Shown here: piece by piece, positions 1-39,736 of the stretch
Position numbering within the stretch: the first letter of the stretch is position 1
Layout of the letters: the number at the start of each line of letters is the position of its first letter
Origin: a phage
Length of the DNA: 39,736 nucleotides
Direction: 5' to 3' (one strand)
Sequence record: PZ379179.1
The notes under the pieces: model-generated
Told to the model about the DNA's origin: nothing
The model's database searches: none
The model's input: the letters and a program-made list of their open reading frames with translations, nothing else
Program-made: the position numbers and the translations under genes

Positions 1-161
1 CCTCAAGTCTCCCCATAGGCCCTCTTTAAGTCAAGACCAAAGGCCCTACCCATAGACCTTCGGTCTAAACTTCAGGTCATTGACTCAAGGTTGACCAAAA
101 GTCATGACGATAGGTCTAGGCTATGGCTTAGGGAAGGACGATAGGTAGGGACTATTGGTCT
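1..161. repeat. Left direct terminal repeat (161 bp)
   Basis: Bases 1-161 are identical to 39576-39736 (CCTCAAGTCTCCCCATAGG...GGGACTATTGGTCT); T7-like genomes carry ~160-bp direct terminal repeats. Confidence 0.9.
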
Positions 162-164
162 GTC

Positions 165-340
165 TTTGAGTCTCTATCTGTATAACCATAAGTCACAACC
201 ATAGGTCACAGCCTACCTCTCACAACCATAAGTCATAACCTACAGTCTCACTAACCTACAGTCTCAACCATAAGACACCAACACCTACAGTCATAGACCT
301 ACAGTTAATAGACACAAGGCTATAGACTTAAGGTCTAAGA
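165..340. repeat. Array of short degenerate direct repeats inside the left end
   Basis: Reiterated units such as AACCATAAGTCA and CCTACAGTC (e.g. 195-310); no coding signal. Comparable to T7 end-proximal short repeats. Confidence 0.5.
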
Positions 341-556
341 CATGTTAGTCAAAGACTATATCCTCTTACACCATGGGGCCGACGATAGCTTAATCAATAT
401 TATTTCGAATTACCTATTGACTATAGGTCCAGACTATGGCCTAATAGCTTCCGTCAACACGACACGGCAACAACCGGATAGTGAAGACGCCGGTCCGGTC
501 CGGTTAAGTAGTCAGCCTGTAAGACATACGAACAACAGGCAACCGACAGAAAGTAG

Positions 557-586
557 TTGACAGGCAGTAACGACTTAAAGTAATAT
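557..586 (+). promoter_or_regulatory. Candidate host sigma70 early promoter (A1-like)
   Basis: TTGACA (557-562), 18-bp spacer, TAATAT (581-586); lies upstream of the first early gene, where T7 has its strong E. coli promoters. Confidence 0.45.
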
Positions 587-736
587 GTACCACATCGAAA
601 CAACGGTGATGACCAACACTGAATGGTCTACCTGAAGTCCTCTGACTGAAGGGAATGCTCTTTAACAATCTGGATAAACTCTTAATGTGCGCCGATAGCG
701 ACTAACTACAGGGCCTTTGAGTCTACATCTGAAGGC

Positions 737-756
737 CCTGACTGATAGTCACTAAC
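737..756 (+). promoter_or_regulatory. Conserved early-region box CCTGACTGATAGTCACTAAC, copy 1
   Basis: 20-nt box also at 1054-1073 and 1782-1801, each preceded by ACTACAGG and 8-29 nt upstream of an early gene start; candidate RNase III processing or regulatory site. Confidence 0.35.
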
Positions 757-772
757 TTAAAGGATGGACACT

Positions 773-1018
773 ATGAAACACTTAAGCACAATCACTAATC
801 GCAATGAAGTATTCGTGAACACTAAAGGTTATGCGTGGATTCAGCTTAAAGAGGTGACAGGAGCGCGTCACCGTGTGGTAGTGCGCAAGGTATCAAGCAA
901 GCAGTTCAGCAACTACAGCGTCGATACTGTGCGTATAGACAACGAGACATACCTGATAGACTCGCAGATAACCGTGAGTCCTACAGTGGGCGTCTCAGCT
1001 CCTTATTTCGCTAACTGA
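773..1018 (+). CDS. Hypothetical early protein, first gene of the genome (81 aa)
   Basis: Track ORF 764..1018; the AGGA overlaps the ATG at 764, so the ATG at 773 (8 nt downstream) is the better start. No recognisable domain. Confidence 0.55.
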   Translation: MKHLSTITNRNEVFVNTKGYAWIQLKEVTGARHRVVVRKVSSKQFSNYSVDTVRIDNETYLIDSQITVSPTVGVSAPYFAN

Positions 1019-1053
1019 GAGTGATTAACTACAGGTCGTTAGACTGATAGCGG

Positions 1054-1073
1054 CCTGACTGATAGTCACTAAC
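1054..1073 (+). promoter_or_regulatory. Conserved early-region box, copy 2
   Basis: Identical 20-mer CCTGACTGATAGTCACTAAC, 29 nt upstream of the Ocr-like gene start. Confidence 0.35.
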
Positions 1074-1101
1074 ACATACTTAACTTTGAGAGGATATAAC
1101 T

Positions 1102-1605
1102 ATGGAACGTAATGCTAACGCATTCTATGAGCTGCTGGCTGCAACCGTTGAGGCATTTATCGAGCGTATTCAGTACGACCACCTGACTCAAGATGACGAC
1201 TACAGCGCTGCGCTGCATGAGGTCGTAGACGGTCAGGTTCCACACTATTACCACGAGATTTTTACGGTGATGGCTGCTGATGGTATAGACAACGAGTTCG
1301 AAGACTCTGGGATGATACCTGAAACCAAGGACGTAACGCGTATCCTACAAGCTCGCATCTATGAGGCACTTTATAACGACGTGTCTAATAGCTTGGATGT
1401 AGTCTGGTTTGAGGATGAAGAGGCAGACGAAGAGGATGAATATTGGGTAGTTGACGCTAAAACAGGCGCAATAATTGTGCAAGCTGTAGCTCTTGAGGTC
1501 GCTACTGCATGTGCCAAGGTCAACTATGTGATAGGTCGCCACCTTCAGGTGGAAGACATCAATGATAACGTAGTGTTTGACCCTGCTGCTGAGGACTGCG
1601 AGTGA
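1102..1605 (+). CDS. ocr: Ocr-like anti-restriction DNA-mimic protein (T7 gp0.3 homolog) with C-terminal extension
   Basis: 167 aa; [43 protein letters not shown] matches recalled T7 Ocr ([43 protein letters not shown]). Acidic run [10 protein letters not shown], then ~50 extra residues absent from the 117-aa T7 protein. GAGAGGA RBS 7 nt upstream. Confidence 0.85.
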   Translation: [167 protein letters not shown]

Positions 1606-1781
1606 TGGTAACTTATGGCCTCTGCCAGCACCACGTCACTAACGCCCGGCTTATGGTCAAGACCGGGCAGTTAGACCACGATTGGGCTATGCGTCTCTTG
1701 AAAGTGGTCTACAGGAGACGCAAGCGTATACACGACAGTTTACACGCTAAGTGACAGACTACAGGTCATCAATGCTGGTGG

Positions 1782-1801
1782 CCTGACTGATAGTCATTAA
1801 C
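1782..1801 (+). promoter_or_regulatory. Conserved early-region box, copy 3 (CCTGACTGATAGTCATTAAC)
   Basis: One mismatch to copies 1 and 2; 8 nt upstream of the ATG at 1809. Confidence 0.35.
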
Positions 1802-1808
1802 AACTGAG

Positions 1809-2045
1809 ATGGAAGATATGAACACAATCACTGGTGCCATAACCAAAGGTTTTCGAGCAATTTTCGGTGAAACGCAAGAAGTATGCACCAATCATAAATT
1901 CGTACTTTCTTGCGTAGCAGGTGACGAGTTTGACGGGTTCGATAAACTGGTGGTTTGCGACCATTGCGGACAAGAGGCTATCCAACACTCAAACGGTAAA
2001 TTTGAATTAATAGACGATAGCCTTACAGAAGGAGACGGCGAGTAA
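1809..2045 (+). CDS. Hypothetical early protein, Cys-containing (78 aa)
   Basis: Track ORF with ATG start; contains CDHCG and other Cys residues (possible metal site). Sits where T7 has genes 0.4-0.6; no similarity recognised. Confidence 0.5.
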   Translation: MEDMNTITGAITKGFRAIFGETQEVCTNHKFVLSCVAGDEFDGFDKLVVCDHCGQEAIQHSNGKFELIDDSLTEGDGE

Positions 2046-2177
2046 CCTAAATAAACAGGAGAGAACCAAATCATAGCTTGACCATAACACTGACGTGATG
2101 GTACTGAGTGATAGACGAGAGGTCATCGACTGATAGGTGGCCTCAAAGATTACCACTTACATTGATAGGATTTAACT

Positions 2178-2282
2178 ATGAGCACTGCAATCATCTGGAC
2201 TATCTCAGGCTTCGTAGCGTGGGGAATGTTTACTCTAGTCTGCAAACTACCGGTCCTTACTCAACTGTTATGGGGCTTATGA
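2178..2282 (+). CDS. Small hydrophobic peptide (34 aa), candidate membrane protein
   Basis: ATG at 2178 with TAGGA RBS 7 nt upstream; MSTAIIWTISGFVAWGMFTLVCKLPVLTQLLWGL is one predicted TM helix. Below the track size cut-off. Confidence 0.35.
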   Translation: MSTAIIWTISGFVAWGMFTLVCKLPVLTQLLWGL

Positions 2283-2482
2283 CTATGGGTCTTGCACTAT
2301 TGATAGCCATAGGCTATGGACTTATCGCCTACGTGCTGGTGAGAGACATCAACAAATCGCGTAAAGTCTACAAATTCAAATATGTACGTCTGGGTAGCTG
2401 GACTGTACGTCAACCTAACGGACGATTCATGCGTAACTTAGCGAACGTCTGGGATATAGCAACACTTGGGAGCAAACTGTAA
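2270..2482 (+). CDS. Small membrane protein (about 65-70 aa), start uncertain
   Basis: The track ORF 2108..2482 opens with GTG and no RBS. In-frame ATGs at 2270, 2279 and 2285 (the last is 3 nt after the stop of the 2178 ORF) precede a hydrophobic segment LALLIAIGYGLIAYVLV. Stop overlaps the next ATG. Confidence 0.35.
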   Translation: MGLMTMGLALLIAIGYGLIAYVLVRDINKSRKVYKFKYVRLGSWTVRQPNGRFMRNLANVWDIATLGSKL

Positions 2483-2808
2483 TGAACAAGTCATACGGGA
2501 TTAATCTGGTACACTCTATGGACGCAGACATGCAAATGTTAAGCCTACTGGCTACCGGGTATCGTCACGGAACGTCAAGTCACTCCGCACGTCAACAGCA
2601 GGAGCGGGACCGGGTACTGCAAGCAAGACTCCGGGCTGAGGGCCATAAGTCCGAACTAATGTGTCTGGCGTATGGTGGACGACCAATCACTGACGATGGT
2701 AAACTTTTAGTCTCAGGCTGGAAGGCGATAGACCAACGGTCAACCATCAAGCACACGACTCATGGTGACTTCAGTCATCTCCACGCTAACCCGCTGATAT
2801 GCAAGTAA
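2482..2808 (+). CDS. Hypothetical early protein (108 aa)
   Basis: ATG overlaps the upstream stop (TAATG), suggesting translational coupling. Last ORF before the RNA polymerase; no recognisable domain and no kinase motifs. Confidence 0.5.
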   Translation: MNKSYGINLVHSMDADMQMLSLLATGYRHGTSSHSARQQQERDRVLQARLRAEGHKSELMCLAYGGRPITDDGKLLVSGWKAIDQRSTIKHTTHGDFSHLHANPLICK

Positions 2809-2813
2809 TTCTG

Positions 2814-2836
2814 ACTTAACTATCACTATAGGACTC
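2814..2836 (+). promoter_or_regulatory. Phage RNAP promoter upstream of the RNAP gene
   Basis: TTAACTATCACTATAGGA matches the genome-wide promoter consensus; predicted +1 G at 2831. Followed by direct repeats AAGTGAAAGAC (x2) before the RNAP start. Confidence 0.6.
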
Positions 2837-2905
2837 AAGGTCTAAGACTCCAAGTGAAAGACCAAAGAGACTTTAAGTGAAAGACTAATAACAAGGACTT
2901 TAAGT

Positions 2906-5587
2906 ATGAGCGTCATCTCTATTGACAAGCACGACTTCTCTGATGTATCGAACGCCATTGAGCCGTTTAACCTACTGGCTGACCACTACGGGCAAGACCT
3001 TGCAGTCAAACAGCTTCAGCTTGAGCACGAGGCATACACTGAAGGCGAGCGACGTTTCATCAAGAACCTTGAGAGACAGACTGAGCGAGGGGAACTGGCA
3101 GACAATCAGGTCGCCAAGCCTTTGATGCAGACTCTGGTCCCTAAGATTGCGCAAGCCGTCAAGGAGTGGCATGAAGGTCCAGACGGGAAGCTGTCAACCT
3201 CTCGTCCGAGCGTAGCGTTCACCATGTTGAGCACTGAAGAGAAGGCCGTAAAGGTCCGCTCTTTGCGCATCTCCTGCGAGTCTGCTGCGGTTATCATACT
3301 GAAGGTCATACTCTCCAAGCTGGTCAAGCCTGAAGGGATACCGATTACACCGATGGCCTCAGCGATAGGTCGCACACTTGAGGACGAAATCCGCTTCGGT
3401 CGCATCCGTGACAAGGAGAAAGAGCACTTCAAGAAGGCGATAGCTGATAACCTGAATAAGCGGGCCGGGGCGTCCTACAAGAAAGCCTACATGCAAGCGG
3501 TCGAGGCATCCATGCTGGAGCAAGGCCAACTGGAAGATGCGTGGGGGACTTGGAGTCCGACCGAGGCTGTCCACGTTGGAATCAAGATGCTGGAGATTGT
3601 CATCCAGTCCACACAACTGGTCGAGCTTAAGCGTTACGGTGCTGGCAATGCAGCGGCTGACGTTGAGATGGTCCACCTGTCAGACTTCTGGGTCAAGAAG
3701 ATGGCACAACGAGGATTCAGCCTTGCGGGTATAGCTCCAGTCTACCAGCCTTGCGTCGTTCCACCTAAGCCGTGGACTGGTGTCGTAGGCGGTGGGTACT
3801 GGGCCAAAGGACGCAGACCATTACCACTGATTCGCTTAGGGTCTAAGTCTGCGGTAGCACGCTACGAAGACGTGTATATGCCTGAAGTCTATGACGCTGT
3901 GAACATCATTCAGAATACACCTTGGAAAGTGAACAAGAAGGTTCTGGAAGTGGTGAACATGGTCGAGAAGCTGAACAACACGCCTATTGATGACATCCCT
4001 CAGATGGAACCGCTGAAGCCTGAGGACTATGCGGGTGAGACTGAAGAAGAACTCAAGGCATGGAAGAAGGCTGCTGCTGGTATCTATCGCCGCGAGAAGG
4101 CCAGACAGTCACGAAGATTGTCACTGAGCTTTATCGTCAACCAAGCGAACAAGTTCTCTCAGTTCAAGGCCATCTGGTTCCCGTATAACATGGACTGGCG
4201 CGGTCGCGTCTACGCTGTGCCGATGTTCAACCCTCAGGGTAACGACATGCAAAAGGGTCTTCTGACTCTGGCAGTCGGTAAGCCTATTGGTGCTGATGGT
4301 TTCAAATGGCTGAAGGTCCACGGTGCAAACTGCGCGGGTGTCGATAAAGTCACCTTCGAGGAGCGTATCAAGTGGGTGGAAGATAACCACGAAAACATCA
4401 TGGCTGCTGCCAAGGCACCGATGGATAGCATTGAGTGGTGGGGCAAGTTAGACTCTCCGTTCTGCTTCCTAGCGTTCTGCTTCGAGTATGCTGGCGTAAT
4501 GCACCACGGCTTGTCTTACTCCTGCTCGCTGCCGATAGCGTTCGATGGGTCCTGCTCTGGGATTCAGCACTTCAGCGCTATGCTTCGCGACCACATCGGT
4601 GGACATGCAGTAAACCTGACGCCATCCGGTAAGGTACAAGACATCTACCGAATTGTGTCTGACCGCATTGAGGAGCAGCTTAAAGTCCTGCTGATTAACG
4701 GTACTGACAACGAGATGGTCACTCACGAGGATAAGAAAACTGGTGAGATTACCGAACGTATCAAGCTGGGGACACGAGAGCTGGCCCGTCAGTGGCTGAC
4801 ATACGGTATGTCACGCAAGGTCACTAAGCGTTCAGTCATGACTCTGGCATACGGGTCGAAAGAGTACGGCTTCGCAGACCAAGTTTACGAGGACATCGTG
4901 ATGCCAGCGATTGACTCAGGGTATGGCGCTATGTTCACCGAGCCAAGCCAAGCGTCTCGATTCATGGCTAAGATGATTTGGGAAGCTGTGAGTGTGACCG
5001 TAGTTGCTGCGGTTGACGCGATGAAGTGGCTTCAAGGTGCTGCCAAGCTGCTGGCTGCTGAAGTGAAGGACAAGAAGACTGGCGAAATCCTGAAGCCATG
5101 CCTTCCGGTACACTGGGTAACACCTGATGGTTTCCCTGTCTGGCAGGAATACCGCAAGAAGGATACCACTCGTCTGAACCTGATGTTCTTAGGGTCATTC
5201 AACCTTCAGCCTACAGTCAACAAAGGAACGAAGAAAGAGCTTGACAAGCACAAGCAGGAGTCAGGCATTAGCCCTAACTTCGTCCACTCACAAGATGGTA
5301 GCCACCTGCGGAAGACTGTAGTCCACACTCACCGCAAGTATGGCGTGATGTCATTCGCAGTGATTCACGATAGCTTCGGGACCATCCCTGCTGACGCTGA
5401 GTATCTGTTCCGTGGTGTCCGTGAGACGATGGTCGAGACATACCGCGATAATGATGTGCTGCTTGACTTCTACGAGCAGTTCGAATACCAGCTTCATGAA
5501 AGTCAGCGCGACAAGTTGCCTGAGCTTCCGAAGAAAGGTAAACTGAATATCGAAGACATCTTGTCTTCAGACTTTGCATTCGCTTAA
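2906..5587 (+). CDS. Single-subunit DNA-directed RNA polymerase (T7 gene 1 homolog)
   Basis: 893 aa; collinear with recalled T7 RNAP, including AFDGSCSGIQHFSAMLRD, VIHDSFGTIPAD and the C-terminal DFAFA. AAGGA RBS 8 nt upstream. Confidence 0.97.
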   Translation: MSVISIDKHDFSDVSNAIEPFNLLADHYGQDLAVKQLQLEHEAYTEGERRFIKNLERQTERGELADNQVAKPLMQTLVPKIAQAVKEWHEGPDGKLSTSRPSVAFTMLSTEEKAVKVRSLRISCESAAVIILKVILSKLVKPEGIPITPMASAIGRTLEDEIRFGRIRDKEKEHFKKAIADNLNKRAGASYKKAYMQAVEASMLEQGQLEDAWGTWSPTEAVHVGIKMLEIVIQSTQLVELKRYGAGNAAADVEMVHLSDFWVKKMAQRGFSLAGIAPVYQPCVVPPKPWTGVVGGGYWAKGRRPLPLIRLGSKSAVARYEDVYMPEVYDAVNIIQNTPWKVNKKVLEVVNMVEKLNNTPIDDIPQMEPLKPEDYAGETEEELKAWKKAAAGIYRREKARQSRRLSLSFIVNQANKFSQFKAIWFPYNMDWRGRVYAVPMFNPQGNDMQKGLLTLAVGKPIGADGFKWLKVHGANCAGVDKVTFEERIKWVEDNHENIMAAAKAPMDSIEWWGKLDSPFCFLAFCFEYAGVMHHGLSYSCSLPIAFDGSCSGIQHFSAMLRDHIGGHAVNLTPSGKVQDIYRIVSDRIEEQLKVLLINGTDNEMVTHEDKKTGEITERIKLGTRELARQWLTYGMSRKVTKRSVMTLAYGSKEYGFADQVYEDIVMPAIDSGYGAMFTEPSQASRFMAKMIWEAVSVTVVAAVDAMKWLQGAAKLLAAEVKDKKTGEILKPCLPVHWVTPDGFPVWQEYRKKDTTRLNLMFLGSFNLQPTVNKGTKKELDKHKQESGISPNFVHSQDGSHLRKTVVHTHRKYGVMSFAVIHDSFGTIPADAEYLFRGVRETMVETYRDNDVLLDFYEQFEYQLHESQRDKLPELPKKGKLNIEDILSSDFAFA

Positions 5588-5602
5588 CAGGAGGAGAAGT
5601 AT

Positions 5603-5833
5603 ATGTCAATGAAACTTGTAGCACACAACAGGACATACAACGATGGGTCGGGACGTTGCCACGTAGAGCTGACTTATAAGGATTTAATCATTCTCCGAGA
5701 CAGATTACAGTCGGGTGTGACTGGGTGGATTCAACCTAACGAGTACAACCTTATAGCTTCGATTGATGAAGTTCTTAACGCGTGGATGGAAGACGAGCGC
5801 ATTCAGTATCCGTCATTCCCTCTAATTAGATAA
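5603..5833 (+). CDS. Hypothetical protein downstream of RNAP (76 aa)
   Basis: ATG with GGAGGAG RBS; no T7 counterpart at this position that I recognise. Confidence 0.55.
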   Translation: MSMKLVAHNRTYNDGSGRCHVELTYKDLIILRDRLQSGVTGWIQPNEYNLIASIDEVLNAWMEDERIQYPSFPLIR

Positions 5834-5843
5834 GGAGAGAGTT

Positions 5844-6059
5844 ATGAAATTTGCACACAAGCATACTGGCGTTAATGGTGGGACTCAAATCGTGACCGTA
5901 ACAGAACACAACGGCAAGGGTCTGGTGAAGACCACGGTCATCCCTACCGAGATGTCCAAGCAGCTTAACATCCCGTTCAAGACTCTTGTATATCTGGTCG
6001 AGTCCAGCCACGAGAAGTACCTGAAGGACGCAGTGTCCAAGCTGGAGCAGGCCAAATGA
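5844..6059 (+). CDS. Hypothetical protein (71 aa)
   Basis: ATG with AAGGAGA RBS; phage-typical codon usage. Confidence 0.55.
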   Translation: MKFAHKHTGVNGGTQIVTVTEHNGKGLVKTTVIPTEMSKQLNIPFKTLVYLVESSHEKYLKDAVSKLEQAK

Positions 6060-6124
6060 CAGACATACAGTTACTGGCCCTGTGGCTGGGAGCACTCGCA
6101 GTATTCACTTTAATCCAACGCAGA

Positions 6125-6147
6125 AGAGGTTAACCCTAAACTATCAC
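6125..6147 (+). promoter_or_regulatory. Phage RNAP promoter (phi1.1-like)
   Basis: CCTAAACTATCACTATAGGA; predicted +1 G at 6142. Confidence 0.7.
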
Positions 6148-6200
6148 TATAGGATTAGACTCAAGGTCATGACTCAAAGTCGTGGCCTTCATGATTAACC
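6144..6200 (+). ncRNA. Candidate RNase III processing hairpin (R1.1-like)
   Basis: GATTAGACTCAAGGTCATGACTCAAAGTCGTGGCCTTCATGATTAACC; related copies at 13375-13417 and 36131-36171. Resembles the T7 R1.1 site as I recall it (ACTCAAGGTCATTCGCAAGAGTGGCCTTTATGATTGACC). Confidence 0.45.
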
Positions 6201-6230
6201 CTAAATAAACACTACTGGAGATTTAACCGT

Positions 6231-6410
6231 ATGTATCAGAACACTATCAACTTCGAGCGCATCCGCGAACGTCAGCAGACTGAAGGTTACATCCCTAAGG
6301 GCCGCAAGCTGAACAAGACTAAACGTGGAGGAGGTATCAAAGGTGCTTTCCGTAACGCTGAAGGTAAAGACTCTATGGTTAACCAAGAGAAATACTTCGT
6401 AGGAGCATAA
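6231..6410 (+). CDS. Gene 1.1-like small basic protein (59 aa)
   Basis: GRKLNKTKR matches recalled T7 gp1.1; below the track size cut-off, found by manual translation. Confidence 0.65.
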   Translation: MYQNTINFERIRERQQTEGYIPKGRKLNKTKRGGGIKGAFRNAEGKDSMVNQEKYFVGA

Positions 6411-6414
6411 CCAA

Positions 6415-6678
6415 ATGGGCCGACTTTATAGTGGCAACCTCAACGATTTCAAAGCAGCGTGTCACAGGCTTTATCAGTTAGACTTCGCTGTCATATCTCA
6501 GGAGTTTCAAGACTATACGTCACGCCAAGAGTGTATGAAACTCAGGGTGGAGGACCGAGCTGGTAACATCTTCGCGCTTGAGACCTTCGCACACTACGAT
6601 GAAGACGTGCTGTATAATACCGCAACCGACTACCTCAACGGTCTCGCTGACCATCTCGACACATGGAGAAAAGAATAA
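6415..6678 (+). CDS. Gene 1.2-like inhibitor of host dGTPase (87 aa)
   Basis: MGRLYSGNLNDFKAA...LRVEDRAGN...HYDEDVLYN closely matches recalled T7 gp1.2 (MGRLYSGNLAAFKAA...LRIEDRSGN...HHDEDVLFN). AGGAG RBS. Confidence 0.85.
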   Translation: MGRLYSGNLNDFKAACHRLYQLDFAVISQEFQDYTSRQECMKLRVEDRAGNIFALETFAHYDEDVLYNTATDYLNGLADHLDTWRKE

Positions 6679-7706
6679 TGACAACTATCAAAACTAACCC
6701 TCACCGCGCTGTAGATTACTCTGAGTCTGGAATTAAGAAGGCACTGGAAGCAGCCGGGTCTCTGGAAGCTGAAGTGAAGTACGATGGTGTGCGCCTGAAC
6801 CTCCTGGTCCTGCGTGAAGGTGAGACCTACTGGCTTAGCCGCGAGTCGAAACCTCTACCAGCCTTGGAGTGGATGAACTCTGAGTTAGGTAATGCGTGGA
6901 CCCAAGCTGACTGGCGATGGTTCCTGCGTCAATCCGGCTACGAAGGTGTGGGCATGATGATTGATGGCGAGGTCATGGTCAAAGGTGTAGACTTCAACAC
7001 CTCCTCAGGTCTCATCCGAACGAAGTGGCTCAAGCCTAACAACGAGGAGTTCGCTGAATACTATTCGCCGGCGACTGGTGGAAAGAAGCTCCCGTTCTGG
7101 GGATCCCGGTCACGACTTCAGGTTGTGGTCTACGGTGTCATTGACATGACAACCATTGCTGACCCGAAAGCCGAAGGTCCTATCCATAGCGTAACCCGCC
7201 TGAAGGCCGAAGCTATCGTCCCTCTTCTCCAGAAATACTTCCCGGAAATCGACTGGGTTCTGTCTGAGAGTCATACAGTGTTCAACCTTGAGTCTCTTCG
7301 TGATTTGTACGAGGAGAAGCGAGCAGATGGACATGAAGGTCTGGTAGTCAAGGACCCACTGGGCAAATACAAGCGTGGTAAGAAGTCTGGTATGTGGAAG
7401 ATGAAGCCGAGTGAAGAGGCAGATGGTCACGTTGTTCGCCCGGTGTGGGGAACAGAAGGCCTAGCCAACGAAGGCATGGTCATCGGCTTTGACGTTATGC
7501 TCGAGAACGGGATGGAGGTCTCCGCAACTAACATTAGTCGCGCCCTTATGTCCGAGTTCACGGAGAACGTTAAGTCAGACCCTGACTACTACAAAGGGTG
7601 GGCTTGCCAGATTACCTACATGGAGGAGACACCAGATGGCTCATTGCGACACCCCTCGTTCTACCAGTGGCGTGGAACTGAGGATAATCCTACAGTCAAG
7701 ATTTAA
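6678..7706 (+). CDS. ATP-dependent DNA ligase (T7 gene 1.3 homolog)
   Basis: Adenylation motif KYDGVR; MTTIKTNP...SYWLSRESK...HEGLVVKDP...KRGKKSGMWKMKP...WACQITYMEETPDGSLRHPSF collinear with T7 ligase. Track ORF begins at 6663; the ATG at 6678 overlaps the gene 1.2 stop. Confidence 0.93.
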   Translation: MTTIKTNPHRAVDYSESGIKKALEAAGSLEAEVKYDGVRLNLLVLREGETYWLSRESKPLPALEWMNSELGNAWTQADWRWFLRQSGYEGVGMMIDGEVMVKGVDFNTSSGLIRTKWLKPNNEEFAEYYSPATGGKKLPFWGSRSRLQVVVYGVIDMTTIADPKAEGPIHSVTRLKAEAIVPLLQKYFPEIDWVLSESHTVFNLESLRDLYEEKRADGHEGLVVKDPLGKYKRGKKSGMWKMKPSEEADGHVVRPVWGTEGLANEGMVIGFDVMLENGMEVSATNISRALMSEFTENVKSDPDYYKGWACQITYMEETPDGSLRHPSFYQWRGTEDNPTVKI

Positions 7707-7707
7707 A

Positions 7708-8118
7708 GTGGACGAAAGGTCGGCCTCCGGGCTGGCACTCCACTCTGGACGAAAGGTAGGAAGTAAGAAGAAGTCCGGCTATTGGACGATAAACGTCAGG
7801 ACACCGTGGGGCCGAAAGCATCTACAGGTTCATAGGGTAATATGGGAGATGACACACGGTCCCATACCAGACGGCATGGAGATTGACCACATTGACCGGA
7901 ACCCTTCTAATAACAGGCTGTCCAACCTGCGACTGGTGACTCACTCCGAGAACAACCAGAACAAAGGACAGATGTCCACCAACACTACCGGAGAACGTCA
8001 CATCTCAAAGGTGAAAGGTCGAGAGCTTTACTGTATCAAGAAGGTGGTCAACGGAGAGCGCTTGGTCCTATATGCCAAGACCATAGCCGAGGCAGTAGCC
8101 TTAAGAGATTCATTATAA
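7708..8118 (+). CDS. HNH homing-type endonuclease (copy A)
   Basis: HNH core [46 protein letters not shown]. The track ORF starts inside the ligase gene; alignment with the paralog at 36668 puts the N-terminus at GTG 7708, directly after the ligase stop. No in-frame ATG is available. Confidence 0.7.
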   Translation: MDERSASGLALHSGRKVGSKKKSGYWTINVRTPWGRKHLQVHRVIWEMTHGPIPDGMEIDHIDRNPSNNRLSNLRLVTHSENNQNKGQMSTNTTGERHISKVKGRELYCIKKVVNGERLVLYAKTIAEAVALRDSL

Positions 8119-8123
8119 TGTCA

Positions 8124-8156
8124 ACCCAGTGGTCTTATGACTGCTGGGTTTCTTTG
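8124..8156 (+). terminator. Rho-independent terminator (TE-like early terminator)
   Basis: ACCCAGTGG-loop-CTGCTGGGT hairpin followed by TTTCTTTGCG, resembling the T7 TE tail TTTCTGCG; sits after the ligase/HNH unit. Confidence 0.6.
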
Positions 8157-8177
8157 CGTACGGGCCACCAGCTAGAC

Positions 8178-8200
8178 CCTAAGCTATCACTATAGGACAA
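8178..8200 (+). promoter_or_regulatory. Phage RNAP promoter
   Basis: CCTAAGCTATCACTATAGGACAA; predicted +1 G at 8195. Confidence 0.65.
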
Positions 8201-8226
8201 CCCTAACCGACCAAAGGAGAAACCTT

Positions 8227-8481
8227 ATGTCTAAAAACTTAATGTTCAACCGATTTACTCGAAGCTTCCACCTGTCGCATAGCCCATTCAGCTTCCATAA
8301 ATCTAATCAACCATTACCCCGCTTTGGTAAGACAGTGGCTCTGTCTCCCACAGTTCATGCGCTAGTCACCCGCAAGTCTATGCTGAAGGCTATGGATAAA
8401 GAACAAGTCGATGTACCTGTTGTCGTTACAAAATGGCCTCGCATTAAGCTGGCCCTTCTGGTAATTAAGGAGGTGTTTTGA
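8227..8481 (+). CDS. Hypothetical protein (84 aa), gene 1.6 position
   Basis: ATG with GGAG RBS 7 nt upstream; no recognisable domain. Confidence 0.5.
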   Translation: MSKNLMFNRFTRSFHLSHSPFSFHKSNQPLPRFGKTVALSPTVHALVTRKSMLKAMDKEQVDVPVVVTKWPRIKLALLVIKEVF

Positions 8482-8819
8482 TGGCATATTGTGATAGCAC
8501 CACATACTGTGAAGCATGTAATGGTGATGACCGCTTCCCACACGTTGGTAAACTTGTAGGTAACAAGCTGCAAGAAATTGATGGTGTACGCAAGCCATCC
8601 CACTATCAGGTCTTTGATGGCGTGGAATCCATTGAGATTATCGCACGGTCAATGACTGTGAGTGAGTTCCGTGGGTTCTGCATGGGTAACGTCCTGAAGT
8701 ATCGACTCCGGGCTGGTAAGAAGTCAGAGCTGGCAACTATGGAGAAGGACCTGAACAAAGCAGCCTTCTATCAGGAGCTATTCGACCTGCACAAAGGTAA
8801 GTGCTATGACTCCGAGTAA
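8481..8819 (+). CDS. DUF3310 / gp1.7-like protein (putative nucleotide kinase family)
   Basis: 112 aa from the ATG at 8481 (the track ORF opens at TTG 8478); AAGGAGGTG RBS. Motif FCMGNVLKYRLRAGKK resembles the DUF3310 signature associated with T7 gp1.7. Confidence 0.55.
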   Translation: MAYCDSTTYCEACNGDDRFPHVGKLVGNKLQEIDGVRKPSHYQVFDGVESIEIIARSMTVSEFRGFCMGNVLKYRLRAGKKSELATMEKDLNKAAFYQELFDLHKGKCYDSE

Positions 8820-8901
8820 GTGGTGTGAAATGATGTTCGAGAAGACAGGTAACACTGACTACCTTGAATTGTATAACCAGTGGAAGGAGCGCGGTTTATG
8901 A
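8806..8901 (+). CDS. Small ORF (31 aa), gene 1.8 position
   Basis: ATG 8806, stop overlapping the gp2 start; [31 protein letters not shown]. Short and without homology support. Confidence 0.3.
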
Positions 8902-9056
8902 CTGAGGTTGAGAAGAAATACATCGTGGAGCTTGAGGGTCGCGTTCAGTCCTTCGAGGTTCCGTTGTACGCAAAGTCTCTTGAAGAGGCTACCCTGAAGT
9001 CCCAAGAGTATGAGGACGCTGGGTTTGTGGTCGGACGGATTCGCCCTGAGACCTAA
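8898..9056 (+). CDS. Gp2-like inhibitor of host RNA polymerase (52 aa)
   Basis: [14 protein letters not shown]...[10 protein letters not shown] matches recalled T7 Gp2 (SFEVPIYAETLDEA...AGFEVTRVRP). Below the track size cut-off. Confidence 0.8.
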
Positions 9057-9074
9057 ACTATCACTGTAGGACAG
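9052..9074 (+). promoter_or_regulatory. Phage RNAP promoter, variant (CACTGTAGG)
   Basis: CTAAACTATCACTGTAGGACAGA, with G at -2 relative to the consensus; upstream of the SSB gene. Confidence 0.55.
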
Positions 9075-9114
9075 ACGTCCAGTTAGTAACTTTTAAATTA
9101 GGAGATTTACACCG

Positions 9115-9809
9115 ATGGCTAAAGAGCAACTGAAGACTTTCACCACTCCGGTAGCTGGTATCGTTGAGCCTTACGCATGGCTGAACAAAGCAGACACCAA
9201 GTTTAACGAGCGTGGTGAGCATAAGGTTAACCTGACGTTCGACCTGAGCGACCCGAAGGTCCGTAAGATGATTGATGTCTTACAGAAGATTCACGACGAT
9301 GCGTATGCAAAAGCACTCGCAGACCACGAGAAGAACCCCCTCAGGTTCAGCGTGGCAAGAAGCCTATTGAACCACGAGAAGGCGACATGCCGTGGATTGA
9401 GAATGGTGACGGTACTGTTACCCTTAAGTTTAAATGCTTTGCGTCTTACCTGAAAGACGGCAAGTCCGAGCCTATCGTATTACGGTTCTACGACACCGAT
9501 GCTAAACTCATCCGTGACGTCCCGAATATCTGCGCTGGGTCTAAGCTGAAGGTCAAGTTTAAAGTCCTGCCGTTCAAGTGGAACGCTGCGACTGGTGCAA
9601 GCGTTAAGCTCCAGCTTGAGTCCTGCCTTCTGGTAGAACTGAAGGAGTGGAAAGGCGATGGTGGCGATGGTGGCTGGGGTGATGATGAAGACCTTGGTAC
9701 TGGCTACAAAGCGTCAACCGTTGGTGACTTCGGTGGTGATGACTTTGGGTCTGACGATGGTTCCGAAGGTGGTGACGACTCCAGCTCTGATGGCGATTAC
9801 GACTTCTAA
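9115..9809 (+). CDS. ssDNA-binding protein (T7 gp2.5 homolog), frame interrupted at a C5 run
   Basis: Track ORFs 9115..9453 and 9387..9809 together align with T7 gp2.5 (N-terminal part in one frame; PPQVQRGKKP...MPWIENGDGTVTLKFKC...GSKLKVKFKVLPFKWNAATGASVKLQLE and the acidic C-terminus ending DGDYDF in the other). The frames meet at CCCCC 9336-9340. Confidence 0.85.
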
Positions 9810-10261
9810 TGGCCCAATGGTCTGCAAAACGGGGGCACTCTGTGGGTGCCTACCGCTCTGGACTTGAAGCCAAGAACCAGCAGTGGCTGGAACAGAACGG
9901 CGTCAAAGCGGAGTACGAAAGCCATTATATCAACTATGTGATTCCGGCTTCCGACCACAAGTACACACCAGATTTTATCCTTCCTAACGGTATCATCGTG
10001 GAGACCAAAGGTATCTTCGATAGTGATGACCGTAAGAAGCACCTTCTGGTACGAGAACAGCACCCAGAGTTAGACATCCGGTTCGTGTTCTCAAGTTCAC
10101 GCTCCAAGTTATACAAAGGGTCTCCAACCACGTATGGCGCATGGTGCGAAAAGAACGGCTATAAGTATGCCGATAAATTCATCCCGGTTGAGTGGCTTCG
10201 AGAGGCGACTGTACGTCTGCCTTCAGGTATACTCATCCCCAAGAAGAAAGGAGTTAAGTGA
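9809..10261 (+). CDS. Endonuclease I, Holliday-junction resolvase (T7 gene 3 homolog)
   Basis: 150 aa; VGAYRSGLE...YVIPASDHKYTPDFILPNGIIVETKG...DDRKKHLLVREQHPELDIRFVFSSSRSKLYKGSPTTYG nearly collinear with T7 endonuclease I. Confidence 0.93.
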   Translation: MAQWSAKRGHSVGAYRSGLEAKNQQWLEQNGVKAEYESHYINYVIPASDHKYTPDFILPNGIIVETKGIFDSDDRKKHLLVREQHPELDIRFVFSSSRSKLYKGSPTTYGAWCEKNGYKYADKFIPVEWLREATVRLPSGILIPKKKGVK

Positions 10262-10485
10262 TGACTCAAGAATTTAAGGTCGTTCGTAAGCGTCTGACCA
10301 TTGATAAAATCCCGGTAGGCTATGCGTTTATCGTCCACGGTAAGCCGGGTGAAGTGTACGTGAAGATTAGTAACTCTCACGTCTTCAACCATAAGTTGCT
10401 CCAGATGCACACCACGGATGCTAACCGCTTCCAACGTCATCTGAACCTCGTAGCTGTAGAGCTGGTGGTGTACGATGGTGAGTAA
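10261..10485 (+). CDS. Hypothetical protein (74 aa) between endonuclease I and lysozyme
   Basis: ATG at 10261 overlaps the upstream stop (TGATG), with AGGAG 7 nt upstream; the track ORF opens at GTG 10258. No T7 gene occupies this position. Confidence 0.5.
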   Translation: MTQEFKVVRKRLTIDKIPVGYAFIVHGKPGEVYVKISNSHVFNHKLLQMHTTDANRFQRHLNLVAVELVVYDGE

Positions 10486-10933
10486 GGTTCAGTTCAACCC
10501 ACGGTCCCTGACTGACGCTATCTTCGTTCACTGTAGCGCAACCAAGCCAGAGATGGACATCGGGGTAGAGACCATCCGTATGTGGCACAAGCAGCAAGGC
10601 TGGCTGGATGTAGGCTACCACTTTATCATCAAGCGTGACGGTACTGTGGAAGAGGGTCGCCCGGTCAATGTCGTAGGGTCACACGTTAAGGACTGGAACT
10701 CCAAGTCCGTAGGCGTCTGCCTTGTAGGTGGCATCAACGCTAAGGGTCAGTTTGAAGCTAACTTCACTCCAGCCCAGATGAACTCCCTGCGCAACAAGCT
10801 GGCTGACCTGAAGGTCCTGTATCCTCAGGCAGAAATCAAAGCACACCATGACGTAGCACCTAAGGCGTGTCCAAGTTTTGACTTGCGATGGTGGCTAGAT
10901 ACCAATGAACTGGTAACTTCCGACCGTGGTTAA
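10475..10933 (+). CDS. Lysozyme / N-acetylmuramoyl-L-alanine amidase (T7 gene 3.5 homolog)
   Basis: 152 aa; DAIFVHCSATKP...WLDVGYHFIIKRDGTVEEGR...GVCLVGG...APKACPSFDL...ELVTSDRG matches T7 lysozyme. Confidence 0.95.
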   Translation: MVSKVQFNPRSLTDAIFVHCSATKPEMDIGVETIRMWHKQQGWLDVGYHFIIKRDGTVEEGRPVNVVGSHVKDWNSKSVGVCLVGGINAKGQFEANFTPAQMNSLRNKLADLKVLYPQAEIKAHHDVAPKACPSFDLRWWLDTNELVTSDRG

Positions 10934-10954
10934 TAAACTCTAAAGGAGAGTGAT

Positions 10955-11218
10955 ATGGCAACTTTAACAAAAAAAGAACGGGCATGGTTGAACGAATTAC
11001 AGGACGTTCTTGATCGCTGTCCATCACCGAAAAAAATTGGCTTTTACACCATTGGCGATAAAAGCATTTACCTGTATGACCTGCGCCGCATGGATGAAAT
11101 AATGGAGGCTCTTGATAATCGTTCGTCGATGGATTGGTGTGTTGCTGTTCATGATATGAATGCAGGGTTTGATGAAAAGATTTTGTTCCCCTCATCAGTT
11201 GAAAGCACTGCGGGTTAA
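10955..11218 (+). CDS. Hypothetical accessory protein (87 aa) with atypical codon usage
   Basis: ATG with AAGGAGAG RBS. Lower GC and AAA-rich lysine codons (ACAAAAAAAGAA, CCGAAAAAAATT), in contrast to the AAG-rich backbone. No recognisable domain. Confidence 0.6.
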   Translation: MATLTKKERAWLNELQDVLDRCPSPKKIGFYTIGDKSIYLYDLRRMDEIMEALDNRSSMDWCVAVHDMNAGFDEKILFPSSVESTAG

Positions 11219-11228
11219 GGACTAACAC

Positions 11229-11426
11229 ATGACCACTATTACAAAAGAGCGACTACTGACAATCAAGCAGTGGCGCGAAACATACGGACATGGTAGCAAC
11301 GTTGTACTGCCAGCAGAAGAAGCGGAAGAACTGGAACGAATTGCACTTGCGTCACTGGAAGCTGGCATGAAGGCACGTCAAGCTGACACCAAAGCTGACC
11401 AGTTGGCTCAGTTCTTCAAAGCCTAA
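11229..11426 (+). CDS. Hypothetical accessory protein (65 aa)
   Basis: ATG with AAGGA RBS 8 nt upstream; the stop codon is part of the following promoter. No recognisable domain. Confidence 0.55.
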   Translation: MTTITKERLLTIKQWRETYGHGSNVVLPAEEAEELERIALASLEAGMKARQADTKADQLAQFFKA

Positions 11427-11444
11427 ACTATCACCTTAGGGATT
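11422..11444 (+). promoter_or_regulatory. Phage RNAP promoter, variant (CACCTTAGGG)
   Basis: CCTAAACTATCACCTTAGGGATT; upstream of the primase-helicase gene. Confidence 0.5.
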
Positions 11445-11491
11445 GGACCTTGAGTCCTTTCCCTTTGTTCGCATTTGTGAGTAAGGAGTGA

Positions 11492-13195
<1,704 letters not shown>

Positions 13196-13374
13196 GGAGG
13201 AGTACATTGCTAAGAAAACTTAAAGCTCGATACCATAGGTTCATGTACAAATGGTGGAGTGATGAAGCAACCTGCCTGTCCAACATTCTGGGAGACCAGA
13301 GGTTCGACTCTAAGGCATGGAAGAAAGCTAACCGGAAGTTTATGTACCACTTCTTGCGTACAGACTTCTAGGTC

Positions 13375-13417
13375 TAGACTCAAGGTCATTCATAGCGAGT
13401 GGCCTTTATGATTAGAC
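13375..13417 (+). ncRNA. Candidate RNase III processing hairpin
   Basis: TAGACTCAAGGTCATTCATAGCGAGTGGCCTTTATGATTAGAC, closely resembling the recalled T7 R1.1 site; lies between the gene 4 and gene 5 homologs. Confidence 0.45.
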
Positions 13418-13435
13418 TAAAGCGGAGGATTAACC

Positions 13436-15607
13436 ATGTTTGACCTTAAGAGTATCTGGGGTTCTGACATCGAGACCAACGGTCTCCTTGATACAGTCTC
13501 CCAGTTTCACTGTGGGGTCCTGATTAACGCCGAGTCGAATGAGACCCTTAAGTATGGGGTAGCTCCGATGGTCGGTATCGTCGGTGGCTTCAAAGAGTAT
13601 GTGCAGAAGGTGGAAGAGATTGCCGCATCACCTGATGGTATGCTGGTATTCCACAACGGTATCAACTATGACGTCCCGGCTATTGACAAGCTGAAGCGTC
13701 TGTACTTCGGGAAACGCTTTAACTTCCCGAAACACAAGATGATTGATACCTTGGTGCTGGGTCGCTTGATGTATCCCAACATTAAGTTCTCAGACATGGG
13801 CGCGGTGAAAGCTGGTCGTCTGCCTCCTAAGATGATGGGACGCCAGTCTCTTGAGGCTTGGGGCTATCGTCTCGGTGAGATGAAAGGTGAGTACAAACAC
13901 GATTACGTTGCCAAATGCAAGGCTGAAGGTATTGAATATAAGGCTGGTGACGAATGGTTGTTCCCATCTCAGGAGATGCTGGACTATAACGTTCAAGACG
14001 TTGTGGTCACACTGGCGTTGTTCAAGAAGTTCCTGACTGACAAGTATTACTTCCAGTCTGAACAGTTCGCTTTCGACCAGATTTATGCGTTGCGTCTGGA
14101 ACATGATGCTGCGTGGACCTGTGCGAAGATGGAACGTAACGGCTATCCGATGAACACCGAGATGGTCGAAGGCTTATATCGTGAACTAACCGTCAAACGT
14201 GCAGAGCTACTGGACAAGCTGCGCTCTACTTTCGGTAGCTGGTATGCACCAAAGGGAGGCAAGGAGTTCTTCAGGCATCCACGGACAGGTAAGGATCTTC
14301 CGAAGTATCCGAGAGTCGTGTATCCCAAGGTCGGTGGCATCTTTAAGAAGCCTAAGAACAAAGCTCAACGCTTAGGTCTTGAACCTTGTGAACGCGATAC
14401 GCGAGACACGATGGAGGGAGCACCATTCACGCCAATCACTTACGTTGAGTTTAATCCGGGAAGCGGAGACCACTTAGCGAAAGTCCTGATGGAGCGTGGC
14501 TGGGAGCCTGTGGACTTTACTGACACCGGGAAACCTGTAGTCGATGACGAGACGTTGGAACACGTTAAGTTACCAGACGCAGAGGCTCAGGCTTGCGTAG
14601 AGCTGGTCCGTGAGTATCTGGTAGTCCAGAAGCGCATCGGTCAGGCGGCTGAAGGTAAGAACGCATGGTTGAAACTTGTAGGTCCAGACGGACGTATGCA
14701 CGGCTCAATAAACCCATGCGGGGCAGTAACCGGACGTGCGACCCATAGTTCACCAAACATGGCTCAGGTCCCGGCTAACGGTGCTCCATATGGTGAGACT
14801 TGCCGTGGTGCTTTCGGTGCAGCGTGGAACAAGAAGGACGGTAAGCCAGACCCTTGGATTCAAGTTGGTGTGGATGCCTCAGGTCTTGAGCTTCGTTGTC
14901 TTGGGAACAGAGCGGCTCCGTTTGATGGTGGTGCATATGCGAAGACTGTGGTAGAAGGTGACATCCACTGGGCCAACGCAGTAAACGCTGGGTTAGCACC
15001 TAACGTCCAACGCGATAAGTCTAACCACGACCATGAGGCTTTCCGTAACAACGCTAAGACGTTCATCTACGCGTTCCTGTATGGTGCAGGGGCCGCTAAG
15101 ATTGGACTGATAGTAGGCGGTGGTAAGAAGGAAGGTTCAGCTCTGATGAAGAAATTCATTGAGGGTACACCAGCCATCAAGGACCTCAGGGAAGCTGTGA
15201 GTAATACGTTAATCTCAGACTCTAAGTGGGTGGACGGAGAGAACATCGTTAAGTGGAAACGCCGTTGGCTGCGTGGACTTGATGGTCGCCGCATACACAT
15301 CCGGTCGCCACACTCAGCACTTAACGCCCTACTTCAGGGTGATGGTGCGGTTGTCTGTAAGCACTGGATGGTACTGACTGAGAAGAAACTTGAAGAGGCT
15401 GGTTACGGTAACGGATGGGACGGCGACTTTGCGCTAATGGCTTGGATTCACGATGAATTGCAGATAGCGTGCCGTACTCAGGAGATAGCAGAAGATGTCG
15501 TCCGTATTGCTCAAGAGGCGATGCGCGAGGTCGGACGCTTCTATAACTTCAAGTGTGAACTTGATACGGAGGGTAAGATTGGACCAACGTGGAAAGAGTG
15601 TCATTGA
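13436..15607 (+). CDS. DNA polymerase (T7 gene 5 homolog, family A)
   Basis: 723 aa; exonuclease and polymerase motifs (DIETNGL, DASGLELRCL, IHDELQ); GCGGAGGAT RBS. Confidence 0.96.
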   Translation: MFDLKSIWGSDIETNGLLDTVSQFHCGVLINAESNETLKYGVAPMVGIVGGFKEYVQKVEEIAASPDGMLVFHNGINYDVPAIDKLKRLYFGKRFNFPKHKMIDTLVLGRLMYPNIKFSDMGAVKAGRLPPKMMGRQSLEAWGYRLGEMKGEYKHDYVAKCKAEGIEYKAGDEWLFPSQEMLDYNVQDVVVTLALFKKFLTDKYYFQSEQFAFDQIYALRLEHDAAWTCAKMERNGYPMNTEMVEGLYRELTVKRAELLDKLRSTFGSWYAPKGGKEFFRHPRTGKDLPKYPRVVYPKVGGIFKKPKNKAQRLGLEPCERDTRDTMEGAPFTPITYVEFNPGSGDHLAKVLMERGWEPVDFTDTGKPVVDDETLEHVKLPDAEAQACVELVREYLVVQKRIGQAAEGKNAWLKLVGPDGRMHGSINPCGAVTGRATHSSPNMAQVPANGAPYGETCRGAFGAAWNKKDGKPDPWIQVGVDASGLELRCLGNRAAPFDGGAYAKTVVEGDIHWANAVNAGLAPNVQRDKSNHDHEAFRNNAKTFIYAFLYGAGAAKIGLIVGGGKKEGSALMKKFIEGTPAIKDLREAVSNTLISDSKWVDGENIVKWKRRWLRGLDGRRIHIRSPHSALNALLQGDGAVVCKHWMVLTEKKLEEAGYGNGWDGDFALMAWIHDELQIACRTQEIAEDVVRIAQEAMREVGRFYNFKCELDTEGKIGPTWKECH

Positions 15608-15638
15608 CCCTCGAACCCAGACCCTACGCTTCCACACC

Positions 15639-15920
15639 ATGCCTACCGGATGTATCGTCTGCGTGTCCCACAAGAGGAACCAAGATGGGTACTTCCGGTA
15701 CTCCATGGGAAGCTACAGGAAGGGCAACAAGTTCGCCTTCATGTTCCACCGATGGGTGTGGGAGCAGAAGCGCGGACCTATACCAAATGGCTACGAAATA
15801 GACCATTTGTGCTTGAACCGTGGGTGCTGCAACATAGAGCATCTACAGTGTATTCCAAAACGCGAACACGTCATTAAGACGAACCGTGAGCGCAAACTTG
15901 TTAAGAAGGAGTGTCACTAA
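15639..15920 (+). CDS. HNH endonuclease (T7 gene 5.3 position)
   Basis: 93 aa from the ATG at 15639 (the track ORF starts inside the polymerase gene); HNH with Cys ligands, HRWVWEQKRGPIPNGYEIDHLCLNRGCCNIEHLQ. Confidence 0.65.
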   Translation: MPTGCIVCVSHKRNQDGYFRYSMGSYRKGNKFAFMFHRWVWEQKRGPIPNGYEIDHLCLNRGCCNIEHLQCIPKREHVIKTNRERKLVKKECH

Positions 15921-16204
15921 TGGCTATTACTAAACGTATTCGTGTGAGTTTTGATCTGAAGATGGTTGTTAACTCAAAGGAAGAAGATACCATGTGTCGC
16001 CAACTGGCTGAGATGACTAAAGCCTACGCTGAGGGTGAGGAGCTGGATGGTCTTCAGTTGGCTCTGGTCAAAACCGCAATCGAGTCAGGCCCTGAGTCTG
16101 CCCTTGAAATTGCCCTCAAGAAGACCATCAAGGAGGAGCTGGTAGACGACTTTGGTTATGGCCAGTTCGGAGTATCTAACCTGCGATTCGAGGTCAAGCA
16201 ATGA
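15920..16204 (+). CDS. gp5.5-like protein (putative H-NS-binding)
   Basis: ATG at 15920 overlaps the upstream stop; AAGAAGGAG RBS. N-terminus MAITKRIRVSFD resembles recalled T7 gp5.5 (MAMTKKFKVSFD). Confidence 0.6.
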   Translation: MAITKRIRVSFDLKMVVNSKEEDTMCRQLAEMTKAYAEGEELDGLQLALVKTAIESGPESALEIALKKTIKEELVDDFGYGQFGVSNLRFEVKQ

Positions 16205-16410
16205 GTGAATACTTACGGGTCCTAGCGGCCCTTAAGTCCTGCCCGAAGACCTTCCAGTCCAACTACGTGCGCAACAATGCGGCACTGGTGGCTGAGGCTG
16301 CGAGTCGTGGACATCTGAGCTGTCTGTCTATGGACGGGCGTAACAACGGTGCGTGGGAGATTACCGCTGCTGGCACCAAGTTCCTGAACCAACATGGAGG
16401 ATGCCTGTGA
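16201..16410 (+). CDS. gp5.7-like protein
   Basis: 69 aa; LKSCPKTFQSNYVRNNAALVAEAASRGHLSC...GAWEITAAGTKFL nearly identical in pattern to recalled T7 gp5.7. Confidence 0.85.
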   Translation: MSEYLRVLAALKSCPKTFQSNYVRNNAALVAEAASRGHLSCLSMDGRNNGAWEITAAGTKFLNQHGGCL

Positions 16411-17273
16411 GCGAAAAGAAAATAGCTCTTGTGTTAGATGGTGACTATCTGGTCTTCTCTTCTATGGCTGCTGCCGAGGACGAGACAGACTGGGGCGATG
16501 ACATCTGGACCCTTATCTGCGACCATGCAAAGGCTCGTCGTATCCTTGAGAACACCATCGCTGAAATCGTTAAGAAGCGCAAGGCGTGGAAAGACGCTAA
16601 GATTGTGATGTGCTTCACTGACGATTACAACTGGCGTAAGGACGTCCTACCTACCTATAAGGCCAACCGTAAAGGTTCTCGCAAGCCTGTAGGTTACAAG
16701 AAGTTCGTAGCCGAAGTGATGGCTGACCCACGGTTCAACAGCTTCCTGCGTCCTGCGCTTGAAGGCGATGATTGTATGGGTGTCATCGGGACCAGACCTC
16801 AGATTGTAGGCTGTGACCATGCTGTTCTGGTGTCCTGTGATAAGGACTTCAAGACCATCCCTAACTGTGAGTTCTTCTGGTTAACCACTGGTGAAATCCT
16901 GAGTCATACGACTGCTGAGGCAGACTACTGGCACATGGAGCAAACCATCAAGGGTGACACCACAGATGGCTACGGTGGCATTCCGGGGATGGGTGAGGAT
17001 ACCACACGCGCGTTCCTTGACGAGCCGTACTACTTCGTACAGGAGAGCCGTGAGCTTAAGACTGGTAAGAACAAAGGCCAGATTAAGACTGAGTGGAAGA
17101 AGTATCCAAAGCGTGACGACATGACGCTGTGGGACTGCATGGTGACTCTGGCTGCTAAAGCTGGGATGACCGAGGAGGAACTTCTGGTCCAAGCTCAGGT
17201 CGCTCGTATTTGCCGAGCCTCCGACTACGACCCTAAGTCCAAGGAGGTCATCCTATGGACACCATCCATGTAA
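16401..17273 (+). CDS. 5'-3' exonuclease (T7 gene 6 homolog)
   Basis: LVLDGDYLVF...CDHAKARRILE...YKANRK...KPVGY...SCDKDFKTIPNC...KGDTTDGYGGIPG...LWDCM...AKAGMTEEE collinear with T7 gp6. The track ORF opens at 16353 inside gp5.7; start is the ATG at 16401 or GTG at 16407 after GGAGG. Confidence 0.92.
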   Translation: MPVSEKKIALVLDGDYLVFSSMAAAEDETDWGDDIWTLICDHAKARRILENTIAEIVKKRKAWKDAKIVMCFTDDYNWRKDVLPTYKANRKGSRKPVGYKKFVAEVMADPRFNSFLRPALEGDDCMGVIGTRPQIVGCDHAVLVSCDKDFKTIPNCEFFWLTTGEILSHTTAEADYWHMEQTIKGDTTDGYGGIPGMGEDTTRAFLDEPYYFVQESRELKTGKNKGQIKTEWKKYPKRDDMTLWDCMVTLAAKAGMTEEELLVQAQVARICRASDYDPKSKEVILWTPSM

Positions 17274-17347
17274 TTTACTGGGTCGGACTTCTGGCCCTTT
17301 ACTGCATGTACAAGTGGTTCGGGTCGAACAACCGTCCGAAACACTAA
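17255..17347 (+). CDS. Small hydrophobic ORF (30 aa), gene 6.3 position
   Basis: ATG with AAGGAGG RBS 7 nt upstream; MDTIHVIYWVGLLALYCMYKWFGSNNRPKH. Below the track size cut-off. Confidence 0.4.
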   Translation: MDTIHVIYWVGLLALYCMYKWFGSNNRPKH

Positions 17348-17399
17348 GTCTAACCGATAGTCATATCCTATCAATCCAACAGTCATCCATAGGTGAAAC

Positions 17400-17422
17400 A
17401 CTAAACTATCACTATAGGGACT
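17400..17422 (+). promoter_or_regulatory. Phage RNAP promoter (phi6.5-like)
   Basis: ACTAAACTATCACTATAGGGACT; predicted +1 G at 17417. Confidence 0.75.
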
Positions 17423-17483
17423 TTAGGACCTAAGATATGACTATAAGATAGACTTTAGTCTTAACTTAAAGAGGAGATTCAAG

Positions 17484-17756
17484 ATGGCGCTTAATGCTAT
17501 TGAAAACGTTGTTAAGCAATTACAGGAAGAAAGACTTGATGTCCCGAACATCTCCCAGTCTGCCATCCAGTTCCTGCACGTACTGTTCAACGCAAGCTAC
17601 GCTGAGAAGATGGGAGCTATCAGTCTCCTCAAGCAGCAAGGCTACAGCGATGCGTTCATTGCCGGGTTCATCAAGGGTCTCCAGTATTGTTCTGACACTC
17701 TCGACTCTGCGATTGCTATGCGTCGTGAGCTGAAAGATACCGTTCAGTTCGATTAA
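17484..17756 (+). CDS. gp6.5-like protein (90 aa)
   Basis: ATG with GAGGAG RBS; position and size match T7 gene 6.5. Confidence 0.6.
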   Translation: MALNAIENVVKQLQEERLDVPNISQSAIQFLHVLFNASYAEKMGAISLLKQQGYSDAFIAGFIKGLQYCSDTLDSAIAMRRELKDTVQFD

Positions 17757-17770
17757 CTGTAGGAGGGACT

Positions 17771-17995
17771 ATGTGTTTCAGTCCAAAGATTAGCACTCCG
17801 AAGCCTTCGGTCCAAGCACCTGAACCAGCACCTCTGAGTGAGGAAGTTGCGTCAGTTGACATCGGGGCCGAATCGGATGTGGACACCAACGAGACCAAAG
17901 GTATCAAAGACCTTAAGGTTAAGAAGGAGTCTGCACCTAAAGATAAATCGTCAGTGAGTCGCGCTATGCGAGCCTCTGGCGTAAACATGGGGTAA
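17771..17995 (+). CDS. gp6.7-like virion protein (74 aa)
   Basis: N-terminus MCFSPKISTPK matches recalled T7 gp6.7 (MCFSPKIKTPK); AGGAGGG RBS. Confidence 0.8.
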   Translation: MCFSPKISTPKPSVQAPEPAPLSEEVASVDIGAESDVDTNETKGIKDLKVKKESAPKDKSSVSRAMRASGVNMG

Positions 17996-17999
17996 GACA

Positions 18000-18422
18000 A
18001 TGCTACCATATCTCAACTCACGCGAAGGTCGCCACATGTGCGCCTGCCGCCTCTGGGAAGACGGGCAGTCTAACTTCAAGTCATTCGAGGACTTCAAGGC
18101 TCATACTTACCGTATGGCTGACGAGTTCGACGGTGAAGAATACACGATCTACGATGTCTCAGGTCAACCAGTAGCGTATCTCTACATGCTGGCTACCACA
18201 TCTTGGCACCGACCGACTCCCGGTCTTGACCTTTCAATCGTCGCTATTCGTCGTGACTCGCAGTCCTCCCGCAAGGTTCTTGAGACTGTCAGGTACATCA
18301 TAGACGAAGAGTGCAAGCGTTGGGGTCTTGGCTGGTATTCTCGTGTCAAGCATGTTTCCGGGTCGGTAGACATCGTAACAACCAAGTGCGTTAGCACGAA
18401 CAAGGAGATTAACCGTGGGTAA
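18000..18422 (+). CDS. gp7-like virion / host-range protein (140 aa)
   Basis: ATG ORF at the T7 gene 7 position; assigned by position and size only. Confidence 0.5.
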   Translation: MLPYLNSREGRHMCACRLWEDGQSNFKSFEDFKAHTYRMADEFDGEEYTIYDVSGQPVAYLYMLATTSWHRPTPGLDLSIVAIRRDSQSSRKVLETVRYIIDEECKRWGLGWYSRVKHVSGSVDIVTTKCVSTNKEINRG

Positions 18423-18663
18423 ATCAATCAGTAAGGCCTTCAGTAAAGTAGTAAAAGGTGCTTTAGGGACCGTTGGTCTTGGTTCTAACGATGCACCTAA
18501 GGTTGTTGAGGCTCAGACCCCAGCAGCGCCAGTGGAAGTACCGAACGACAAAGTGGAAGATGTGGATACCGAAGCGACTGCATCTGACGAGAAGAAAGTG
18601 AAGCGTTCCGGTAAGCGGAGCCTTCAGGTCTCTCGCACCTCTGGTGGCGGTATTTCTATATAG
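18415..18663 (+). CDS. gp7.3-like tail protein (82 aa), GTG start
   Basis: MGKSISKAF...RSGKRSLQVSRTSGGGISI resembles recalled T7 gp7.3 (MGKKVKKA...SLSVARSSGGGINI). GTG start with AAGGAGA 7 nt upstream. Confidence 0.75.
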   Translation: MGKSISKAFSKVVKGALGTVGLGSNDAPKVVEAQTPAAPVEVPNDKVEDVDTEATASDEKKVKRSGKRSLQVSRTSGGGISI

Positions 18664-18673
18664 GAGGTGACGG

Positions 18674-20242
18674 ATGGCTGAACGTGAAGGATTTGCTGCT
18701 GAAGGCGCGAAGTCAGTTTATGATAGACTGAAGAACGGTAGACAGCCATACGAGACACGCGCTCAGAACTGTGCTGCTGTCACTATCCCGTCACTGTTTC
18801 CTAAGGAGTCCGACAACTCGTCTACGGAATACGTGACGCCGTGGCAAGCTGTAGGTGCTCGCTGTTTGAACAACTTGGCTGCAAAGCTGATGTTGGCGTT
18901 ATTCCCTCAGTCACCGTGGATGCGACTGACAGTCTCCGAATATGAGGCTAAGACATTAAGTCAGGACTCAGAGGCTGCTGCTCGTGTTGACGAGGGGCTT
19001 GCTATGGTCGAGCGTGTGTTGATGGCCTACATGGAGACAAACAGTTTCCGTGTTCCATTGTTCGAAGCTCTGAAGCAGCTTATAGTCTCCGGTAACTGTC
19101 TGCTCTACATTCCAGAGCCTGAACAGGGAACCTACAGTCCTATGCGAATGTACCGCTTAGTGTCCTACGTTGTCCAACGTGATGCGTTCGGTAACATCTT
19201 GCAGATTGTGACTCTCGACAAGGTAGCGTTTAGTGCTCTACCGGAAGACGTGAAGTCTCAACTCAACGCAGACGACTATGAGCCTGACACCGAGCTTGAA
19301 GTGTATACGCACATATACCGTCATGACGACGAGTATCTGCGTTACGAGGAAGTGGAAGGCATTGAGGTGACAGGGACCGATGGTTCCTACCCGCTGACTG
19401 CATGTCCATACATCCCTGTACGAATGGTTCGACTGGATGGTGAAGACTACGGTCGTTCTTATTGCGAGGAGTATCTGGGGGACCTGAACTCGCTGGAGAC
19501 GATTACAGAAGCTATCACCAAAATGGCTAAGGTAGCCTCCAAGGTGGTGGGCCTCGTTAACCCGAACGGTATCACGCAACCTCGTCGTCTGAACAAGGCG
19601 GCTACAGGTGAGTTCGTGGCTGGTCGCGTTGAGGACATCAACTTCCTGCAACTGACGAAAGGTCAGGACTTTACGATTGCCAAGTCGGTGGCTGACGCTA
19701 TCGAGCAACGTTTAGGATGGGCCTTCCTTCTTAATAGTGCTGTTCAGCGTAATGCTGAGCGCGTGACTGCTGAAGAGATTCGTTATGTTGCTGGCGAACT
19801 GGAGGCGACCTTAGGTGGCGTGTACTCAGTGCAGTCACAAGAGCTTCAGTTACCTATAGTCCGTGTGCTGATGAACCAACTTCAGTCTGCTGGCATGATT
19901 CCTGACCTTCCGAAAGAAGCGGTAGAGCCTACTGTCTCCACTGGTCTGGAAGCTCTGGGCCGTGGTCAGGACTTAGAGAAGCTAACTCAGGCAGTCAACA
20001 TGATGACTGGGCTACAACCTCTGCAACAGGACCCAGACATTAACTTGCCGACCCTGAAGCTGCGACTGCTGAATGCCTTAGGTATTGACACTGCTGGTTT
20101 GCTGCTGACGCAAGACGAGAAGATTCAGCGCATGGCTGAGCAGTCGTCACAACAGGCAGTTGTCCAAGGTGCTAGTGCTGCTGGTGCTAACATGGGTGCT
20201 GCTGTAGGTCAGGGAGCTGGTGAGGACATGGCTCAAGCCTAA
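18674..20242 (+). CDS. Portal (head-to-tail connector) protein (T7 gene 8 homolog)
   Basis: 522 aa; ETRAQNCA...TIPSLFPK...TPWQAVGAR...LYRLVSYVVQRDAFGN...RMVRLDGEDYGRSY...ERVTAEEIRYVA collinear with T7 gp8. Confidence 0.96.
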   Translation: MAEREGFAAEGAKSVYDRLKNGRQPYETRAQNCAAVTIPSLFPKESDNSSTEYVTPWQAVGARCLNNLAAKLMLALFPQSPWMRLTVSEYEAKTLSQDSEAAARVDEGLAMVERVLMAYMETNSFRVPLFEALKQLIVSGNCLLYIPEPEQGTYSPMRMYRLVSYVVQRDAFGNILQIVTLDKVAFSALPEDVKSQLNADDYEPDTELEVYTHIYRHDDEYLRYEEVEGIEVTGTDGSYPLTACPYIPVRMVRLDGEDYGRSYCEEYLGDLNSLETITEAITKMAKVASKVVGLVNPNGITQPRRLNKAATGEFVAGRVEDINFLQLTKGQDFTIAKSVADAIEQRLGWAFLLNSAVQRNAERVTAEEIRYVAGELEATLGGVYSVQSQELQLPIVRVLMNQLQSAGMIPDLPKEAVEPTVSTGLEALGRGQDLEKLTQAVNMMTGLQPLQQDPDINLPTLKLRLLNALGIDTAGLLLTQDEKIQRMAEQSSQQAVVQGASAAGANMGAAVGQGAGEDMAQA

Positions 20243-20260
20243 ACTATCACTATAGGAACA
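20238..20260 (+). promoter_or_regulatory. Phage RNAP promoter (phi9-like)
   Basis: CCTAAACTATCACTATAGGAACA; the portal stop codon TAA is embedded in the promoter. Confidence 0.7.
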
Positions 20261-20336
20261 ACACCGTAAGTCCAACTCTAGGTGAGTCAACTAGACGAGG
20301 CAGGTGTTACCTATTAACTACCAAAGGAGAGACTTA

Positions 20337-21221
20337 ATGTCCCAATCAGTTTATGCCGAGTTCGGCGTTAGCTCTAATGCAATCACTGGTTCCGTTGAGG
20401 ACCTGAACGAACACCAGAAGTCTATGCTTGAACAGGACGTAGCGGTACGTGATGGCGACGACGCTATTACCTTCAAGCAACTGGAAGCCGAAAACGAAGA
20501 GGCTGCCGAAGAAGACGAGAACGTCGAAGAGACTGAAGGTGAAGAAGACCACGAGTCCGATGACGAAGAGTCTGAGACCGATGGTGAACAACCTGAGTTC
20601 GTCGAACTGGGTGATGCACCTAAAGAGCTGACCGAAAGTGTCACCGCTCTGGATGAAAACGAAGCTGCATTTGACGACATGGTGTCTTCTGCTGTAGAAG
20701 CTGGCAAGGTCACTGCTGATGAAATTACCGCTATCAAGGCTGAATACGCCAAGGACGGTAAGCTGTCTGACGCATCCTACGCTAAGTTGCAGGAAGCAGG
20801 TTACACCAAGCGCTTCGTAGATTCGTTTGTCCGTGGTCAGGAAGCTCTGGCTGAACAGTATGCCGCTGGTGTGGTTCGCTACGCTGGTGGTGCTGAACAG
20901 TTTAATCGCATCCTGTCACACCTTGAGTCCAACGACCCGTCAACTCGTGAAGCATTGGAAGCTGCCATCGTTCGTAAGGACATTGCGACTACCAAAGCTC
21001 TGCTGAATCTGGCTGGCAAGACTCTGGGTAAAGCTGTGGGTGTTAAACCTCAGCGTACCATCACCACTCAGGCTAAACCTGTGGTCGCACCTAAGGCTCC
21101 TCAGACCGAAGCATTCAGCTCCAAGGCTGACATGATTAAGGCTATGAGTGACCCGCGATACCTGCGTGACGCTAAATACACGATGGAAGTTCGCGCTAAG
21201 GTAGCTGCCTCAAGCCTGTAG
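20337..21221 (+). CDS. Capsid assembly (scaffolding) protein (T7 gene 9 homolog)
   Basis: 294 aa from the ATG at 20337 with AAGGAGAG RBS (the track ORF opens at GTG 20304); strongly acidic central region; lies between portal and capsid. Confidence 0.85.
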   Translation: MSQSVYAEFGVSSNAITGSVEDLNEHQKSMLEQDVAVRDGDDAITFKQLEAENEEAAEEDENVEETEGEEDHESDDEESETDGEQPEFVELGDAPKELTESVTALDENEAAFDDMVSSAVEAGKVTADEITAIKAEYAKDGKLSDASYAKLQEAGYTKRFVDSFVRGQEALAEQYAAGVVRYAGGAEQFNRILSHLESNDPSTREALEAAIVRKDIATTKALLNLAGKTLGKAVGVKPQRTITTQAKPVVAPKAPQTEAFSSKADMIKAMSDPRYLRDAKYTMEVRAKVAASSL

Positions 21222-21222
21222 G

Positions 21223-21245
21223 ACTAAACTATCACTATAGGGAGA
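21223..21245 (+). promoter_or_regulatory. Phage RNAP promoter (phi10-like, full consensus)
   Basis: CTAAACTATCACTATAGGGAGA, including the GGGAGA initiation region typical of strong late promoters; upstream of the capsid gene. Confidence 0.85.
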
Positions 21246-21347
21246 CCAAGAGAAAGACTCAAGGTTTCCCTATTACTTCAGTCCATACGGATTGGGCATA
21301 CAGTAAGTAATAAACTTTATCTTTCAATTGAATAGGAGAATTATCAT

Positions 21348-22397
21348 ATGGCAAACGTTCCGGGTCAGAAAGTTGGTACAGACCAAGGTAAAGGCAAATC
21401 TGGTTCCGACGCTCTGGCGTTGTTCCTGAAGGTCTTTGCTGGCGAAGTCCTGACAGCATTCACTCGCCGCTCTGTAACTGCTGACAAGCATATTGTCCGT
21501 ACCATTCAGAACGGTAAGTCTGCTCAGTTCCCGGTCATGGGTCGCACCTCTGGTGTGTATCTGGCTCCGGGTGAGCGACTGTCCGATAAGCGTAAAGGTA
21601 TCAAACATACCGAGAAAGTGATTACCATTGATGGTCTGCTGACTGCCGATGTGATGATTTTCGACATTGAAGACGCGATGAACCACTATGACGTGGCTGG
21701 CGAGTACTCCAACCAGTTGGGCGAAGCTCTGGCTATCGCTGCCGATGGTGCGGTACTGGCTGAGATGGCTATTCTGTGTAACCTACCGGCTGCATCTGAT
21801 GAAAACATCGCTGGTCTTGGCAAAGCGTCTGTGCTGAAAGTTGGTACTAAAGCAGACCTGAACACTCCGGCTAAGCTGGGTGAAGCAATCATCGGTCAAC
21901 TGACCATTGCTCGTGCGAAGCTGACATCCAACTACGTTCCTGCTGGCGACCGTTACTTCTACACCACACCGGACAACTACTCTGCAATCCTCGCGGCTCT
22001 GATGCCGAACGCTGCTAACTATGCTGCGCTGATTGACCCAGAGACTGGTAACATCCGTAACGTAATGGGCTTCGTGGTTGTTGAAGTTCCACACTTGACT
22101 CAGGGTGGTGCTGGGGAAACTCGTGGTGCCGATGGTATCACTATTGCGACTGGTCAGAAGCACGCCTTCCCAGCTACTGCTACTGGTGATGTTAAAGTTG
22201 CTCTGGACAACGTTGTGGGCCTGTTCTCTCACCGTTCTGCTGTAGGTACTGTTAAGCTGCGTGACTTGGCGCTGGAACGTGACCGCGACGTCGATGCTCA
22301 GGGCGACCTGATTGTTGGTAAGTACGCTATGGGCCACGGTGGTCTGCGTCCAGAAGCAGCAGGCGCACTGGTTTTCACAGCGGCGTCAGCGGGTTAA
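21348..22397 (+). CDS. Major capsid protein 10A
   Basis: 349 aa; LALFLKVF.GEVLTAF...SGKSAQFPV...HTEKVITIDGLLTADV...EDAMNHYDV...AILAALMPNAANYAALIDPE...RNVMGF.VVEVPHLT...RSAVGTVKLRDLALER...AMGHGGLRPEAAGA matches T7 gp10A. Confidence 0.97.
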   Translation: MANVPGQKVGTDQGKGKSGSDALALFLKVFAGEVLTAFTRRSVTADKHIVRTIQNGKSAQFPVMGRTSGVYLAPGERLSDKRKGIKHTEKVITIDGLLTADVMIFDIEDAMNHYDVAGEYSNQLGEALAIAADGAVLAEMAILCNLPAASDENIAGLGKASVLKVGTKADLNTPAKLGEAIIGQLTIARAKLTSNYVPAGDRYFYTTPDNYSAILAALMPNAANYAALIDPETGNIRNVMGFVVVEVPHLTQGGAGETRGADGITIATGQKHAFPATATGDVKVALDNVVGLFSHRSAVGTVKLRDLALERDRDVDAQGDLIVGKYAMGHGGLRPEAAGALVFTAASAG

Positions 22398-22660
22398 CGA
22401 CCTTTAAGGCCCTCTCTACAGAGGGTCCTACCTTAGAGACGTATAGTTCTACGGTGGGAACCAGCCTGAAGGTTGACTTCCCTGAGCTTTCAGATGTGAC
22501 CGATTGGTCGCTGCTTGAGGTGACTACGCCTGATGGTGTTAGCTACTCCCGTAGAACCAACAGTCTCTACTTCAAGGCCACCTCTGGCGTGGAAGGTCTG
22601 GTGATTGTTGGGTATGACGGTACGCCTGTGCGTTCCTTCAACGTATCTTTCACAAACTAA
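21348..22660 (+). CDS. Minor capsid protein 10B, predicted -1 ribosomal frameshift product
   Basis: Slippery G_GTT_TTC at 22370-22376 lies 7 codons before the 10A stop. The -1 frame is open from there to 22660 (about 94 extra residues), analogous to T7 10A/10B. Confidence 0.5.
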
Positions 22661-22664
22661 TTGA

Positions 22665-22703
22665 AACCCCTTGGGTGCCTTCGGGTGCTTGAGGGGTTTT
22701 TTG
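22665..22703 (+). terminator. Tphi-like late terminator
   Basis: AAACCCCTTGGGTGCCTTCGGGTGCTTGAGGGGTTTTTTG: GC-rich hairpin plus U-tract, closely resembling the T7 Tphi terminator downstream of gene 10. Confidence 0.85.
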
Positions 22704-22717
22704 CTTAAGGAGGGACT

Positions 22718-22807
22718 ATGGTCCTTATTTACACAGGGTTAGCACTATTCGTCTTATTCTGGGCGTACCTGCTGTCCAGCTCACCGTCTAGCGCCTATGA
22801 CCGTTAA
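22718..22807 (+). CDS. Small hydrophobic ORF (29 aa)
   Basis: ATG with AAGGAGGG RBS just after the terminator; MVLIYTGLALFVLFWAYLLSSSPSSAYDR is one predicted TM helix. Below the track size cut-off. Confidence 0.4.
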   Translation: MVLIYTGLALFVLFWAYLLSSSPSSAYDR

Positions 22808-22818
22808 GGAGTAAACCT

Positions 22819-23385
22819 ATGGCTCAATACATTCCACTGAATGCTAACGATGACTTAGATGCCATCAACGATATGTTAGCAGCTATCGGTGAACCAGCAG
22901 TCCTACAGCTTGACGAAGGTAACGCTGACGTCTCGAACGCTCAACGTATCCTGCATCGTGTCAATCGTCAGGTCCAAGCTAAAGGCTGGAACTTTAACAT
23001 CAACGAAGCTGCTGTCCTGACACCTGATGTCCAAGACAATAGGATTCGATTCCTGCCGTCTTACCTTCGGGTCATGACTGCTGGTGCTACCAGTTACTAC
23101 AGCAACATGGGGGGCTATCTCTATGACCTCTCCACTCAGTCCACGACCTTCACTGGACCAATTACAGTCGAACTGGTGGAGATGAAACCGTTCGCTGAGA
23201 TGCCTGTAGTATTCCGTGACTACATCGTTACCAAGGCTAGCCGTGAGTTCAACGCTAAGTTCTTCGGTAGCCCAGAGTCTGAACTGTACCTTCGTGAGCA
23301 GGAAGCAGAACTCTACCAGCAGGTGATGGAGTACGAGATGGACACTGGTCGCTACAACATGATGTCCGACATCGGGAGGGACTAA
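22819..23385 (+). CDS. Tail tubular protein A (T7 gene 11 homolog)
   Basis: 188 aa; AINDMLAAIGEP, RILHRVNRQVQAKGWNFN and IVTKASREFNAKFFG match T7 gp11 motifs. Confidence 0.93.
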   Translation: MAQYIPLNANDDLDAINDMLAAIGEPAVLQLDEGNADVSNAQRILHRVNRQVQAKGWNFNINEAAVLTPDVQDNRIRFLPSYLRVMTAGATSYYSNMGGYLYDLSTQSTTFTGPITVELVEMKPFAEMPVVFRDYIVTKASREFNAKFFGSPESELYLREQEAELYQQVMEYEMDTGRYNMMSDIGRD

Positions 23386-23612
23386 TGGCTAGTCACAACC
23401 TGAAGATTCACCGCCAGCACTTTGGTCCGGTACAACTAGGTCTAAAGACAGCAGAGCTGAGACTTAACGACCGGGACTTTAAGGTTGGCGACTGGCTTAT
23501 CCTGAATGAGTGGGACAACGGGTATACTGGACAACAGGTAGCACGTAAGGTTGTCCACATTGCTGACGTTGGTGACATCGCTGAGGGATACGTCCTAATG
23601 AGTATGATTTAA
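23385..23612 (+). CDS. ASCH / DUF3850-like (PUA-fold) small protein inserted between tail genes 11 and 12
   Basis: 75 aa; start overlaps the gp11 stop. LKIHRQHFGPVQLGLKTAELRLNDRDFKVGDWLILNEW fits the DUF3850/ASCH pattern as I recall it (ELKIWPEYF...GRKTFE.RKNDRDYKVGD.L.L.E). Confidence 0.6.
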   Translation: MASHNLKIHRQHFGPVQLGLKTAELRLNDRDFKVGDWLILNEWDNGYTGQQVARKVVHIADVGDIAEGYVLMSMI

Positions 23613-23621
23613 GGAGGGCCT

Positions 23622-25979
23622 ATGCCACTAATTACTCAATCAATCAAGAACCTTAAAGGTGGCATTAGCCAGCAGCCAGACATCCTGAGGTTCTCGGACC
23701 AAGGAGAGGAACAGGTAAACTGCTGGTCATCAGAGAGTGATGGCCTACAGAAGCGTCCACCTACAGTCTTCAAGAGACGTCTTAACATCGACGTTGGGAG
23801 CAACCCTAAGTTCCACCTGATTAACCGTGACGAGCATGAGCAGTATTACATCGTGTTCAACGGGTCAAACATTCAGGTAGTTGACTTGAGTGGTAATCAA
23901 TACTCAGTTTCCGGTGCGGTAGATTACGTTAAGTCGTCCAACCCGCGAGATGACATCCGTGTCGTTACTGTTGCAGACTATACGTTCATCGTGAACCGTA
24001 AGGTTGTCGTTAAAGGTGGAAGCGAGAAGTCACACTCTGGTTATAACCGCAAAGCACGAGCTTTAATTAACCTGCGTGGCGGACAGTATGGTCGAACCCT
24101 TAAGGTGGGAATCAACGGTGGCGTTAAGGTCTCGCATAAGCTACCAGCAGGTAATGATGCCGAGAATGACCCACCTAAGGTGGACGCTCAAGCCATCGGT
24201 GCAGCTCTGAGAGACCTTCTTGTTGCTGCTTACCCTACCTTCACGTTCGACCTTGGGTCTGGATTCCTGTTAATCACTGCCCCTTCAGGGACTGACATTA
24301 ACTCAGTGGAGACGGAGGATGGCTATGCTAACCAGCTAATCAGCCCAGTACTCGACACGGTGCAAACAATCTCTAAGTTGCCTCTTGCAGCTCCAAATGG
24401 GTACATCATTAAGATTCAAGGTGAGACCAACAGTAGCGCCGATGAATATTACGTGATGTATGACTCCAACACTAAGACGTGGAAGGAGACAGTAGAGCCG
24501 GGAGTGGTCACTGGGTTCGATAACACCACAATGCCTCATGCTCTGGTGAGACAATCTGACGGCTCCTTTGAGTTCAAGACTCTGGACTGGTCTAATCGTG
24601 GTGCTGGTAATGATGACACAAACCCTATGCCTAGCTTCGTGGATGCTACGATTAACGATGTGTTCTTCTACAGGAATAGGCTGGGGTTCTTGTCAGGCGA
24701 GAACGTAATCATGAGCCGTTCAGCCAGCTACTTTGCGTTCTTCCCTAAGAGTGTGGCTACACTGAGTGATGATGATCCTATTGACGTAGCTGTAAGTCAT
24801 CCTAGAATCTCAATCCTTAAGTATGCCGTTCCGTTTAGCGAGCAGCTACTACTTTGGTCGGATGAGGTGCAGTTCGTGATGACAAGCTCTGGGGTCCTTA
24901 CCTCGAAGTCTATCCAGCTTGATGTAGGCTCAGAGTTTGCTTTAGGAGATAATGCCAGACCGTTCGCTGTAGGACGCTCAGTCTTCTTCTCAGCGCCTCG
25001 TGGGTCATTCACCAGCATTAAGCGATACTTCGCTGTAGCAGATGTGTCTGACGTGAAGGATGCTGATGATACCACTGGACACGTACTATCCTATATCCCT
25101 AACGGGGTGTTTGACATTCAAGGTACAGGGACTGAGAACTACATCTGCGTCAACTCTACAGGTGCATACAACCGAATCTACATCTACAAGTTCTTGTTTA
25201 AGGACGGCGTACAGCTTCAAGCCTCTTGGTCGCACTGGGAGTTCTCTAAATCTGATAAGATTCTGGCGTCTGCGTCGATTGGCTCTACCATGTTCATTGT
25301 TCGTCAGCACCAAGGCGGAGTGGACCTTGAGCACCTTAAGTTCATCAAGGAGGCAACCGACTTTCCGTTAGAGCCATATAGACTCCACGTTGACTCCAAG
25401 GTGTCTATGGTAATACCAATTGGCTCATACAACGCTGACACCTATAAGACTACGGTTGACATTGGTTCTGCTTATGGTGGAAACGCTCCGTCTCCCGGTA
25501 GGTACTATCTGATTGACAGTCAGGGTGCCTACGTGGACCTTGGTGAATTGACCAGCATCTCAACTGTGTCTGTACTCAATGGCGATTGGTCAGGACGTAC
25601 AGTGTTCATCGGACGGTCTTATCTGATGTCCTACAAGTTCTCACGGTTCCTGATTAAGATTGAAGACGAGAGTGGCACTCAGTCTGAAGACACTGGTCGT
25701 CTACAGCTTCGTCGTGCTTGGGTAAACTACAAGGACACTGGCGCTCTGAGACTCATTGTCAGAAACGGTGAGCGGGAGTTCGTGAACACCTTTAATGGGT
25801 ACACCCTTGGTCAGCAAACCATAGGGACTACCAACATTGGGGATGGTCAGTATCGATTCGCTATGAATGGCAACGCATTAACCACGAGTCTAACCTTAGA
25901 GTCCGACTATCCTACCCCAGTGTCCATCGTTGGGTGTGGCTGGGAGGCGTCATACGCTAAGAAAGCTCGTTCCGTTTAA
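23622..25979 (+). CDS. Tail tubular protein B (T7 gene 12 homolog)
   Basis: 785 aa ORF with TAAGGAGGG RBS, at the T7 gene 12 position and of matching size. Confidence 0.9.
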   Translation: MPLITQSIKNLKGGISQQPDILRFSDQGEEQVNCWSSESDGLQKRPPTVFKRRLNIDVGSNPKFHLINRDEHEQYYIVFNGSNIQVVDLSGNQYSVSGAVDYVKSSNPRDDIRVVTVADYTFIVNRKVVVKGGSEKSHSGYNRKARALINLRGGQYGRTLKVGINGGVKVSHKLPAGNDAENDPPKVDAQAIGAALRDLLVAAYPTFTFDLGSGFLLITAPSGTDINSVETEDGYANQLISPVLDTVQTISKLPLAAPNGYIIKIQGETNSSADEYYVMYDSNTKTWKETVEPGVVTGFDNTTMPHALVRQSDGSFEFKTLDWSNRGAGNDDTNPMPSFVDATINDVFFYRNRLGFLSGENVIMSRSASYFAFFPKSVATLSDDDPIDVAVSHPRISILKYAVPFSEQLLLWSDEVQFVMTSSGVLTSKSIQLDVGSEFALGDNARPFAVGRSVFFSAPRGSFTSIKRYFAVADVSDVKDADDTTGHVLSYIPNGVFDIQGTGTENYICVNSTGAYNRIYIYKFLFKDGVQLQASWSHWEFSKSDKILASASIGSTMFIVRQHQGGVDLEHLKFIKEATDFPLEPYRLHVDSKVSMVIPIGSYNADTYKTTVDIGSAYGGNAPSPGRYYLIDSQGAYVDLGELTSISTVSVLNGDWSGRTVFIGRSYLMSYKFSRFLIKIEDESGTQSEDTGRLQLRRAWVNYKDTGALRLIVRNGEREFVNTFNGYTLGQQTIGTTNIGDGQYRFAMNGNALTTSLTLESDYPTPVSIVGCGWEASYAKKARSV

Positions 25980-26003
25980 CTTATTGAAGGGCCTATAGAT
26001 TTA

Positions 26004-26026
26004 CCTTAACTATCACTATAGGGACT
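26004..26026 (+). promoter_or_regulatory. Phage RNAP promoter (phi13-like)
   Basis: CTTAACTATCACTATAGGGACT; predicted +1 G at 26021. Confidence 0.75.
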
Positions 26027-26055
26027 ATAGGCCCTTAAGGTTATAAGGAGACTTT

Positions 26056-26526
26056 ATGTATATTCGCAAGGCTACGGAACAGGATGTCCGCTACTTTCTG
26101 TGGCATCTTTCAGTAGATGACGTTAAGGAATGCAAAGCAAACTACGGGTCAACCGTGGGTCTCTCTGAAAGACTGCTTACGCATCTAACTCCGTCATCTG
26201 TGGTTTTAACTAACTGTGTAGGAGAAGTGTTTGCCTATGGTGGGAACCAAGGTGATAACGTGTGGTTCCTGACTTCCGGTCTTGTCCATAAGCTGAGACC
26301 TAAAGAGAAGAGAGAGTTCATTCAGCGCATCTCTGAGTACAGGGACTTAATGTTAGACCAATACGGGACCATCTGGAACTACGTGTGGTCAGGCAATAAG
26401 TCTCACATTAAATTCTTGAAGTTGCTTGGGGCTAAGTTCCATGATGATTGGACTATCAGCCCGGTAACTGGTGAGCATTTTCAATTATTCACTATCTCTA
26501 AGGAGGACGTATGTGTGAACCCGTAA
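26056..26526 (+). CDS. Internal virion protein A (gp13-like)
   Basis: 156 aa, AAGGAG RBS; precedes gp14 as in T7. Confidence 0.6.
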   Translation: MYIRKATEQDVRYFLWHLSVDDVKECKANYGSTVGLSERLLTHLTPSSVVLTNCVGEVFAYGGNQGDNVWFLTSGLVHKLRPKEKREFIQRISEYRDLMLDQYGTIWNYVWSGNKSHIKFLKLLGAKFHDDWTISPVTGEHFQLFTISKEDVCVNP

Positions 26527-27098
26527 GTATCGGCATGGGTATCATGGCTGTAGCCGGGGCCACTATGTCCGCATCCCAGCAGGCAAAGGCCGAAGGTGCA
26601 GCAATTGACGCTCAGAACCGACAGGCTCAGGAAATGGTTAAGCAGATGAACTACTCTGACGCCAACCTGAGAATGCAGGAGCGAGACCTGAAGGAGCAGC
26701 AGATGGCTGAACTGACAGAGACCACGCTCAACGGTATTCGCAATCAGGGTATGGTACGAGCTGCGGTGGCTGAGTCCGGTCTGGAAGGTAACTCTATGGA
26801 CAGGATTGAACGTCAGGTCGCAGGAGATACAGTCAAGGAGCGAGCAGGGATTACCGAAAGTTACAACCGAGACTATGCGGCTATCTTCGGGAACCGTATC
26901 GCCAACATTGAGAACACCAAGTCTGCTATCCGTGGTCAGGGTAAAATCATCAAGACCAGCCCACTGGCTCATGCACTTAATGTTGCTACCGCCGGGATGC
27001 AAGGTTACGCCGCTGGTAAGTCAATCTCTGGAGCGTCCAGCTCTGGCGGTGCTGCACCAATTAGTGCTGCTAAAGGTACACCTACAGGTCATAGCTAA
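26511..27098 (+). CDS. Internal virion (core) protein B (T7 gp14 homolog)
   Basis: 195 aa; NSMDRIERQVAGDTVKERAGITESYNRDYAAIFGN...ISAAKGTPTG resembles T7 gp14 (SSMDRIKRVTEGQFIREANMVTENYRRDYQAIFAQ...VAAKGTKTG). Confidence 0.85.
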   Translation: MCEPVSIGMGIMAVAGATMSASQQAKAEGAAIDAQNRQAQEMVKQMNYSDANLRMQERDLKEQQMAELTETTLNGIRNQGMVRAAVAESGLEGNSMDRIERQVAGDTVKERAGITESYNRDYAAIFGNRIANIENTKSAIRGQGKIIKTSPLAHALNVATAGMQGYAAGKSISGASSSGGAAPISAAKGTPTGHS

Positions 27099-27109
27099 GA
27101 GGAGGACTA

Positions 27110-29392
27110 ATGGCTAGTAATATTGAATCAGCTCTGGCTAATCGGACTATGGGTCGTGGCAGAGCGCCTGGTAAAACTATAGCCGTCAACTATCAAGCAG
27201 CCAACGTTCAGGCCCCTACTGGTGACTCAGGTCTGGCTCGTGCGTTAACCAACTTCGTTGAGTCTGGGACTGGATTATACAAGCAGTTCAAAGACGATGA
27301 GAAGACACGGGCCGACGAGCGGTCTAACGAGATTATCCGTAAGCTGACACCTCAGCAAAGACGTGAGGCTATCCAGAACGGCACATTGCTGTATCAGGAT
27401 GACCCTTACGCTATGGAAGCACTTCGAGTCAAGACTGGTCGTAATGCTGCCTTTGCGGTGGATGACGAGATTAACGTTAAGATTCAGAACGGTGAGTTCC
27501 GTACACGTCAGGACATGGAAGAGTATCGCCACCAGCGACTTCAGGACGCCGCTAAGTCCTATGCTGAAGAGGCGGGTATTAACCCTACCGATGAGTTCTT
27601 CCAGCGCGGGTTCAACGATAACATCACAGACCGCAACATCGCTATCTATGGGTCTTTCAATAAGTATTTCAGCAAGCAGTCTGAAGAGACAGCAATGTTG
27701 AACACTCGTATTGAGATGAACTCATTCCTGAACGATGGGGACCTGATGCGTTCTCCTGAGTCTGGAAAGACCTTCATGGCCTACCTTCGGGATGGACTAA
27801 CGACTGCTGCTATCCCTTCGGACCAGCGAGCACGAGAGGTCATTACCCAGACGGTCAGTGACGCAATCCAGAAGTCAGGCGGCTCAAACTTCCTACAGCA
27901 AGTACGAGGCGAGCGAATCACCCTTAACGGCGTGGACGCTACAGTCGAAGAGATTGTAGGACCTGATGTCTTCAACGCTGCTATTGTTGAGGCACAAGGA
28001 ACTGAGTACAAGCTGGTGGCTAAGTATCAGGAGGACTTATCGTTAGGCGTTCAGTCTGCGATTCTTCAGGACGACCCAACCATCGGTCTTGCCCAGATTC
28101 AGAAACTCAAGGAGCAGAACAACCTGCTTCAGCCGGGTGAAGAACTCACGCCTCAGCGTCAGATGCTTATTAATGCTGAAGCGAGCTTACTGGAAGCGGT
28201 CAAGCGTAAGTCTGCTGAACAGGCTAAGGAGAACACTAAGTTAATCCAGACTCAGAACAAGCAACTGGTCATTGACCAAGTGTATCAGCGACGTCTGGCT
28301 GGAGACAATGTGTCCACCAACTATGAGGACCTTCCGGTATCAGATGCTACAGGAGAGTTCAAGCGTTCGGACATGAACAACTATGCGTCTTCTAAGCTAC
28401 AGCAGATTGACCATATGGACATCCCTGAGGCTGCTAAGGACGCACAGAAGGTTGCATTATTAAGAGCTGACACTAACAACGGTCCGTTCCGTAATGCCTT
28501 CCAAACGCTTACTCAGGACGCTGCTGGTGAGTGGCAAGCTGCTGTCATCCGTGGACAGTACGACCCAGACAAGATGAAACGCTTCGAGTCTCTTCGTCGT
28601 GCCTACACTCAGGACCCTTCAAGTTTCGCTGCTCTGTATCCTGACCAAGCTCAGTTGTTCTCTACGTTCGACCAGATGGACAAGATGGGTCTGGACCCTC
28701 AGACGATGATTGAAGCTGATAAGCAAGCTGCAAGTCAAAGCCGTGAGATGCGCATGGAGTCAGACAAGGCGTGGCAGGAGTTGAAGAACGACTCTCGGAA
28801 TAAGGACCTTTCGCGTCTTCCTACATCTCTGGACGCAAGTGCTCGTAAGGTCTGGGACTCATGGTACTATCGTACAGGTAACGCTGACGCTGCAACTCAG
28901 CAGACTCAACGCTGGCTGAATGAGAACACCGTAACGTTCCAGTCTGAGGGTTCTGATGGTAAGTCCATAGGCATGGTGTCCAAACACCAGCTTATGGTCG
29001 GGGATAACCCAGAGTCGTGGCAGGTGGGGCGAGACATTATCGACACCGCTCGTAAGCAGCTCATTAAGGCTAACCCTTGGGTAGTGAACTCTCAGTTGTC
29101 CGTTGTTGAACAGAACGGCTCTATCTTCCTCCAAGACGCTACAGGGACTATTCGTATTCGCTACGATAAAGAACTTGTAGGTAAACTCTACCGCGAACAA
29201 CAGCAGAAGGCACAAGATGCCGCATATGCTCAGGCAGAACGTGACGCTAACAAGAGAGCGCGTATCGTCGGGACTAAAGCTGCTGGTGACAAACGTCGAG
29301 CTGACCGAGAGGCCAACATCGAGAAGCGCGGAGGGATGTACAATGACGTCTCACTGGAGGGTATCGCAAACGTACTAATCGGTAAGGAGTAA
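27110..29392 (+). CDS. Internal virion (core) protein C (T7 gp15 homolog)
   Basis: 760 aa; DERSNEIIRKLTPQQRREAIQNGTLLYQDDPYAMEALRVKTGRNAA and IRIRYDKEL align with T7 gp15. Confidence 0.93.
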   Translation: MASNIESALANRTMGRGRAPGKTIAVNYQAANVQAPTGDSGLARALTNFVESGTGLYKQFKDDEKTRADERSNEIIRKLTPQQRREAIQNGTLLYQDDPYAMEALRVKTGRNAAFAVDDEINVKIQNGEFRTRQDMEEYRHQRLQDAAKSYAEEAGINPTDEFFQRGFNDNITDRNIAIYGSFNKYFSKQSEETAMLNTRIEMNSFLNDGDLMRSPESGKTFMAYLRDGLTTAAIPSDQRAREVITQTVSDAIQKSGGSNFLQQVRGERITLNGVDATVEEIVGPDVFNAAIVEAQGTEYKLVAKYQEDLSLGVQSAILQDDPTIGLAQIQKLKEQNNLLQPGEELTPQRQMLINAEASLLEAVKRKSAEQAKENTKLIQTQNKQLVIDQVYQRRLAGDNVSTNYEDLPVSDATGEFKRSDMNNYASSKLQQIDHMDIPEAAKDAQKVALLRADTNNGPFRNAFQTLTQDAAGEWQAAVIRGQYDPDKMKRFESLRRAYTQDPSSFAALYPDQAQLFSTFDQMDKMGLDPQTMIEADKQAASQSREMRMESDKAWQELKNDSRNKDLSRLPTSLDASARKVWDSWYYRTGNADAATQQTQRWLNENTVTFQSEGSDGKSIGMVSKHQLMVGDNPESWQVGRDIIDTARKQLIKANPWVVNSQLSVVEQNGSIFLQDATGTIRIRYDKELVGKLYREQQQKAQDAAYAQAERDANKRARIVGTKAAGDKRRADREANIEKRGGMYNDVSLEGIANVLIGKE

Positions 29393-29396
29393 CATA

Positions 29397-32300
29397 ATGG
29401 CGACTCGTGGTATTCGCAATAACAATCCGGGTAATATCCGGGTAAGTAAGGACCAATGGGAAGGAATGACTGGAGATGATGGCGCATTCGTCACCTTCGA
29501 TAGTCCAGAGTCTGGCGTCCGAGCTTTAGGTAAAAACCTGCTGTCCTACGGTCGCCAAGGTTATGACTCTATCGAGAAGATTATCAACCGATGGGCGCCT
29601 CCTAACGAGAACGACACTAAGGCTTATATTGACTCAGTAGTGGCTGCAACTGGTATTCCAGCTACCCAGAGTCTCGACCTATCGAACCCGGACACCCTGT
29701 CTTCTCTGGCTCAAGCTATTAGCTTCCATGAGACAGGCTCCCGGTACAATCCTGAAGTCTATCAGAAGGGAGTCGAAAGAGCACTTAACGGCATTAGCCC
29801 AAAGACTCCACCAGTAAGCGCTAACGTATTTGACGCACTCACGGAAGGACTCAAGGCTAAACCTAAAGTAGCTCTGGGTGAGAACCTTCCGACCGCTGCT
29901 GGTCTAAACATTGAGGGTCAAGCACCTGAAGCTCCCAACGAATCGTTCGGTGAGATGTTCTATAAGTCTACTGGCGAGACCATGCAGGAACGAGAGGATC
30001 GCTCTACGTGGTTCGGTTTCGGCTCGGCTACAGAAGCTGAAGTGAAGAACTCTATGGTCGGCGTGGCTATCCGCGCTGGTCAGACCGAGGACTCACTTGA
30101 TGTCATTGGCGATGTGTTCAACCCTACCCGCTGGAACAACCATAAGTGGTCTCGTGAGGAGCTGGACCAGATTCGTAACGCTGGAGTTCTCCCTCAGTAT
30201 TACGGTGTCATTACTGGTGGCTCTCCTCAGAACCTGACCGAGCTTATTAACTTGGCGCTTGAGAACCAGAAGTTGGACCAAGAGAAGGCCAAGGCTGGGA
30301 CTGGTGCTCAGCTAGCAGCTGGTGTGATTGGTGCTGGTGTAGACCCGCTGACCTACGTTCCTATCGCTGGACAGGTTGGCAAAGGTGCGAAGCTGGTCAA
30401 CAAGATGTTCGCCGTGGCTGCTCAATCTGGAGCACTTGCTGGTGTATCAGAGATGGCCCGTACCTCAGTGGCTGGTGGGGATGATCATGTGGCTGAAGCT
30501 ATCCTTGGTGGTGCTCTCTTTGGTGCTGGTATGACTACCATCGCTGATGGGTTAGGCAGAGCCTTAGGTCGAAACACTAATGAGTTTGCTGGCCCAGCTA
30601 CACGTCTGGAAGCTCGTGAGACCGCTCGTAACGTTGATGGTCAGGACCTGTCTCGTCTTCCTATTCAGGAAGGTGAGCAGACCTTTAGTCATCAAGGCGT
30701 TAAGTTCGCTGACGTTCAGAACGAGCCGGGTAGTGTACGACTGGAAGATGGTTCAATCCTGATTGGTGAGAACCCTCTGAACCCTAAGACACGTCAAGTC
30801 TTTGACGAAGTGATTGAGCCTGAACGTGCCGCTGCGGGTGTGAACCTTGGTGGGCTGACTGAGATTGGCCTGAAGCTGCTTCGGTCTGAGAACCCTGAGA
30901 TTCGTGGAGTCGCTGCGGACTTAGTGCGTTCACCGACTGGTATGCAGTCCGGGGCCTCAGGTAAAATCGGGACCACTGCGTCAGACGTATTCGAGAGACT
31001 TCGTGCTGTGGACCATCGGTTCTACAACGACATCGACGATGCGGTTACTGAGGCACTAAAGGACCCGTACTTCCAGACAGCATTCTGGCGAGACTCTGGC
31101 GCATTCCGTCAGGACATCTACCAGCGTGTGTCTATGGCTATCGAAGATGGTAGCGGAAACCTGAAGGCTGAACTGACTCCGGGAGAACTGAAAGTCTATG
31201 ACCTACTGAAGAACCAGTTTGACGCCAAGCGTGAGATGATGGAGAACCCAGCGATGTTTGGTCGCCCAGACGCTAAGTCTATCTTTCCGGGCAGCCGCTT
31301 CAAGGGAACATACGTCCCGCATGTGTATAGCAACCAGATGAAGGAGCTGTACATCAAGGAGCTTGGGAGGCCAGAGGCACTACAGGAGGCCATCAAGAAG
31401 TCATGGTTGACCAGCTATGCGTCTCGACCTGAAGTCAAGAAACGTGTGGACGAGGCACTCTTAGAGGCTGACCCTACGTTGACTCCAGAAGGACTTGCGG
31501 CTGCGGTCGATAAGTACGCCAACGATAAGGCTTATGGTATCTCTCACACCGAGCAGTTCGAGCGTTCATCCATAATGGAAGAGAACATCAATGGTCTGGT
31601 GGGTCTGGAGAACAACAGCTTCCTTGAGGCTCGTAACCTGTTCGATAGCGATATGTCAATCGTCCTACCTAACGGTCAGACCTTCAGTGTCAACAACCTG
31701 CGTGAGTGGGACATGGACAAGATTGTCCCGGCCTACAACCGTCGAGTTAATGGCGATATTGCTATCATGGCTGGTACAGGCAAGACCACGAAGGACATGA
31801 AGGACTTGGTTGAGACCCTGATGAACAAGGCTGGGGATGACGGTAAGTTGAAAGGTGAAGTATCTACCTTACGTGGCACTTTGAAGATTCTAACTGGTCG
31901 TGCTCGACGTGATGGTGCTGATGATGCGGCCTTCGCTACCGTGATGCGCACAATGACAGACCTATCGTTCTTCGCTAAGAATGCCTACATGGGTGTTCAG
32001 AACTTAACGGAGATTGGTGGTATGCTGGCTCGTGGTAACGTTCGTGCAATGCTTCATGGAGTCCCAATTTTCCGTGACCTAGCATTCCGTAACAAGAAGG
32101 TTGGGGCCTCAGAGATTAAGGACCTGCACAATGTTATCTTCGGTAAGGAACTGGATGACTCAATCCGTCCGTCTAAACAGGATGTCATTGACCGTCTGCG
32201 ATCTTACAGTGACCTCGGTCGTGGTACAGCTACAGCTCTTGGGACTGCCAAGTATTACACTGGCGAACTTGCAGTACGCTCTCCGTTCACTAAAGTCCTC

Positions 32301-33284
32301 AACGGTACGACCAACTACCTGTTAGATGCTGGACGTCAAGGCTTCCTGTCTGACATCGTGGAGCACAGCCTGACTGGTAGTAAGCGTAAGTTCGATGACC
32401 GCTGGCTGAAGACCGCTGGTATCTCTGACGAGCAGTGGAAGGGCATTAAGTCCCTAATCCGTGAGTCAGTGACTCGTGGTCCAGACGGGAAGTACACCAT
32501 CAAGGATAAGAAGGCGTTCAGTCAGGACCCAAGGGCTATGGACCTGTGGCGTATGGGTGACACCATCGCTGACGAAACGTTACTCCGGCCCCACAAGCTG
32601 TCAAACATGGACGCCAAGGCTTATGGTCCTCTCGCTAAGACTGTCCTTCAGTTTAAGAACTTCGTCATCAAGTCTATCAATGGGAGAACCATGCGAACCT
32701 TCTATAACGCCACGAAGAACAACAGAGCGATTGACGCTGCACTGTCGACCGTGATGTCTATGGGTCTGGCTGGTATCTACTACATGGCTCAGGCGCATGT
32801 CAAGGCTTATGCTATGCAGGATGGTCGAGACCGTGACTACCTTAAGCAAGCTCTGGACCCAACGATGATTGGCTATGCGGTCCTGTCCCGTAGTTCACAT
32901 CTTGGTGGCCCACTTGGGGTAGCTAACATTCTGGGGGGCATCGCTGGGTATGAGGACACTAAGATGCTCCGTTCGTCTATCCTACCTCGTTCGCCTACAG
33001 AGAAGCCTGAGCGTGCCATCGCGTATGGTGCAGCTACAAGTGACCCTGTGATGAATGTTGTTGGTAACTTCTTGGAGCAGGTTCCAGCTTTCGGATATGC
33101 TGCTAACGTTGGCGCTTCGGCTTACAACTTGGCTGGCTACCTCAAGGCTGATACTCGTGTCAACGAGCGTGACTACATGACCGGGATGTATAATACGTTC
33201 CGTGAACTGGTTCCGAACGACCCAATTACCCAGAAGCTGCTGCTTGGAACGTTTGAGGAGCAAGGCATCCACATCAAGGACTAA
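29397..33284 (+). CDS. Internal virion protein D (T7 gp16 homolog) with divergent N-terminal domain
   Basis: 1295 aa; from about residue 200 collinear with T7 gp16 (TWFGFGSATEAE, RWN.H.W..EELD.IR, GVDPLTYVP, MRLEARETARN, SPTGMQSGASGK, GTYVPHVY, NNSFLEARNLFDSD). The first ~130 aa (MATRGIRNNNPGNIR...) do not resemble the T7 lytic-transglycosylase N-terminus as I recall it. Confidence 0.93.
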   Translation: MATRGIRNNNPGNIRVSKDQWEGMTGDDGAFVTFDSPESGVRALGKNLLSYGRQGYDSIEKIINRWAPPNENDTKAYIDSVVAATGIPATQSLDLSNPDTLSSLAQAISFHETGSRYNPEVYQKGVERALNGISPKTPPVSANVFDALTEGLKAKPKVALGENLPTAAGLNIEGQAPEAPNESFGEMFYKSTGETMQEREDRSTWFGFGSATEAEVKNSMVGVAIRAGQTEDSLDVIGDVFNPTRWNNHKWSREELDQIRNAGVLPQYYGVITGGSPQNLTELINLALENQKLDQEKAKAGTGAQLAAGVIGAGVDPLTYVPIAGQVGKGAKLVNKMFAVAAQSGALAGVSEMARTSVAGGDDHVAEAILGGALFGAGMTTIADGLGRALGRNTNEFAGPATRLEARETARNVDGQDLSRLPIQEGEQTFSHQGVKFADVQNEPGSVRLEDGSILIGENPLNPKTRQVFDEVIEPERAAAGVNLGGLTEIGLKLLRSENPEIRGVAADLVRSPTGMQSGASGKIGTTASDVFERLRAVDHRFYNDIDDAVTEALKDPYFQTAFWRDSGAFRQDIYQRVSMAIEDGSGNLKAELTPGELKVYDLLKNQFDAKREMMENPAMFGRPDAKSIFPGSRFKGTYVPHVYSNQMKELYIKELGRPEALQEAIKKSWLTSYASRPEVKKRVDEALLEADPTLTPEGLAAAVDKYANDKAYGISHTEQFERSSIMEENINGLVGLENNSFLEARNLFDSDMSIVLPNGQTFSVNNLREWDMDKIVPAYNRRVNGDIAIMAGTGKTTKDMKDLVETLMNKAGDDGKLKGEVSTLRGTLKILTGRARRDGADDAAFATVMRTMTDLSFFAKNAYMGVQNLTEIGGMLARGNVRAMLHGVPIFRDLAFRNKKVGASEIKDLHNVIFGKELDDSIRPSKQDVIDRLRSYSDLGRGTATALGTAKYYTGELAVRSPFTKVLNGTTNYLLDAGRQGFLSDIVEHSLTGSKRKFDDRWLKTAGISDEQWKGIKSLIRESVTRGPDGKYTIKDKKAFSQDPRAMDLWRMGDTIADETLLRPHKLSNMDAKAYGPLAKTVLQFKNFVIKSINGRTMRTFYNATKNNRAIDAALSTVMSMGLAGIYYMAQAHVKAYAMQDGRDRDYLKQALDPTMIGYAVLSRSSHLGGPLGVANILGGIAGYEDTKMLRSSILPRSPTEKPERAIAYGAATSDPVMNVVGNFLEQVPAFGYAANVGASAYNLAGYLKADTRVNERDYMTGMYNTFRELVPNDPITQKLLLGTFEEQGIHIKD

Positions 33285-33302
33285 ACTATCACTATAGGAA
33301 AC
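33280..33302 (+). promoter_or_regulatory. Phage RNAP promoter (phi17-like)
   Basis: ACTAAACTATCACTATAGGAAAC; the gp16 stop TAA is embedded in the promoter. Confidence 0.7.
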
Positions 33303-33348
33303 GGGAGGCGCTACCATAGGTCTCCCTTTAAATCACAAAGGAGGCATA

Positions 33349-35529
33349 ATGTCCACGATTACACAATTCCCTTCAGGAAACACTCAGTACAGGATTGAGT
33401 TCGACTACCTAGCCAGAACGTTTGTTGTTGTTACGCTGGTGAATAGCTCTAACCCTACCCTGAACCGTGTACTGGAAGTTGGTCGAGATTACCGATTCCT
33501 TAATCCAACGATGATTGAGATGTTGGCTGACCAATCAGGTTTCGACATCGTTCGTATTCACCGTCAGACTGGAACTGACTTAGTGGTAGACTTCAGGAAT
33601 GGCTCAGTGTTGACGGCTAGTGACCTGACAAATTCAGAGCTTCAGGCTATCCATATTGCAGAAGAAGGTCGAGACCAAACGGTTGACTTAGCGAAGGAAT
33701 ATGCCGATGCTGCTGGTAGCTCTGCTGGCAACGCTAAGGATAGCGAGGACGAAGCACGCCGAATCGCTGCGAGTATCAAGGCAGCTGGTAAAATTGGCTA
33801 TATTACCCGTCGCTCCTTCGAGAAAGGCTTCAACGTTACAACATGGAACGAGGTCCTGCTATGGGAAGAGGATGGTGATTATTACCGCTGGGATGGTACA
33901 CTTCCAAAGAACGTTCCCGCTGGTTCAACTCCTGAATCATCTGGTGGTATTGGGCTGAGTGCGTGGGTTAGTGTTGGGGATGCGTCACTTAGAGCAAACC
34001 TGTCTGATAGTGATGGCGCTAAATACATAGGCAGTGGAGAAAGGACATTACTTGAGCACAGCAATGATGTTTTGCACTCAAAAGACTTTCCAACACTGCA
34101 GGCAGCTATAGATGCATCTTTGCAAAAAAATGATCTACTGGTGTCTCCTGGCAATTATACTGAAAAAGTTACTATTGGAAACGCGCAGTTAAAAGGTGTT
34201 GGCGGGGCCGCGGTACTAAAAACTCCGGCAGACTTTACAAACACTGTTCAGGTTAATTTAGCTACACCTCATTGGCAATTCCGCCATAGTGGTGGTTTTG
34301 CTATAGATGGTTCCGGGACAACCGGAGCCGTAGGTATTAGTTTTGACCCGTCAGACCAATATTCCGGACGTCATAATTTTAGTGATGTATACATCCACAA
34401 CATCAACAAGGCCCTTCAGAAGCCTTCCGGGAACATCGGCAATACTTGGAGAAATATTGGGATATCTACGTGTGATTGGGGGTATTACGCGATTAGTGGC
34501 TCAGAGACGCATTGCGGGGCCGATACCCTCTACAATATCCACTTCGATGGCATCTCCACCTATGCAGTCTATCTAGACGGCACTGTCGATAATGGCGGGG
34601 TGGGCGCATGGTGGCTTAAAGACTCCATTATTGAGGCTTCCGGAGGTGGCGGGATATACTTAAAAAGTAAATCGGGCGACTGTCCTACATCTCCATGCGG
34701 GGTATCCAATATATGGATGGAAGCTATCGCAACATCACCGGCTGTTCAGGTAGACGGCGTGGCGCAAAAACCGCGAGTTCTCAAGTTGGTAGACACAGCG
34801 ATATTCTTTGCTGAGTATTCTTATCTCAACAACATCGAGCTATCCAACTCCAACTTAGTAACTTATGGTTGCCGTTTTGACAACGCTGATGGCAATCAGG
34901 ATATTGTCGTGGATGCACAAAGTACCATTGTAGCCCATGACGTGTATTTAAACGGCAGTTCTGGAAAGGACGTTATTGTGGAGTCCGTAGCATCGCAATC
35001 TGCAACGATAGCTGCCACAAACTTATCTCTGAGGGGCAACTTAACAAGAGGGAGAGTATTTAATACGCCGACAGGGAATAAATTAATGGCTATCACATTT
35101 GACTCAGGTAGCCATTATTTTTCTGGCAGCGGCACCGTTAACGGTTCGACTGTATCTGACGGACTTCACTCCGCTACATGTACCGAATTTTCATTCCCCG
35201 GAGCCGGTTTATATGAAATGGGAGCGACAAGAACAGCCATTACATCCGGTAGATGGTACGTGTGGGGAGTTAACTCACGCCTACAATCTGGCTCGGCGGA
35301 TATTAGTATAACGTCAGGTATTACCATGGGTAGTGTTTACACAAAGCCGGGGGAGTGGATTAGCACTTTCGGTGTAGGAAAGGCATCTACCACTGGCACT
35401 GTAGCGCTATACGTTTCCACAGGAGGAGGTTCGGGAGCTACGGTCAGATTCAGTGACTTTTTCATCGCTGAGTTTACGACGCAAGCTCAGGCTTTAGCTT
35501 TCGCCAATTCAAGGATGTCGTTATCATAA
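33349..35529 (+). CDS. Tail fibre / tailspike: T7 gp17-like N-terminal anchor fused to a beta-helix (depolymerase-like) C-terminal domain
   Basis: 726 aa; N-terminus (EFDYLARTFVVVTLVN, DYRF, LVVDFRNGSVLTASDL, AIHIAEEGRDQTV) matches the T7 gp17 tail-attachment domain. From about nt 34000 codon usage becomes AT-rich and the protein shows Gly/Asn/Ser-rich repeats typical of right-handed beta-helix tailspikes. Confidence 0.9.
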   Translation: MSTITQFPSGNTQYRIEFDYLARTFVVVTLVNSSNPTLNRVLEVGRDYRFLNPTMIEMLADQSGFDIVRIHRQTGTDLVVDFRNGSVLTASDLTNSELQAIHIAEEGRDQTVDLAKEYADAAGSSAGNAKDSEDEARRIAASIKAAGKIGYITRRSFEKGFNVTTWNEVLLWEEDGDYYRWDGTLPKNVPAGSTPESSGGIGLSAWVSVGDASLRANLSDSDGAKYIGSGERTLLEHSNDVLHSKDFPTLQAAIDASLQKNDLLVSPGNYTEKVTIGNAQLKGVGGAAVLKTPADFTNTVQVNLATPHWQFRHSGGFAIDGSGTTGAVGISFDPSDQYSGRHNFSDVYIHNINKALQKPSGNIGNTWRNIGISTCDWGYYAISGSETHCGADTLYNIHFDGISTYAVYLDGTVDNGGVGAWWLKDSIIEASGGGGIYLKSKSGDCPTSPCGVSNIWMEAIATSPAVQVDGVAQKPRVLKLVDTAIFFAEYSYLNNIELSNSNLVTYGCRFDNADGNQDIVVDAQSTIVAHDVYLNGSSGKDVIVESVASQSATIAATNLSLRGNLTRGRVFNTPTGNKLMAITFDSGSHYFSGSGTVNGSTVSDGLHSATCTEFSFPGAGLYEMGATRTAITSGRWYVWGVNSRLQSGSADISITSGITMGSVYTKPGEWISTFGVGKASTTGTVALYVSTGGGSGATVRFSDFFIAEFTTQAQALAFANSRMSLS

Positions 35530-35673
35530 AAACAACCTCAGCCGAATCGGGTTATTTATCATCAGAACGGTATTGAATCATCGAAGGTTGTGGAGGTAGA
35601 GGCTAACTACACGTTGACCAACGTATGATAACAACTTTGGGTCACGGACGACCCGCTTTAAACTGGAGGTTTT

Positions 35674-35868
35674 ATGATTGAGTTAGACTTCAAGAATGAG
35701 GTCCTCAAAGCCTCGCCTATCGTCGGGACCGCTGCGGCTGATGGTGCCAGTCGGTTCTTCTTTGGGCTAACGCTCAACGAATGGTTCTACGTCGCTGCTA
35801 TCGCGTACACCGTGGTGCAGATTGGCGTCCTAATTTACAAGACGATTAAGAGCGGAGGTAAGACATGA
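35674..35868 (+). CDS. Class II holin (T7 gp17.5 homolog)
   Basis: 64 aa; FFGLTLNEWFYVAAIAYTVVQIG matches T7 holin FFGLSLNEWFYVAAIAYTVVQIG. Confidence 0.9.
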   Translation: MIELDFKNEVLKASPIVGTAAADGASRFFFGLTLNEWFYVAAIAYTVVQIGVLIYKTIKSGGKT

Positions 35869-36128
35869 CGCAGATGGACTTAGAGAAGTTCCTGTTAATG
35901 CTGGACACAGAACGTGCTAGACTAATGCTGCAAGACCTGCGGGATGACTCTAAGCGTTCGCCCCAGCTCTACAACGCCATTGAGAAGCTACTGGCTCGTC
36001 ACAACTTCGTGCTAAGCAAGGTGTCTGTTGACGAGAAGACGCTCGCTGATATGGAGGCCCTGAACGCAGAGTACGATAAGGTGCTCTCCGCTACGGAAGA
36101 TAATGACACAGGGTATGGTGTTCAATAA
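35865..36128 (+). CDS. Terminase small subunit / DNA maturation protein A (gp18-like)
   Basis: 87 aa ORF between holin and spanin with overlapping start; assigned by position and size. Confidence 0.65.
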   Translation: MTQMDLEKFLLMLDTERARLMLQDLRDDSKRSPQLYNAIEKLLARHNFVLSKVSVDEKTLADMEALNAEYDKVLSATEDNDTGYGVQ

Positions 36129-36130
36129 GT

Positions 36131-36171
36131 GTTAGACTCAAGGTCATCGTCAGGTGGCCTTTATGGTTAAC
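36131..36171 (+). ncRNA. Candidate RNase III processing hairpin (R18.5-like)
   Basis: GTTAGACTCAAGGTCATCGTCAGGTGGCCTTTATGGTTAAC, the third copy of the element at 6144 and 13375; at the position of T7 R18.5. Confidence 0.45.
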
Positions 36172-36224
36172 ACTAACTAGTGGAGGAGACTCTACGTGAA
36201 ATCTGATAAACCGGGAGGGCAACT

Positions 36225-36671
36225 ATGCTCGAATTTTTAAAGAGAGCGGCTCCGTGGTTACTTTCAGCAGTGATATTTGCTGGTGGCTACCACACCGCTA
36301 ACAATAAGTGGGAGGCTAAGGTCAATGCAGAATACACCTCGAATCTTAAGGCATCGGAGGATACAAGACTTGCTGTCCAAGCTGAAGTCAACAAAGTGTC
36401 CAAACGGTTTCAGGACGAAATGTCCTCGCTGGAAGGCAGCACTGATAGGATTATTGCTGACCTTCAGTCTGACAATAAGCGGTTGCGCATCCGAGTCAAA
36501 CCTACGAGTGGAACCACGCAAAGTGACGGTCGATGCGTCATTGATGGTTACGCCGAACTTGACGAACGAGATGCTAAACGTCTTATCGCCATCGGAGTGA
36601 AAGGAGACAAATGGATTAAGGCGCTTCAGGACACTGTGAGAGCCTTGCAGCAAGATAAGGAGGCCCAATGA
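36225..36671 (+). CDS. i-spanin, Rz-like (T7 gp18.5 homolog)
   Basis: 148 aa; MLEFLKRAAPWLL...LEGSTDRIIADLQSDNKRLRIRVK...LDERDAKRLIA...GDKWIKALQDTVRALQ matches T7 gp18.5; N-terminal TM segment. Confidence 0.9.
   Translation: MLEFLKRAAPWLLSAVIFAGGYHTANNKWEAKVNAEYTSNLKASEDTRLAVQAEVNKVSKRFQDEMSSLEGSTDRIIADLQSDNKRLRIRVKPTSGTTQSDGRCVIDGYAELDERDAKRLIAIGVKGDKWIKALQDTVRALQQDKEAQ
36325..36600 (+). CDS. o-spanin, Rz1-like lipoprotein embedded in the +1 frame of the i-spanin gene
   Basis: Track ORF 36277..36600 in an alternative frame inside gp18.5; contains a lipobox-like LTISGC after a hydrophobic stretch LIGLLLTFS. Start uncertain (first ATG at 36325). Confidence 0.45.
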   Translation: MQNTPRILRHRRIQDLLSKLKSTKCPNGFRTKCPRWKAALIGLLLTFSLTISGCASESNLRVEPRKVTVDASLMVTPNLTNEMLNVLSPSE

Positions 36672-37108
36672 TGCTCAGTGATTCGTATGTCTATGATGAG
36701 TCCAGTAAGTCTGGCCTGAAGTCCCTGCGTTCTGGTAAGGACGTGGGGTGTGTGGGAAACCACGGGTATTATCAGGTAGGAACTCGACGTCATGGACTCC
36801 TACTGGCCCATAGAGTCGTCTGGGAACTAACCCACGGTCCTATACCAGAAGGTATGGAGATTGACCATATTGACCGCTGCCGGACTAACAACAGGCTGGA
36901 CAACCTCCGGCTAGTTACTTCAAGCGAGAACTCCTGCAACACCTCAGGACATTCTGACTCAAAGACTGGAGTTAAGAACATATCGTTCCATCAGAATGGC
37001 TACGCTATCGAGGTCATGCGTAAGGGAGTCCGTATGCGAACAACACGTCCTACTTTAGAGGAGGCTATCTCTGTCCGGGACCTAATGCTGGAGGGACTCT
37101 ATGTCTAA
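36668..37108 (+). CDS. HNH homing-type endonuclease (copy B, paralog of 7708..8118)
   Basis: 146 aa; [13 protein letters not shown]...[41 protein letters not shown], about 60% identical to copy A across the core. Overlaps the gp18.5 stop and the terminase start. Confidence 0.8.
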
Positions 37109-38867
37109 GAAAACACCTGCTGAAAGACAGGCTGAAATGACCCAAAGGATGAGGGACGACTTCGTGTTCTTCATCTTCGTTCTCTGGAAAGCTCTTAGCC
37201 TTCCGGTTCCAACCCGCTGCCAGATAGATATGTGTAAGAAGCTGGCTGCTGGGGATAATCGCCGCTTCATCCTTCAGGCTTTCCGTGGTATTGGTAAGTC
37301 GTTTCTGACCTGTGGTTTCGTGGTCTGGAAGCTATGGAACAACCCAGACTTGAAGTTCATGATTGTGTCGGCCTCAAAGGAACGAGCTGATGCTAACTCC
37401 ATCTTCATCAAGCGAATCATCGACCTCATGCCTCAGCTTCAGGAACTCAAACCTAAGCAGGGACAGCGAGATGCGGTTATCAGCTTCGACGTTGGTCCCG
37501 CCAAGCCAGACCACTCACCTTCGGTTAAGTCCGTTGGTATCACTGGTCAGTTGACTGGTAGTCGTGCTGACATCCTGATTGCTGATGACGTGGAGGTTCC
37601 GAACAACTCAGCGACTCAGGCTGCCCGGGACCGTCTGTCAGAGCTTGTGAAAGAGTTCGACGCTATCCTGAAGCCTGGAGGTACAATCATCTATCTGGGT
37701 ACTCCTCAGAACGAGATGACCCTATACCGTGAGCTGGAAGGTCGTGGGTACACCACTACTATCTGGCCCGCTCGTTATCCACGCGACAGGAAGGACTGGC
37801 AGTCTTACGGCGACCGTCTGGCTCCTATGCTTCAGGCAGAGCTGGAAGAGGACCCTGAGTCCTTCTACTGGCGTCCGACTGATGAAGTACGCTTCGATGA
37901 TACGGACCTGAAGGAACGTGAGCTGTCCTACGGTAAAGCTGGCTTCGCTCTACAGTTCATGCTTAACCCTAACCTGAGTGATGCCGAGAAGTACCCTCTG
38001 AAGCTCCGTGACCTTATCGTAGCAGACTTGGACCCAGCGTCTAGCCCAATGGTCTACCAATGGCTTCCTAACCCTCAGAACAAGCGTGAGGACGTTCCTA
38101 ACGTTGGACTCATGGGTGACTCGTACCACACGTATCAGACTGTAGGCTCTGCCTTCAGCGCGTACACTCAGAAGATTCTGGTCATTGACCCTAGTGGTCG
38201 TGGTAAGGATGAGACTGGCTACGCTGTTCTGTACCAGCTCAACGGCTACATCTTCGTGATGGAAGCTGGTGGTATGCGCGGTGGGTATGAGGACTCTACG
38301 CTGGAAGCACTGGCTAAGATTGGTCGTAAGTGGAAGGTCAACGAATACGTCATTGAGGGTAACTTCGGTGATGGTATGTACCTTGAGCTATTCAAGCCTG
38401 TAGCGGCCCGTATACATCCTGCTGCTGTAACTGAAGTGAAGAGTAAGGGTCAGAAAGAACTCCGCATCTGTGACGTTCTGGAGCCTATCATGGGGTCTCA
38501 CCGACTTATCGTCAACGCTGCTGCTATCGTCCAAGACTACCAGTCGGCCTCTGATAAGGATGGTGTTCGTAACCCTATCTACTCTCTCTTCTACCAGATG
38601 ACACGTATCTCTCGTGAACGTGGAGCCTTGGCACACGATGACAGACTTGATGCTCTGGCTATCGGTGTACAGTTCTTCGTTGAGTCTATGGCTAAGGATG
38701 CCAACAAAGGCGAACGTGAAGTCACTGAGGAGTGGCTGGAGGAACAGATGGAGAACCCACGGAAAGGCTTCGAGTCCATCCACACTGAGTTCTGGGACAA
38801 TGGGGTCCGGGTGACTCACGATACGGACGACGAGCTGGGACTAGGGTCCTACGTTACGTTCCACTAG
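37101..38867 (+). CDS. Terminase large subunit / DNA maturation protein B (T7 gene 19 homolog)
   Basis: 588 aa; Walker A-like [10 protein letters not shown], ATPase and nuclease regions; position and size match T7 gp19. GGAGGGA RBS. Confidence 0.95.
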
Positions 38868-38961
38868 CTGAATGAATAACTATAGGCGAAAACTGAGTTA
38901 ATAAGCAGTTAGTAACCTATAGTTACTACCAGTCTAACCTACTGTTTTACAAGGAGTTTGG

Positions 38962-38984
38962 ACTTAACTATCACTATAGGGAAG
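38962..38984 (+). promoter_or_regulatory. Phage RNAP promoter near the right end (phiOR-like)
   Basis: CTTAACTATCACTATAGGGAAGA; flanked by degenerate promoter-like palindromes (AACTATAGGCG, AACCTATAGTTACT, TATTACTATAGTGAAT). Confidence 0.7.
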
Positions 38985-39163
38985 ACCCCCGGTTACTTAT
39001 AGTATTACTATAGTGAATATACATATGCAGACTTTATGCAAGACCTTAGGAGGCAGACTCCGAGTTCTTACCTAAGGCTTGCACCGATGGGAGGAGGTGA
39101 TATTAATCATAATACCTCCAATACAGATAGTCACAGACCATAGATACAGGAGGTATGTAGCAT

Positions 39164-39322
39164 ATGGCAAAGACCAAAGCTGTACTTAAAGCTCTGGCGA
39201 CCAATCGAGCTACATACAGGTTTCTTGCTGCTGTTCTACTTGCTGCTGGCGCTACTACTGGAAGTCAGTGGGTCGGGTGGGTCGAGACTCTCGTATGTTC
39301 TCTGGTGTCTGAGTGTCGTTAA
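39164..39322 (+). CDS. gp19.5-like small protein (52 aa)
   Basis: ATG with GGAGG 10 nt upstream; MAKTKAVLKALATNRATYRFLAAVLLAAGATTGSQWVGWVETLVCSLVSECR. Last ORF before the right terminal repeat, as T7 gene 19.5. Below the track size cut-off. Confidence 0.45.
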   Translation: MAKTKAVLKALATNRATYRFLAAVLLAAGATTGSQWVGWVETLVCSLVSECR

Positions 39323-39352
39323 CGCCGTAATGGTAACAATCAACGAAAGCAA

Positions 39353-39397
39353 GACCTAAGGTCAGTTCATAGCTGACGCTACTCTACTGACCTTAGC
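39353..39397. repeat. Inverted repeat / hairpin (10-bp stem) downstream of the last gene
   Basis: CCTAAGGTCAG (39355-39365) pairs with CTGACCTTAG (39387-39396) around a 21-nt loop; no U-tract follows, so it is not a classic terminator. Confidence 0.4.
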
Positions 39398-39439
39398 TAC
39401 TGTAGTCAAGGACTTTAGGTAACACCTTAATAGAAGCTC

Positions 39440-39575
39440 ACTTAGGGTCATCCTACTTATTGGTCTATCCTAGTGTCGCCTGACCTACGGTCCTTGACCT
39501 ACAGTGGCTGTGGCCTACAGTAGTGACGATGAGTTTTGGACCAAAAGTTTGAGACCACATCTCACAGTTCAAGAA
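39440..39575. repeat. Short degenerate direct repeats inside the right end
   Basis: Reiterated CCTACAGT / CCTACGGT / GACCTAC units (e.g. 39481-39535), mirroring the array at the left end. Confidence 0.45.
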
Positions 39576-39736
39576 CCTCAAGTCTCCCCATAGGCCCTCT
39601 TTAAGTCAAGACCAAAGGCCCTACCCATAGACCTTCGGTCTAAACTTCAGGTCATTGACTCAAGGTTGACCAAAAGTCATGACGATAGGTCTAGGCTATG
39701 GCTTAGGGAAGGACGATAGGTAGGGACTATTGGTCT
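39576..39736. repeat. Right direct terminal repeat (161 bp)
   Basis: Identical to bases 1-161. Confidence 0.9.

Follow-up and report, generated by a model that had tools for sequence, protein, structure and literature searches.

The 39,736-nucleotide stretch of DNA analysed here, referred to as the window, is very likely an almost complete linear genome of a virulent Kayfunavirus podophage (K1F-like; Studiervirinae, T7 group), with its nearest relatives in the LM33_P1 species, a terminal repeat of ~190 bp, and absences of T7 genes that are common to the genus members examined. In searches of phage records (913 and 749 records matched), Kayfunavirus phages of the LM33P1 species were the top matches, with ~96% identity over 92–97% of the query. 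Escherichia phage LM33_P1 (NC_031937) and vB_EcoP-101136BS1 (MZ234024; BS1) served as references for this species. Our own VIRIDIC-like estimates gave similarities to the window of 92.5% for LM33_P1, 92.8% for BS1, 81.6% for K1F, and 28.4% for T7, which would place the window under the 95% species line relative to the LM33_P1 species (92.5–92.8%). A preliminary description had presented a complete T7-like genome. Its assignment to the T7 group and the essentially whole state of the genome hold, but the genus is Kayfunavirus, the similarity to T7 is only ~28%, and gene 2.5 is frameshifted. The phage is an ordinary Kayfunavirus of the K1F/LM33_P1 type, related to T7 but distinct from it.

The gene map bears out the earlier statements that every credible gene lies on the + strand and that gene order follows T7 from Ocr to gp19.5. 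Each + strand ORF tested matches a PHROG, a Pfam family, or a T7 protein, whereas none of the eight long − strand ORFs tested (120–184 aa) matches a PHROG family, and all eight lie antisense within large + strand genes. The tblastn matches to T7 proteins climb monotonically from gp0.3 (1150) to gp19.3 (38278), with the mobile HNH genes as the sole exceptions. Ocr and gp19.5 were recognized by Pfam and NCBIfam models, respectively.

Table 1 Features of the window in order of position
Feature	Position	Strand	Evidence
Left copy of terminal identity	1-161	+	Exact match to 39576-39736; positions 17-177 of predicted ~190-nt repeat
GTCTTTGAGTCTC, predicted final 13 nt of true repeat	162-174	+	Aligns to last 13 nt of K1F 178-nt repeat and to SH4 repeat end
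Short imperfect repeats (AACCATAAGTCACAACC / CCTACAGTC) just inside terminal repeat	184-293	+	Repeat families D9, D13, D16
Best sigma-70-like promoter, TTGACA-18-TAATAT; candidate early host-RNAP promoter	557-586	+	Consensus match only
Three related internal-loop hairpins	696-754, 1016-1074, 1750-1798	+	Repeat family D11; fold z = -4.3, -3.3, -2.1
Gene 0.3, Ocr-like DNA mimic, 167 aa	1102-1605	+	Pfam PF08684 E=7e-28; phrog_2568
Four small early ORFs at T7 0.4-0.7 position	1602-1754, 1809-2045, ~2279-2482, 2482-2808	+	PHROGs of unknown function only
11 phage-RNAP promoters, consensus CTAAACTATCACTATAGGRA	span 2815-38982	+	Consensus matches
Gene 1, single-subunit RNA polymerase, 893 aa	2906-5587	+	63% identity to T7 gp1, full length
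Gene 1.3, DNA ligase	6663-7706	+	51% identity to T7, 94% to K1F
HNH-a homing endonuclease, probable GTG start	7708-8118	+	Pfam HNH_3 E=6e-24
Gene 2.5, ssDNA-binding protein, split 9115-9453 + 9387-9809	9115-9809	+	1-nt deletion
Lambdoid-prophage-derived segment, between genes 3.5 and 4	10942-11362	+	96.4% identity to prophage DNA
Gene 4 primase/helicase	11495-13195	+	T7 tblastn and relatives
orf54	13207-13371	+	phrog_13039
Gene 5 DNA polymerase	13436-15607	+	T7 tblastn and relatives
HNH-b	15639-15920	+	Family matches
gp5.5-like	15920-16204	+	PHROG profile level only
gp5.7	16201-16410	+	T7 tblastn and family matches
Gene 6 exonuclease	16407-17273	+	Start is GTG 16407
Virion module: genes 6.5, 6.7, 7, 7.3, 8, 9, 10, 11, 12, 13, 14, 15, 16, 17, T7 order	17484-35529	+	
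T-phi-like terminator, 17-bp hairpin then U6 run, downstream of capsid gene (gene 10)	22663-22700	+	-25.2 kcal/mol, z = -3.2
75-aa ASCH/DUF3850 ORF between genes 11 and 12	23385-23612	+	Pfam PF12961 E=1.9e-19
Gene 17 tail fibre/spike, 726 aa	33349-35529	+	phrog_27367 over full length
Holin 17.5	35674-35868	+	
gp18	35865-36128	+	
Rz 18.5	36225-36671	+	
HNH-c	36668-37108	+	In window-specific insertion 36664-37157
gp19 terminase	37101-38867	+	
gp19.5	39164-39322	+	NCBIfam NF040465 E=1.6e-19; missed by tblastn
TCTCACAGTTCAAGAA, predicted first 16 nt of true repeat (physical left end)	39560-39575	+	Identical to first 16 nt of K1F, SH3, SH4
Right copy of terminal identity	39576-39736	+	Exact match to 1-161

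In the early region, the three hairpins precede orf84, the Ocr gene, and orf78, respectively. They are similar to the sites at which RNase III processes the early mRNA of T7 and may have that role. The Ocr of the window has 59% identity to residues 17–90 of T7 Ocr by tblastn and a C-terminal extension relative to it, while the gene 1 RNA polymerase is 99% identical to those of K1F and LM33_P1. Promoters with the CTAAACTATCACTATAGGRA consensus start at 2815, 6136, 8179, 9053, 11423, 17401, 20239, 21224, 26005, 33281, and 38963; all 11 are on the + strand, against 0 expected by chance, and the core is shared at equivalent sites by K1F, LM33_P1, and BS1 but not by T7. By analogy with T7 biology, host RNA polymerase would transcribe the left ~6 kb, yielding Ocr and the phage RNAP, cleavage of the early mRNA would take place at the RNase III-like hairpins, and the phage RNAP would then transcribe the remaining genome. 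Replication would produce concatemers joined via the terminal repeat, which the gp18/gp19 terminase would cut and duplicate during packaging.

Gene 2.5 is the sole broken gene in the window. Alignment with LM33_P1 and BS1 reveals CCCCC at 9336–9340 in place of the CCCACC of the relatives, and tblastn returns the gene as two segments in differing frames. The gene, which encodes SSB, is essential in T7; being frameshifted, the sequence as given encodes no viable T7-type phage unless the deletion is an error or is bypassed. We regard the missing nucleotide as probably a sequencing error, since a single-base deletion beside a homopolymer is typical of such errors. A genuine frameshift, with either a −1 slippage on the C5 run that yields full-length SSB or an isolate that is a defective variant, seems unlikely. 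A −1 shift at the CCCCC made by the deletion, with AAC CCC CUC read as AAC CCC and then CCU CAG, would indeed recreate the exact wild-type ...EKNPPQVQ.... However, the variant is unique, as its 25-mer occurs in 0 IMG/VR contigs and the intact version in 17, and gene 2.5 is intact in all relatives.

The ends of the record are identical, as had been claimed, and the longest prefix equal to a suffix is exactly 161 nt. The claim of a direct terminal repeat stands, but 161 bp is very probably not its physical length, judging from homology to K1F and to the Citrobacter phages SH3 and SH4 (KU687349 and KU687350; first 300 nt of each compared). The K1F repeat of 178 nt opens TCTCACAGTTCAAGAACCTCAAG and closes GAGTCTC. 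The repeats of SH3 (183/184 nt) and SH4 (190/191 nt), with ends set by run-off sequencing of virion DNA, have the same start, and the repeat ends differ by 1–6 nt among the three phages. The left copy in the window aligns to K1F from position 17 on and to the SH3 and SH4 repeats, and many Kayfunavirus records begin 16–17 nt upstream of window position 1. The corresponding TCTCACAGTTCAAGAA precedes the right copy but does not appear at the left end of the record; the T7 left end also begins TCTCACAG. Likewise, GTCTTTGAGTCTC follows the left copy, with the conserved (T)ATCTGT right after it as in T7, and does not recur after the right copy, since the record stops there. Homology sets the left terminus 16 nt ahead of the right copy and the end of the repeat 13 nt past the left copy, so that the record falls short by 16 nt at its left end and by ~13 nt at its right end. 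The physical repeat is thus predicted to begin at TCTCACAG (39560), continue over the 161 nt, and end at GAGTCTC (174), a length of ~190 bp as in SH4, and the resulting b-c-unique-a-b layout would reflect a circularised assembly opened at an underestimated repeat. Neither the LM33_P1 nor the BS1 record shows a terminal repeat.

That the repeat is truly 161 bp, with virion ends at the window ends, is improbable, although this is just the structure that the record shows and repeat lengths vary within the genus (165 annotated for GA2A, 178 for K1F, 183–184 for SH3, 190–191 for SH4). Compared with K1F, SH3, and SH4, the left cut of the terminase would have to be shifted inward by 16 nt and the right cut would have to come 13 nt sooner. 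Yet the right copy is preceded by 16 nt identical to the conserved left terminus of these phages, the 13 nt past the left copy agree with the ends of their repeats, and even the shorter GA2A repeat begins (A)TCTCACAG. Moreover, the length of the prefix–suffix identity is bounded only by where the record stops and not by divergence, and so says nothing on the true boundaries. A repeat of ~190 bp also accounts better for the termini than a pure assembly artefact of a circular or concatemeric template in a phage lacking a fixed terminal repeat. The 161-nt boundaries do coincide with no conserved terminus, and the layout resembles a re-opened circular contig, but direct terminal repeats have been found experimentally in relatives at exactly the same locus, the window contains the conserved motifs of both start and end, and T7-type gp18/gp19 terminase genes are encoded, which together leave this explanation very little room.

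The preliminary description had also listed T7 anti-host genes as absent. In the window, gp0.7, 4.3, 4.5, 4.7, and 5.9 indeed gave no tblastn match (E ≤ 0.01). The 1.3-kb interval between Ocr and the RNAP contains just four small ORFs of 50–108 aa, with no kinase domain, no Pfam or NCBIfam domains, and no tblastn match to gp0.7. Only 240 bp separate the gene 4 stop (13195) from the gene 5 start (13436), and orf54 does not resemble T7 gp4.3. The best-supported gene 6 start, the GTG at 16407 with an upstream GGAGGA ribosome-binding site, overlaps the gene 5.7 stop (16410), leaving no space for 5.9. The absences are, however, not special to the window. We checked five Kayfunavirus genomes (K1F, LM33_P1, BS1, PE3-1, and, by an early-region slice, Escherichia phage JSS1), with the GenBank annotation as the source for the gene content of K1F, a genome from 2005. 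No match to gp0.7, 4.5, 4.7, or 5.9 was found in LM33_P1, K1F, BS1, or PE3-1, and none to gp4.3 in LM33_P1, K1F, or PE3-1, BS1 having a weak match; the K1F and PE3-1 annotations agree. On sequence comparison, the absence of these five genes is a trait common to the Kayfunaviruses examined (apart from the weak 4.3 match in BS1) and no loss peculiar to this phage. Loss or replacement in this phage specifically, as host adaptation, fits the missing genes themselves but is exceedingly improbable, given that 0.7, 4.5, 4.7, and 5.9 are missing from all four genomes covering the regions and 4.3 from all but BS1, that the JSS1 slice likewise lacks 0.7, and that the flanking genes are 93–100% identical to those of LM33_P1 with equal spacing.

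The window carries three HNH endonuclease genes, two of them within window-specific insertions. HNH-a sits in an insertion at 7521–8115 that is window-specific relative to LM33_P1 and BS1; its site is also occupied in RDN8.1 and TH16, with 85–86% identity. The prophage-derived segment stands in place of 146 bp of native sequence, with both junctions mapped, and holds orf87 (10955–11218) and the N-terminal 41 codons of the chimeric orf65 (11229–11426). Matching prophage DNA, in which the segment adjoins an ead/Ea22-like gene, is present in 1519 of 5426 E. coli genomes, and no phage record covers at least 80% of the segment.

Compared with T7 (NC_001604), the window has a collinear map and shares the single-subunit RNAP, Ocr, gp1.2, gp2, gp5.7, the replication and virion genes, and gp19.5; counterparts of gp5.5 and gp7 were found at the PHROG profile level only and gp19.5 by NCBIfam only. 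The T7 terminal repeat opens TCTCACAG and is followed directly by ATCTGT, as in the window. However, T7 0.4–0.7, 1.4, 1.5, 4.1, 4.3–4.7, 5.3, 5.9, and 6.3 have no tblastn match in the window, the promoter consensus differs, the HNH genes are at other positions, and the tail fibres are unrelated past the N-terminal adaptor.

SH3 and SH4 are Kayfunaviruses with repeats of 183 and 190 bp that start TCTCACAGTTCAAGAACCTCAAG, although their species and host differ from those of the window phage. Alignment to the SH4 repeat extends over the full length of the 190-nt repeat predicted for the window, including an extra ~13-nt block missing in K1F. K1F (NC_007456), the genus type, has the gene order, absent genes, and promoter core of the window, and the start and end motifs of its repeat both occur there. 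Unlike the window, K1F has an endosialidase tail spike and an HNH gene inside the DNA polymerase gene, and it lacks orf78, orf76, the ASCH ORF, and orf68. Only the N-terminal 31% of the window gp17 aligns to K1F.

The closest likeness is to LM33_P1, whose isolation host was strain LM33, a member of the ST131-O25b:H4 clonal complex (PMC5434335), and to BS1. Most of their proteins are 95–100% identical to those of the window, the promoters are the same, and the same T7 genes are absent. Both have the ASCH ORF. The window gp17 is T7-like in its N-terminal ~120 aa and of the LM33_P1 type in the remainder, and it matches LM33_P1 gp17 at 98% aa identity across 100% of that protein. The window differs from both phages by two extra HNH genes at 7708–8118 and 36668–37108, a ligase gene with a 3′ end resembling that of K1F, a gene between 3 and 3.5 that is ~283 bp shorter, the prophage-derived segment at 10942–11362, and the gene 2.5 frameshift.

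The gene map of the window follows that of T7 (gene numbers are those of T7). When 56 T7 proteins were searched by tblastn, their matches were collinear from gp0.3 (position 1150) to gp19.3 (38278), and only gp2.8, gp3.8, and gp7.7, which are T7 HNH proteins, matched out of order, on three HNH_3 genes located elsewhere. The diverged gp5.5 and gp7 were beyond the reach of tblastn and were found at the level of PHROG profiles, and gp19.5 was found by NCBIfam NF040465 (E = 1.6e-19). The gp0.3 match encodes a protein of 167 aa, versus 117 aa in T7, that scores 97.5 bits against Pfam PF08684 (E = 7e-28; cut-off 25). Its gene lies upstream of gene 1 as one of the first early genes, and its product belongs to the Ocr DNA-mimic family, with a predicted anti-restriction function. 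All + strand ORFs tested match a PHROG, Pfam, or NCBIfam family or a T7 protein, and the eight long - strand ORFs tested (120-184 aa) have no PHROG match and all lie antisense within large + strand genes. The preliminary description, which had placed all credible genes on the + strand in T7 order from Ocr to gp19.5, was thus borne out by the collinear matches, the two family profiles, and the antisense position of the - strand ORFs. The order of early, DNA metabolism, virion, and packaging genes on a single strand and the possession of a single-subunit RNA polymerase (RNAP) are both as expected of the T7 group (Autographiviridae, Studiervirinae). No tRNA and no Rfam family was found in the window.

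Features of the window, in order of position
Feature	Position	Strand	Description
Direct repeat array	184-293		short, imperfect units
Candidate early host-RNAP promoter	557-586		best in sigma-70 scan
Hairpins with internal loops	696-754; 1016-1074; 1750-1798		just 5' of orf84, Ocr, and orf78, respectively
Phage-RNAP promoter	2815-2834	+	immediately upstream of RNAP gene
RNA polymerase, single-subunit (gene 1)	2906-5587	+	893 aa; 63% identity to T7 gp1, full length
Ligase gene	6663-7706		mosaic
HNH-a, HNH_3 homing endonuclease	7708-8118	+	after ligase gene, in insertion 7521-8115 relative to LM33_P1 and 101136BS1
Gene 2.5	9115-9809		overlapping ORFs 9115-9453 and 9387-9809
Short-form gene	10258-10485		75 aa; between endonuclease I and lysozyme genes
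Cassette matching E. coli prophage DNA	10942-11362		about 400 bp
orf87	10955-11218		87 aa
orf65	11229-11426		chimeric ORF
orf54	13207-13371		54 aa
HNH-b, HNH_3 endonuclease	15639-15920	+	directly 3' of DNA polymerase gene
ASCH/DUF3850 ORF	23385-23612		75 aa; between tail genes 11 and 12
HNH-c, HNH_3 homing endonuclease	36668-37108	+	between genes 18.5 and 19, in insertion 36664-37157 relative to LM33_P1 and 101136BS1

Two small genes in the table differ among relatives. Between endonuclease I and lysozyme, LM33_P1, vB_EcoP-101136BS1 (101136BS1), and K1F have a gene of about 163 aa, so that about 283 bp are missing in the window. The short form matches the full length of the 74-aa PHROG phrog_15211 and therefore occurs in other phages too. 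The ASCH/DUF3850 ORF, labeled 'RNA-binding protein' in LM33_P1, is present in LM33_P1-type phages, whereas K1F and T7 lack it.

The phage-RNAP promoter CTAAACTATCACTATAGGRA occurs in 11 copies where none is expected by chance, all on the + strand and in the direction of transcription, as is usual in the T7 group. These copies precede genes 1, 1.1, 1.6, 2.5, 4, 6.5, 9, 10, 13, and 17, and one lies at the phiOR position. K1F, LM33_P1, and 101136BS1 have the same core at equivalent sites, whereas T7 does not. The copy before the RNAP gene, a good one, has no counterpart in T7 but is conserved in K1F, LM33_P1, 101136BS1, and PE3-1, and it would let the RNAP transcribe its own gene; the PE3-1 annotators called the equivalent promoter a host promoter. 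As sigma-70 and terminator scans gave no enrichment over shuffled sequence, only the single best promoter and a T-phi-like hairpin, with a 17-bp stem followed by U6 after the capsid gene, were kept from them. The three early hairpins are related to one another and look like the sites at which RNase III processes the early mRNA of T7, suggesting that they may be processed in the same way. Immediately inside the terminal repeat lies an array with units AACCATAAGTCACAACC and CCTACAGTC; the equivalent array of PE3-1 is longer.

The first and last 161 nt of the record (1-161 and 39576-39736; repeat-scan family D2) are exactly identical, and 161 nt is the greatest length over which prefix and suffix agree. 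While the identity noted in the preliminary description stands, its reading as a 161-bp terminal repeat very probably does not: prefix-suffix identity is bounded by the record ends only, and 161 thus marks a cut site rather than the end of a repeat. The termini of relatives point to a longer unit. The K1F repeat spans 178 nt, starts with TCTCACAGTTCAAGAACCTCAAG, and ends with GAGTCTC. For the Citrobacter phages SH3 and SH4, both Kayfunaviruses, run-off sequencing of virion DNA ends gave repeats of 183 and 190 bp, and K1F is cited as 179 bp (PMC4925675); the SH3 and SH4 records annotate 184 and 191 nt, and the first 23 nt of both are the same as in K1F. T7 also starts with TCTCACAG and has ATCTGT directly after its repeat. 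In the window, TCTCACAGTTCAAGAA (39560-39575) stands immediately before the right copy, and the left copy is followed immediately by GTCTTTGAGTCTC and then by TATCTGT (162-181). Joined together, the upstream 16 nt, the 161-nt copy, and the downstream 13 nt (162-174) form a unit of 190 nt that aligns to the SH4 repeat end to end. Moreover, the database records of many relatives start 16-17 nt to the left of window position 1. From the conserved termini of relatives and their flanks in the window, we infer a physical repeat of about 190 bp and a trimmed record, with 16 nt missing at the left end and about 13 nt at the right. Such a layout, with the upstream piece present only at the right end and the downstream piece only at the left, would arise if a circularized assembly had been opened at an underestimated double-coverage region, which was then appended. 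A short direct terminal repeat at the physical ends of virion DNA would be typical of the T7 group, and the record shows an end identity together with the K1F, SH3, and SH4 terminus motifs. In general, the prefix-suffix identity of a record does not yield the length of a terminal repeat.

Several T7 anti-host genes had been described as absent or replaced, namely the 0.7 kinase between Ocr and the RNAP, the 4.3-4.7 block, and gp5.9 between gp5.7 and the exonuclease. Their absence was confirmed. No tblastn match at E ≤ 0.01 was found in the window for gp0.7, gp4.3, gp4.5, gp4.7, or gp5.9, nor for gp0.4, gp0.5, gp0.6, gp1.4, gp1.5, gp4.1, gp5.3, or gp6.3. Between the Ocr stop (1605) and the gene 1 start (2906) are four ORFs of 50-108 aa, which belong to PHROG families of no known function and have no Pfam domain; no kinase-domain protein that would represent gp0.7 lies between gene 0.3 and gene 1. 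The 240 bp from the gene 4 stop (13195) to the gene 5 start (13436) hold one ORF, orf54, which was considered as gp4.3 and rejected for having no similarity whatever to it; in PE3-1, the name 'gp4.3' reflects position only. The best-supported start of gene 6, GTG at 16407, lies just before the stop of gene 5.7 (16410), so that the two genes overlap and leave no room for gene 5.9; no small acidic ORF separates them.

Replacement in this phage, on the other hand, did not hold up. gp0.7, gp4.5, gp4.7, and gp5.9 have no match in LM33_P1, K1F, 101136BS1, or PE3-1, and gp4.3 is unmatched in LM33_P1, K1F, and PE3-1 and has a weak match in 101136BS1; the K1F and PE3-1 annotations are consistent with these absences. 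Within the five Kayfunavirus genomes that this check comprised, the absences are a trait common to the K1F-like phages examined, with no replacement event in this phage. The K1F record has shown them since 2005, and they are nothing new. They gain biological interest from the recent description of the T7 kinase as a broad anti-defense factor (PMC13645617). We make no claim for a Kayfunavirus with a kinase: the kinase 'JSS1_004' (mBio 2025) belongs to a phage that was studied on Salmonella Cerro 87, and in the record of Escherichia phage JSS1 no early ORF of kinase size is present.

The three HNH_3 genes vary in their distribution. The HNH-a site is also occupied in RDN8.1 and TH16 (85-86% identity) and the HNH-c site in SR04, Zappy, and several MZ2340xx phages (95-98% identity), and HNH-a and HNH-c have a 132-nt stretch in common at 75% identity (family D4). 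HNH-b is 99% identical to that of 101136BS1 but only 65% to that of LM33_P1, and the HNH gene of K1F interrupts the polymerase gene, whereas HNH-b follows it. In the mosaic ligase gene, identity of the encoded protein is 94% to K1F and only 81% to LM33_P1 and 101136BS1, and the genes on either side are most similar to those of LM33_P1. The HNH-a insertion lies next to the breakpoint (about 7520), which is what homing-endonuclease co-conversion would lead one to expect.

The only mildly novel element of the genome is the cassette at 10942-11362. It has no counterpart in any Kayfunavirus or other T7-group record searched, and no phage record covers at least 80% of a 701-nt query spanning it; DNA matching it at 96.4% identity is present in 1519 of 5426 complete E. 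coli genomes (28%). In one E. coli genome, its homologue lies in a lambdoid prophage, with an ead/Ea22-like gene as its neighbor; cIII-kil-erf and an anti-RecBCD gene are located on its upstream side and the xis-like torI on its downstream side. The left junction falls within the Shine-Dalgarno sequence AAGGAGA and the right one in a stretch of 14-17 nt that codes for ASLEA in both parents; 146 bp of native DNA were replaced. As a result, orf65 is an in-frame chimera of 41 prophage codons and 24 native gp3.7 codons. The same prophage junction was not found in IMG/VR. It could be argued that the cassette is an assembly chimera, but the ribosome-binding site is intact and the fusion is in frame, both of which favor a real recombinant. 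We tentatively propose, with low confidence in the reading as a whole, that a strictly virulent T7-group phage has recently and genuinely taken up an accessory gene of the E. coli lambdoid-prophage 'ea' region, via very short homologies (Shine-Dalgarno on the left, ASLEA on the right). Recombination at such homologies would have fused the N terminus of the prophage gene in frame to the C terminus of gp3.7. The orf87 product shares up to 99% identity with E. coli 'hypothetical proteins', its family of 87-aa proteins is conserved across Enterobacterales, and its confidently predicted fold has no known structural relative among solved structures. If orf87 is functional, for example in anti-defense or host takeover in a lineage without the gp0.7 kinase, gp4.5, and gp5.9, the cassette would illustrate in nature how virulent phages make use of the accessory gene pool of prophages. 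The cassette as such probably offers a small, clean example of temperate-to-virulent gene flow.

Gene 2.5 is the sole broken gene of the genome. A 1-nt deletion, relatives having AACCCACCTCAG (CCCACC) and the window AACCCCCTCAG with a C5 run at 9336-9340, splits it into two overlapping ORFs. In IMG/VR, 17 contigs carry the intact 25-mer and none carries the frameshifted one. The gene encodes the ssDNA-binding protein, which is essential in T7. The deletion is most likely a sequencing or assembly error, and the deposited sequence thus probably carries an error in this gene. Alternatively, the protein could be made by a -1 slip on the C5 run, which would bring back the exact wild-type peptide; we consider this improbable.

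By analogy with T7, the left end would enter first, and the host RNA polymerase would start at an early promoter, for which the site at 557-586 is the best candidate, and transcribe the genes of Ocr and the phage RNAP together with the small early ORFs, after which the phage RNAP would transcribe the remaining genes from its 11 promoters. Homologues of gp2, gp1.2, and gp5.7 and a gp5.5-like protein are present; in T7, the targets of these proteins include the host RNA polymerase, H-NS, and dGTPase. Replication would rely on gp1.3, gp2.5, gp3, gp4, gp5, and gp6, and gp18/gp19 would cut concatemers joined via the terminal repeat. The tail fiber is 98% identical to that of LM33_P1, which was isolated on an ST131-O25b:H4 strain (PMC5434335), and we predict from this identity the same receptor specificity and host type.

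The window comprises 39,736 bp with a G+C content of 50.0%. Searched by megablast as two halves against 50,697 phage records, it gave hundreds of Studiervirinae matches, the top ones all Kayfunavirus: LM33_P1, 101136BS1, 101118UKE1, 22664BS1, and phage 6925 matched at about 96% identity over 92-97% of the query, with identity below 99% for every record. The LM33_P1 reference record, NC_031937, annotates the RNA polymerase (2925-5606) as two CDSs, 2925-4892 and 4920-5606, whereas the window and K1F have a single intact gene, of 893 aa; the split is probably an error in that record. Genome-wide similarity, from our own approximate re-implementation of a VIRIDIC-like calculation rather than VIRIDIC itself, was 92.8% to 101136BS1, 92.5% to LM33_P1, 81.6% to K1F, and 28.4% to T7. 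The ICTV places phages in one genus above approximately 70% genome-wide nucleotide similarity to its members and in one species at 95% or more. The values for K1F and for the two phages of species Kayfunavirus LM33P1 lie above the genus threshold, and those for the latter two, being approximate, fall closely below the species line; the T7 value is far from the more than approximately 70% that Teseptimavirus, T7 proper, would require. The genome adds little as such, and its practical interest is limited to phage therapy collections. It is an ordinary near-complete Kayfunavirus genome, one more coliphage of the LM33_P1/K1F type, and these similarity values make it "T7-like" at the level of the subfamily only.

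Follow-up and report, generated by a model that had tools for sequence, protein, structure and literature searches.

Punctuation of phage transcripts by RNase III has been textbook knowledge for the T7 group since the 1970s and 1980s. E. coli RNase III cleaves the early T7 precursor, about 7000 nt long, at five signals; cleavage is restricted to one strand by internal loops, and the 3′ hairpins that it leaves stabilise the mRNA (PMC3867540, PMC1540722). The DNA analysed here, the whole 39,736-nt stretch of record PZ379179.1 and hereafter called the window, carries elements with the same two-stem hairpin and asymmetric internal loop as the T7 sites R0.3, R0.5, R1, R1.1 and R1.3 and their T3 and phiYeO3-12 counterparts, and at the same intercistronic positions, both along the early transcript and behind phage promoters. 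Short, conserved and repeated regulatory motifs are likewise known from T4-type phages as PeSLs (promoter-early stem-loops; Arbiol et al., 2010, PMC2839356).

The source phage is, by its sequence, a Kayfunavirus, namely a K1F-like T7 relative and a coliphage; Escherichia phage LM33_P1 shows 98.3% identity to the window over bases 1-3000, the part compared. RNase III sites are unmarked in the four Kayfunavirus records inspected (K1F, EcoDS1, LM33_P1 and Peacock), a full-text literature query for Kayfunavirus together with RNase III returned no papers, and a literature search on K1F and RNase III gave nothing relevant. The T7 records NC_001604 and V01146, as retrieved, list no RNase III features. 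Very probably, the element described below is a T7-group RNase III processing signal, whose cleavage is predicted.

The repeated box and its place among the genes

An earlier note on this DNA had drawn attention to a 20-nt box, CCTGACTGATAGTCACTAAC, in front of early genes. Three copies are indeed present, at 737-756 and 1054-1073 without mismatch and at 1782-1801 with a single one (C to T), while neither strand of the window has a further match even when 3 mismatches are allowed, and 100 dinucleotide-preserving shuffles gave none. Each box is preceded by ACTACAGG (705-712, 1028-1035 and 1758-1765), which ends 24, 18 and 16 nt before the box, or 32, 26 and 24 nt if counted from start to start, so that the distance of 20-30 nt given before was roughly right. 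In a hairpin with two stems and an asymmetric internal loop, the box forms the 3′ strand and ACTACAGG its 5′ counterpart. A degenerate fourth copy, suspected in the earlier note, is real, since an independent model trained on T3/T7-group sites finds it (S4 below), and the element family extends beyond 1801 to three more places (S5 to S7). The sites and the early features around them are as follows; bits and E-values come from that covariance model (CM).

557..586, + strand: strong sigma-70-type host promoter, TTGACA-18-TAATAT, 10/12 consensus match
699..757, + strand: S1, R0.3-like leader hairpin; CM 27.5 bits, E 8.8e-5; MFE -25.6 kcal/mol, z -4.4; 5′ arm including ACTACAGG at 705-712, upper stem and loop 709-740, box 737-756; cut predicted by homology after U743
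773..1018, + strand: early ORF, phrog_10124, first ATG at 764; first cistron, between S1 and S2
1022..1074, + strand: S2, RNase III-type hairpin upstream of ocr; CM 37.4 bits, E 1.3e-7; MFE -23.8 kcal/mol, z -4.0; ACTACAGG 1028-1035, box 1054-1073; cut predicted by homology after U1060
1102..1605, + strand: ocr-like anti-restriction gene (gene 0.3); Pfam PF08684 E 7e-28; phrog_2568
1602-1754: ORF, phrog_5058, overlapping the ocr stop codon, without a box of its own
1752..1802, + strand: S3, RNase III-type hairpin; CM 37.5 bits, E 1.2e-7; ACTACAGG 1758-1765, box 1782-1801 (1 mismatch); cut predicted by homology after U1788
1818..2045, + strand: early ORF, phrog_32657, first ATG at 1809; S3-S4 segment
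2109..2161, + strand: S4, RNase III-type hairpin; CM 26.9 bits, E 1.3e-4; MFE -21 kcal/mol, z -2.1; GAGAGG...CCUCAAA|GAUUACCAC, cut predicted by homology after A2147
6153..6206, + strand: S5, R1.1-like hairpin; CM 39 bits, E 4.7e-8; also folded; classical CCUUCAU|GAUUAAC, predicted cut after 6192
13374..13423, + strand: S6, R4.7-like hairpin; CM 45.4 bits, E 6.9e-10; also folded; predicted cut after 13409
36130..36178, + strand: S7, R18.5-like hairpin; CM 57.3 bits, E 2.8e-13; predicted cut after 36164

All seven sites lie between ORFs, on the + strand. S1 is in the leader downstream of the host promoter, which would start an early transcript running through S1-S4, and the EcoDS1 record has three host RNAP promoters annotated in the equivalent leader. 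S2 precedes ocr, and the segment from S2 to S3 consists of the ocr-like gene and ORF 1602-1754; with its 5′ strand, the lower stem of S3 overlaps the stop codon of that ORF. The statement that the box stands before each of the first three early genes holds only partly: of the first four early ORFs, three are boxed. The spacing to the start codons, given before as 8-29 nt, does vary, although the distances to the first ATGs are 7, 28 and 7 nt. Because PHROG alignments start at residue 4 of ORF 764 and ORF 1809, and the Shine-Dalgarno motifs AAGGA and GGAAGA suit the second ATGs, translation probably starts at 773, 1102 and 1818, at distances of 16, 28 and 16 nt from the boxes. S5, S6 and S7 are placed like T7 R1.1, R4.7 and R18.5, respectively. 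The first base of S5 is the last base of a phage promoter match (6138-6153), and the site precedes a gene 1.1-like ORF (6231-6410); S6 separates the primase/helicase region from the DNA polymerase ORF 13436-15607; and S7, with the LM33_P1 annotation as a guide, is placed between the small terminase ORF 35865-36128 and an Rz-like ORF, 36225-36671.

In two respects the early region is not like that of T7. The window RNA polymerase gene is not preceded by any convincing R1 site; a candidate, ACTCAAGGTCT...AGACC at 2833-2869, resembles a 5′ half-motif, and was rejected with a z of -0.7 and no match to the model. Also, the phage is without the gene 0.7 kinase, of which no homologue was found by ORF, PHROG and Pfam comparison. 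This kinase stimulates RNase III in T7, and its absence is a point against the RNase III explanation.

The box had been judged a poor fit to a sigma-70 promoter, and a scan of 1-8000 agrees: no promoter overlaps any box, the nearest sigma-70-type sites being 557-586 and a weak one at 765-792. The K1F-type phage promoter TAACTATCACTATAGG has 11 matches in the window (up to 3 mismatches), none of them at a box, and the box has only TCACTA in common with it. A scan with Rfam covariance models over 1-8000 (E<=1) gave no match either; by this search, Rfam has no model that recognises these sites.

Likeness to the T3 and T7 sites, fold and conservation

The covariance model (model R1) was built from 13 RNase III sites of T3, T7 and phiYeO3-12, none of them from the window. 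Its documented anchor is the T3 and phiYeO3-12 records, in which the sites are annotated as stem_loop, 'RNase III recognition site'. The T7 site coordinates, and with them the identity of model matches as known T7 sites, are presumably those of Dunn and Studier (1983). When applied to T7, the model returns eight matches at E<=0.05, which are the seven training sites and the held-out R6.5. In the window it gives seven matches, all on the + strand, with E-values from 2.8e-13 to 1.3e-4, and the next best match has an E-value of 0.22.

Read side by side, the window elements align with T7 and T3 sites: T7 R0.5 is GAUAGACUCAAGGUC..GGCCUUUAU|GAUUAUCACUUUAC, R1 of T7 and T3 is UUACAGGUCAUC..GGUGGCCUGAAU, and window S3 is GACAGACUACAGGUCAUC..GGUGGCCUGACUGAUAGUCAUUAAC. 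Blocks common to the window and the T7, T3 and phiYeO3-12 sites are AC(U)NNAGGUC...GGCCUNNNU|GAUNNUCAC, and the closing pair ACAGG/CCUGA of T7 and T3 R1 recurs in S1-S3. S4 resembles T7 R0.5 most closely. Unlike in the T7 group, the 3′ strand of the boxed sites reads CCUGA(C)UGAU, a genus-specific version which is found in 22 of the 62 Kayfunavirus-like matches versus none of the 150 matches in other Studiervirinae. Another difference is that the T7 sites differ among themselves whereas the boxed sites of the window are identical over 20 nt (S3 with its one mismatch). Early sites predicted in K11/KP32-like sequences from IMG/VR, whose RNAP is about 59% identical, read AACGACAGGUCAUC..GGUGGCCUGAAAGAUAACCACUAAC; they agree with the window in the C-G closing pair and the CACUAAC tail, and have the loop GAAAGAU in place of GACUGAU.

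Folding of the RNA had been proposed as a check, and it favours a conserved structure. Single-sequence folds of S1, S2 and S4 have the z-values listed above, while that of S3 is weak and beats shuffled sequence only marginally (z -1.5). RNAalifold on the seven window sites gave an 8-bp lower stem, an internal loop with 4 nt on the 5′ side and 5 nt on the 3′ side, and a 10-bp upper stem, with compensatory changes in 10 of the 18 pairs; the alignment columns of the loop match T3 and T7. By homology, the scissile bond is predicted to be in the 3′ side of this loop. Compensatory changes are found not only in the window but also in 22 Kayfunavirus-like loci (62 matches, 56 distinct sites). In the 56 distinct sites, 94.8% of the cells are paired versus at most 53% in slid registers, and the observed covariation score was reached by none of 500 shuffles. 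The most conserved part of the element is the internal loop and its 3′ sequence.

One pair deserves attention. The pair adjacent to the loop varies among the Kayfunavirus-like sites (A-U in 22, C-G in 19, G-C in 14), and this is why CCUG is found instead of the CCUU of T7. Its neighbouring A-U pair is invariant, in 56/56 of these sites and in 13/13 of the T3/T7-group training sites. GC or CG at position 2 of the proximal box is known to block RNase III binding (PMC1540722). The invariant A-U pair would be this position 2, hence with no inhibitory pair there, if numbered from the U-C pair of R1.1, which is placed at position 4 (PMC1540722). In the three boxed sites the loop-adjacent pair is C-G and not A-U. 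As substitutions at proximal-box positions 1-3 weaken binding of the minimal substrate uR1.1 (PMC1540722), the boxed sites are possibly cut less efficiently. A loop-adjacent C-G is present in T7 and T3 R1, too.

Relatives' loci were gathered through the RNA polymerase gene and searched for the motif. The family is present in 80 related loci, where every one of the 223 matches is on the coding strand. S1-type sites were found in nine of the 22 Kayfunavirus-like loci; their box is unchanged (9/9) and their apical part variable, and in one of them (L130) the apical region has an insertion of about 23 nt. Another locus (L124) keeps the box though its RNAP is only 79% identical and its flanks about 70% identical. 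An exact 15-mer scan of IMG/VR yielded 105 stretches, which, judged by the size and source of the contigs, mostly look like chance matches in unrelated contigs. What the earlier note had suspected, RNase III processing sites between early cistrons, is thus supported by the scores under a T3/T7 model, with no poor fit to the T7 sites, by the fold and its compensatory changes, by the intercistronic position and by the conservation.

Proposed processing and rival readings

How would such sites work? By analogy with T7, host RNA polymerase would make one polycistronic early RNA from the leader promoter or promoters, such as 557-586, and transcription would run through the sites. At each intercistronic site the RNA would fold into a helix of about 20 bp, with a lower stem of 8 bp (GUGAUUA/UAGUCAC(U)), an asymmetric internal loop (5′ side ACUA, 3′ side ACUGA), and an upper stem of 10-12 bp, whose distal part and apical loop vary among the copies. 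The box would then be composed of CCUG at the foot of the upper stem, ACU|GA (the putative scissile loop), UAGUCACU (lower stem) and AAC, and ACUACAGG would supply the opposite side of the loop together with the foot of the upper stem. A single cut by host RNase III would fall on the 3′ side of the loop, at CCUGACU|GAUAGUCAC in the three boxed sites (after 743, 1060 and 1788) and, in the fourth site, after 2147, positions predicted from homology to CCUUUAU|GAU of T7. The upstream mRNA would retain a 3′ hairpin that may protect it from exonucleases, the downstream mRNA would begin with GAUAGUCACUAAC, 29-41 nt upstream of the start codon, and effects on stability and translation like those in T7 may be expected.

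Alternatively, the hairpins may be real and act without RNase III, as 3′ stabilisers, as pause or attenuation signals or as targets of another nuclease. Such a role is very unlikely, even though stable hairpins do stand at the 3′ ends of cistrons and the loop-adjacent C-G is not the optimal pair for binding by RNase III (PMC1540722). The scan for intrinsic terminators shows none at or near any box and no T run follows the hairpins, and conservation that is highest in the loop and its 3′ sequence suits a cleavage site better than a plain stabiliser. Moreover, the C-G variant is common to R1 of T7 and T3, and R1 is reportedly cut in vivo.

A second possibility is that the identity over 20 nt is mainly a trace of duplication or recombination, so that the sites are recombination linkers in the first place and processing sites in the second. 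Cassettes would be inserted and deleted by crossover between sites, and the copies would be under no separate selection. Three relatives speak for this. EcoDS1 has one hybrid site, made of the S1 hairpin, the box and the S2 leader, and is without window bases 757-1053; in phage Peacock, an additional ORF stands between two copies of S2; and K1F is without S3 as well as ORF 1818-2045. The four sites have 61 of 165 homology endpoints no more than 10 nt away, versus 21.7 expected, a count from relatives that are not phylogenetically independent. However, the box is unchanged where the flanks of relatives are only about 70% identical, which indicates purifying selection, and the family also occurs in T7 and T3, with a known function there. 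In addition, intergenic space is where indels survive anyway, and some breakpoints between relatives are away from the sites, such as those within ocr and at 2280-2640. As the primary account of the box, linkage is therefore highly improbable; it complements the RNase III explanation rather than replacing it.

That the box is a DNA-level operator, through which a phage or host regulator would control each early gene, is extremely improbable and the regulator binding site once offered as an alternative finds no support: the exact repetition of the 20-mer before genes and a small inverted repeat in it (GACT-GAT-AGTC, merely 4+4 bp) might suggest one, but the signal is strand-specific (223/223 matches in the 80 relatives and 7/7 in the window are on the transcribed strand), the box covaries with its upstream partner as RNA base pairs, its T7 and T3 homologues are known to act as RNA, and an early repressor is not known from the T7 group.

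The sites as possible borders of early-gene cassettes

To return to the RNase III signal, perfect identity over 20 nt exceeds what RNase III recognition needs, and something else also maintains the box. Candidates for this extra constraint are recent duplication or recombination, or a role of the processed 5′ leader. There is a hint that the sites also mark the boundaries of early-gene cassettes, as gains and losses between relatives break there. We tentatively consider it possible, if somewhat doubtful, that the processing hairpins double as portable recombination linkers, by which early cassettes are swapped, including ocr-type anti-defence genes. Here, the comparison with PeSLs becomes relevant. 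Both kinds of element lie between small non-essential early genes; indels of close relatives break at the PeSLs and, in three clear cases (EcoDS1, Peacock and K1F), at the window motifs. PeSLs are made of a sigma-70 promoter and a terminator, whereas the window elements would be RNA processing hairpins with neither. Also, unlike for PeSLs, recombination at the window sites is deduced from three comparisons, and no mini-circles are known.

What does the finding mean for this group of phages? It fills a gap in annotation, as the predicted sites would delimit the true early mRNAs, their 5′ leaders and their stabilising 3′ hairpins, which is of relevance for engineering K1F-type phages and for reusing their parts. 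The conceptual gain is small, RNase III punctuation being long established in the T7 group, and the wider interest is limited to the hint that the sites double as shuffling junctions for early anti-defence cassettes. If this is true, individual cassettes would be gained, lost and exchanged between Kayfunavirus genomes through crossovers in the 20-nt box and the arm that pairs with it, the identity of the copies beyond the needs of RNase III would be accounted for, and the T7 group would have its own parallel to the shuffling by PeSLs in T4-type phages.

The box and its RNA fold

What is the 20-nt sequence that is repeated in front of the early genes? As the earlier note had described, the 20-mer CCTGACTGATAGTCACTAAC is found exactly at 737-756 and 1054-1073 and with one mismatch at 1782-1801; the window holds no further match with up to three mismatches, and 100 shuffles gave none. 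ACTACAGG does lie 5′ of each box on the + strand (705, 1028 and 1758), at a distance of 16-24 nt, roughly the 20-30 nt of the note, and with minor corrections the observation stands. In the RNA fold, bases around ACTACAGG pair with each box, and a hairpin results. Its lower stem joins, for example, GUGAUUA to UAGUCAC; in the internal loop ACUA faces ACUGA; and the upper stem has a conserved base (CAGG with CCUG) and a distal part and apical loop that vary from copy to copy. The box makes up the 3′ strand of this element, with 4 nt of the upper stem, 5 nt of the loop, 8 nt of the lower stem and a 3-nt tail. Therefore, the box is a part of a structured RNA element and not a linear motif.

Blocks of this element are shared with the sequences at R0.3, R0.5, R1, R1.1 and R1.3, RNase III sites of T7 placed at what we take to be the coordinates of Dunn and Studier (1983), and also with stem_loops of T3 and phiYeO3-12 that are annotated as 'RNase III recognition site' in their records.

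Shared blocks in T7 and window sites
T7 R0.5: GAUAGACUCAAGGUCGCUC..GAGUGGCCUUUAU↓GAUUAUCACUUUAC
T7 R1: CUUACAGGUCAUC..GGUGGCCUGAAU↓AGG
Window S3: GACAGACUACAGGUCAUC..GGUGGCCUGACUGAUAGUCAUUAAC
Window S4: GAUAGACGAGAGGUCAUC..GGUGGCCUCAAAGAUUACCACUUAC

A covariance model, model R1, was built solely from 13 aligned sites of T3, T7 and phiYeO3-12, in which 95% of the cells of the lower stem-loop-upper stem arrangement are paired, as against at most 47% in slid registers. On T7 (E ≤ 0.05) it returned eight matches, namely the seven training sites and R6.5, which lies outside the training set. With filters off, it found seven matches across the 39.7 kb of the window, every one of them on the + strand; the next best had an E of 0.22.

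RNase III-type hairpins in the window, with model R1 scores
699-757, + strand, S1, boxed site, 27.5 bits
1022-1074, + strand, S2, boxed site, 37.4 bits
1752-1802, + strand, S3, boxed site, 37.5 bits
2109-2161, + strand, S4, the degenerate fourth copy, 26.9 bits
6153-6206, + strand, S5, 39 bits
13374-13423, + strand, S6, 45.4 bits
36130-36178, + strand, S7, 57.3 bits

The later sites are also placed as in T7: S5 resembles R1.1 in coming after a phage promoter and before a gene 1.1-like ORF, S6 resembles R4.7 in lying directly 5′ of the DNA polymerase gene, and S7 resembles R18.5 in having the small terminase gene on one side and an Rz-like gene on the other. For the seven window sites only, RNAalifold gave a lower stem of 8 bp and an upper stem of 10 bp on either side of a 4/5-nt loop; 10 of their 18 pairs are maintained by changes on both sides.

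The 9-mer GACTGATAG, the core of the box, occurs seven times in the window (0.49 expected), and five copies fall within the four early sites (740-748, 1042-1050, 1057-1065, 1785-1793 and 2128-2136), three of them in boxes and one each in the apical parts of S2 and S4. Nested recombination may have left the apical copies as a relic, or they could serve as a loop motif. The box at 737-756 has stop codons in all three frames (TGA 739-741, TGA-TAG 743-748, TAA 753-755), as do about 1.6% of random 20-mers by our rough estimate, and this may be incidental.

Conservation among relatives and other readings

Bases 1-3000 of the window match 244 phage records, mostly of Kayfunavirus, K1F-like T7 relatives infecting E. 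coli and other enterobacteria, and share 98.3% identity with Escherichia phage LM33_P1. In 80 loci located via the RNA polymerase gene, the model found 62 matches in 22 Kayfunavirus-like loci and 161 in 58 other Studiervirinae loci. Paired cells make up 94.8% in the Kayfunavirus-like set, as against at most 53% in slid registers. The pair adjoining the internal loop is A-U in 22, C-G in 19 and G-C in 14 of these sites, and because of this variation the box has CCUG where T7 has CCUU. The neighboring A-U pair is invariant (56/56 Kayfunavirus-like and 13/13 T3/T7-group sites), which fits the report that GC or CG at position 2 of the proximal box is not tolerated (PMC1540722), if this pair is position 2, as we infer. 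The 20-nt box is unchanged in all nine S1-type sites of Kayfunavirus-like loci while the apical part varies; one of them has flanks of just ~70% identity (L124), and another carries an apical insertion of ~23 nt (L130). The form CCUGA(N)UGAU is found in 22 of 62 Kayfunavirus-like matches and in 0 of 150 elsewhere, and the ACAGG/CCUGA closing pair is common to the boxed sites, R1 of T7 and T3, and early sites of K11-like phages.

Can the box be explained otherwise? Scans for promoters, terminators and phage promoter matches ruled it out as a sigma-70 promoter, a terminator or a K1F-type phage promoter, and no Rfam family matched the boxes. That it is a DNA operator is unlikely, as the sites show RNA-type covariation and a strict strand bias, with 223 of 223 matches across the 80 loci on the coding strand. 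Model R1 matches, RNA covariation and T7-like placement thus bear out the leading reading of the earlier note, that is, predicted RNase III processing sites. The element belongs to a family of RNase III sites that has long been known, and its sole departures are the genus-specific loop sequence and the missing annotation: K1F, EcoDS1, LM33_P1 and Peacock have the sites, and none of these four records annotates them.

Predicted early RNA processing and gene layout

The gene layout of the window is of the T7 type.

Landmarks of the early region
557-586, strong sigma-70-type promoter in the leader (promoter scan)
1102-1605, ocr-like gene among small early ORFs (Pfam PF08684)
2906-5587, single-subunit RNA polymerase gene (ORF)

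T7 gene 0.7 kinase stimulates RNase III. No homologue of it is present between ocr and gene 1 (2046-2905), where only small ORFs are found (phrog_2385, phrog_7066), so processing in this phage would depend on unstimulated RNase III. The T7 early precursor of ~7000 nt is cut at five signals by E. coli RNase III; internal loops hold cleavage to one strand, and the remaining 3′ hairpins stabilize T7 mRNAs (PMC3867540, PMC1540722). By homology, the boxed sites would be cut at CCUGACU↓GAUAGUCAC, after 743, 1060 and 1788, and S4-S7 after 2147, 6192, 13409 and 36164. This would free ORF 773-1018, ocr with ORF 1602-1754, ORF 1818-2045, and RNA from S4 onwards, with 5′ leaders of 29-41 nt starting with GAUAGUCACUAAC, or with GAUUACCACUUAC after S4, all of these being extrapolated from T7.

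All 11 K1F-type phage promoters in the window are on the + strand, and a perfect one, TAACTATCACTATAGG at 2817-2832, lies immediately 5′ of the polymerase gene and would permit autogenous transcription of gene 1. T7 is not known to carry a phage promoter there; the EcoDS1 record marks an equivalent 'phi' promoter, and it is thus already known for the genus. The sequence 3′ of it, ACTCAAGGTCTAAGAC...AGACC (2833-2869), resembles the RNase III motif's 5′ half; its fold is weak (z -0.7), and model R1 did not pick it up in the window search. Possibly an R1 site has decayed here, and the polymerase mRNA may therefore stay unseparated from upstream ORFs.

In the ocr leader, TTAACTTTG (1079-1087) resembles UUAACUUUA, the translational enhancer 'epsilon' of T7 gene 10. 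The window polymerase is a single intact ORF of 893 aa; the RefSeq record of LM33_P1, its closest relative, splits the gene (2925-5606) into CDS 2925-4892 and 4920-5606, several records label this T7-type enzyme 'N4-like RNA polymerase', and one names ocr 'protein kinase'. The split and these labels look like mistakes in annotation.

Sites as possible cassette junctions

Gene content between the sites differs among relatives, with breakpoints in the sites in three of them. EcoDS1 lacks window bases 757-1053 and has a single hybrid site (896-1006 of its locus) in which the S1 hairpin and box run into the S2 leader and ocr; Peacock has an additional ORF between two S2 copies (1010-1470), and K1F (1755-1870) lacks S3 and ORF 1818-2045 (window 1785-2103). 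Across 24 relatives (window 600-2850), 61 of 165 homology endpoints, BLAST endpoints that are approximate and events that are not independent, lie within 10 nt of the four early sites, as against 21.7 expected. It suggests, as a lead and not a result, that the sites double as cassette junctions, a role similar to that of PeSLs in T4-type phages (PMC2839356). Such a role may help account for the 20-nt identity, and it is the sole part of this work that might reward further effort.

Follow-up and report, generated by a model that had tools for sequence, protein, structure and literature searches.

Early region of an LM33_P1/K1F-type Kayfunavirus: a probable class I operon of T7-like architecture with partly different cargo

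Positions 764 to 2808 of the phage genome studied here probably form the early (class I) operon of a Kayfunavirus of the LM33_P1/K1F type, T7-like in architecture and with a partly different cargo. We put the probability of this reading, proposed roles included, at about 0.6. The window, that is, the whole stretch of DNA analysed (39,736 nucleotides, record PZ379179.1), is a complete Kayfunavirus genome, and sequence comparison gives 99.5% identity to LM33_P1 over the early region. An initial annotation, made from the sequence alone, had listed five uncharacterised small genes in this block, here called A, D, E, F and G. All five are real and coding, with the starts of D and F corrected below. 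These ORFs are not new (K1F gp0.2, gp0.37 and gp0.38; CR44b 0.41/CR8 0.705; annotated since 2005-2014): they are conserved early genes, already catalogued as 'hypothetical' in more than 200 phage genomes.

Kayfunaviruses such as K1F and LM33_P1 are under development to treat infections with K1 and ST131 E. coli, and all Kayfunavirus early genes but ocr are still labelled 'hypothetical'. In its present form the analysis restates what was already known of T7-like phages, whose early regions contain small genes of uncharacterised function, and its novelty is modest. It yields a corrected gene map, in which the core genes C, F, G and usually E are set apart from the mobile cargo A and D, and it singles out specific small proteins, namely A, D and those of the E-F-G module. 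Should one of these turn out to inhibit or trigger a defence system, this would have a bearing on host-range prediction and phage engineering.

Layout of the early block

The early block is bounded by a sigma-70-type promoter-like site (557-586) and by the first phage promoter (2815-2836), both on the plus strand. The former (TTGACA, an 18-nt spacer, TAATAT) is a consensus match only, at 10 of 12 positions, and comes from a promoter scan in which the number of sites was no higher than shuffled sequence would give; by its position 5' of A, analogous to that of T7 A1-A3, it is a candidate early promoter. The latter, CTTAACTATCACTATAGGA, starts 7 nt past the stop codon of G. Nine copies of CACTATAGG are found in the window, all on the plus strand, and the copy at 2815-2836 comes first, marking the predicted end of the host-transcribed block. 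A, ocr, C, D, E, F and G lie between the host-type and the first phage promoters, at the entering end of the genome and in a gene order colinear with that of T7; by position they are class I genes, for which transcription by the host RNA polymerase is predicted.

Four hairpins shaped like T7 RNase III sites, all on the plus strand, partition the block into A, ocr-C, D and E-F-G. The hairpin before A (696-754; -25.6 kcal/mol, z -4.4; repeat families D1 and D2) is made of a lower stem, an asymmetric internal loop and an upper stem, and the one before ocr (1016-1074; -23.8 kcal/mol, z -4.4) again contains repeat family D1. The hairpin before D (1757-1795; z -3.1) is T7 R1-like, matching T7 3112-3136 (R1) at 89% over 27 nt. 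The last, before E (2105-2159; z -2.6), is T7 R0.5-like: it has a 13-nt exact match with the start of R0.5 and the same stem-loop shape, and is kept at 92 to 97% in most related loci. From these likenesses we infer that RNase III cleaves at all four hairpins. The early, host-transcribed position that the initial annotation had given to this DNA agrees with the two promoters and with the hairpins, all of them features of the sequence.

Direct orthologues in the same gene order are found in K1F, CR44b and CR8, and nothing essential differs. Compared with K1F, the window has a longer G, of 108 aa, and has D and E where K1F has an unrelated membrane peptide, gp0.36.

Ocr and a remote homologue of gp0.4

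The gp0.3 DNA mimic is encoded by ocr (1102-1605, plus strand; 167 aa), which matches Pfam PF08684 at 7e-28 (score 97.5 bits, cut-off 25). It is 50% identical to T7 gp0.3 and has a C-terminal extension of about 50 aa beyond T7 Ocr. None of A, D, E, F and G matches PF08684.

Directly 3' of ocr lies gene C (1605-1754, plus strand; 49 aa), the orthologue of K1F gp0.35. Profile searches with C match phrog_5058 (4e-25) and phrog_7202 (4.5e-4), and those with T7 gp0.4 match phrog_7202 (5e-33) and phrog_5058 (9e-5); the sequence of CR8 gene 0.4 is intermediate between the two proteins. C and T7 gp0.4 are of similar length (49 and 51 aa), both stand directly behind ocr and both carry the motif V-x-YGL ... 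AM-x2-[LM]K-x-[VL]Y, whereas their identity is only 37%, over 41 aa, and C is far more basic (pI 10.6). On the strength of these profile and motif matches, C is a remote homologue of T7 gp0.4, in the FtsZ inhibitor family (phrog_7202). T7 gp0.4 inhibits FtsZ and also triggers CapRel-Ebc, and C would arrest division via FtsZ. As a likely FtsZ inhibitor, C could account for the division block reported with K1F, infection by which mislocalises FtsZ and disturbs FtsZ rings (PMC9372555). Homologues of gp0.4 have been reported solely in close relatives of T7 (PMC13423816).

The initial annotation had recognised no similarity between its five genes and T7 gp0.4-0.7. For these five this stands: blastp and tblastn were negative, the PHROGs differ, and sequence and profile comparisons of A, D, E, F and G with T7 gp0.4 and phrog_7202 gave no matches. 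It does not extend to C, a gene left off that list, which matches gp0.4.

Two mobile cassettes

Gene A (773-1018, plus strand; 81 aa, pI 9.7, phrog_10124) is the orthologue of K1F gp0.2, with 95% identity. It is placed upstream of ocr, as initially described, and has no T7 counterpart; its start at 773 is upheld by a Shine-Dalgarno (SD) dG of -7.8. The AF2 model of A (pLDDT 88.5) is a small all-beta fold. A structure-based search had been proposed at the outset, and with this model it found no matching fold among PDB structures. Homologues of A are present in Gamaleyavirus, Ermolevavirus, the Phapecoctavirus phiWec179 and Klebsiella podophages. In Gamaleyavirus SP5M and Ermolevavirus PGT2, they are found some 3 kb from the beginning of the record, within arrays of small genes that are mostly unannotated. 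A search of plasmid sequences with A gave no matches. Judged by this distribution, A is a mobile single-gene cassette common to unrelated phage families.

The start of gene D (plus strand; 75 aa, pI 4.5, phrog_32657) is more probably 1818 than 1809, the one given at first, so that the gene spans 1818-2045: the SD dG is -4.0 for 1818 against +0.6 for 1809, and the PHROG and GenBank annotations also use 1818. Five homologues (74 to 100% identity, a shallow family) all retain the residues C23-x2-H26, C32 and C47-x2-C50, a pattern that looks zinc-ribbon-like; the tail of D is acidic, and D has no match in Pfam. The Kagunavirus Golestan carries a homologue, gp47, with 90% nucleotide identity over window positions 1798-2062, and the likeness is confined to the gene and about 20 nt on each side. 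In Golestan this homologue is the first gene, next to a divergent cro-like gene, and phage 01KA has D at another insertion site, where it separates F from G. D was found in only 57 phage records, and the plasmid search matched one 44-kb record labelled 'plasmid'. Its distribution and sharp borders mark D, too, as a mobile single-gene cassette, common to unrelated phage lineages.

Because both genes behave like mobile accessory genes, we infer for A and D an accessory role in host takeover or anti-defence. A, small, basic and of beta fold, and D, acidic and zinc-ribbon-like, would each bind a host macromolecule, and would be kept or lost depending on the host strain. D, which is swapped between podoviruses and siphoviruses of capsulated/ExPEC E. 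coli, could be an inhibitor of a defence system typical of these strains. In phages, the accessory genes of variable early regions next to ocr often code for proteins that counter host defences or set off abortive infection (Silas et al. 2023, bioRxiv 10.1101/2023.04.06.535777). A and D fit this profile: they are short (75 to 81 aa), occur patchily, have passed between unrelated phages and share the early region with ocr. Motifs of 5 to 10 residues from A, C, D, E, F and G were absent from the 200 accessory genes screened by Silas et al., a comparison by exact motifs that could miss diverged relatives.

The E-F-G module

Gene E (2178-2282, plus strand) starts 19 nt past the R0.5-like hairpin and encodes a single-TM micropeptide of 34 aa with a conserved KLPV-x-[TS]-Q motif. 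It corresponds to CR44b gene 0.41 (91% identity) and CR8 gene 0.705 (47%), and belongs to no PHROG family.

Gene F (2285-2482, plus strand; phrog_2385) is K1F gp0.37, with 91% identity, and CR8 0.71. The initial annotation had placed its start at about 2270; the start is either 2285, which is conserved in relatives and gives 65 aa, or 2279, which overlaps the stop codon of E as ATGA and gives 67 aa. The protein (pI 10.8) has an N-terminal TM helix followed by a highly conserved basic tail, about 90% identical even in CR8, and the conservation of this tail is far above that of G. Two single-TM peptides had been predicted in this region, and the maximum Kyte-Doolittle hydropathy over 19 residues bears this out (1.82 for E, 2.34 for F). 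The K1F orthologue of F is labelled '0.6' in DQ111067; homology to gp0.6 was rejected, F having no detectable similarity to T7 gp0.6. A scan of bacterial genomes with F gave two matches, both due to chance and with stop codons.

Gene G (2482-2808, plus strand; 108 aa, pI 9.3, phrog_7066) is K1F gp0.38, with 77% identity, and CR8 0.38; its start overlaps the stop codon of F as TAATG. The N-terminus is variable, and the core, residues 27-108, is conserved and ends in TT-x-GDF-x-HLH. A HMMER profile of G run against 1.84 billion representative proteins gave 12 matches (representative clusters), 11 of them short proteins of 57 to 122 aa; the twelfth, a protein of 1594 aa, matches in seven separate stretches, and only to the Arg/Gln-rich helix of G. 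An AlphaFold2 model built on a 46-sequence alignment had a pLDDT of 52, unusable for a fold search. A PDB sequence match between G and an endosialidase (E = 0.09) was treated as chance.

F is present in 218 phage records and G in 224. The order E-F-G is conserved in CR8 (Caroctavirus) and in the Enterobacter phages HHH and MII_002, with TGATG and TAATG junctions. We conclude that E-F-G is a conserved membrane module, translationally coupled to judge from its overlapping or abutting codons. The three genes are not strictly interdependent, since F is deleted in CR44b (E and G remaining) and frameshifted in MZ234021, and the ATG of E is replaced by ATT in phage 6925.

Possible functions and comparison with T7

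The families phrog_10124, 32657, 2385 and 7066 are all annotated in PHROG as of unknown function. Pfam and NCBIfam scans of all ORFs, ocr apart, gave nothing above noise, no significant match came from PDB sequence searches with A, C, D, F and G, and homology searches tied none of the five proteins to a target. Together with the fold search on A, this leaves the five genes without a functional assignment, as had been said of them from the start. A literature search on early-gene function or transcriptomes of K1F and Kayfunaviruses found nothing relevant. JSS1_004 (PMC12345140) was rejected: it is a gp0.7 kinase homologue unrelated to these ORFs.

For the E-F-G module we propose that E and F are single-pass inner-membrane peptides, the basic tail of F facing the cytoplasm, and that G is a basic, soluble protein. 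Made in a fixed ratio, the three would assemble into a membrane-anchored complex acting on a highly conserved, envelope-associated host target; such a target is implied by the near-invariance of the F tail across genera. The complex would be the positional counterpart of T7 gp0.5-gp0.6 behind R0.5. A tentative proposal is that one or more proteins of this block take over the host, or counter its defences, by a new mechanism; A and E-F-G are the strongest candidates.

T7 gp0.5 is a small membrane protein, gp0.6 an inhibitor of MreB, and gp0.7 a protein kinase responsible for host shut-off. In T7, R0.5 precedes gene 0.5, and gene 0.6 begins before gene 0.5 has ended. E resembles gp0.5 as the first cistron after an R0.5-type hairpin and as a small TM peptide, an analogy of position and physicochemical character only. 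E-F-G likewise occupies the same place in the operon as gp0.5-gp0.6, with a tiny hydrophobic peptide followed by a coupled basic protein. It differs in having three cistrons, two of them predicted to be membrane-anchored, and in its PHROGs (none and 2385 against 16572 and 8393). Comparison of E and F with phrog_16572 (gp0.5) in both directions gave no match, and there were no cross-matches of F and G with gp0.6A and the gp0.6B tail (phrog_8393). As F and G have no detectable similarity to gp0.5 or gp0.6, the analogy is positional only.

According to the initial annotation, these five genes occupy the place of T7 genes 0.4-0.7. In the strong form of this claim, they would be lineage-specific substitutes, unrelated proteins doing the same jobs (division block, MreB block, and kinase activity plus transcription shut-off). 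No homologue of T7 gp0.5, 0.6 or 0.7 was indeed found by tblastn over the whole window (E > 1 for gp0.5, best E 0.69 for gp0.7), the E-F-G genes sit behind the R0.5-like hairpin in exactly the position of T7 0.5-0.6-0.7, and E is gp0.5-like in its very small size, its membrane segment and its coupling to a basic protein. However, gp0.4 is not replaced, its homologue C being present although the initial annotation had passed over it. Nor does E-F-G replace gp0.7: a gp0.7-like ORF of 244 aa lies upstream of F and G in CR8, where E is also present, and in five related IMG/VR loci, so that F and G, joined in CR8 by E, are an additional module rather than a substitute. Moreover, A, upstream of ocr, corresponds to nothing in T7, and D is a mobile cassette known from few phage records. 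We therefore regard substitution as unlikely.

Less probable still is that E-F-G, or E and F alone, serve superinfection exclusion or envelope sealing rather than an attack on a cytoplasmic process, either by blocking the entry of competing phage DNA or by stabilising the membrane while the genome enters. The first-entering DNA encodes two single-pass membrane peptides, and small early membrane proteins serve exclusion in other phages, such as Imm and Sp of T4 and SieA of P22. Competition is also plausible, given that Kayfunaviruses share hosts (PMC11990801), as well as genes, with Kagunavirus and Gamaleyavirus phages. However, the most conserved part of F is its basic tail, predicted to be cytoplasmic rather than periplasmic, G is soluble and basic, and nothing resembling the known Sie and Imm families was found.

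Coding status of the small frames

Good ribosome-binding sites had been claimed for all five genes. Those of A and G are good, but those of D, E and F are moderate, with SD dG values of -4.0 to -4.7 (the mean over all ATGs of the window is -3.0). Variants among relatives, counted by codon position, amount to 8/8/18 in A, 17/7/23 in F and 21/21/70 in the core of G. For D there were too few variants for this test, and for E the variants among close relatives were ambiguous between frames. E is nevertheless coding in view of its distant 34-aa homologues: pN/pS is 0.22 between the window and HHH and 0.22 to 0.26 against the Enterobacter-phage homologues, with a pS of 0.72 against a pN of 0.16, and the other two frames hold stops in the distant homologues.

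On another view, some of these ORFs, above all the 34 codons of E and the overlapping stretch that extends F upstream, would be frames open by chance, or spacers left untranslated in a leader rich in RNA structure. This is largely refuted and now very improbable. In its favour, E is very short, falls in no PHROG and shares its DNA with another open frame (2108-2482), variants among close relatives gave no frame discrimination, phage 6925 lacks the ATG of E, and neither E nor D has more than a moderate SD. Against it, the length of exactly 34 codons and the motif of E are retained in CR44b, HHH, MII_002 and CR8 with the low pN just given, the extension of the F frame is closed in these four and in 6925, variants in A, F and G are biased towards third positions, and D is 74 to 100% conserved across two phage families. 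Among these relatives, HHH was deposited under Teseptimavirus, and the record of MII_002 carries no lineage.

Identity and coding status of the early genes

A megablast search with positions 600-2950 matched 238 phage records, the best being Escherichia phage LM33_P1 (99.5% identity, entire query covered), followed by other members of the Kayfunavirus LM33P1 species and by K1F, the type of the genus. These matches identify the window as the complete genome of a K1F-like T7 relative (Autographiviridae, Studiervirinae, Kayfunavirus). The initial annotation had drawn attention to five small ORFs standing in place of T7 genes 0.4-0.7, and all five are found in the ORF table and the sequence, on the + strand: A (773-1018), D (1809 or 1818-2045), E (2178-2282), F (2270, 2279 or 2285-2482) and G (2482-2808). 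ORFs at these positions are already in GenBank for K1F, LM33_P1 and vB_EcoP-101118UKE1, as 'hypothetical' or 'gp0.x', and the genes are orthologues of K1F gp0.2, gp0.37 and gp0.38 and of CR44b 0.41 / CR8 0.705. Since copies annotated as hypothetical exist in hundreds of genomes, the sequences are not new; the feature is real but ordinary for a T7-like phage, namely small, uncharacterised early genes that belong to known families. New in our analysis are corrected starts for the genes, the recognition of a further ORF (C) as gp0.4-like, a map of RNase III-like sites, a separation of core from cargo genes, the mobility of A and D across phage families, proof that E is coding, and a confident model of A unmatched among solved structures. 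The early proteins were missing from a large screen for the functions of accessory genes in enterophages, the only such screen checked. The nearest functional work on a related phage, the JSS1_004 paper, deals with the gp0.7 kinase instead.

The start of A at 773, which is also that of K1F gp0.2 and of the PHROG profile, gives an SD/16S rRNA-tail duplex of -7.8 kcal/mol; the value at the upstream ATG (764) is +0.6. D more probably starts at 1818 (-4.0) than at 1809 (+0.6); 1818 is the start in GenBank entries and phrog_32657, and the first Met of the Kagunavirus homologues falls likewise. F starts either at 2285, a position kept in K1F, CR8 and Enterobacter phages, or at 2279, where the ATG overlaps the TGA of E as ATGA; its own TAA overlaps the ATG of G as TAATG. 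Compared with the mean of -3.0 over all 754 ATGs in the window, the good ribosome-binding sites initially reported hold for A (-7.8) and G (-6.5), but those of D, E and F are moderate (-4.0 to -4.7).

Among relatives, variants are distributed over the three codon positions as 21/21/70 in the core of G, 8/8/18 in A and 17/7/23 in F. Kayfunavirus relatives gave too few variants in D for this test; D is 74-100% identical across two unrelated phage families. E is overlapped by a second open frame, and variants in close relatives fit neither frame better. Homologues of exactly 34 codons are found in CR44b (gene 0.41), Enterobacter phages HHH and MII_002 and Citrobacter phage CR8 (gene 0.705), and both other frames carry stops in the distant phages. 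Together with the pN/pS ratio of 0.22 between the window and HHH (pS 0.72, pN 0.16), these stops show that E is a real gene. As had been noted, two of the products are single-TM peptides by hydropathy: residues 4-22 of E have a mean Kyte-Doolittle value of 1.82, and F has one TM segment (2.34). Kyte-Doolittle hydropathy revealed no TM segment in A, D or G.

A gp0.4-like gene downstream of ocr

Searches by blastp and tblastn and a comparison of PHROG cross-hits linked none of the five ORFs to T7 gp0.4, 0.5, 0.6A, 0.7 or the 0.6B tail, and homologues of T7 gp0.5, 0.6 and 0.7 are absent from the entire window. The description 'in place of' T7 genes therefore holds for 0.5-0.7, but not for 0.4, whose family is represented by C. 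This gene (1605-1754, + strand, 49 codons), omitted from the initial annotation, starts at the ocr stop codon and equals K1F gp0.35. Its best PHROG is phrog_5058, with further matches to phrog_7202 (E = 4.5e-4) and phrog_25044; for T7 gp0.4, phrog_7202 is the best match and phrog_5058 follows at 9e-5. Over 41 residues the two proteins have 37% identity; they agree in position and length, CR8 gene 0.4 is intermediate in sequence between them, and all three have V-x-YGL ... AM-x2-[LM]K-x-[VL]Y in common. These resemblances make C a remote homologue and member of the family of gp0.4, the FtsZ inhibitor of T7. During K1F infection, FtsZ is reported to be mislocalised and division blocked (PMC9372555). 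We infer that C too inhibits FtsZ, which would fit this report, and regard it as a candidate cause of the unexplained mislocalisation (PMC9372555).

Core and cargo genes

We counted genes in the 19 related IMG/VR loci containing gene 1: G is present in all 19, F in 18, C in 14, ocr in 9, a K1F gp0.36-like membrane peptide in 6, a gp0.7-like ORF of 244-254 aa in 5, A in two, E in one and D in none. Records in the GenBank phage collection number 218 for F, 224 for G, 119 for A, 57 for D and about 40 for E. The gp0.7-like gene, in loci that have one, is upstream of F and G, and the order in CR8 is 0.3, 0.31, 0.4, 0.7, 0.705 (E), 0.71 (F), 0.38 (G), promoter, gene 1. By this arrangement E-F-G is an extra module, placed between '0.7' and gene 1, that does not replace the kinase. 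Enterobacter phages and phage 01KA have another small conserved early ORF of 41 aa (MYQITYSSEQAFYDGCYEMMKRGACYVANHHSLTITLTGGY; L039 706-831, L040 705-830, L042 1022-1147) in the variable slot that separates C from E or F; the window lacks this ORF.

Promoters and putative processing sites

The sequence CACTATAGG occurs nine times in the window, always on the + strand and inside the phage-promoter consensus TAAACTATCACTATAGG. The first copy (2815-2836) starts 7 nt past the G stop, upstream of gene 1, the RNA polymerase gene (2906-5587, ORF table); the eight others are at 6145, 8188, 17410, 20248, 21233, 26014, 33290 and 38972. A to G are thus all upstream of any phage promoter, in agreement with the class I location (early genes transcribed by host RNAP) initially assigned. 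A sigma-70-type candidate promoter, TTGACA-18-TAATAT (557-586), is a consensus match only, and the promoter scan returned no more sites than expected from shuffled sequence. An ORF annotated 'gp0.1' (342-560, 72 aa, phrog_30192) lies upstream of this only strong sigma-70-type match, in the repeat-rich left end; the longest matching open frame in relatives ranges from 26 to 71 aa, and its expression is doubtful.

Stable hairpins precede A (696-754, z = -4.4), ocr (1016-1074, z = -4.4), D (1757-1795, z = -3.1; 89% identical to T7 R1 over 27 nt) and E (2105-2159, z = -2.6; a 13-nt exact match and overall similarity to T7 R0.5). All four are members of direct-repeat families and share one shape, a lower stem, an asymmetric internal loop and an upper stem, which is identical to that of folded T7 intervals holding the RNase III sites R0.3, R0.5, R1 and R1.1. 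We infer that they are RNase III processing sites splitting the early transcript into A, ocr-C, D and E-F-G, and the early region evidently has a T7-like processing-site architecture. The interval between G and gene 1 (2808-2905, z = -0.7) has no comparable hairpin. Repeat D8 is a duplication between ocr and E of the region where translation starts (ACATTGATAGGATTTAACTATG in E). The ocr gene itself (1102-1605) encodes 167 aa, of which the first ~113 align with the 117-aa T7 Ocr; the C-terminal extension of ~50 residues is missing from T7 Ocr, and several relatives have an Ocr of 110-114 aa without it.

Genes exchanged between phage families

D is found in a subset of Kayfunaviruses and, at 90-93% amino acid identity, in Kagunavirus siphoviruses (Guernseyvirinae) such as Golestan, K1ind1, XY1 and fEg-Eco06, where it is the first gene, beside a divergent cro/DicA-like gene. 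The 90% nucleotide match with Golestan is confined to window positions 1798-2062, that is, the gene and ~20 nt on each side, and in Kayfunavirus 01KA the gene lies between F and G instead of C and E. The Kagunavirus copies, the gene-limited match and the different site in 01KA mark D as a mobile single-gene cassette. For Kayfunavirus, Kagunavirus and Gamaleyavirus alike, the targets are surface glycans of wild E. coli, and these phages even have tailspikes in common (PMC11990801), which would give these phages an opportunity for exchange. The product is acidic (pI 4.5) with a Glu/Asp/Gly-rich C-terminal tail; C23, H26, C32, C47 and C50 are invariant in five aligned sequences, and a zinc-ribbon-like fold is plausible. 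Adjoining the Golestan homologue, gp46 (L033 3251-3754) is an extremely acidic, Glu/Pro/Lys-rich protein of 167 aa that, although dissimilar to Ocr, could be a further early protein of the DNA-mimic type. The only plasmid record with D, CP088689.1 (PLSDB, 44,086 bp, E. coli blood isolate; 4604-4828, 92% identity), may be a misfiled phage genome, because its length is within the 42-46 kb range of D-carrying Kagunavirus genomes.

Homologues of A occur at ~70% identity in Klebsiella T7-like phages, at 60% in Ermolevavirus PGT2 (amid small unannotated genes) and 49% in N4-like Gamaleyavirus (e.g. SP5M), in both cases about 3 kb from the record start, at 69% in the myovirus Phapecoctavirus phiWec179, within an array of small unknown genes, and on a 151-kb phage record. 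A, like D, evidently moves between phage families. An AlphaFold2 model of A, built from 48 aligned sequences with identities down to 39%, is confident and all-beta, with seven strands (pLDDT 88.5, pTM 0.75). It matched no characterised structure; the weak matches were to Tudor, SH3 and RNase II S1/cold-shock domains, which are small beta-barrel domains. BFVD yielded solely uncharacterised proteins of Lelliottia, Acinetobacter and N4-like podophages. A is thus a basic early protein (pI 9.7) that is widely exchanged and has a predicted fold with no characterised match.

The E-F-G module

E, F and G make up a conserved module of contiguous genes, two for membrane peptides and the third for a soluble protein. 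In E the TM helix is followed by a conserved G-K-L-P-V-x-[TS]-Q tail, and in F by a basic tail, KARKVYKFNYVSLGRWTVRQPNGRFMRNLANVWDIATLGSKL, probably cytoplasmic by the positive-inside rule, which keeps ~90% identity as far as CR8, although identity in G falls to 45% there. The N-terminus of G is variable, in some variants with a 30-residue insertion (FTDKNGVEWEYVGTDSRGRNYWEKTG), and is followed by a conserved core (residues 27-108) with an Arg/Gln-rich helix and the C-terminal signature TT-x-GDF-x-HLH. Its family is tiny, with 143 clusters at 90% identity, nearly all of those listed with a long contig being on contigs of about 40 kb, and only 12 representatives at 50% identity among 1.84 billion proteins; its AlphaFold2 model is poor (pLDDT 52). 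The CR8 homologue (L041 2975-3331) has an internally duplicated DGKLL[VL][SA]G[WL]KA segment, and little is left of the MII_002 homologue beyond the C-terminal TTKGDFSHLHANPLICK motif. At the E/F and F/G junctions, stop and start codons are overlapping or abutting in all four lineages examined, which suggests coupled translation and a fixed stoichiometry.

Possible roles

A and D may be accessory host-takeover or counter-defence proteins that bind host macromolecules and are gained or lost by host strain. E-F-G would form a complex anchored in the inner membrane, in which the invariant cytoplasmic tail of F, together with G, would engage a highly conserved envelope-associated host component; the module may be the positional counterpart of T7 gp0.5-gp0.6. 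T7 gp0.6 inhibits MreB. Alternatively, the module could substitute functionally for gp0.5-0.7, or serve in superinfection exclusion. There may well be a new mechanism of host takeover or counter-defence behind A, D or E-F-G; we give this a probability of about 0.3.

The E-F-G module is not indivisible: CR44b is without F, F is split by a 1-nt frameshift in vB_EcoP-101118UKE1 (MZ234021), and phage 6925 has ATT instead of ATG at the E start. Similarly, the A homologue of Shigella phage pSb-1 (L037 about 1500-1720) contains an in-frame stop. This stop, the frameshift and the ATT may each be a sequencing error instead of a natural knock-out; if real, they would make A, F and E dispensable on some hosts.

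Follow-up and report, generated by a model that had tools for sequence, protein, structure and literature searches.

Ocr, the product of T7 gene 0.3, is the textbook DNA-mimic anti-restriction protein; it also blocks BREX and triggers PARIS. The T7 protein dimerizes through an interface to which F54 and V78 belong (numbered throughout as in T7 Ocr, counting Met1). In the T7 structure V77 lies at the interface and helix D heads away from it, with the two C-termini at opposite far tips of the dimer. In a 39,736-nucleotide stretch of phage DNA (PZ379179.1; the window), the gene 0.3 homolog continues well past the end of a T7-type Ocr. We asked whether the additional segment is real, what it consists of and what it may do. 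An earlier reading of the sequence (the original prediction) had proposed an Ocr homolog with an added C-terminal module, perhaps for dimerization or as a second anti-defense activity.

The window comprises the essentially complete genome of an Autographiviridae phage of the K1F-like type (genus Kayfunavirus). Over 25 kb it shows approximately 96% identity to vB_EcoP-101136BS1 and LM33_P1. Phages such as LM33_P1 and K1F are in therapeutic use or serve as K1-capsule models.

An Ocr protein with a non-canonical architecture

The gene 0.3 product is 99.4% identical in amino acid sequence to gp0.3 of the Escherichia phage LM33_P1 and, over the full length, 79.9% identical to the 169-aa gp0.3 of K1F. 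The proposed homology to Ocr held: Pfam PF08684 (ocr) matched residues 13–95 with 97.5 bits (E = 7.2e-28; gathering score 25 bits), and PHROG 2568 (ocr-like anti-restriction) matched the protein with E = 4e-51. Using phmmer, residues 15–113 aligned with T7 Ocr (PDB 1s7z, E = 1.6e-23), in an alignment that is weak and gapped past about residue 95; the original prediction had extended the T7 match over residues 1–115. Residues 95–113 are unlike T7 helix D, with a 13-residue stretch and an acidic run in place of the end of that helix.

The homologous core (residues 1–103) shares the properties of a DNA mimic. It contains 21 D/E and 5 K/R (pI 4.1), and in the AlphaFold2 (AF2) model it forms long helices at residues 6–25, 35–59 and 75–93, which follow one another as in T7 Ocr. 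Of the two dimer-interface residues, F54 never varies among the 119 long forms of alignment A1, and V78 is present in at least 90% of them. F54 is required for Ocr dimerization (PMC9122126). The gene also sits where its T7 counterpart does, at the beginning of the early region, with a gene 0.4 homolog and a T7-type RNA polymerase gene (2906–5587) downstream.

The similarity ends at the C-terminus. T7 Ocr stops after approximately 117 residues in a short acidic tail, while the window protein has a 48-residue domain, predicted to be folded (pLDDT 91), inserted there after the acidic stretch, and so departs from the canonical single-domain architecture of about 110–117 aa. On these comparisons we classify the gene 0.3 protein as an Ocr family member with a non-canonical architecture. 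The entire extra segment (YWVV...DCE) comprises residues 114–167, encoded by nucleotides 1441–1602 and followed by the stop codon at 1603–1605. Thus, an extension of about 54 residues does lie outside the T7-type, Pfam-defined Ocr; its C-terminal sequence is present as originally quoted, but it begins at 1441, six nucleotides before the position (1447) first given. Below, "tail" refers to the C-terminal domain. Features of the region are listed in Table 1.

Table 1. Features in and around gene 0.3; positions are those of the window
Feature	Position	Strand	Basis
Hairpin element upstream of gene 0.3	1017..1074	+	Repeat families D1/D2, RNA fold
Gene 0.3, long-form Ocr	1102..1605	+	ORF list and sequence; ATG start, 167 codons, TGA stop
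Ocr DNA-mimic core, residues 1–103	1102..1410	+	PF08684, 1s7z, composition, AF2
Polyacidic linker, residues 104–113 (10 residues)	1411..1440	+	pLDDT below 50 at residues 104–110
C-terminal orphan domain (predicted), residues 114–161	1441..1584	+	Tail-only AF2; conservation in alignments A1, A2 and A3; dN/dS
Terminal acidic peptide AAEDCE	1585..1602	+	Sequence; GAGGA within its codons at 1591–1595
T7 gene 0.4 homolog	1605..1754	+	ORF list; ATG overlaps Ocr stop (TGATG)

The extension is translated and under selection

Searches with the tail (tblastn) recovered it from at least 72 phage records, among them K1F, LM33_P1, CLB_P1, Citrobacter phage SH3, Hafnia phage yong1 and Providencia phage EPr2. 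LM33_P1 was identical over the complete 62-residue tail query, which included part of the linker. In a collection of 5.8 billion protein clusters, 118 of the best 120 clusters were proteins of 162–179 aa that carry the tail. Among Ocr-bearing phage records as a whole, the domain was present in about 82 of 573, roughly one in seven.

Nei-Gojobori estimates for five long genes gave dN/dS values of 0.16–0.57 for tail codons 114–161 and 0.10–0.28 for core codons 1–103 (dS 0.25–0.54). Since these values are well below 1, the codon comparisons indicate that this frame is translated through the tail and that purifying selection acts on it. The tail evolves faster than the Ocr core, which could reflect relaxed constraint instead of an arms race.

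These results also dispose of the notion, named in the original prediction as a possible refutation, that a sequencing frameshift or read-through had lengthened a normal 110–117-aa Ocr: although contigs L003–L005, from three related metagenome samples, show that frameshifts do happen at this spot (an additional G in a GGG run yields ORFs of 117 and 59 aa), the probability of an artifact is negligible, as K1F, LM33_P1 and at least 70 further genomes, all sequenced independently, have the same frame, amino acids are conserved in it while synonymous sites diverge, and the tail has a confident predicted fold. The split in L003–L005 is a mutation or assembly error in those samples and does not point to a separate gene. 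We conclude that the C-terminal domain truly belongs to the protein and is maintained by selection.

The tail is predicted to fold autonomously

A tail-only AF2 model built from an alignment of 35 sequences had a pLDDT of 91.1 and a pTM of 0.73. The predicted fold is β-β-α-β-β, with strands at residues 114–118, 124–129, 148–151 and 157–159 and a 13-residue helix at 131–143. In the full-length model (alignment of 119 sequences), whose global confidence is low (pTM 0.43), the tail had a pLDDT of about 80 while residues 104–110 of the linker fell below 50. The models thus predict a compact domain that folds by itself and is tethered by a flexible linker, consistent with the proposal that the extension is an added module, separated from the core by a low-confidence acidic stretch. 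The description of this segment as hydrophobic is fair for the window's allele, which is mildly so (GRAVY +0.37), though the tail is net acidic in all subtypes; "helix-prone" applies to the single helix of a mostly β fold.

Conservation within the tail is uneven. Its signatures are the motif EYWVVD..TG and a 12-residue hairpin at residues 150–161 (1549–1584), 11 of whose 12 positions are invariant or at least 90% conserved in the 119 sequences. Other conserved positions are L131, A134, K139 and Y142, spaced every three to four residues along the helix, and G145; the remaining helix positions and portions of strand 2 are variable. A catalytic or metal-binding histidine was ruled out, as the position of the histidine differs between subtypes. 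We take the hairpin motif to be superficially like the DxNDN calcium-binding motif of cadherins, and N-cadherin (1ncg) was among the non-significant Foldseek matches of the tail (E = 3.9). A scan for regulatory DNA found no promoter-like or terminator-like sites in the tail-coding stretch.

The linker varies in length among homologs from a single glycine (CLB_P1, VVWFEGEYWVVD) to approximately 24 residues. At its 3′ end, the window's linker bears GAAGAGGAT, one arm of a direct repeat used in natural deletions (see below). Mirror-image aromatic motifs lie on either side of the linker (DVVWFE...EYWVVD; 1393–1458, residues 98–118). They recur in the divergent tails that we call type B (IEWYE...QWYVI) and type C (IVWWE...VWFVM), and only one glycine separates them in CLB_P1. 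Pairing of DVVWFE with EYWVVD in a β-hairpin that docks the tail on the Ocr tip was unsupported by the full-length AF2 model, and DVVWFE is present in short forms too.

The tail has no detectable relatives outside Ocr

Searches with the tail alone found no family match in Pfam, PHROGs or NCBIfam and none among PDB sequences. With a HMMER profile built from 35 tails, we searched 1.84 billion representative proteins and detected no stand-alone or differently fused tail. Three matches to long repeat proteins (E ≤ 0.001) were judged spurious; in the two that we inspected (P0124 and P0125), the alignments ran through short repeated acidic motifs. No tail relatives were found in plasmids or, with the type-A alignment, in 185,579 species genomes, and a tail search of IMG/VR returned only the three Ocr loci that our other searches had identified. 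Word-indexed searches with the tail recovered only fragments of Ocr genes.

Three short proteins were considered as stand-alone tail genes and rejected. P0002 (59 aa) is the product of the +1 G frameshift. P0127 arose by an internal deletion of Ocr, in which the Ocr body is missing and nine N-terminal residues are joined to half of a type-C tail. The sequence of P0001 (41 aa) looks like an internal-start fragment of the tail.

Structure comparisons were similarly unrevealing. Foldseek searches with the tail model gave nothing significant against the PDB (best E = 0.73) or BFVD (best E = 0.013), where many small uncharacterized phage proteins had TM scores of 0.6–0.76 to the model. The tail did not group with the ClpS/L7-L12 CTD fold by Foldseek or by profile comparison: hhalign with E. 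coli ClpS gave a probability of 0.04%, and the tail has one helix and four strands where that fold has three helices and three strands. It presumably lacks the helices that form the N-degron pocket in ClpS. We treat the tail, on its predicted structure, as an orphan small α/β domain whose nearest shapes are generic. Among these shapes, as it happens, are some phage inhibitors that work through direct binding, such as the T4 antitoxin Dmd and AcrIF9; the likeness of the model to these two is a resemblance only, below usual significance (Foldseek E = 1.4–2.1, sequence identity 6–15%), and both are stand-alone proteins, unlike the tail, which is fused to a DNA mimic.

The long architecture is already present in public records of K1F-like phages, though unremarked. 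The gp0.3 proteins of K1F and LM33_P1 ("ocr-like anti-restriction", 167–169 aa) have the same long architecture, with no structural difference from the window protein, and their entries are annotated solely as Ocr. A full-text literature search covering K1F-like phage genomes, Ocr mutagenesis, PARIS and anti-defense catalogs turned up no description or test of the C-terminal domain; as its coverage was incomplete, an earlier description is possible. The paper on Hafnia phage Ca reports a 169-aa "DNA mimic ocr" whose best BLAST match spans only 112 residues, without comment. The original prediction had asked if this length is the norm in a characterized Ocr subfamily: among K1F-like phages it is, but theirs is a subgroup without experimental characterization.

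Three tail subtypes and apparent repeated loss of the domain

Scanning IMG/VR with the Ocr core and translating the matches revealed a second, divergent tail in Stenotrophomonas phage IME15. With tblastn, this type B tail was also found in Escherichia phage Ebrios and Aeromonas phages, and a further type, C, in Kosakonia phage Kc166A. Tails of types B and C are about 30% identical to that of the window (type A), while their Ocr cores are 76–79% identical. All three types directly follow the Ocr acidic tail and can be aligned without large gaps; the residues common to them are W, A, G, V-E-(D) and P. On these alignments, we conclude that the tail domain is conserved in three divergent subtypes found in several Studiervirinae lineages.

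Short Ocr forms occur in T7, Klebsiella phages, Vectrevirus and phages of Proteus and Morganella, and also within the K1F group itself. The short Ocr proteins of EcoDS1 and other K1F-group phages (110–114 aa) are encoded by genes that are 86–95% identical to the long form in core DNA, share its ...EEDCE end and overlap gene 0.4 in the same way (TGATG). What they lack is precisely the domain, together with the linker in some cases, and their junctions lie in GAGGA repeats, consistent with deletion. We distinguished at least four junctions: WFEAEEDCE, WFEPEEDCE (EcoDS1) and two 13-residue junctions. The two longer ones retain the complete linker of a particular long-form type, followed by ...DCE, and fall inside a GA(A/G)GAGGA(T/C) repeat that flanks the domain. 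The fourth junction corresponds to the window's own linker, and one short form (L018) keeps exactly that linker. Long and short forms are intermingled when compared by core DNA: the long K1F gene and a short gene (L015) are 95.5% identical, while long-long pairs are 85–92% identical, a pattern also seen in a neighbor-joining tree. In Salmonella phage PRF-SP5, a T7-like Ocr end is followed by a remnant of the last strand only (SVVFDHAAAEDCE; strand VVFDHAAAEDCE).

The simplest reading of these sequences is that an old domain has been lost repeatedly through in-frame deletions between the short GAGGA repeats on either side of it, though part of the picture could also have been produced by lineages recombining with one another.

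All K1F-group forms, short and long, had both the ...EEDCE end and the TGATG overlap. Within the codons of this end lies GAGGA, nine bases 5′ of the gene 0.4 ATG, which we read as the likely ribosome-binding site of gene 0.4. DNA alignment showed that the gene 0.4 homolog adjoins both long and short Ocr genes, and its ortholog in L004/L005 matches PF26807 (Phage_T7_GP04). Every long, short and rearranged K1F-group Ocr probably ends in ...EEDCE because of this site.

Other rearrangements were also observed. In Escherichia phage IMEP24 (L009, 562–1122), a 186-aa "Ocr" has only the first half of the tail, which runs into the C-terminal 50 residues of an early ORF further downstream. This ORF is a separate gene in SH3, pO2, SFPH2 and Dev2. 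The deletion behind the IMEP24 fusion arose naturally; it destroys the domain and takes out gene 0.4. P0101 has the tail joined to the C-terminus of gp0.4.

What the tail may do

The explanation that we favor, with a probability of roughly 0.4, is that the tail serves as an accessory module for protein binding, working in cis with the DNA mimic. Since the tail was never found alone or on another partner, it probably works together with the Ocr mimic. In the Ocr dimer, an acidic tether would suspend one tail domain from each distal tip, where it could bind a protein. It might contact the subunits that flank the DNA groove of a target enzyme, giving wider or tighter inhibition, or it might hide Ocr from the host's Ocr-sensing systems. 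Contact would most likely be made through the acidic, nearly invariant hairpin at residues 150–161. We propose that the tail is dispensable, and often deleted, because its benefit depends on which defenses the host carries.

A plausible though rather unlikely alternative, which takes up the second anti-defense activity of the original prediction, is that the tail is a self-sufficient anti-defense or host-takeover module with a target unrelated to Ocr, fused so as to be expressed at the very start of infection. Such a module would explain an autonomous predicted fold on a flexible linker, nearest structural neighbors that are small α/β phage inhibitors (Dmd and AcrIF9), and variable exposed helix residues together with recurrent loss, both typical of accessory anti-defense genes. 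However, stand-alone copies or other fusions would then be expected, and none turned up in the protein representatives, plasmids, genomes or IMG/VR; moreover, all three subtypes hold the same position behind the acidic tail of Ocr.

The cis-acting module has a more ambitious version, which we regard as unlikely: that the tail founds a new family of counter-defense domains tied to the DNA mimic, shielding Ocr from sensors such as PARIS (AriA) or gripping a subunit beside the DNA groove. If this were true, the subunit gripped could be HsdR or partners in BREX or DISARM, one protein would disable enzymes beyond the reach of plain Ocr, and repeated loss and quick surface change would be traces of a continuing arms race at the mimic's tips.

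The tail might also have little or no adaptive function. It could serve as a stabilizing cap for the disordered acidic C-terminus or be a near-neutral passenger, a reading that is distinctly unlikely, as is its corollary that the tail persists chiefly since deletions must spare the ribosome-binding site of gene 0.4. Frequent loss, through at least five types of junction, is also compatible with a nearly neutral passenger, and the GAGGA site does lie within the last Ocr codons. Truncations of the T7 Ocr C-terminal tail (Ocr99 and Ocr109) are tolerated, with little anti-restriction activity lost (PMC3439906). Against this, dN/dS is well below 1 over 48 codons, the 12-residue hairpin hardly varies across more than 100 clusters and all three subtypes retain the domain despite divergence to about 30% identity. 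A neutral insert of 150 nt would not be expected to stay in frame and foldable across such divergence.

A role in dimerization, as originally suggested, found no support. An additional dimerization or oligomerization module, which would link monomers or chain dimers, is improbable. Conserved hydrophobic residues occupy both alternating registers of the first two strands (YWVV and IIV) and the lone helix would cover only one side of the sheet, such that, going by the sequence pattern, an exposed apolar surface is possible. But F54 and V78 are retained, so dimerization is already supplied, the C-termini would sit at opposite tips of the dimer, judging from the T7 structure, and many close phage relatives function with short forms, which are common in nature.

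Since natural pairs with and without the tail exist in otherwise near-identical genes, a function of the tail could be tested quickly. If the tail changes which defenses Ocr defeats or triggers, it would bear on host-range prediction for therapeutic Autographiviridae and define a new anti-defense domain family. If it has no measurable effect, it would be an ordinary lineage-specific elaboration.

Surroundings of gene 0.3 in the early region

A hairpin-forming intergenic element is present in three copies in the window (694–757, 1017–1074 and 1752–1802), each just 5′ of an ORF start (764, 1102 and 1809, respectively). The predicted RNA fold of 1018–1085 has a free energy of −23.3 kcal/mol (z = −4.7). 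The three copies look like T7-type RNase III processing sites, and processing at two of the hairpins would leave genes 0.3 and 0.4 together on the mRNA in between.

Four other early ORFs (764–1018, 1809–2045, 2108–2482 and 2482–2808, encoding 84, 78, 124 and 108 aa) had no Pfam match. Between gene 0.4 and the RNA polymerase gene, no ORF is long enough to encode a T7 gp0.7-type kinase. In two phages with a type B long Ocr, Ebrios (L046, 154–1377) and Aeromonas phage KFSA9 (L048, 12–1383), the same early region also contains a T3-type SAM hydrolase gene, which is annotated as a methyltransferase in Ebrios.

Follow-up and report, generated by a model that had tools for sequence, protein, structure and literature searches.

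Promoter repeats and terminators of the genome

The window analysed here, which is the whole stretch of 39,736 nucleotides in sequence record PZ379179.1, is a complete Kayfunavirus genome of a K1F-like, T7-group coliphage with a 161-bp terminal repeat. The closest genomes are those of LM33_P1 and vB_EcoP-101136BS1 with about 96% nucleotide identity. The full set of core T7-group genes is present in the same order as in T7, and three open reading frames (ORFs) encode HNH endonucleases. Gene 1 (2906..5587, + strand) encodes a single-subunit RNA polymerase (RNAP) of 893 amino acids.

The whole window was scanned on both strands with the 15-mer AACTATCACTATAGG, allowing up to three mismatches and using 100 shuffled windows as a control. 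Eleven matches with zero to two mismatches were found (eight exact, two with one mismatch, one with two), all of them on the + strand. Shuffled windows yielded 0.99 matches on average and 3 at most, and none of the 100 reached 11. The 15-mers start at positions 2818, 6139, 8182, 9056, 11426, 17404, 20242, 21227, 26008, 33284, and 38966, and the respective 23-mers, spanning -17 to +6, begin four bases before. Ten of the eleven coordinates given in a preliminary description of this DNA are exact, but the copy placed at 6125 is off by ten bases and lies at 6135-6157. A position weight matrix (PWM) scan, which had been proposed there as a check, was run over either strand with a matrix derived from the eleven sites. 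These sites scored 30.7-36.7 bits and the next best position on either strand 14.5 bits; therefore, the promoter set is complete and clean.

The conserved block from -17 to +3 reads (A/C)CT(A/T)AACTATCACTATAGG(G/A), with T instead of A at -14 in three sites, and is followed by A at +4 in 7 of 11. Positions -16, -15, -13, -11 to -5, -2, -1, +1, and +2 are invariant. The T7-group initiation core TCACTATAGG occupies -8 to +2 in nine sites, and -12 to -8 is ACTAT in ten, the exception being phi1.6 with GCTAT. The repeats have what defines a T7-group promoter, a conserved block of about 23 bp (-17 to +6) containing the TCACTATAGG core. They had been described as always intergenic, which holds for the seven sites located entirely between ORFs; the other four extend into the final codon of the preceding gene. 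At these four sites, the upstream TAA stop codon is indeed part of the promoter and forms -15 to -13 (gene 2, end 9056; ORF 11229-11426; gene 8, end 20242; gene 16, end 33284).

All eleven sites have the orientation of the genes, and each is found just upstream of a block for which T7-group phages possess a promoter, namely before genes 1, 1.1, 1.6, 2.5, 4, 6.5, 9, 10, 13, and 17, with the last one after gene 19. The promoter before the RNAP gene (2814..2836, ACTTAACTATCACTATAGGACTC, +1 G at 2831) shares its 23-mer with K1F, where the core is at 2478, and with EcoDS1, where the core is at 2248 and the annotation covers 2244-2266. It is followed by the promoter before genes 1.1/1.2/1.3, which include the ligase gene (6135..6157, CCTAAACTATCACTATAGGATTA, +1 G at 6152; EcoDS1 orthologue annotated at 6034-6056). 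A hairpin with a 12-bp stem and the subsequent sequence TTTCTTTG constitute the early terminator TE on the + strand (8123..8160; predicted fold -22.9 kcal/mol), which has 91% identity to the stretch with the EcoDS1 TE (7668-7697). Next comes phi1.6 (8178..8200, CCTAAGCTATCACTATAGGACAA, +1 G at 8195), a variant with G at -12 whose counterparts in K1F, EcoDS1, and Ro45lw agree in both position and substitution. In phi2.5 (9052..9074, CCTAAACTATCACTGTAGGACAG, +1 G at 9069), G is found at -3, a variant common to the same three phages, and the promoter before the primase-helicase gene 4 (11422..11444, CCTAAACTATCACCTTAGGGATT, +1 G at 11439) has C at -4 and T at -3.

The late genes are preceded by phi6.5 (17400..17422, ACTAAACTATCACTATAGGGACT, +1 G at 17417; EcoDS1 16991-17013), phi9, which shares the gene 8 stop codon (20238..20260, +1 G at 20255; EcoDS1 19813-19835), phi10 before the major capsid gene (21223..21245, ACTAAACTATCACTATAGGGAGA, +1 G at 21240; EcoDS1 20819-20841), phi13 (26004..26026, +1 G at 26021; EcoDS1 25367-25389), and phi17 before the tail-spike gene, which shares the gene 16 stop codon (33280..33302, +1 G at 33297; EcoDS1 33040-33062). 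The last promoter is phiOR (38962..38984, ACTTAACTATCACTATAGGGAAG, +1 G at 38979; EcoDS1 38500-38522). A late terminator of the Tphi type with a U-run is located between genes 10 and 11 on the + strand (22664..22705; predicted fold -25.2 kcal/mol), and positions 22655-22708 match the stretch with the annotated EcoDS1 terminator at 22122-22157 in all 54 nt (100% identity).

The GenBank record of EcoDS1 (EU734172) contains eleven annotated phage promoters, which correspond one-to-one to the window sites, in addition to the TE and the late terminator. The proposal that the repeats are phage RNAP promoters is borne out because of the TCACTATAGG core, the positions on the coding strand that match the T7 gene blocks, and the coincidence with the EcoDS1 annotation. 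With a probability of about 0.95, the eleven repeats constitute all of the promoters recognized by the phage's own gene 1 RNAP and belong to the Kayfunavirus K1F type.

Alternatively, the repeats could only resemble T7-group promoters and have a different function, for example as signals for packaging or recombination, as targets of homing endonucleases, as RNase III sites, or as sigma-70 promoters of the host. The genome has the three HNH endonuclease ORFs, and some T7 promoters (phi1.1A/B, phiOR) double as replication or packaging signals, so that a second role is possible for some copies. However, the core from -8 to +2 is the initiation sequence common to the whole T7 group, the positions track the gene blocks and not the HNH genes, and a near-identical enzyme initiates on the exact sequence in vitro (see below). 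No sigma-70-like -35/-10 pair coincides with the promoter sites on the + strand of the window. Altogether, such an alternative function is very improbable.

The cognate RNA polymerase and its relatives

The gene 1 product aligns end to end with the RNAPs of T7, T3, K11, and SP6, and its identity at the protein level is 99% to the RNAP of K1F, 94% to Ro45lw, 64% to T7, 64% to T3, 59% to K11, and 32% to SP6. Residues D547, K641, and D822 align with D537, K631, and D812 of T7 in invariant columns. The specificity-loop hairpin TTRLNLMFLGSFNLQPTV (5165..5218, + strand; residues 754-771, corresponding to T7 744-761) is identical to that of K1F and differs from that of Ro45lw by one conservative M-to-L change. 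Compared to the T7 loop QTRLNLMFLGQFRLQPTI, it has the substitutions Q744T, Q754S, R756N, and I761V (T7 numbering), in agreement with the earlier suggestion of a different specificity-loop readout. Among these are the K1F-class residues S, N, and V at T7 positions 754, 756, and 761 (S764, N766, and V771 in the window).

In the crystal structure of T7 RNAP with its promoter, R746 contacts -7, N748 contacts -10 and -11, R756 contacts -9, and Q758 contacts -8. The K1F class, with ACTAT at -12 to -8, would be set by S, N, and V at positions 754, 756, and 761, and the presumed residue-to-base contacts would place the exchange of Arg756 for Asn where -9 is A:T instead of C:G as in T7. However, a reading of one residue for one base is incomplete because N748 is the same as in T7 although -11 and -10 differ.

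In K1F and EcoDS1, the same 23-mers are found site by site with no more than three flanking differences (-17 or +3 to +6) and identical cores, the three variants included. Flanking differences from the set of K1F, EcoDS1, and Ro45lw concern, for example, -17 at the gene 4 promoter and +3 to +6 at phiOR. In Ro45lw, a twelfth promoter copy is present at 12449, and position -2 of the gene 1 promoter is A. For purified Ro45lw RNAP, a 2025 report describes transcription from ACTTAACTATCACTATAGGGA with initiation at the +1 G, as mapped by 5'-end sequencing. Positions -17 to +4 of phiOR (38962) are identical to ACTTAACTATCACTATAGGGA, the minimal Ro45lw promoter tested in vitro. Initiation at the +1 G of the window sites is thus expected by analogy, since others demonstrated it on this sequence with the Ro45lw enzyme (94% identity). 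The same promoter was reported again in 2026 for another Kayfunavirus.

The K1F specificity among T7-group promoters

Over -17 to +2, the window promoters differ from those of T7, T3, K11, and SP6 at 5-8 of 19 positions, so the specificity is distinct from these four, as had been proposed. T7, with CGACT at -12 to -8, differs at 8 of 19 positions, T3 (ACCCT) at 5, K11 (GGGCA) at 7, and SP6 (consensus GGTGA) also at 7. T3, K11, and SP6 share the architecture and the CACTA(T/A)AG core with the window promoters. In the list of top PWM hits, no window site has the -12 to -8 block of T7, T3, K11, or SP6 joined to the core.

The ACTAT block, which differs from the block of these four phages, would be in line with a new, uncharacterized specificity class, a reading that can practically be dismissed. 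The sequence equals the promoters of K1F, EcoDS1, and Ro45lw and is annotated in EU734172; furthermore, it is already in use as the orthogonal 'K1F' promoter, has been characterized in vitro, and is included in the 2026 report. A new class was therefore rejected upon comparison with databases and literature.

The ACTAT specificity has been used as the orthogonal 'K1F' T7 RNAP/promoter pair since 2012, when T7 RNAP with a grafted K1F loop was reported to be highly orthogonal to T7, T3, and N4 promoters (Temme et al. 2012, PMC3458549). A loop-grafted T7 variant with 754S/756N/761V is listed with ACTAT as the cognate promoter (Zhu et al. 2025, PMC11880802, Table 2), and these are three of the four differences between the window loop and T7. 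The engineered T7(K1F)/P_K1F pair follows the same logic as the window, as a 754S/756N/761V loop reads ACTAT at -12 to -8, and it is orthogonal to T7 (CGACT) and T3 (ACCCT). In contrast to the natural sites with (A/C)CT(A/T)A at -17 to -13, however, P_K1F keeps TAATA of T7 at these positions. Likewise, the engineered enzyme has a T7 body, whereas the natural enzyme is 64% identical to T7 and differs in the N-terminal region where the AT-rich recognition loop of T7 lies.

Judged by its sequence, the promoter is a known K1F/Kayfunavirus promoter, identical to that of the characterized Ro45lw RNAP, and nothing novel. The preliminary description had implied novelty and had named identity to the promoter of a characterized phage RNAP as the outcome that would speak against it; this identity was found for both Ro45lw and the 'K1F' system. 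The finding is therefore right but unremarkable, the promoter having already been annotated in sister phages, examined in vitro, and adopted by synthetic biology.

Predicted transcription programme and chromosomal islands

The window promoters resemble T7 class II and class III promoters in the 23-bp length, in TCACTATAGG at -8 to +2, and in the gene blocks served (1.1, 1.6, 2.5, 4, 6.5, 9, 10, 13, 17, and OR). As in T7, late genes have consensus copies and middle genes have variants: all six late promoters are perfect, and 3 of the 5 early and middle ones have single or double substitutions. The number of promoters is 11 compared to 17 in T7. The promoter directly upstream of gene 1 is a further difference, as none is annotated there in the T7, T3, and K11 stretches compared.

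The variants at 9052 (CACTGTAGG) and 11422 (CACCTTAGG) had been quoted correctly, and the site at 8178 with G at -12 (AGCTAT) is a third. All three are located in the early and middle gene region like the weaker class II promoters of T7. One explanation is that only the eight exact copies work and that these three are decayed, non-functional relics. The substitutions affect -12 in the binding region and -4/-3 in the melting region, and changes in these regions usually lower activity in T7. However, K1F and EcoDS1 keep each variant with the same core substitutions, and two of the three are kept in Ro45lw despite only 87.5% DNA identity of the RNAP gene, the Ro45lw gene 4 promoter being CACCTAAGG. 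Each variant is also found where a promoter is needed, before genes 1.6, 2.5, and 4, and phi1.6 and phi2.5 are annotated under these names in EcoDS1 and Ro45lw. Furthermore, class II promoters of T7 are active although they deviate from the consensus. Relics are thus unlikely; by analogy with class II versus class III promoters of T7, the three variants are probably weaker promoters, with strengths and timing deduced from this comparison.

In analogy to T7, host RNA polymerase would transcribe gene 1 and the rest of the left end as far as TE (approximately 8123-8160). The newly formed phage RNAP would then bind each 23-bp promoter as duplex DNA, with the specificity-loop hairpin reading -12 to -7 in the major groove and an N-terminal loop reading the upstream part from -17 to -13. 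The TATA at -4 to -1 would melt and RNA would begin at the G of GG(G/A). Rightward transcription would serve the middle genes from the promoters before 1.1, 1.6, 2.5, and 4 and subsequently the late genes from phi6.5, 9, 10, 13, 17, and OR, and would be partly terminated at 22664-22705 by the Tphi-type terminator. The extra promoter upstream of gene 1 would provide positive feedback on polymerase synthesis.

The promoter may serve as a signal outside the phage as well. Small chromosomal islands that bear an integrase contain the exact K1F-type sequence in E. coli, Shigella, Citrobacter, Leclercia, Buttiauxella, and Enterobacter, and an E. coli example of 6.4 kb is inserted at a tRNA-Gly gene. 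At most enterobacterial loci, the K1F-type promoter forms a tandem with another T7-group promoter that differs in specificity and immediately precedes it. A catalogue of such islands has been compiled (Chen and Schneider 2006), and no report of a functional test was found. It is possible, at somewhat less than even odds, that the RNAP of an infecting Kayfunavirus such as the present phage switches the islands on and that they function as satellites or as defence devices triggered by infection.

For the window itself, the results are of value for annotation only, providing a complete map of phage RNAP promoters with both terminators and the cognate polymerase, which is useful for engineering and annotating this K1F-like coliphage. 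The specificity class is already of practical use as an orthogonal pair, and the 94%-identical enzyme has been purified and characterized. The island reading concerns related loci and nothing new inside the window. The islands with the exact promoter could be of more consequence: they offer a readily available and testable example of a mobile element tuned to the transcription machinery of virulent T7-group phages. If this reading is true, phage and parasite, or phage and defence, would meet at the promoter.

Eleven promoters in a K1F-like phage genome

The window comprises the entire linear genome of a K1F-like coliphage belonging to the genus Kayfunavirus in the T7 group. Positions 1-161 and 39576-39736 form an exact 161-bp direct terminal repeat, and thus the genome is present in full and in its natural linear form; the annotated repeats of EcoDS1 and Ro45lw, two Kayfunavirus phages used for comparison, measure 178 and 190 bp, respectively. 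All genes are arranged in the T7 order on the + strand. The nearest records, vB_EcoP-101136BS1 and LM33_P1, show about 96% identity across 94-96% of the first 25 kb.

When up to three mismatches were allowed, AACTATCACTATAGG had 11 matches, all of them on the + strand, with no mismatch in eight, one in two, and two in one; dinucleotide-preserving shuffles gave a mean of 0.99 and a maximum of 3. This confirms the 11-fold repeat noticed in the preliminary description, and its interpretation as a set of promoters for the phage's own RNA polymerase (RNAP) is supported. The 23-mers, spanning -17 to +6, start at 2814, 6135, 8178, 9052, 11422, 17400, 20238, 21223, 26004, 33280, and 38962; ten of these positions had been given exactly, while the remaining one had been placed 10 nt off at 6125. 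The conserved block can be written as (A/C)CT(A/T)AACTATCACTATAGG(G/A). In the weight-matrix scan of the genome that had been proposed, the 11 sites, from which the matrix was built, score 30.7-36.7 bits, and no further promoter such as a phiOL equivalent was detected on either strand. As the next best match reaches 14.5 bits, the promoter set is regarded as complete. Sites are found directly upstream of gene 1 (RNAP), genes 1.1/1.2/1.3, 1.6, 2.5, 4, 6.5, 9, 10, 13, and 17, and one site is located downstream of gene 19. They had been described as always intergenic, which applies to the seven sites lying wholly between ORFs, whereas four overlap the upstream stop codon. The TAA said to be often part of the promoter occupies -15 to -13 in these four cases (gene 2, ORF 11229-11426, gene 8, and gene 16). 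Consensus scans for host sigma-70 promoters showed neither enrichment nor coincidence with the sites on the + strand.

Degenerate promoter-like copies are present about 30 nt downstream of phi6.5 (17429-17449, CCTAAGATATGACTATAAGAT, 14.5 bits) and of phiOR, the promoter after gene 19 (38996-39016, CTTATAGTATTACTATAGTGA, 9.1 bits). The former copy is conserved in K1F, EcoDS1, and Ro45lw, and its leader has inverted GACTTTAG/CTAAAGTC motifs. It may represent an RNase III-type processing hairpin, as is R6.5 of T7.

RNA polymerase and promoter specificity

The ORF at 2906-5587 encodes a single-subunit RNAP of 893 aa with identities of 99% to K1F, 64% to T7, 64% to T3, 59% to K11, and 32% to SP6. 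Its specificity-loop hairpin (residues 754-771, equivalent to T7 744-761; nt 5165-5218; TTRLNLMFLGSFNLQPTV) is exactly that of K1F and differs from T7 by Q744T, Q754S, R756N, and I761V, with R746, N748, and Q758 kept. The N-terminal region corresponding to the AT-rich recognition loop of T7 is divergent, and the upstream part of the promoter reads (A/C)CT(A/T)A compared to TAATA in T7. In the 1999 crystal structure of T7 RNAP with its promoter by Cheetham and colleagues, R746 reportedly contacts -7, Q758 contacts -8, and N748 contacts -10 and -11, while R756 is said to contact the G of the C:G pair at -9. The T at -8 and the C at -7 of T7 are present in the promoters of the window together with R746 and Q758. 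At -9, where the loop has Asn in place of Arg756, these promoters have an A:T pair, which we infer to be a sensible co-change.

The contrast of ACTAT at -12 to -8 with CGACT in T7 had been correctly described and holds against an annotated T7 promoter. Annotated promoters in the compared phages include phi1.1A of T7 (CAATACGACTCACTATAGAGGGA), phi1.05 of T3 (CATTAACCCTCACTAACGGGAGA), and phi1.05 of K11 (AATTAGGGCACACTATAGGGAAC). Over -17 to +2, the consensus of the window differs at 8 of 19 positions from T7, 5 from T3, 7 from K11, and 7 from the SP6 consensus, which bears out a specificity distinct from all four. These differences could be read as a new specificity class, but this is excluded by identity with the promoters of K1F, EcoDS1, and Ro45lw and with the published K1F-type promoter, which is already known from a characterized phage RNAP; such identity had been named in the preliminary description as a refuting outcome.

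The same 11 sites are found in K1F (NC_007456) and EcoDS1 (EU734172), and side by side the 23-mers are equal site for site except for a few flanking bases. In the EcoDS1 record, exactly these 11 positions are annotated as phage promoters, including phi1.6, phi2.5, phi6.5, phi9, phi13, phi17, and phiOR; in the record of Ro45lw, 6 of its 12 sites are annotated. Grafting of the K1F loop into T7 RNAP, combined with exchange of -12 to -7 of the T7 promoter for the K1F consensus, resulted in an active, orthogonal pair (Temme et al. 2012, PMC3458549), and the K1F-loop variant was later tabulated as 754S/756N/761V with the promoter ACTAT (Zhu et al. 2025, PMC11880802). Using purified Ro45lw RNAP, Takatsuki et al. 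(2025) determined the minimal promoter ACTTAACTATCACTATAGGGA and identified +1 as G by 5'-end sequencing. This minimal promoter equals positions 38962-38982 of the window; the Ro45lw RNAP is 94% identical to that of the window, with a single, conservative change in the loop. In a 2026 genome note on another Kayfunavirus, copies of the repeat CTWAACTATCACTATAGG were termed promoters. In an IMG/VR scan, most contigs with the 18-mer were about 39-40 kb long and had several copies each.

Transcription map and other features of the genome

The T7 scheme is the best-supported account of transcription in the window. Briefly, host RNAP would transcribe the early region as far as the early terminator TE. 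Phage RNAP would then read the duplex from -17 to -5, melt -4 to -1, start at GG(G/A), and proceed through the middle and late genes, terminating partially after gene 10. At about 8123-8160, the window has a hairpin with a U-run that shares 91% identity with the EcoDS1 stretch in which TE is annotated. The 54 nt at 22655-22708 are 100% identical to the stretch containing the late terminator that is annotated in EcoDS1 between genes 10 and 11. The promoter and terminator layout is the standard T7-group transcription map. The only point in favor of a non-promoter role of the 11 sites is a general one, as promoters in T7 can also act as signals for replication or packaging.

The six late promoters are all perfect over -16 to +2, and substitutions occur in three of the five early and middle promoters. 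This would parallel T7, in which class II promoters are weaker and class III promoters are stronger. The substituted cores have G at -12 in phi1.6 (8178), G at -3 in phi2.5 (9052), and C/T at -4/-3 before gene 4 (11422). All three are common to the window, K1F, and EcoDS1, and two are present in Ro45lw, which has an RNAP gene with a DNA identity of only 87.5%. Both their conservation and their placement make it less likely that these variants are non-functional remnants; their retention in relatives suggests that promoter strength is tuned rather than decayed.

The RNAP gene itself is preceded, at a distance of 75 nt, by a consensus phage promoter (2814-2836) that is also conserved in K1F, EcoDS1, and Ro45lw. 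The compared stretches of T7, T3, and K11 have no annotated phage promoter immediately before gene 1. The position of the promoter in the window implies positive feedback on polymerase synthesis.

Several further features were observed. Gene 2.5 (ssDNA-binding protein, 9115-9809) has lost 1 nt near 9338 (AACCC-CCTC versus AACCC(G/A)CCTC in EcoDS1, K1F, and Ro45lw), so that it falls into two overlapping ORFs (9115-9453 and 9387-9809). Five consecutive C remain at this point, and either the homopolymer was misread in sequencing or this essential gene is frameshifted. The K1F RefSeq gene 2.5 has one base fewer near its 5' end than the window, EcoDS1, and Ro45lw (GGCTG-ACAAAG, about position 8624 of L001, the K1F record). 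The stretch upstream of this point also does not align, which may explain the annotation of a K1F protein shorter by about 20 aa. Three HNH_3 homing-endonuclease ORFs are located after the ligase gene (7489-8118), after the DNA polymerase gene (15495-15920), and between genes 18.5 and 19 (36668-37108). The DNA polymerase gene is uninterrupted (13436-15607), while the K1F annotation has it in two pieces, joined around an HNH ORF. Between tail genes 11 and 12, the window has an inserted 75-aa ORF with a DUF3850/ASCH domain (23385-23612). EcoDS1 has an equally long, unnamed ORF in this place (22748-22975), and in K1F the two genes abut. The tail-spike gene 17 (33349-35529) encodes 726 aa, matching the 1064-aa endosialidase tail protein of K1F only in the first ~224 aa, which comprise the T7-tail N-terminal domain and the Tail_spike_N domain. 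As the receptor-binding part differs, specificity for the K1 capsule appears unlikely.

K1F-type promoters in bacterial chromosomes

Scans of IMG/VR and GTDB genomes also matched bacterial chromosomes, and 9 of the 24 genome matches in the GTDB scan were Enterobacteriaceae. About ten Flavobacteriaceae genomes (L105, L107, L117, and others among L109-L125) each have a single copy of the 18-mer CTAAACTATCACTATAGG. Its flanks are near-identical in the three Maribacter and Cellulophaga loci compared, so these matches look like one conserved locus with a coincidental likeness to the promoter.

Exact K1F-type promoters are present in small integrase-bearing chromosomal islands of several Enterobacteriaceae (L103, 12295-18709 in E. 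coli 13E0767, NZ_CP020107; L071, L104, L114, L119, L120, L122, L126, L127, L128, and L129). Islands of this kind are said to have been described by Chen and Schneider in 2006 and are therefore a known observation. In most enterobacterial loci, the K1F-type promoter directly follows a second T7-group promoter of other specificity, namely TAATACACCTCACTATAGAGG in E. coli and Shigella, TTATACCCTCACTATAGGGAA in Leclercia, and AATAACCCCTCACTATAGGGG in Citrobacter portucalensis and Buttiauxella. The -12 to -8 region of this partner is CACCT, ACCCT, or CCCCT, and ATTAT in L129. Where enough downstream sequence was available, most loci have another promoter or cluster after about 310-580 nt, and conserved ORFs after that; the leader between the two clusters has no Rfam match. 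Part of the promoter/leader region is present in 135 of 5,426 complete E. coli genomes, and 12 complete genomes match 80% or more of the tandem-promoter stretch.

The element of E. coli 13E0767 is a 6.4-kb island at tRNA-Gly between 17-nt direct (att) repeats. Besides a tyrosine integrase, it encodes one variable ORF and conserved ORFs of 61-68, 163, and 329 aa, the conserved ones not assignable to a recognizable family. Comparison of the island ORFs with Pfam, PHROGs, PADLOC, NCBIfam, and PDB sequences identified only the integrase, apart from weak similarities of the Rha, DUF4145, or HEPN-like type. Homologs of the 329-aa core protein, all unnamed, occur in Enterobacterales only. Two island-sized contigs examined for circularity have no terminal overlap; one of them begins within tRNA-Gly and is therefore integrated. 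A short-word BLAST of island versus phage for packaging or terminal-repeat sequence revealed the promoters as the only common element. No functional study of the islands, and no work on satellites of T7-like phages, was found in the literature covered by the searches. The islands may be satellites or defense devices keyed to the RNAPs of T7-group phages.

Follow-up and report, generated by a model that had tools for sequence, protein, structure and literature searches.

A cognate promoter and an AT-rich leader before the RNA polymerase gene of a K1F-like phage

According to the textbook picture of T7, the gene for the phage RNA polymerase (RNAP), gene 1, is transcribed only by the host enzyme, and polymerase synthesis stops at host shut-off. 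In the phage genome analysed here, a sequence resembling a promoter for the phage's own RNAP lies immediately upstream of gene 1 and is followed by short direct repeats. Two questions are raised by this locus: whether the polymerase may transcribe its own gene, and what role may be served by the repeats and the leader that contains them.

The window, which is the whole 39,736-nt stretch of DNA that was analysed, holds an entire phage genome; its ends, positions 1–161 and 39576–39736, form a direct terminal repeat of 161 bp without mismatches. The tested region is 99.6–99.8% identical to Escherichia phages vB_EcoP-U8 and LM33_P1, and the phage is a member of the genus Kayfunavirus (K1F-like, Studiervirinae). 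The features considered below are collected in Table 1.

Table 1. Features of the window at and around the region preceding gene 1.
Feature	Position (nt)	Strand	Remarks
ocr homologue	1102–1605		
Final early ORF ahead of gene 1 (108 aa)	2482–2808	+	position of K1F gene 0.38; without Pfam match
Phage RNAP promoter, −17 to +6, ACTTAACTATCACTATAGGACTC (23 bp)	2814–2836	+	+1 = G2831
Leader, 75 nt	2831–2905	+	37% G+C vs 50% for the genome
GACTCAAGGTC word	2832–2842	+	over-represented in the genome
Direct repeat AAGTGAAAGAC	copy 1, 2852–2862; copy 2, 2875–2885	+	
GACCA (bottom strand TGGTC, T7-type primase recognition word)	2859–2863	+	at +29
Direct repeat GACTTTAAGT	copy 1, 2869–2878; copy 2, 2896–2905	+	copy 1 contains ACTTTAAG
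Translation initiation region AAGGACTTTAAGTATG	2893–2908	+	15 of 16 nt (AGGACTTTAAGTATG) identical to the T7 gene 1.1 initiation region
Gene 1, single-subunit RNA polymerase, 893 aa	2906–5587	+	PF00940 (E = 1.8e-106), PF14700; ORF intact
Next phage promoter, with R1.1-like hairpin	6135–6157 (with hairpin, 6135–6200)	+	matches T7 phi1.1A/R1.1
Decayed promoter-like word CCTAAATAAACACTACTGGA	6200–6219	+	15/20; where T7 has phi1.1B, before the gene 1.1 homologue
Gene 1.1 homologue	6231–6410	+	
gp2-like inhibitor of host RNA polymerase	8880–9056	+	
T7-lysozyme-like amidase	10475–10933	+	

The promoter and its surroundings

The promoter is located in a 97-nt intergenic gap that follows the last early ORF, and its shorter form, TTAACTATCACTATAGGA, spans positions 2816–2833. 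With the start site assigned by analogy with T7, the distance from the end of the promoter to the ATG of gene 1 is 69 nt; the sequence across the promoter and leader reads ...gacTTAACTATCACTATAGGActcaaggtctaagactccAAGTGAAAGACcaaagaGACTTTAAGTGAAAGACtaataacaagGACTTTAAGTatg. A search of the genome for the promoter pattern with up to three mismatches identified 10 sites, all on the plus strand and none on the minus strand, where 0.03 would be expected. When scored with a leave-one-out weight matrix, the copy before gene 1 reached 31.3 bits compared to 29.1–36.2 bits for the other nine. It has the full consensus, including the core CACTATAGG with the +1 G. All four left-hand promoters, this one among them, begin with GGA, while GGG is found in four of the six late promoters. 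An earlier note on this DNA, made from the sequence alone, had described a consensus phage promoter upstream of the RNAP start, and that description is borne out, with +1 located 75 nt before the ATG.

The same note had taken T7 to lack a cognate promoter directly before gene 1. The T7 record agrees, since it lists none between phiOL (405) and phi1.1A (5848) and places only the E. coli C promoter (3113) just before gene 1. The phiOL promoter lies upstream of the entire early region, however, and thus leaves T7 with some route by which its polymerase could transcribe its own gene. In positions 1–2813 of the window no phage promoter was identified, including any of the phiOL type at the left end, so that no phage promoter of the genome lies further left than the one preceding gene 1.

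Two further kinds of promoter-like sequence were observed. At 11422–11441, just upstream of a primase/helicase-sized ORF at 11495, CCTAAACTATCACCTTAGGG matches the consensus at 17 of 20 positions and may be an eleventh, variant promoter that falls outside the three-mismatch search. Degenerate second promoter-like words also occur 30–65 nt downstream of real promoters, at 6200–6219 (15/20), 17429–17448 (16/20) and 38996–39015 (14/20).

None of the small ORFs neighbouring the promoter has a Pfam match, and no ORF the size of the 0.7-type kinase was seen in the early region of the window, unlike the Dev2 and CR8 records, in which a kinase is annotated. On the plus strand, no host-type promoter overlaps the region before gene 1, and no terminator-like site was found from 1 to 7240, a span that covers the path from the left-end host promoter candidates to gene 1. 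The layout is thus that of an autogene, in which a cognate promoter stands upstream of an intact polymerase gene with no terminator-like site between them. As an aside on annotation, several RefSeq records (NC_031937, NC_007636, NC_048023 and others) label the T7-type single-subunit polymerase as an "N4-like RNA polymerase", which looks like a misnomer.

Conservation among relatives and the case for auto-amplification

From IMG/VR, 80 loci with a polymerase were recovered, and the upstream region was examined in about 57 of these together with a few reference phages. A promoter is present 75–105 nt before gene 1 in every examined IMG/VR or GenBank relative with an RNAP at least 79% identical. 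The promoter is found in all of the Kayfunavirus and Caroctavirus relatives examined, Dev2 and CR8 among them, and in K1F the same 95 bp are found with one difference.

Three lineages can be told apart by their promoter specificity bases (−8 to −12), and the residues of the polymerase specificity loop differ together with them. The K1F type has the bases ACTATCAC in the promoter word (A/T)AACTATCACTATAGG and the loop RLNLMFLGSFNLQ (RLNL..FNLQ). In loci L017 and L041, the bases are CCCTCAC, the promoter word is TTAAACCCTCACTATAGG and the loop is RLDLMFLGTFRLQ (RLDL..FRLQ; N748D, as in T3). In L015 and CR8, the corresponding elements are GGTACAC, AAGGAAGGTACACTATAGG and RIKLMFMG-VQYR (RIKL..QYR). 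Within each lineage, the copy before gene 1 and the other promoters examined carry the same specificity bases. Since the copies carry each lineage's own bases, the promoter before gene 1 does not appear to be inert.

Nucleotide diversity was compared over 18 distinct K1F-type sequences. The promoter has a value of 0.005 (0.0046) and the leader one of 0.017, while the initiation region does not vary (0); the third-codon-position values are 0.10 in gene 1 and 0.20 in the upstream ORF. The promoter is therefore some 20-fold less diverse than neighbouring synonymous sites and the leader some 6-fold less diverse than the synonymous sites of gene 1. Judged by these values, the whole leader shows purifying selection in the K1F-type lineage, and because it is strongly conserved throughout, it has a function beyond that of the promoter. 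In the Dev2-type lineage (L013, 2910–2974; also L011, L012, L019, L020 and L086, the last being Cronobacter phage Dev2), only the promoter before gene 1 has an A at −2 (CACTAAAGG), suggesting that it may be kept weak. In this type, the promoter core also recurs 43 nt downstream as a perfect inverted repeat of 11 nt (TATCACTAAAG / CTTTAGTGATA).

Taken together, the element is probably a working class-II-type promoter for the phage's own RNAP, fused to a conserved AT-rich leader and a ribosome binding site that serve gene 1. Host RNA polymerase would start at the early left-end promoters and read through to gene 1, and it can make the first polymerase mRNA because no terminator-like site precedes the gene. 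The first polymerase molecules would then use the promoter, start at G2831 and transcribe their own gene, resulting in auto-amplification. Since a gp2-like inhibitor is encoded, such a loop would keep gene 1 expressed after the host polymerase has been silenced, unlike in T7. The T7 class II promoters are damped later in infection with the involvement of T7 lysozyme, the natural inhibitor of T7 RNAP. By analogy with these GGA-start promoters, the loop would probably be damped later by the lysozyme-like inhibitor. Initiation at 2831, feedback, damping and the role of the repeats are the inferred steps of this scheme. Self-transcription, which the earlier note had proposed, remains the natural reading because the promoter is real and cognate, is conserved with lineage-specific bases and is separated from gene 1 by no terminator-like site; the companion proposal, that the repeats bind a regulator, fared less well and is taken up below.

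In none of 53 T7-, T3- and K11-like loci does a promoter-length word occur both within the 250 nt preceding gene 1 and in the region downstream. A promoter upstream of the RNAP gene is likewise absent from SP6, Dickeya phage Ninurta and Pectobacterium phage PPWS4. In place of a promoter, the T7- and K11-like loci and most T3-like ones have a hairpin-forming sequence before gene 1.

The arrangement has nonetheless been annotated or proposed before. The record of CR8, from the sister genus Caroctavirus, has a "predicted promoter" at 3356–3378 before gene 1 that is the same element, with a leader that also contains repeated A(G)ACTT(T)AAG words. CR8 differs in its specificity bases and ribosome site and has a longer leader; the record discusses no function. 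In Pseudomonas phage LUZ100, the phi1 promoter was mapped directly upstream of the RNAP gene by ONT-cappable-seq; host read-through is considered the source of the first RNAP, and a positive feedback loop is proposed to follow (PMC10134795). The cognate promoter is placed as in the window phage; however, LUZ100 is distant and temperate-like, and a MarR-type repressor is proposed to gate its promoter, while the window shows no repressor or operator-like sites. In Vibrio phage phiA318, the predicted promoter phi-A8 upstream of the RNAP gene was interpreted as autoregulation (PMC4099482). This is a prediction only, and the phiA318 promoter precedes both a kinase and the RNAP gene in an SP6/K1E-like genome. 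Auto-amplification has been documented in engineered T7 with gene 1 behind a T7 promoter (PMC3737178), and autogene systems in which the gene for RNAP lies downstream of its own promoter have been constructed (PMC6395690, PMC1500874). In contrast to these artificial systems, the arrangement in the window is natural and evolutionarily maintained. With CR8 annotated and phiA318 and LUZ100 proposed, the window provides a further natural example.

Two other observations bear on the distribution of such loci. Aeromonas phage PZL-Ah8 (L090, 7084–7252; unclassified Studiervirinae) has a cognate promoter 169 nt before its RNAP gene, followed by four tandem ACACTAAGATAA repeats and the AT-rich palindrome GTGATTATGATTATTATAATCAC; it is an independent case of a promoter and repeats before a polymerase gene. 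A Kayfunavirus genome note lists 18-bp repeats, one of which is at the 3' end of SPD_007, the tag just before the RNAP gene SPD_008. A literature search identified no transcriptome study of a Kayfunavirus.

In contrast to T7, a whole sister genus, with the therapeutic phages K1F and LM33_P1 among its members, keeps a cognate promoter on gene 1. A natural autogene would serve as a natural test of the predictions about auto-amplification that were made from engineered T7 genomes. It would also be of relevance to infection-timing models, to K1F-based expression circuits and to the engineering of these phages.

The leader and its likeness to the T7 phi1.1B origin

The leader is composed of five to six degenerate tandem units of the form A(G)GACTnnAAGTGAA, which run AGGACTCAAGGTCTA, AGACTCCAAGTGAA, AGACCAAAGAG, AGACTTTAAGTGAA, AGACTAATAACA and AGGACTTTAAGTATG. 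The first unit overlaps the start site, and the last comprises the Shine-Dalgarno sequence, the spacer and the ATG. The two pairs of direct repeats that the earlier note had pointed out were found as described, and they are parts of larger imperfect units of 14–23 nt, such as AGACTCCAAGTGAAAGACCAA and AGACTTTAAGTGAAAGACTAA, which are 86% identical. They are not due to chance: when the leader was shuffled 5000 times with its dinucleotides preserved, an exact direct repeat of at least 11 nt arose in five cases, and the seven repeated 8-mers observed (mean of 0.15 in the shuffles) were reached in none.

The leader was compared with T7 5923–6009, which extends from the +1 of phi1.1B to the ATG of gene 1.1. 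Over its whole length, from +1 up to the ATG, it can be aligned with this T7 region at a global score of 24 compared to −8.8 ± 4.1 for shuffled sequences (0 of 2000). When the final 18 nt with the ribosome site are left out, the score is 8 compared to −9.0 ± 3.8 (0 of 3000). In a whole-genome blastn comparison, the leader of the window and this T7 region are reciprocal best matches (37/45 identities, E = 7e-5). Of the T7 promoters, only two match TCACTATAGGA, and phi1.1B is one of them. Both modules have a GGA-start promoter and an AT-rich leader of 75–84 nt made of C(T)TTAAG-type words that ends in AGGACTTTAAGTATG. By comparison, gene 1 of T7 and K11 has a different ribosome site (AGAGGCAC...). 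A scan of a viral collection for AGGACTTTAAGTATG returned mostly unrelated contigs.

There are also differences. The T7 module follows gene 1, where it serves genes 1.1 and 1.2 as well as replication, while that of the window precedes gene 1; the promoter specificity bases are not the same, and the two leaders have diverged in their middle part. At the position that phi1.1B occupies in T7, the window has only the word at 6200–6219, and this placement suggests a decayed tandem promoter. From these comparisons, a phi1.1B-type module of promoter, leader and initiation region stands before gene 1 in this lineage. The likeness of the pre-gene-1 module to the T7 origin and gene 1.1 leader is what this analysis adds.

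In T7, replication starts at phi1.1A and phi1.1B, which are the primary origins (PMC8373140), and an A/T-rich cluster with a GGGTC site belongs to the primary origin (PMC12839067). The match fits a role at the DNA level equally well, and it raises a reading that may be entertained tentatively, namely that the module is mainly a replication origin in which promoter transcripts prime DNA synthesis within the AT-rich repeats, with transcription of gene 1 as a by-product. Such a reading is compatible with the autogene. Besides the reciprocal match to the phi1.1B leader, the presence of only a decayed promoter-like word at the T7 phi1.1B position and the selection acting on the whole leader are consistent with it. 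The order of elements in a T7-type origin, a promoter and then an AT-rich region, is present, and the leader lies within the most AT-rich 0.6% of 60-nt windows. However, other promoter leaders of the genome (at 21290, 17423, 6191 and 9081) are as AT-rich or more so, and AT-richness was rejected as a marker of an origin on account of this lack of specificity. The GACCA word parallels the GACCC at +26 of phi1.1B, which is weak evidence only; the word is too short to be meaningful, and the primase word in the T7 AT-rich cluster is reported to be unused for priming (PMC12839067), so it too was set aside. Finally, any T7 phage promoter can act as a secondary origin, and thus similarity alone assigns no primacy to this one.

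A more elaborate version of this idea, in which the T7 primary-origin module (phi1.1B and its AT-rich leader) has been moved before gene 1 in Kayfunavirus and Caroctavirus, would have a single 95-bp element both start replication and drive RNAP auto-amplification. The A(G)GACTnnAAGTGAA repeats would then mark the zone of the switch from RNA priming to DNA synthesis or the site of a factor. This proposal is doubtful. If it were true, polymerase dosage would be coupled to origin firing. In any event, the match to the T7 origin leader provides a concrete candidate origin for the genus.

Hairpin and operator readings of the repeats

At the corresponding place in T7, after the last early gene and ahead of gene 1, there is a hairpin-forming sequence, presumably the R1 RNase III site, and a related word containing AGGTC forms its 5' arm (T7 ACAGGTCA). 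A further reading is that the region of the window is chiefly an equivalent RNase III-type hairpin in the early read-through RNA, in which the promoter core (CACUAUAGG) and GACUCAAGGUC would pair with GACC..GAG..CUUUAAGUG downstream. This is rather improbable. In its favor, T7-, K11- and most T3-like phages have a hairpin-forming sequence at this point, the GACTCAAGGTC word is the 5' arm of RNase III-type hairpins both in T7 and after other promoters of the window, an irregular hairpin of 19 bp, alike in kind, is predicted for the read-through RNA of three Kayfunavirus lineages, and the promoter core of the Dev2 type is matched by the perfect 11-nt inverted repeat noted above. The T7 hairpin is a clean one; its 3' arm is GGCCTG, and it lacks a phage promoter. 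A T7-type RNase III site is an irregular hairpin of ~20 bp with arms (A)CTCAAGGTC ... GGCCTT(T/C)ATGA; in the window, the 5' arm is present at 2832–2842, but the canonical GGCCTT 3' arm is missing and AGACCAAAGAG is found in its place. The fold z-scores are only −1.1 to −1.5, with the hairpin at the R1 position of T7 itself at −1.6, and none of the single-sequence folds differed significantly from shuffles. An RNAalifold analysis of 11 variants revealed no compensatory changes; the pairing it chose was a different one, weak and invariant, which joins +3..+12 to the spacer preceding the ATG (−4.1 kcal/mol). A search of Rfam produced no match. Moreover, the leader as initiated by the phage polymerase is unstructured on its own (z = +0.28).

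The earlier note had also suggested that the repeats could bind a regulator, either a phage or a host protein acting on the promoter or on translation of gene 1. It is very unlikely that they do. The repeats are non-random and the leader varies far less than the synonymous sites of gene 1, a runaway autogene would plausibly need a brake, and the unrelated Aeromonas phage described above also has repeats between a cognate promoter and its RNAP gene. Nevertheless, inverted repeats or dyad symmetry were looked for in the leader of the window and none were found. Nor did a candidate for a DNA-binding protein emerge; the small ORFs nearby are without Pfam matches. The copies diverge independently between lineages and are not kept as matched pairs: L017 has CAGTTAAAGAC and GACTCTAAGT, while in the Dev2 type one AAGTGAAAGAC is kept and the middle of the leader is reshaped. 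Only +1..+12 and the initiation region are invariant. The sole invariant repeat, the second copy of GACTTTAAGT, serves as the spacer that separates the Shine-Dalgarno sequence from the ATG, and it is unchanged in all Kayfunavirus-type relatives. The same words occur in the T7 phi1.1B leader, for which no regulator is known. An array of operators or iterons is thus not what was found; the repeat pairs belong to a degenerate tandem array, and the high conservation within the lineage is equally expected of an RNA leader.

Operator sites are therefore unlikely. The most likely way for the repeats to act would be as part of the leader, which provides the mRNA with an AT-rich 5' end that has little structure and carries ACUUUAAG words, and perhaps also through the DNA as an origin-like region. 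The ACUUUAAG word occurs five times in the genome where 1.1 would be expected, and it resembles the "epsilon" translational enhancer of T7 gene 10. That the promoter-like sequence and repeats are a chance occurrence or a relic, as the decayed words at 6200 and 17429 might invite one to think, is extremely improbable and already contradicted by the comparative data, since the copy before gene 1 has the full consensus, is conserved in three lineages of different promoter specificity and is some 20-fold less diverse than the synonymous sites nearby.

Two observations on repeated words extend beyond this locus. At up to one mismatch, GACTCAAGGT is found at 29 sites in the genome, 11 of them exact, compared to an expectation of 3.9 ± 1.9. 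The sites lie on both strands and often inside genes; examples are 82, 2832, 6158, 7285 (minus), 11447 (minus), 13377, 20920 (minus), 21256, 36135 and 39657. Those that follow promoters are the 5' arms of T7-type RNase III hairpins. In the K11-like loci (L046, L049, L051 and others), the ribosome site of gene 1, AAAGAGGCACAC (−13), recurs at the first gene after gene 1 (+88). Ahead of that gene stand a promoter and a leader in which the word ACTTAAAG appears three times. It thus seems that modules of the initiation region are shared or exchanged around gene 1.

Follow-up and report, generated by a model that had tools for sequence, protein, structure and literature searches.

In phage T7, the RNA polymerase gene (gene 1, which ends at position 5822) is followed directly by the promoter phi1.1A at position 5848, and no ORF lies between them. 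In the phage genome studied here, three small ORFs occupy this place. This raises the question of whether these ORFs are real genes, with which transcripts they would be expressed, and what their products could do. We refer to the whole stretch of DNA that was analysed (39,736 nucleotides; sequence record PZ379179.1) as the window, and to the three ORFs as ORF1, ORF2 and ORF3. A preliminary description of this DNA had presented them as additions relative to T7, located between the RNA polymerase (RNAP) gene and the next phage promoter. Both points are borne out: T7 has no gene at this position, and the ORFs do precede the promoter, at coordinates and with lengths and sequences that agree exactly with the ORF list (Table 1). 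Overall, the locus is an ordinary lineage-specific accessory early region that contains one under-annotated, conserved microprotein.

Table 1. Features of the window from the region upstream of gene 1 to the ligase gene, with the evidence for each.
Feature	Position	Strand	Evidence
Promoter-like site CTTAACTATCACTATAGG, 1 mismatch, ~75 nt upstream of the RNAP gene	2815..2832	+	
Gene 1, T7-like single-subunit RNA polymerase, 893 aa	2906..5587	+	ORF list; annotated as RNA polymerase in LM33_P1, K1F and ASO2B
ORF1, 76 aa, accessory gene, PHROG 28104	5603..5833	+	ORF list; PHROG match
ORF2, 71 aa, conserved Kayfunavirus protein, PHROG 8082	5844..6059	+	ORF list; PHROG match
GGAG Shine-Dalgarno motif for ORF3, inside the 3' end of ORF2, 8 nt before the ATG	6044..6047	+	
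ORF3, 25-aa hydrophobic microprotein MTDIQLLALWLGALAVFTLIQRRRG	6056..6133	+	ORF list; comparative evidence
Phage RNAP promoter, phi1.1A equivalent, CTAAACTATCACTATAGG, inferred +1 at ~6152	6136..6153	+	Exact K1F-type consensus
Hairpin, putative homologue of the T3/T7 RNase III site R1.1	6152..6200	+	Alignment and fold
Degenerate second promoter-like sequence at the position of T7 phi1.1B	6195..6221	+	Alignment; >3 mismatches
Gene 1.1 homologue, 59 aa, 'gp1.15' in K1F	6231..6410	+	Pfam PF08200 Phage_1_1, E 6e-11, 43.1 bits (cut-off 21)
Gene 1.2 homologue, dGTPase inhibitor family	6415..6678	+	Pfam PF10922, E 6e-30; PHROG 2949
Ligase homologue	6663-7706		ORF list

Bases 5400-6700 of the window have 98.5% identity to Escherichia phage LM33_P1 and match 569 phage records. 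Kayfunavirus (K1F-like Studiervirinae) accounts for all of the best matches, and we assign the window to this genus as a K1F-like relative of T7. The locus follows the gene order of the T7 group, with ORF1-3 placed after the RNAP gene and the phage promoter, gene 1.1, gene 1.2 and ligase gene behind them. Only 15 nt separate the RNAP gene from ORF1 and 10 nt separate ORF1 from ORF2, while ORF2 and ORF3 overlap by 4 nt.

We compared 36 loci, consisting of the window and 35 related genomes (GenBank isolates and IMG/VR contigs) that form a closely related group overall. At least four genomes are present in duplicate, with the same phage in GenBank and in IMG/VR, and numbers of unique sequences are therefore reported. 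All loci share one layout, in which the RNAP gene is followed by an optional ORF1, by ORF2 and by ORF3, and then by one of three continuations. Directly 3' of ORF3 lies the phi1.1 promoter in 15 loci (the window included), a gene of ~157 aa (70 aa in SH3) in 19 loci, and gene 1.1, without promoter or hairpin, in the other two. The ~157-aa gene is named gp1.05 or gp1.06, depending on the record.

The genes are not peculiar to the window. ORF1 and ORF2 fall into PHROG families and are already annotated as hypothetical proteins across LM33_P1, EcoDS1 and K1F. ORF3 is annotated in at least two records, as a 25-aa hypothetical protein in GA2A and as 'DUF2842' in IMM-002, and is left unannotated in LM33_P1, K1F, SH3, vB_EcoP_F and ASO2B. 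Several records call a 38-aa GTG ORF instead, which lies in the +1 frame and runs through the promoter; the pN/pS of that frame is ~1.15, i.e., it is not under selection. In the literature searched, ORF1 and ORF2 are listed in tables as hypothetical proteins, and we found no mention of ORF3 and no expression or functional data; the phage of a transcriptome study, vB_Eco_K1B4, proved to be unrelated. The preliminary description had allowed that the three ORFs might turn out to be common T3/T7-group genes of known function, but homology searches found no known function for any of them, and scans of ORF1-3 against Pfam, NCBIfam and PADLOC found no family. Small hydrophobic ORFs of phages are a well-known class, and ORF3 is one of them. 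The useful outcome is firm comparative evidence for an under-annotated gene of 25 codons, together with several corrections of annotation.

Selection on the reading frames was estimated as pN/pS, pooled pairwise over unique sequences, for the annotated frame versus the other two frames. In frame, pN/pS was 0.22 for ORF1 (4 unique sequences), 0.34 for ORF2 (27) and 0.32 for ORF3 (28), whereas the two alternative frames gave values of 0.94-2.04. ORF1 and ORF2 are preceded by the Shine-Dalgarno (SD) sequences AGGAGGAG and AAGGAGAG, respectively. These data indicate that ORF1-3 are genuine protein-coding genes under purifying selection.

The signals around the three genes point to their place in the transcription program. 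The preliminary description had proposed that a phage promoter follows ORF3; an exact match to the K1F-type consensus is indeed present, and the position given for it (6125) was a few bases early. The same site is annotated as a promoter in ASO2B and aligns with T3 phi1.1 and T7 phi1.1A. In total, 11 sites in the window lie within three mismatches of the K1F-type consensus, versus 0.02 expected by chance. ORF3 ends upstream of promoter position -17, and the core promoter is not overlapped.

Between the stop codon of the RNAP gene (5587) and the promoter (6136), the + strand contains no terminator-like site, and the gaps between the genes are tiny. The straightforward reading is that ORF1-3 would be co-transcribed with gene 1, as had been proposed. 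That they are early genes, the other half of the proposal, has to be qualified owing to the promoter-like site upstream of gene 1. The CTTAACTATCACTATAGG variant also occurs at 26005 and 38963, and the region of the upstream site is conserved across the genus, the ASO2B version having two mismatches. If this site is active, the phage polymerase would also transcribe gene 1 and ORF1-3, which suggests that their expression may not be purely early. An R1-like RNase III site upstream of gene 1 was not found; folding of the leader (2831-2908) gave nothing significant (z -0.3).

Downstream of the promoter, the hairpin aligns with the curated R1.1 of T3 and with the phi1.1A-R1.1-phi1.1B region of T7, and the three have ACTCAAGGTCAT...GTGGCCTT.ATGATTAACC in common. 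Its predicted fold (-17.7 kcal/mol; z -3.9) has the shape of T3 R1.1, and it resembles R1.1 in its position after phi1.1, its stem sequence and its stable hairpin with an internal loop. In view of this alignment, we interpret the hairpin as a homologue of the R1.1 processing site rather than as the 'terminator' annotated in ASO2B. Rfam has no family for R1.1, and an Rfam search of 5500-6450 gave no matches. By analogy with T7, the gene 1 mRNA that carries ORF1-3 would end at R1.1. A promoter function of the degenerate sequence behind it is doubtful.

ORF1 is the least widespread of the three genes. Six of the 36 loci have it, and tblastn recovered it in 40 phage records, versus 220 for ORF2 and 176 for ORF3. 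Compared with K1F, GA2A and vB_EcoP_F, it is a clean insertion of ~240 bp with AGGAG Shine-Dalgarno motifs on both sides. Hence, ORF1 is an accessory cassette of a minority of genomes. The protein matches the profile of PHROG 28104, a family without known function, over its full length (1-76 of 76; E 2.1e-55), and the ORF1 family comprises nine clusters at ≥85% identity. An exhaustive HMMER search (1.84 billion representatives) added four distant metagenomic relatives of 75-86 aa; when two of these served as tblastn queries, the only isolated phages recovered were those of the 40 records. A further hit of this search, a 1640-aa repeat protein, was judged spurious, its score being the sum over nine repeats of a helical motif. 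The AF2 model of ORF1, a beta-hairpin with two helices, has low confidence (pLDDT 65), and a BFVD search with it returned only the EcoDS1 orthologue.

ORF2 matches the profile of PHROG 8082 (1-66 of 66; E 4.7e-42), which is likewise a family without known function. It has 157-191 protein clusters and, among the matches listed, none lies on a contig longer than ~40.7 kb. A profile search with divergent members yielded nothing but unnamed proteins, 65-72 aa long, from contigs of at most ~40.7 kb, and the relatives of ORF1 and ORF2 alike occur only on short fragments or on contigs of ~40 kb. The AF2 model, which is of high confidence (pLDDT 93), shows a three-stranded sheet with two helices, and the sequence contains 10 Lys versus 6 acidic residues by count. 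ORF2 is thus predicted to be a basic alpha/beta protein of 7-8 kDa. Profiles of ORF1 and ORF2 gave chance-level matches only (E>0.3) against PDB sequences. In K1F the ORF2 orthologue carries the name of T7 gp1.1, but ORF2 has no Pfam match at E≤0.1, and PF08200 matches the gene at 6231-6410 instead.

ORF3 was intact in all 36 loci, in 28 unique DNA versions that encode 17 unique peptides, and it has 25 codons each time. It starts with ATG in 35 loci and with GTG in one, and in every locus the start overlaps the stop codon of ORF2; in the window, the ATG and the TGA of ORF2 overlap as ATGA (6056-6059). The stop codon can be TAA, TGA or TAG and has a fixed position. In 35 of the 36 loci, a GGAG or GAGG motif precedes the start by 7-10 nt, and it is kept although the C-termini of ORF2, in which it is encoded, differ (...LEQAK, ...EAEAAK, ...REVVTK and ...KAEANV). 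The mean duplex energy with the anti-SD sequence is -6.1 kcal/mol, versus a background of -3.3 kcal/mol.

The variation within ORF3 has the pattern of a coding sequence. Its pN/pS was 0.27-0.32 in frame versus 0.94-1.17 off-frame, and the variable sites are concentrated at the third codon position (11/9/18 for the three positions). For codons 2-18 alone, pN/pS was 0.32. The last seven codons have a pS of 0.16, compared with 0.38 for codons 2-18, and they hold an AGAGG that serves as SD of whatever gene comes next and mark the junction between modules. Part of the conservation at the 3' end is therefore at the nucleotide level. Substitutions in the peptide are conservative (L/I/V/M, F/Y and G/A), no variation is seen at L7, W10, L11, Q21, R23, R24 and G25, and positions 8, 12 and 15 repeatedly hold small residues. 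The most divergent copy, in Kosakonia phage Kc166A (MSDSLWLVIWLALLVVYIIRQRRRG), has 48% identity and keeps the length of 25 codons, the hydrophobic core, W10 and the QRRRG tail.

ORF3 was always found beside ORF2, as all 19 matches on viral contigs were on contigs already found with ORF2, and it persists in one locus (L038) that lacks the promoter and R1.1. A comparison of ORF2 types with ORF3 haplotypes showed all four combinations and no signal of co-evolution. Throughout the genus, ORF2 and ORF3 thus form a fixed pair, and the overlap of stop and start together with the internal SD indicates that their translation is coupled. A pattern scan and tblastn of 185,579 bacterial and archaeal species genomes revealed no ORF3-like peptide; ORF3 is phage-specific.

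The peptide looks like a single-pass inner-membrane microprotein. Residues 4-20 have a mean Kyte-Doolittle hydropathy of 1.88-2.38 in all 17 variants, which lies above the criterion that we applied (a hydrophobic stretch of at least 17 residues with a mean above ~1.6). The five C-terminal residues carry a charge of +3 in 16 of the variants and of +2 in one, and at the N-terminal end 12 variants are negative (-1), four are neutral and one is positive (+1). This asymmetry agrees with the positive-inside criterion for a fixed topology and predicts a cytoplasmic location of the QRRRG tail.

Several other assignments of ORF3 were considered. The orthologue labelled DUF2842 (IMM-002, MF630921) matches no Pfam family at E≤0.1, and ORF3 has no family in PHROG, Pfam or NCBIfam. 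A holin or another peptide of the lysis cassette would be expected in the late lysis cassette, next to the endolysin or spanin genes, but ORF3 sits in the gene 1 unit, upstream of a class II promoter. For a type I toxin-like peptide, homologues in bacterial chromosomes or plasmids would be expected, and none were found in the species genomes searched.

The gene 1 unit thus has three genuine genes at its 3' end, the last two of them coupled in translation, and we consider it probable that this, with ORF3 as a membrane peptide, explains the observations. The unit would end at the phi1.1 promoter and R1.1. Its three small products would be non-structural proteins that are present within minutes of infection and interact with the host. 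As neither T7 nor T3 has these genes, the core T7-type cycle can probably do without them. ORF3 would insert as a single helix into the inner membrane of the host, with its short acidic N-terminus (MTD) in the periplasm and the invariant QRRRG tail on the cytoplasmic side. A conserved face of the peptide (L7, W10, L11 and the small residues at positions 8, 12 and 15) would bind a protein of the host membrane and modulate it. Bacteria have small membrane regulators of ~30-50 aa that bind and modulate membrane proteins. ORF2 would be the cytoplasmic partner, made in the same ribosome run and at a fixed ratio through the coupling; strict co-occurrence and coupling are what make it the most likely partner, while the occurrence of all four combinations of ORF2 type and ORF3 haplotype counts against a tight partnership. 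As a whole, this more specific proposal of membrane insertion, binding of a host membrane protein and partnership with ORF2 is tentative, and we regard it as possible rather than probable.

ORF2 and ORF3 could also act independently. ORF2 would then be a basic cytoplasmic takeover factor that binds nucleic acid or protein, in line with its excess of lysines over acidic residues, and ORF3 a lone membrane-active peptide. As such, ORF3 might serve, for example, in superinfection exclusion or cause a mild depolarisation, in the manner of type I toxins or holins. Small hydrophobic toxins of 19-35 aa include TisB, ShoB and the Ibs families, and ORF3 is similar to such toxins in size and composition. 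The free combination of ORF2 types with ORF3 haplotypes fits independent action as well. However, the two genes occur together and overlap in every one of the 36 loci, and no copy of ORF3 was found anywhere else. Its position outside the lysis cassette and its lack of bacterial homologues also argue against a holin or toxin. We consider independent roles somewhat unlikely.

A stronger version of the partnership is unlikely. It holds that ORF2 and ORF3 are a hitherto undescribed two-component early module of Kayfunavirus, in which a small chaperone-like alpha/beta protein would deliver or hold the membrane microprotein and thereby disable a function of the host inner membrane. Its target might be, for example, a membrane-anchored defence system or the DNA-entry route of a superinfecting phage. 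If this is true, ORF3 would be among the smallest conserved functional proteins of phages.

The main rival explanation for ORF3 dispenses with a function of the peptide altogether. ORF3 would be a translated relay: after ORF2, ribosomes would start again on ORF3 and so reach the SD and start of the next gene (the ~157-aa gene or gene 1.1), or would melt local RNA structure. In 21 of the 36 loci, ORF3 indeed stops 4-8 nt ahead of the ATG of the gene that follows, the AGAGG in the last codons is the SD of that gene (compare the SH4 table in PMC4925675), and the 3' third of ORF3 is nearly invariant in its nucleotides (pS 0.16). A relay requires no specific peptide, yet codons 2-18 show purifying selection with conservative substitutions, L7, W10 and L11 never vary, not even in the Kc166A copy with its 48% identity, and the length of 25 codons is fixed. 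Moreover, ORF3 is kept in the window and in 14 other loci where a promoter, and no gene, comes next. These observations make the relay quite improbable.

Finally, an untranslated ORF3, whose frame would be a by-product of a cis-acting DNA or RNA element near phi1.1 (a promoter element, an origin or a recombination junction), could account for the almost invariant CTTAATCCAACGCAGAAGAGGTTAA exactly at the boundary where the downstream modules differ, and for the vicinity of the primary origin, which in T3 and T7 lies near these promoters (according to the T3 record and general knowledge of T7), but it is very hard to reconcile with the third-position variation (11/9/18), a pN/pS of 0.27-0.32 versus ~1 in the other frames, three different stop codons at one position, the conserved start, overlap and SD, the persistence of ORF3 in the locus without promoter and R1.1, and a core promoter that is not overlapped.

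The membrane microprotein that we favour has consequences for annotation and for the use of these phages. A conserved gene of 25 codons is missing from most Kayfunavirus records, including those of K1F, a widely used chassis for engineering and phage therapy, and LM33_P1, a therapy candidate. Deletions or insertions near gene 1, or the use of the phi1.1 region as a neutral site, would unknowingly disrupt ORF3. In addition, the labels 'gp1.1' in K1F, 'DUF2842' in IMM-002 and 'terminator' in ASO2B are misleading. Because ORF3 is kept in every genome examined, is coupled to a small folded protein and is presumably made early, it is a reasonable candidate for a role in host-membrane takeover or anti-defence.

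Among known systems, T3 offers a parallel in gene order, since this classical T7-group phage also has a small additional gene, gene 1.05, between its genes 1 and 1.1. However, T3 gene 1.05 comes after promoter phi1.05 and overlaps the origin, whereas ORF1-3 precede the promoter, and BLASTP of ORF1 and ORF2 against T3 gp1.05 (NP_523302) gave no alignment at E≤100. Within Kayfunavirus, the EcoDS1 'unknown product' and LM33_P1 gp09 are orthologues of ORF1 (92-97% identity) at the same position. Orthologues of ORF2 are K1F 'gp1.1' (CAJ29348), LM33_P1 gp10 and CR44b '1.05' (98.6-100% identity), which have the same place directly after the RNAP gene or after ORF1.

The fold predicted for ORF2 resembles parts of larger proteins. 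LptE and the chaperones of the CesT/SycH/SecB type are about twice the size of ORF2, have larger sheets and share at most 14% identity with it, and the match is limited to a sub-structure of three strands plus a helix. Therefore, neither membership of the LptE or chaperone families nor a function follows from this likeness.

ORF3 can be compared with small membrane proteins of bacteria. With ~20-50 aa, AcrZ, MgtS, MgtR, KdpF, TisB and ShoB each have one hydrophobic helix and charges at the termini, and ORF3 is predicted to be built in the same way. In contrast to these bacterial regulators and toxins, with which it shares no sequence homology, ORF3 is encoded by a phage and coupled to the gene upstream. 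Its annotated counterpart in GA2A (BOW94_gp10; YP_009324944), a hypothetical protein of 25 aa, is an orthologue with 76% identity and the same overlap with the upstream gene; there the next gene is the 157-aa gene, whereas in the window the promoter comes next.

The hairpin that follows the phi1.1 promoter is homologous to the RNase III site R1.1 of T3 and T7. The label "rho-independent terminator", which GenBank MZ726794 gives to the corresponding ASO2B hairpin, was therefore rejected. The adjacent promoter-like sequence differs from the K1F-type promoter consensus at more than three positions; it may represent a second promoter that has decayed. In two related loci, L037 and L038 (the latter from Enterobacter phage vB_Ecl_MII_004, at about 1100-1130), gene 1.1 comes immediately after ORF3; hence, both the phi1.1 promoter and R1.1 are wholly absent. 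Frameshifts in both the RNAP gene and ORF2 suggest that the L037 assembly is of low quality.

Annotation of this region varies among records. Several of them (e.g. vB_EcoP-22664BS1 and EPr2) list a 38-aa ORF as a CDS, and in IMM-002 this ORF appears as an N-terminal extension of gp1.05. Purifying selection was not found in this frame (pooled pairwise pN/pS of about 1.15), and the annotation is therefore probably spurious. Gene names are shifted in the K1F record (AM084414). ORF2 is named "1.05" in CR44b; in SH3 and IMM-002, "gp1.05" denotes not ORF2 but another gene, downstream of ORF3.

Coordinates of the features (window numbering unless a related locus is named)
Feature	Coordinates	Strand or frame	Description
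Promoter-like site	2815-2832	+	Near-consensus for phage RNAP; CTTAACTATCACTATAGG; ~75 nt 5' of RNAP gene
38-aa GTG ORF	6082-6198	+1 relative to ORF3	Spans promoter and hairpin
Hairpin	6152-6200		Homologue of R1.1
Hairpin, ASO2B (L004)	1064-1100		Homologue of R1.1
Degenerate promoter-like sequence	6195-6221		TTAACCCTAAATAAACACTACTGGAGA; position equivalent to T7 phi1.1B
HNH_3 endonuclease-domain ORF	7489-8118		Between ligase gene and next phage promoter (8179-8196)
K1F "gp1.1" (L003)	503-718		ORF2 family
K1F "gp1.15" (L003)	889-1068		True T7 gp1.1 homologue (PF08200)

The exhaustive HMMER search with the ORF1 profile also matched P0132, a long, eukaryote-like metagenomic repeat protein of 1640 aa (E = 8e-13). 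A short helical motif (...ILAAYAGKEDTLMRDL...), repeated nine times, accounts for its score, and we judged the match to be a summed-repeat artefact rather than homology.

The HNH_3 domain was a strong match (Pfam, E = 1.4e-23). This ORF is probably a homing endonuclease insertion, with its true start probably beyond the ligase stop at 7706.

The promoter-like site upstream of the RNAP gene occurs as an identical one-mismatch variant at 26005 and 38963, and has a two-mismatch counterpart in ASO2B that is unannotated in the record. The presence of a near-consensus phage promoter upstream of the RNAP gene suggests that transcription of gene 1 may be autoregulatory. In T7, gene 1 is not preceded by a phage promoter.
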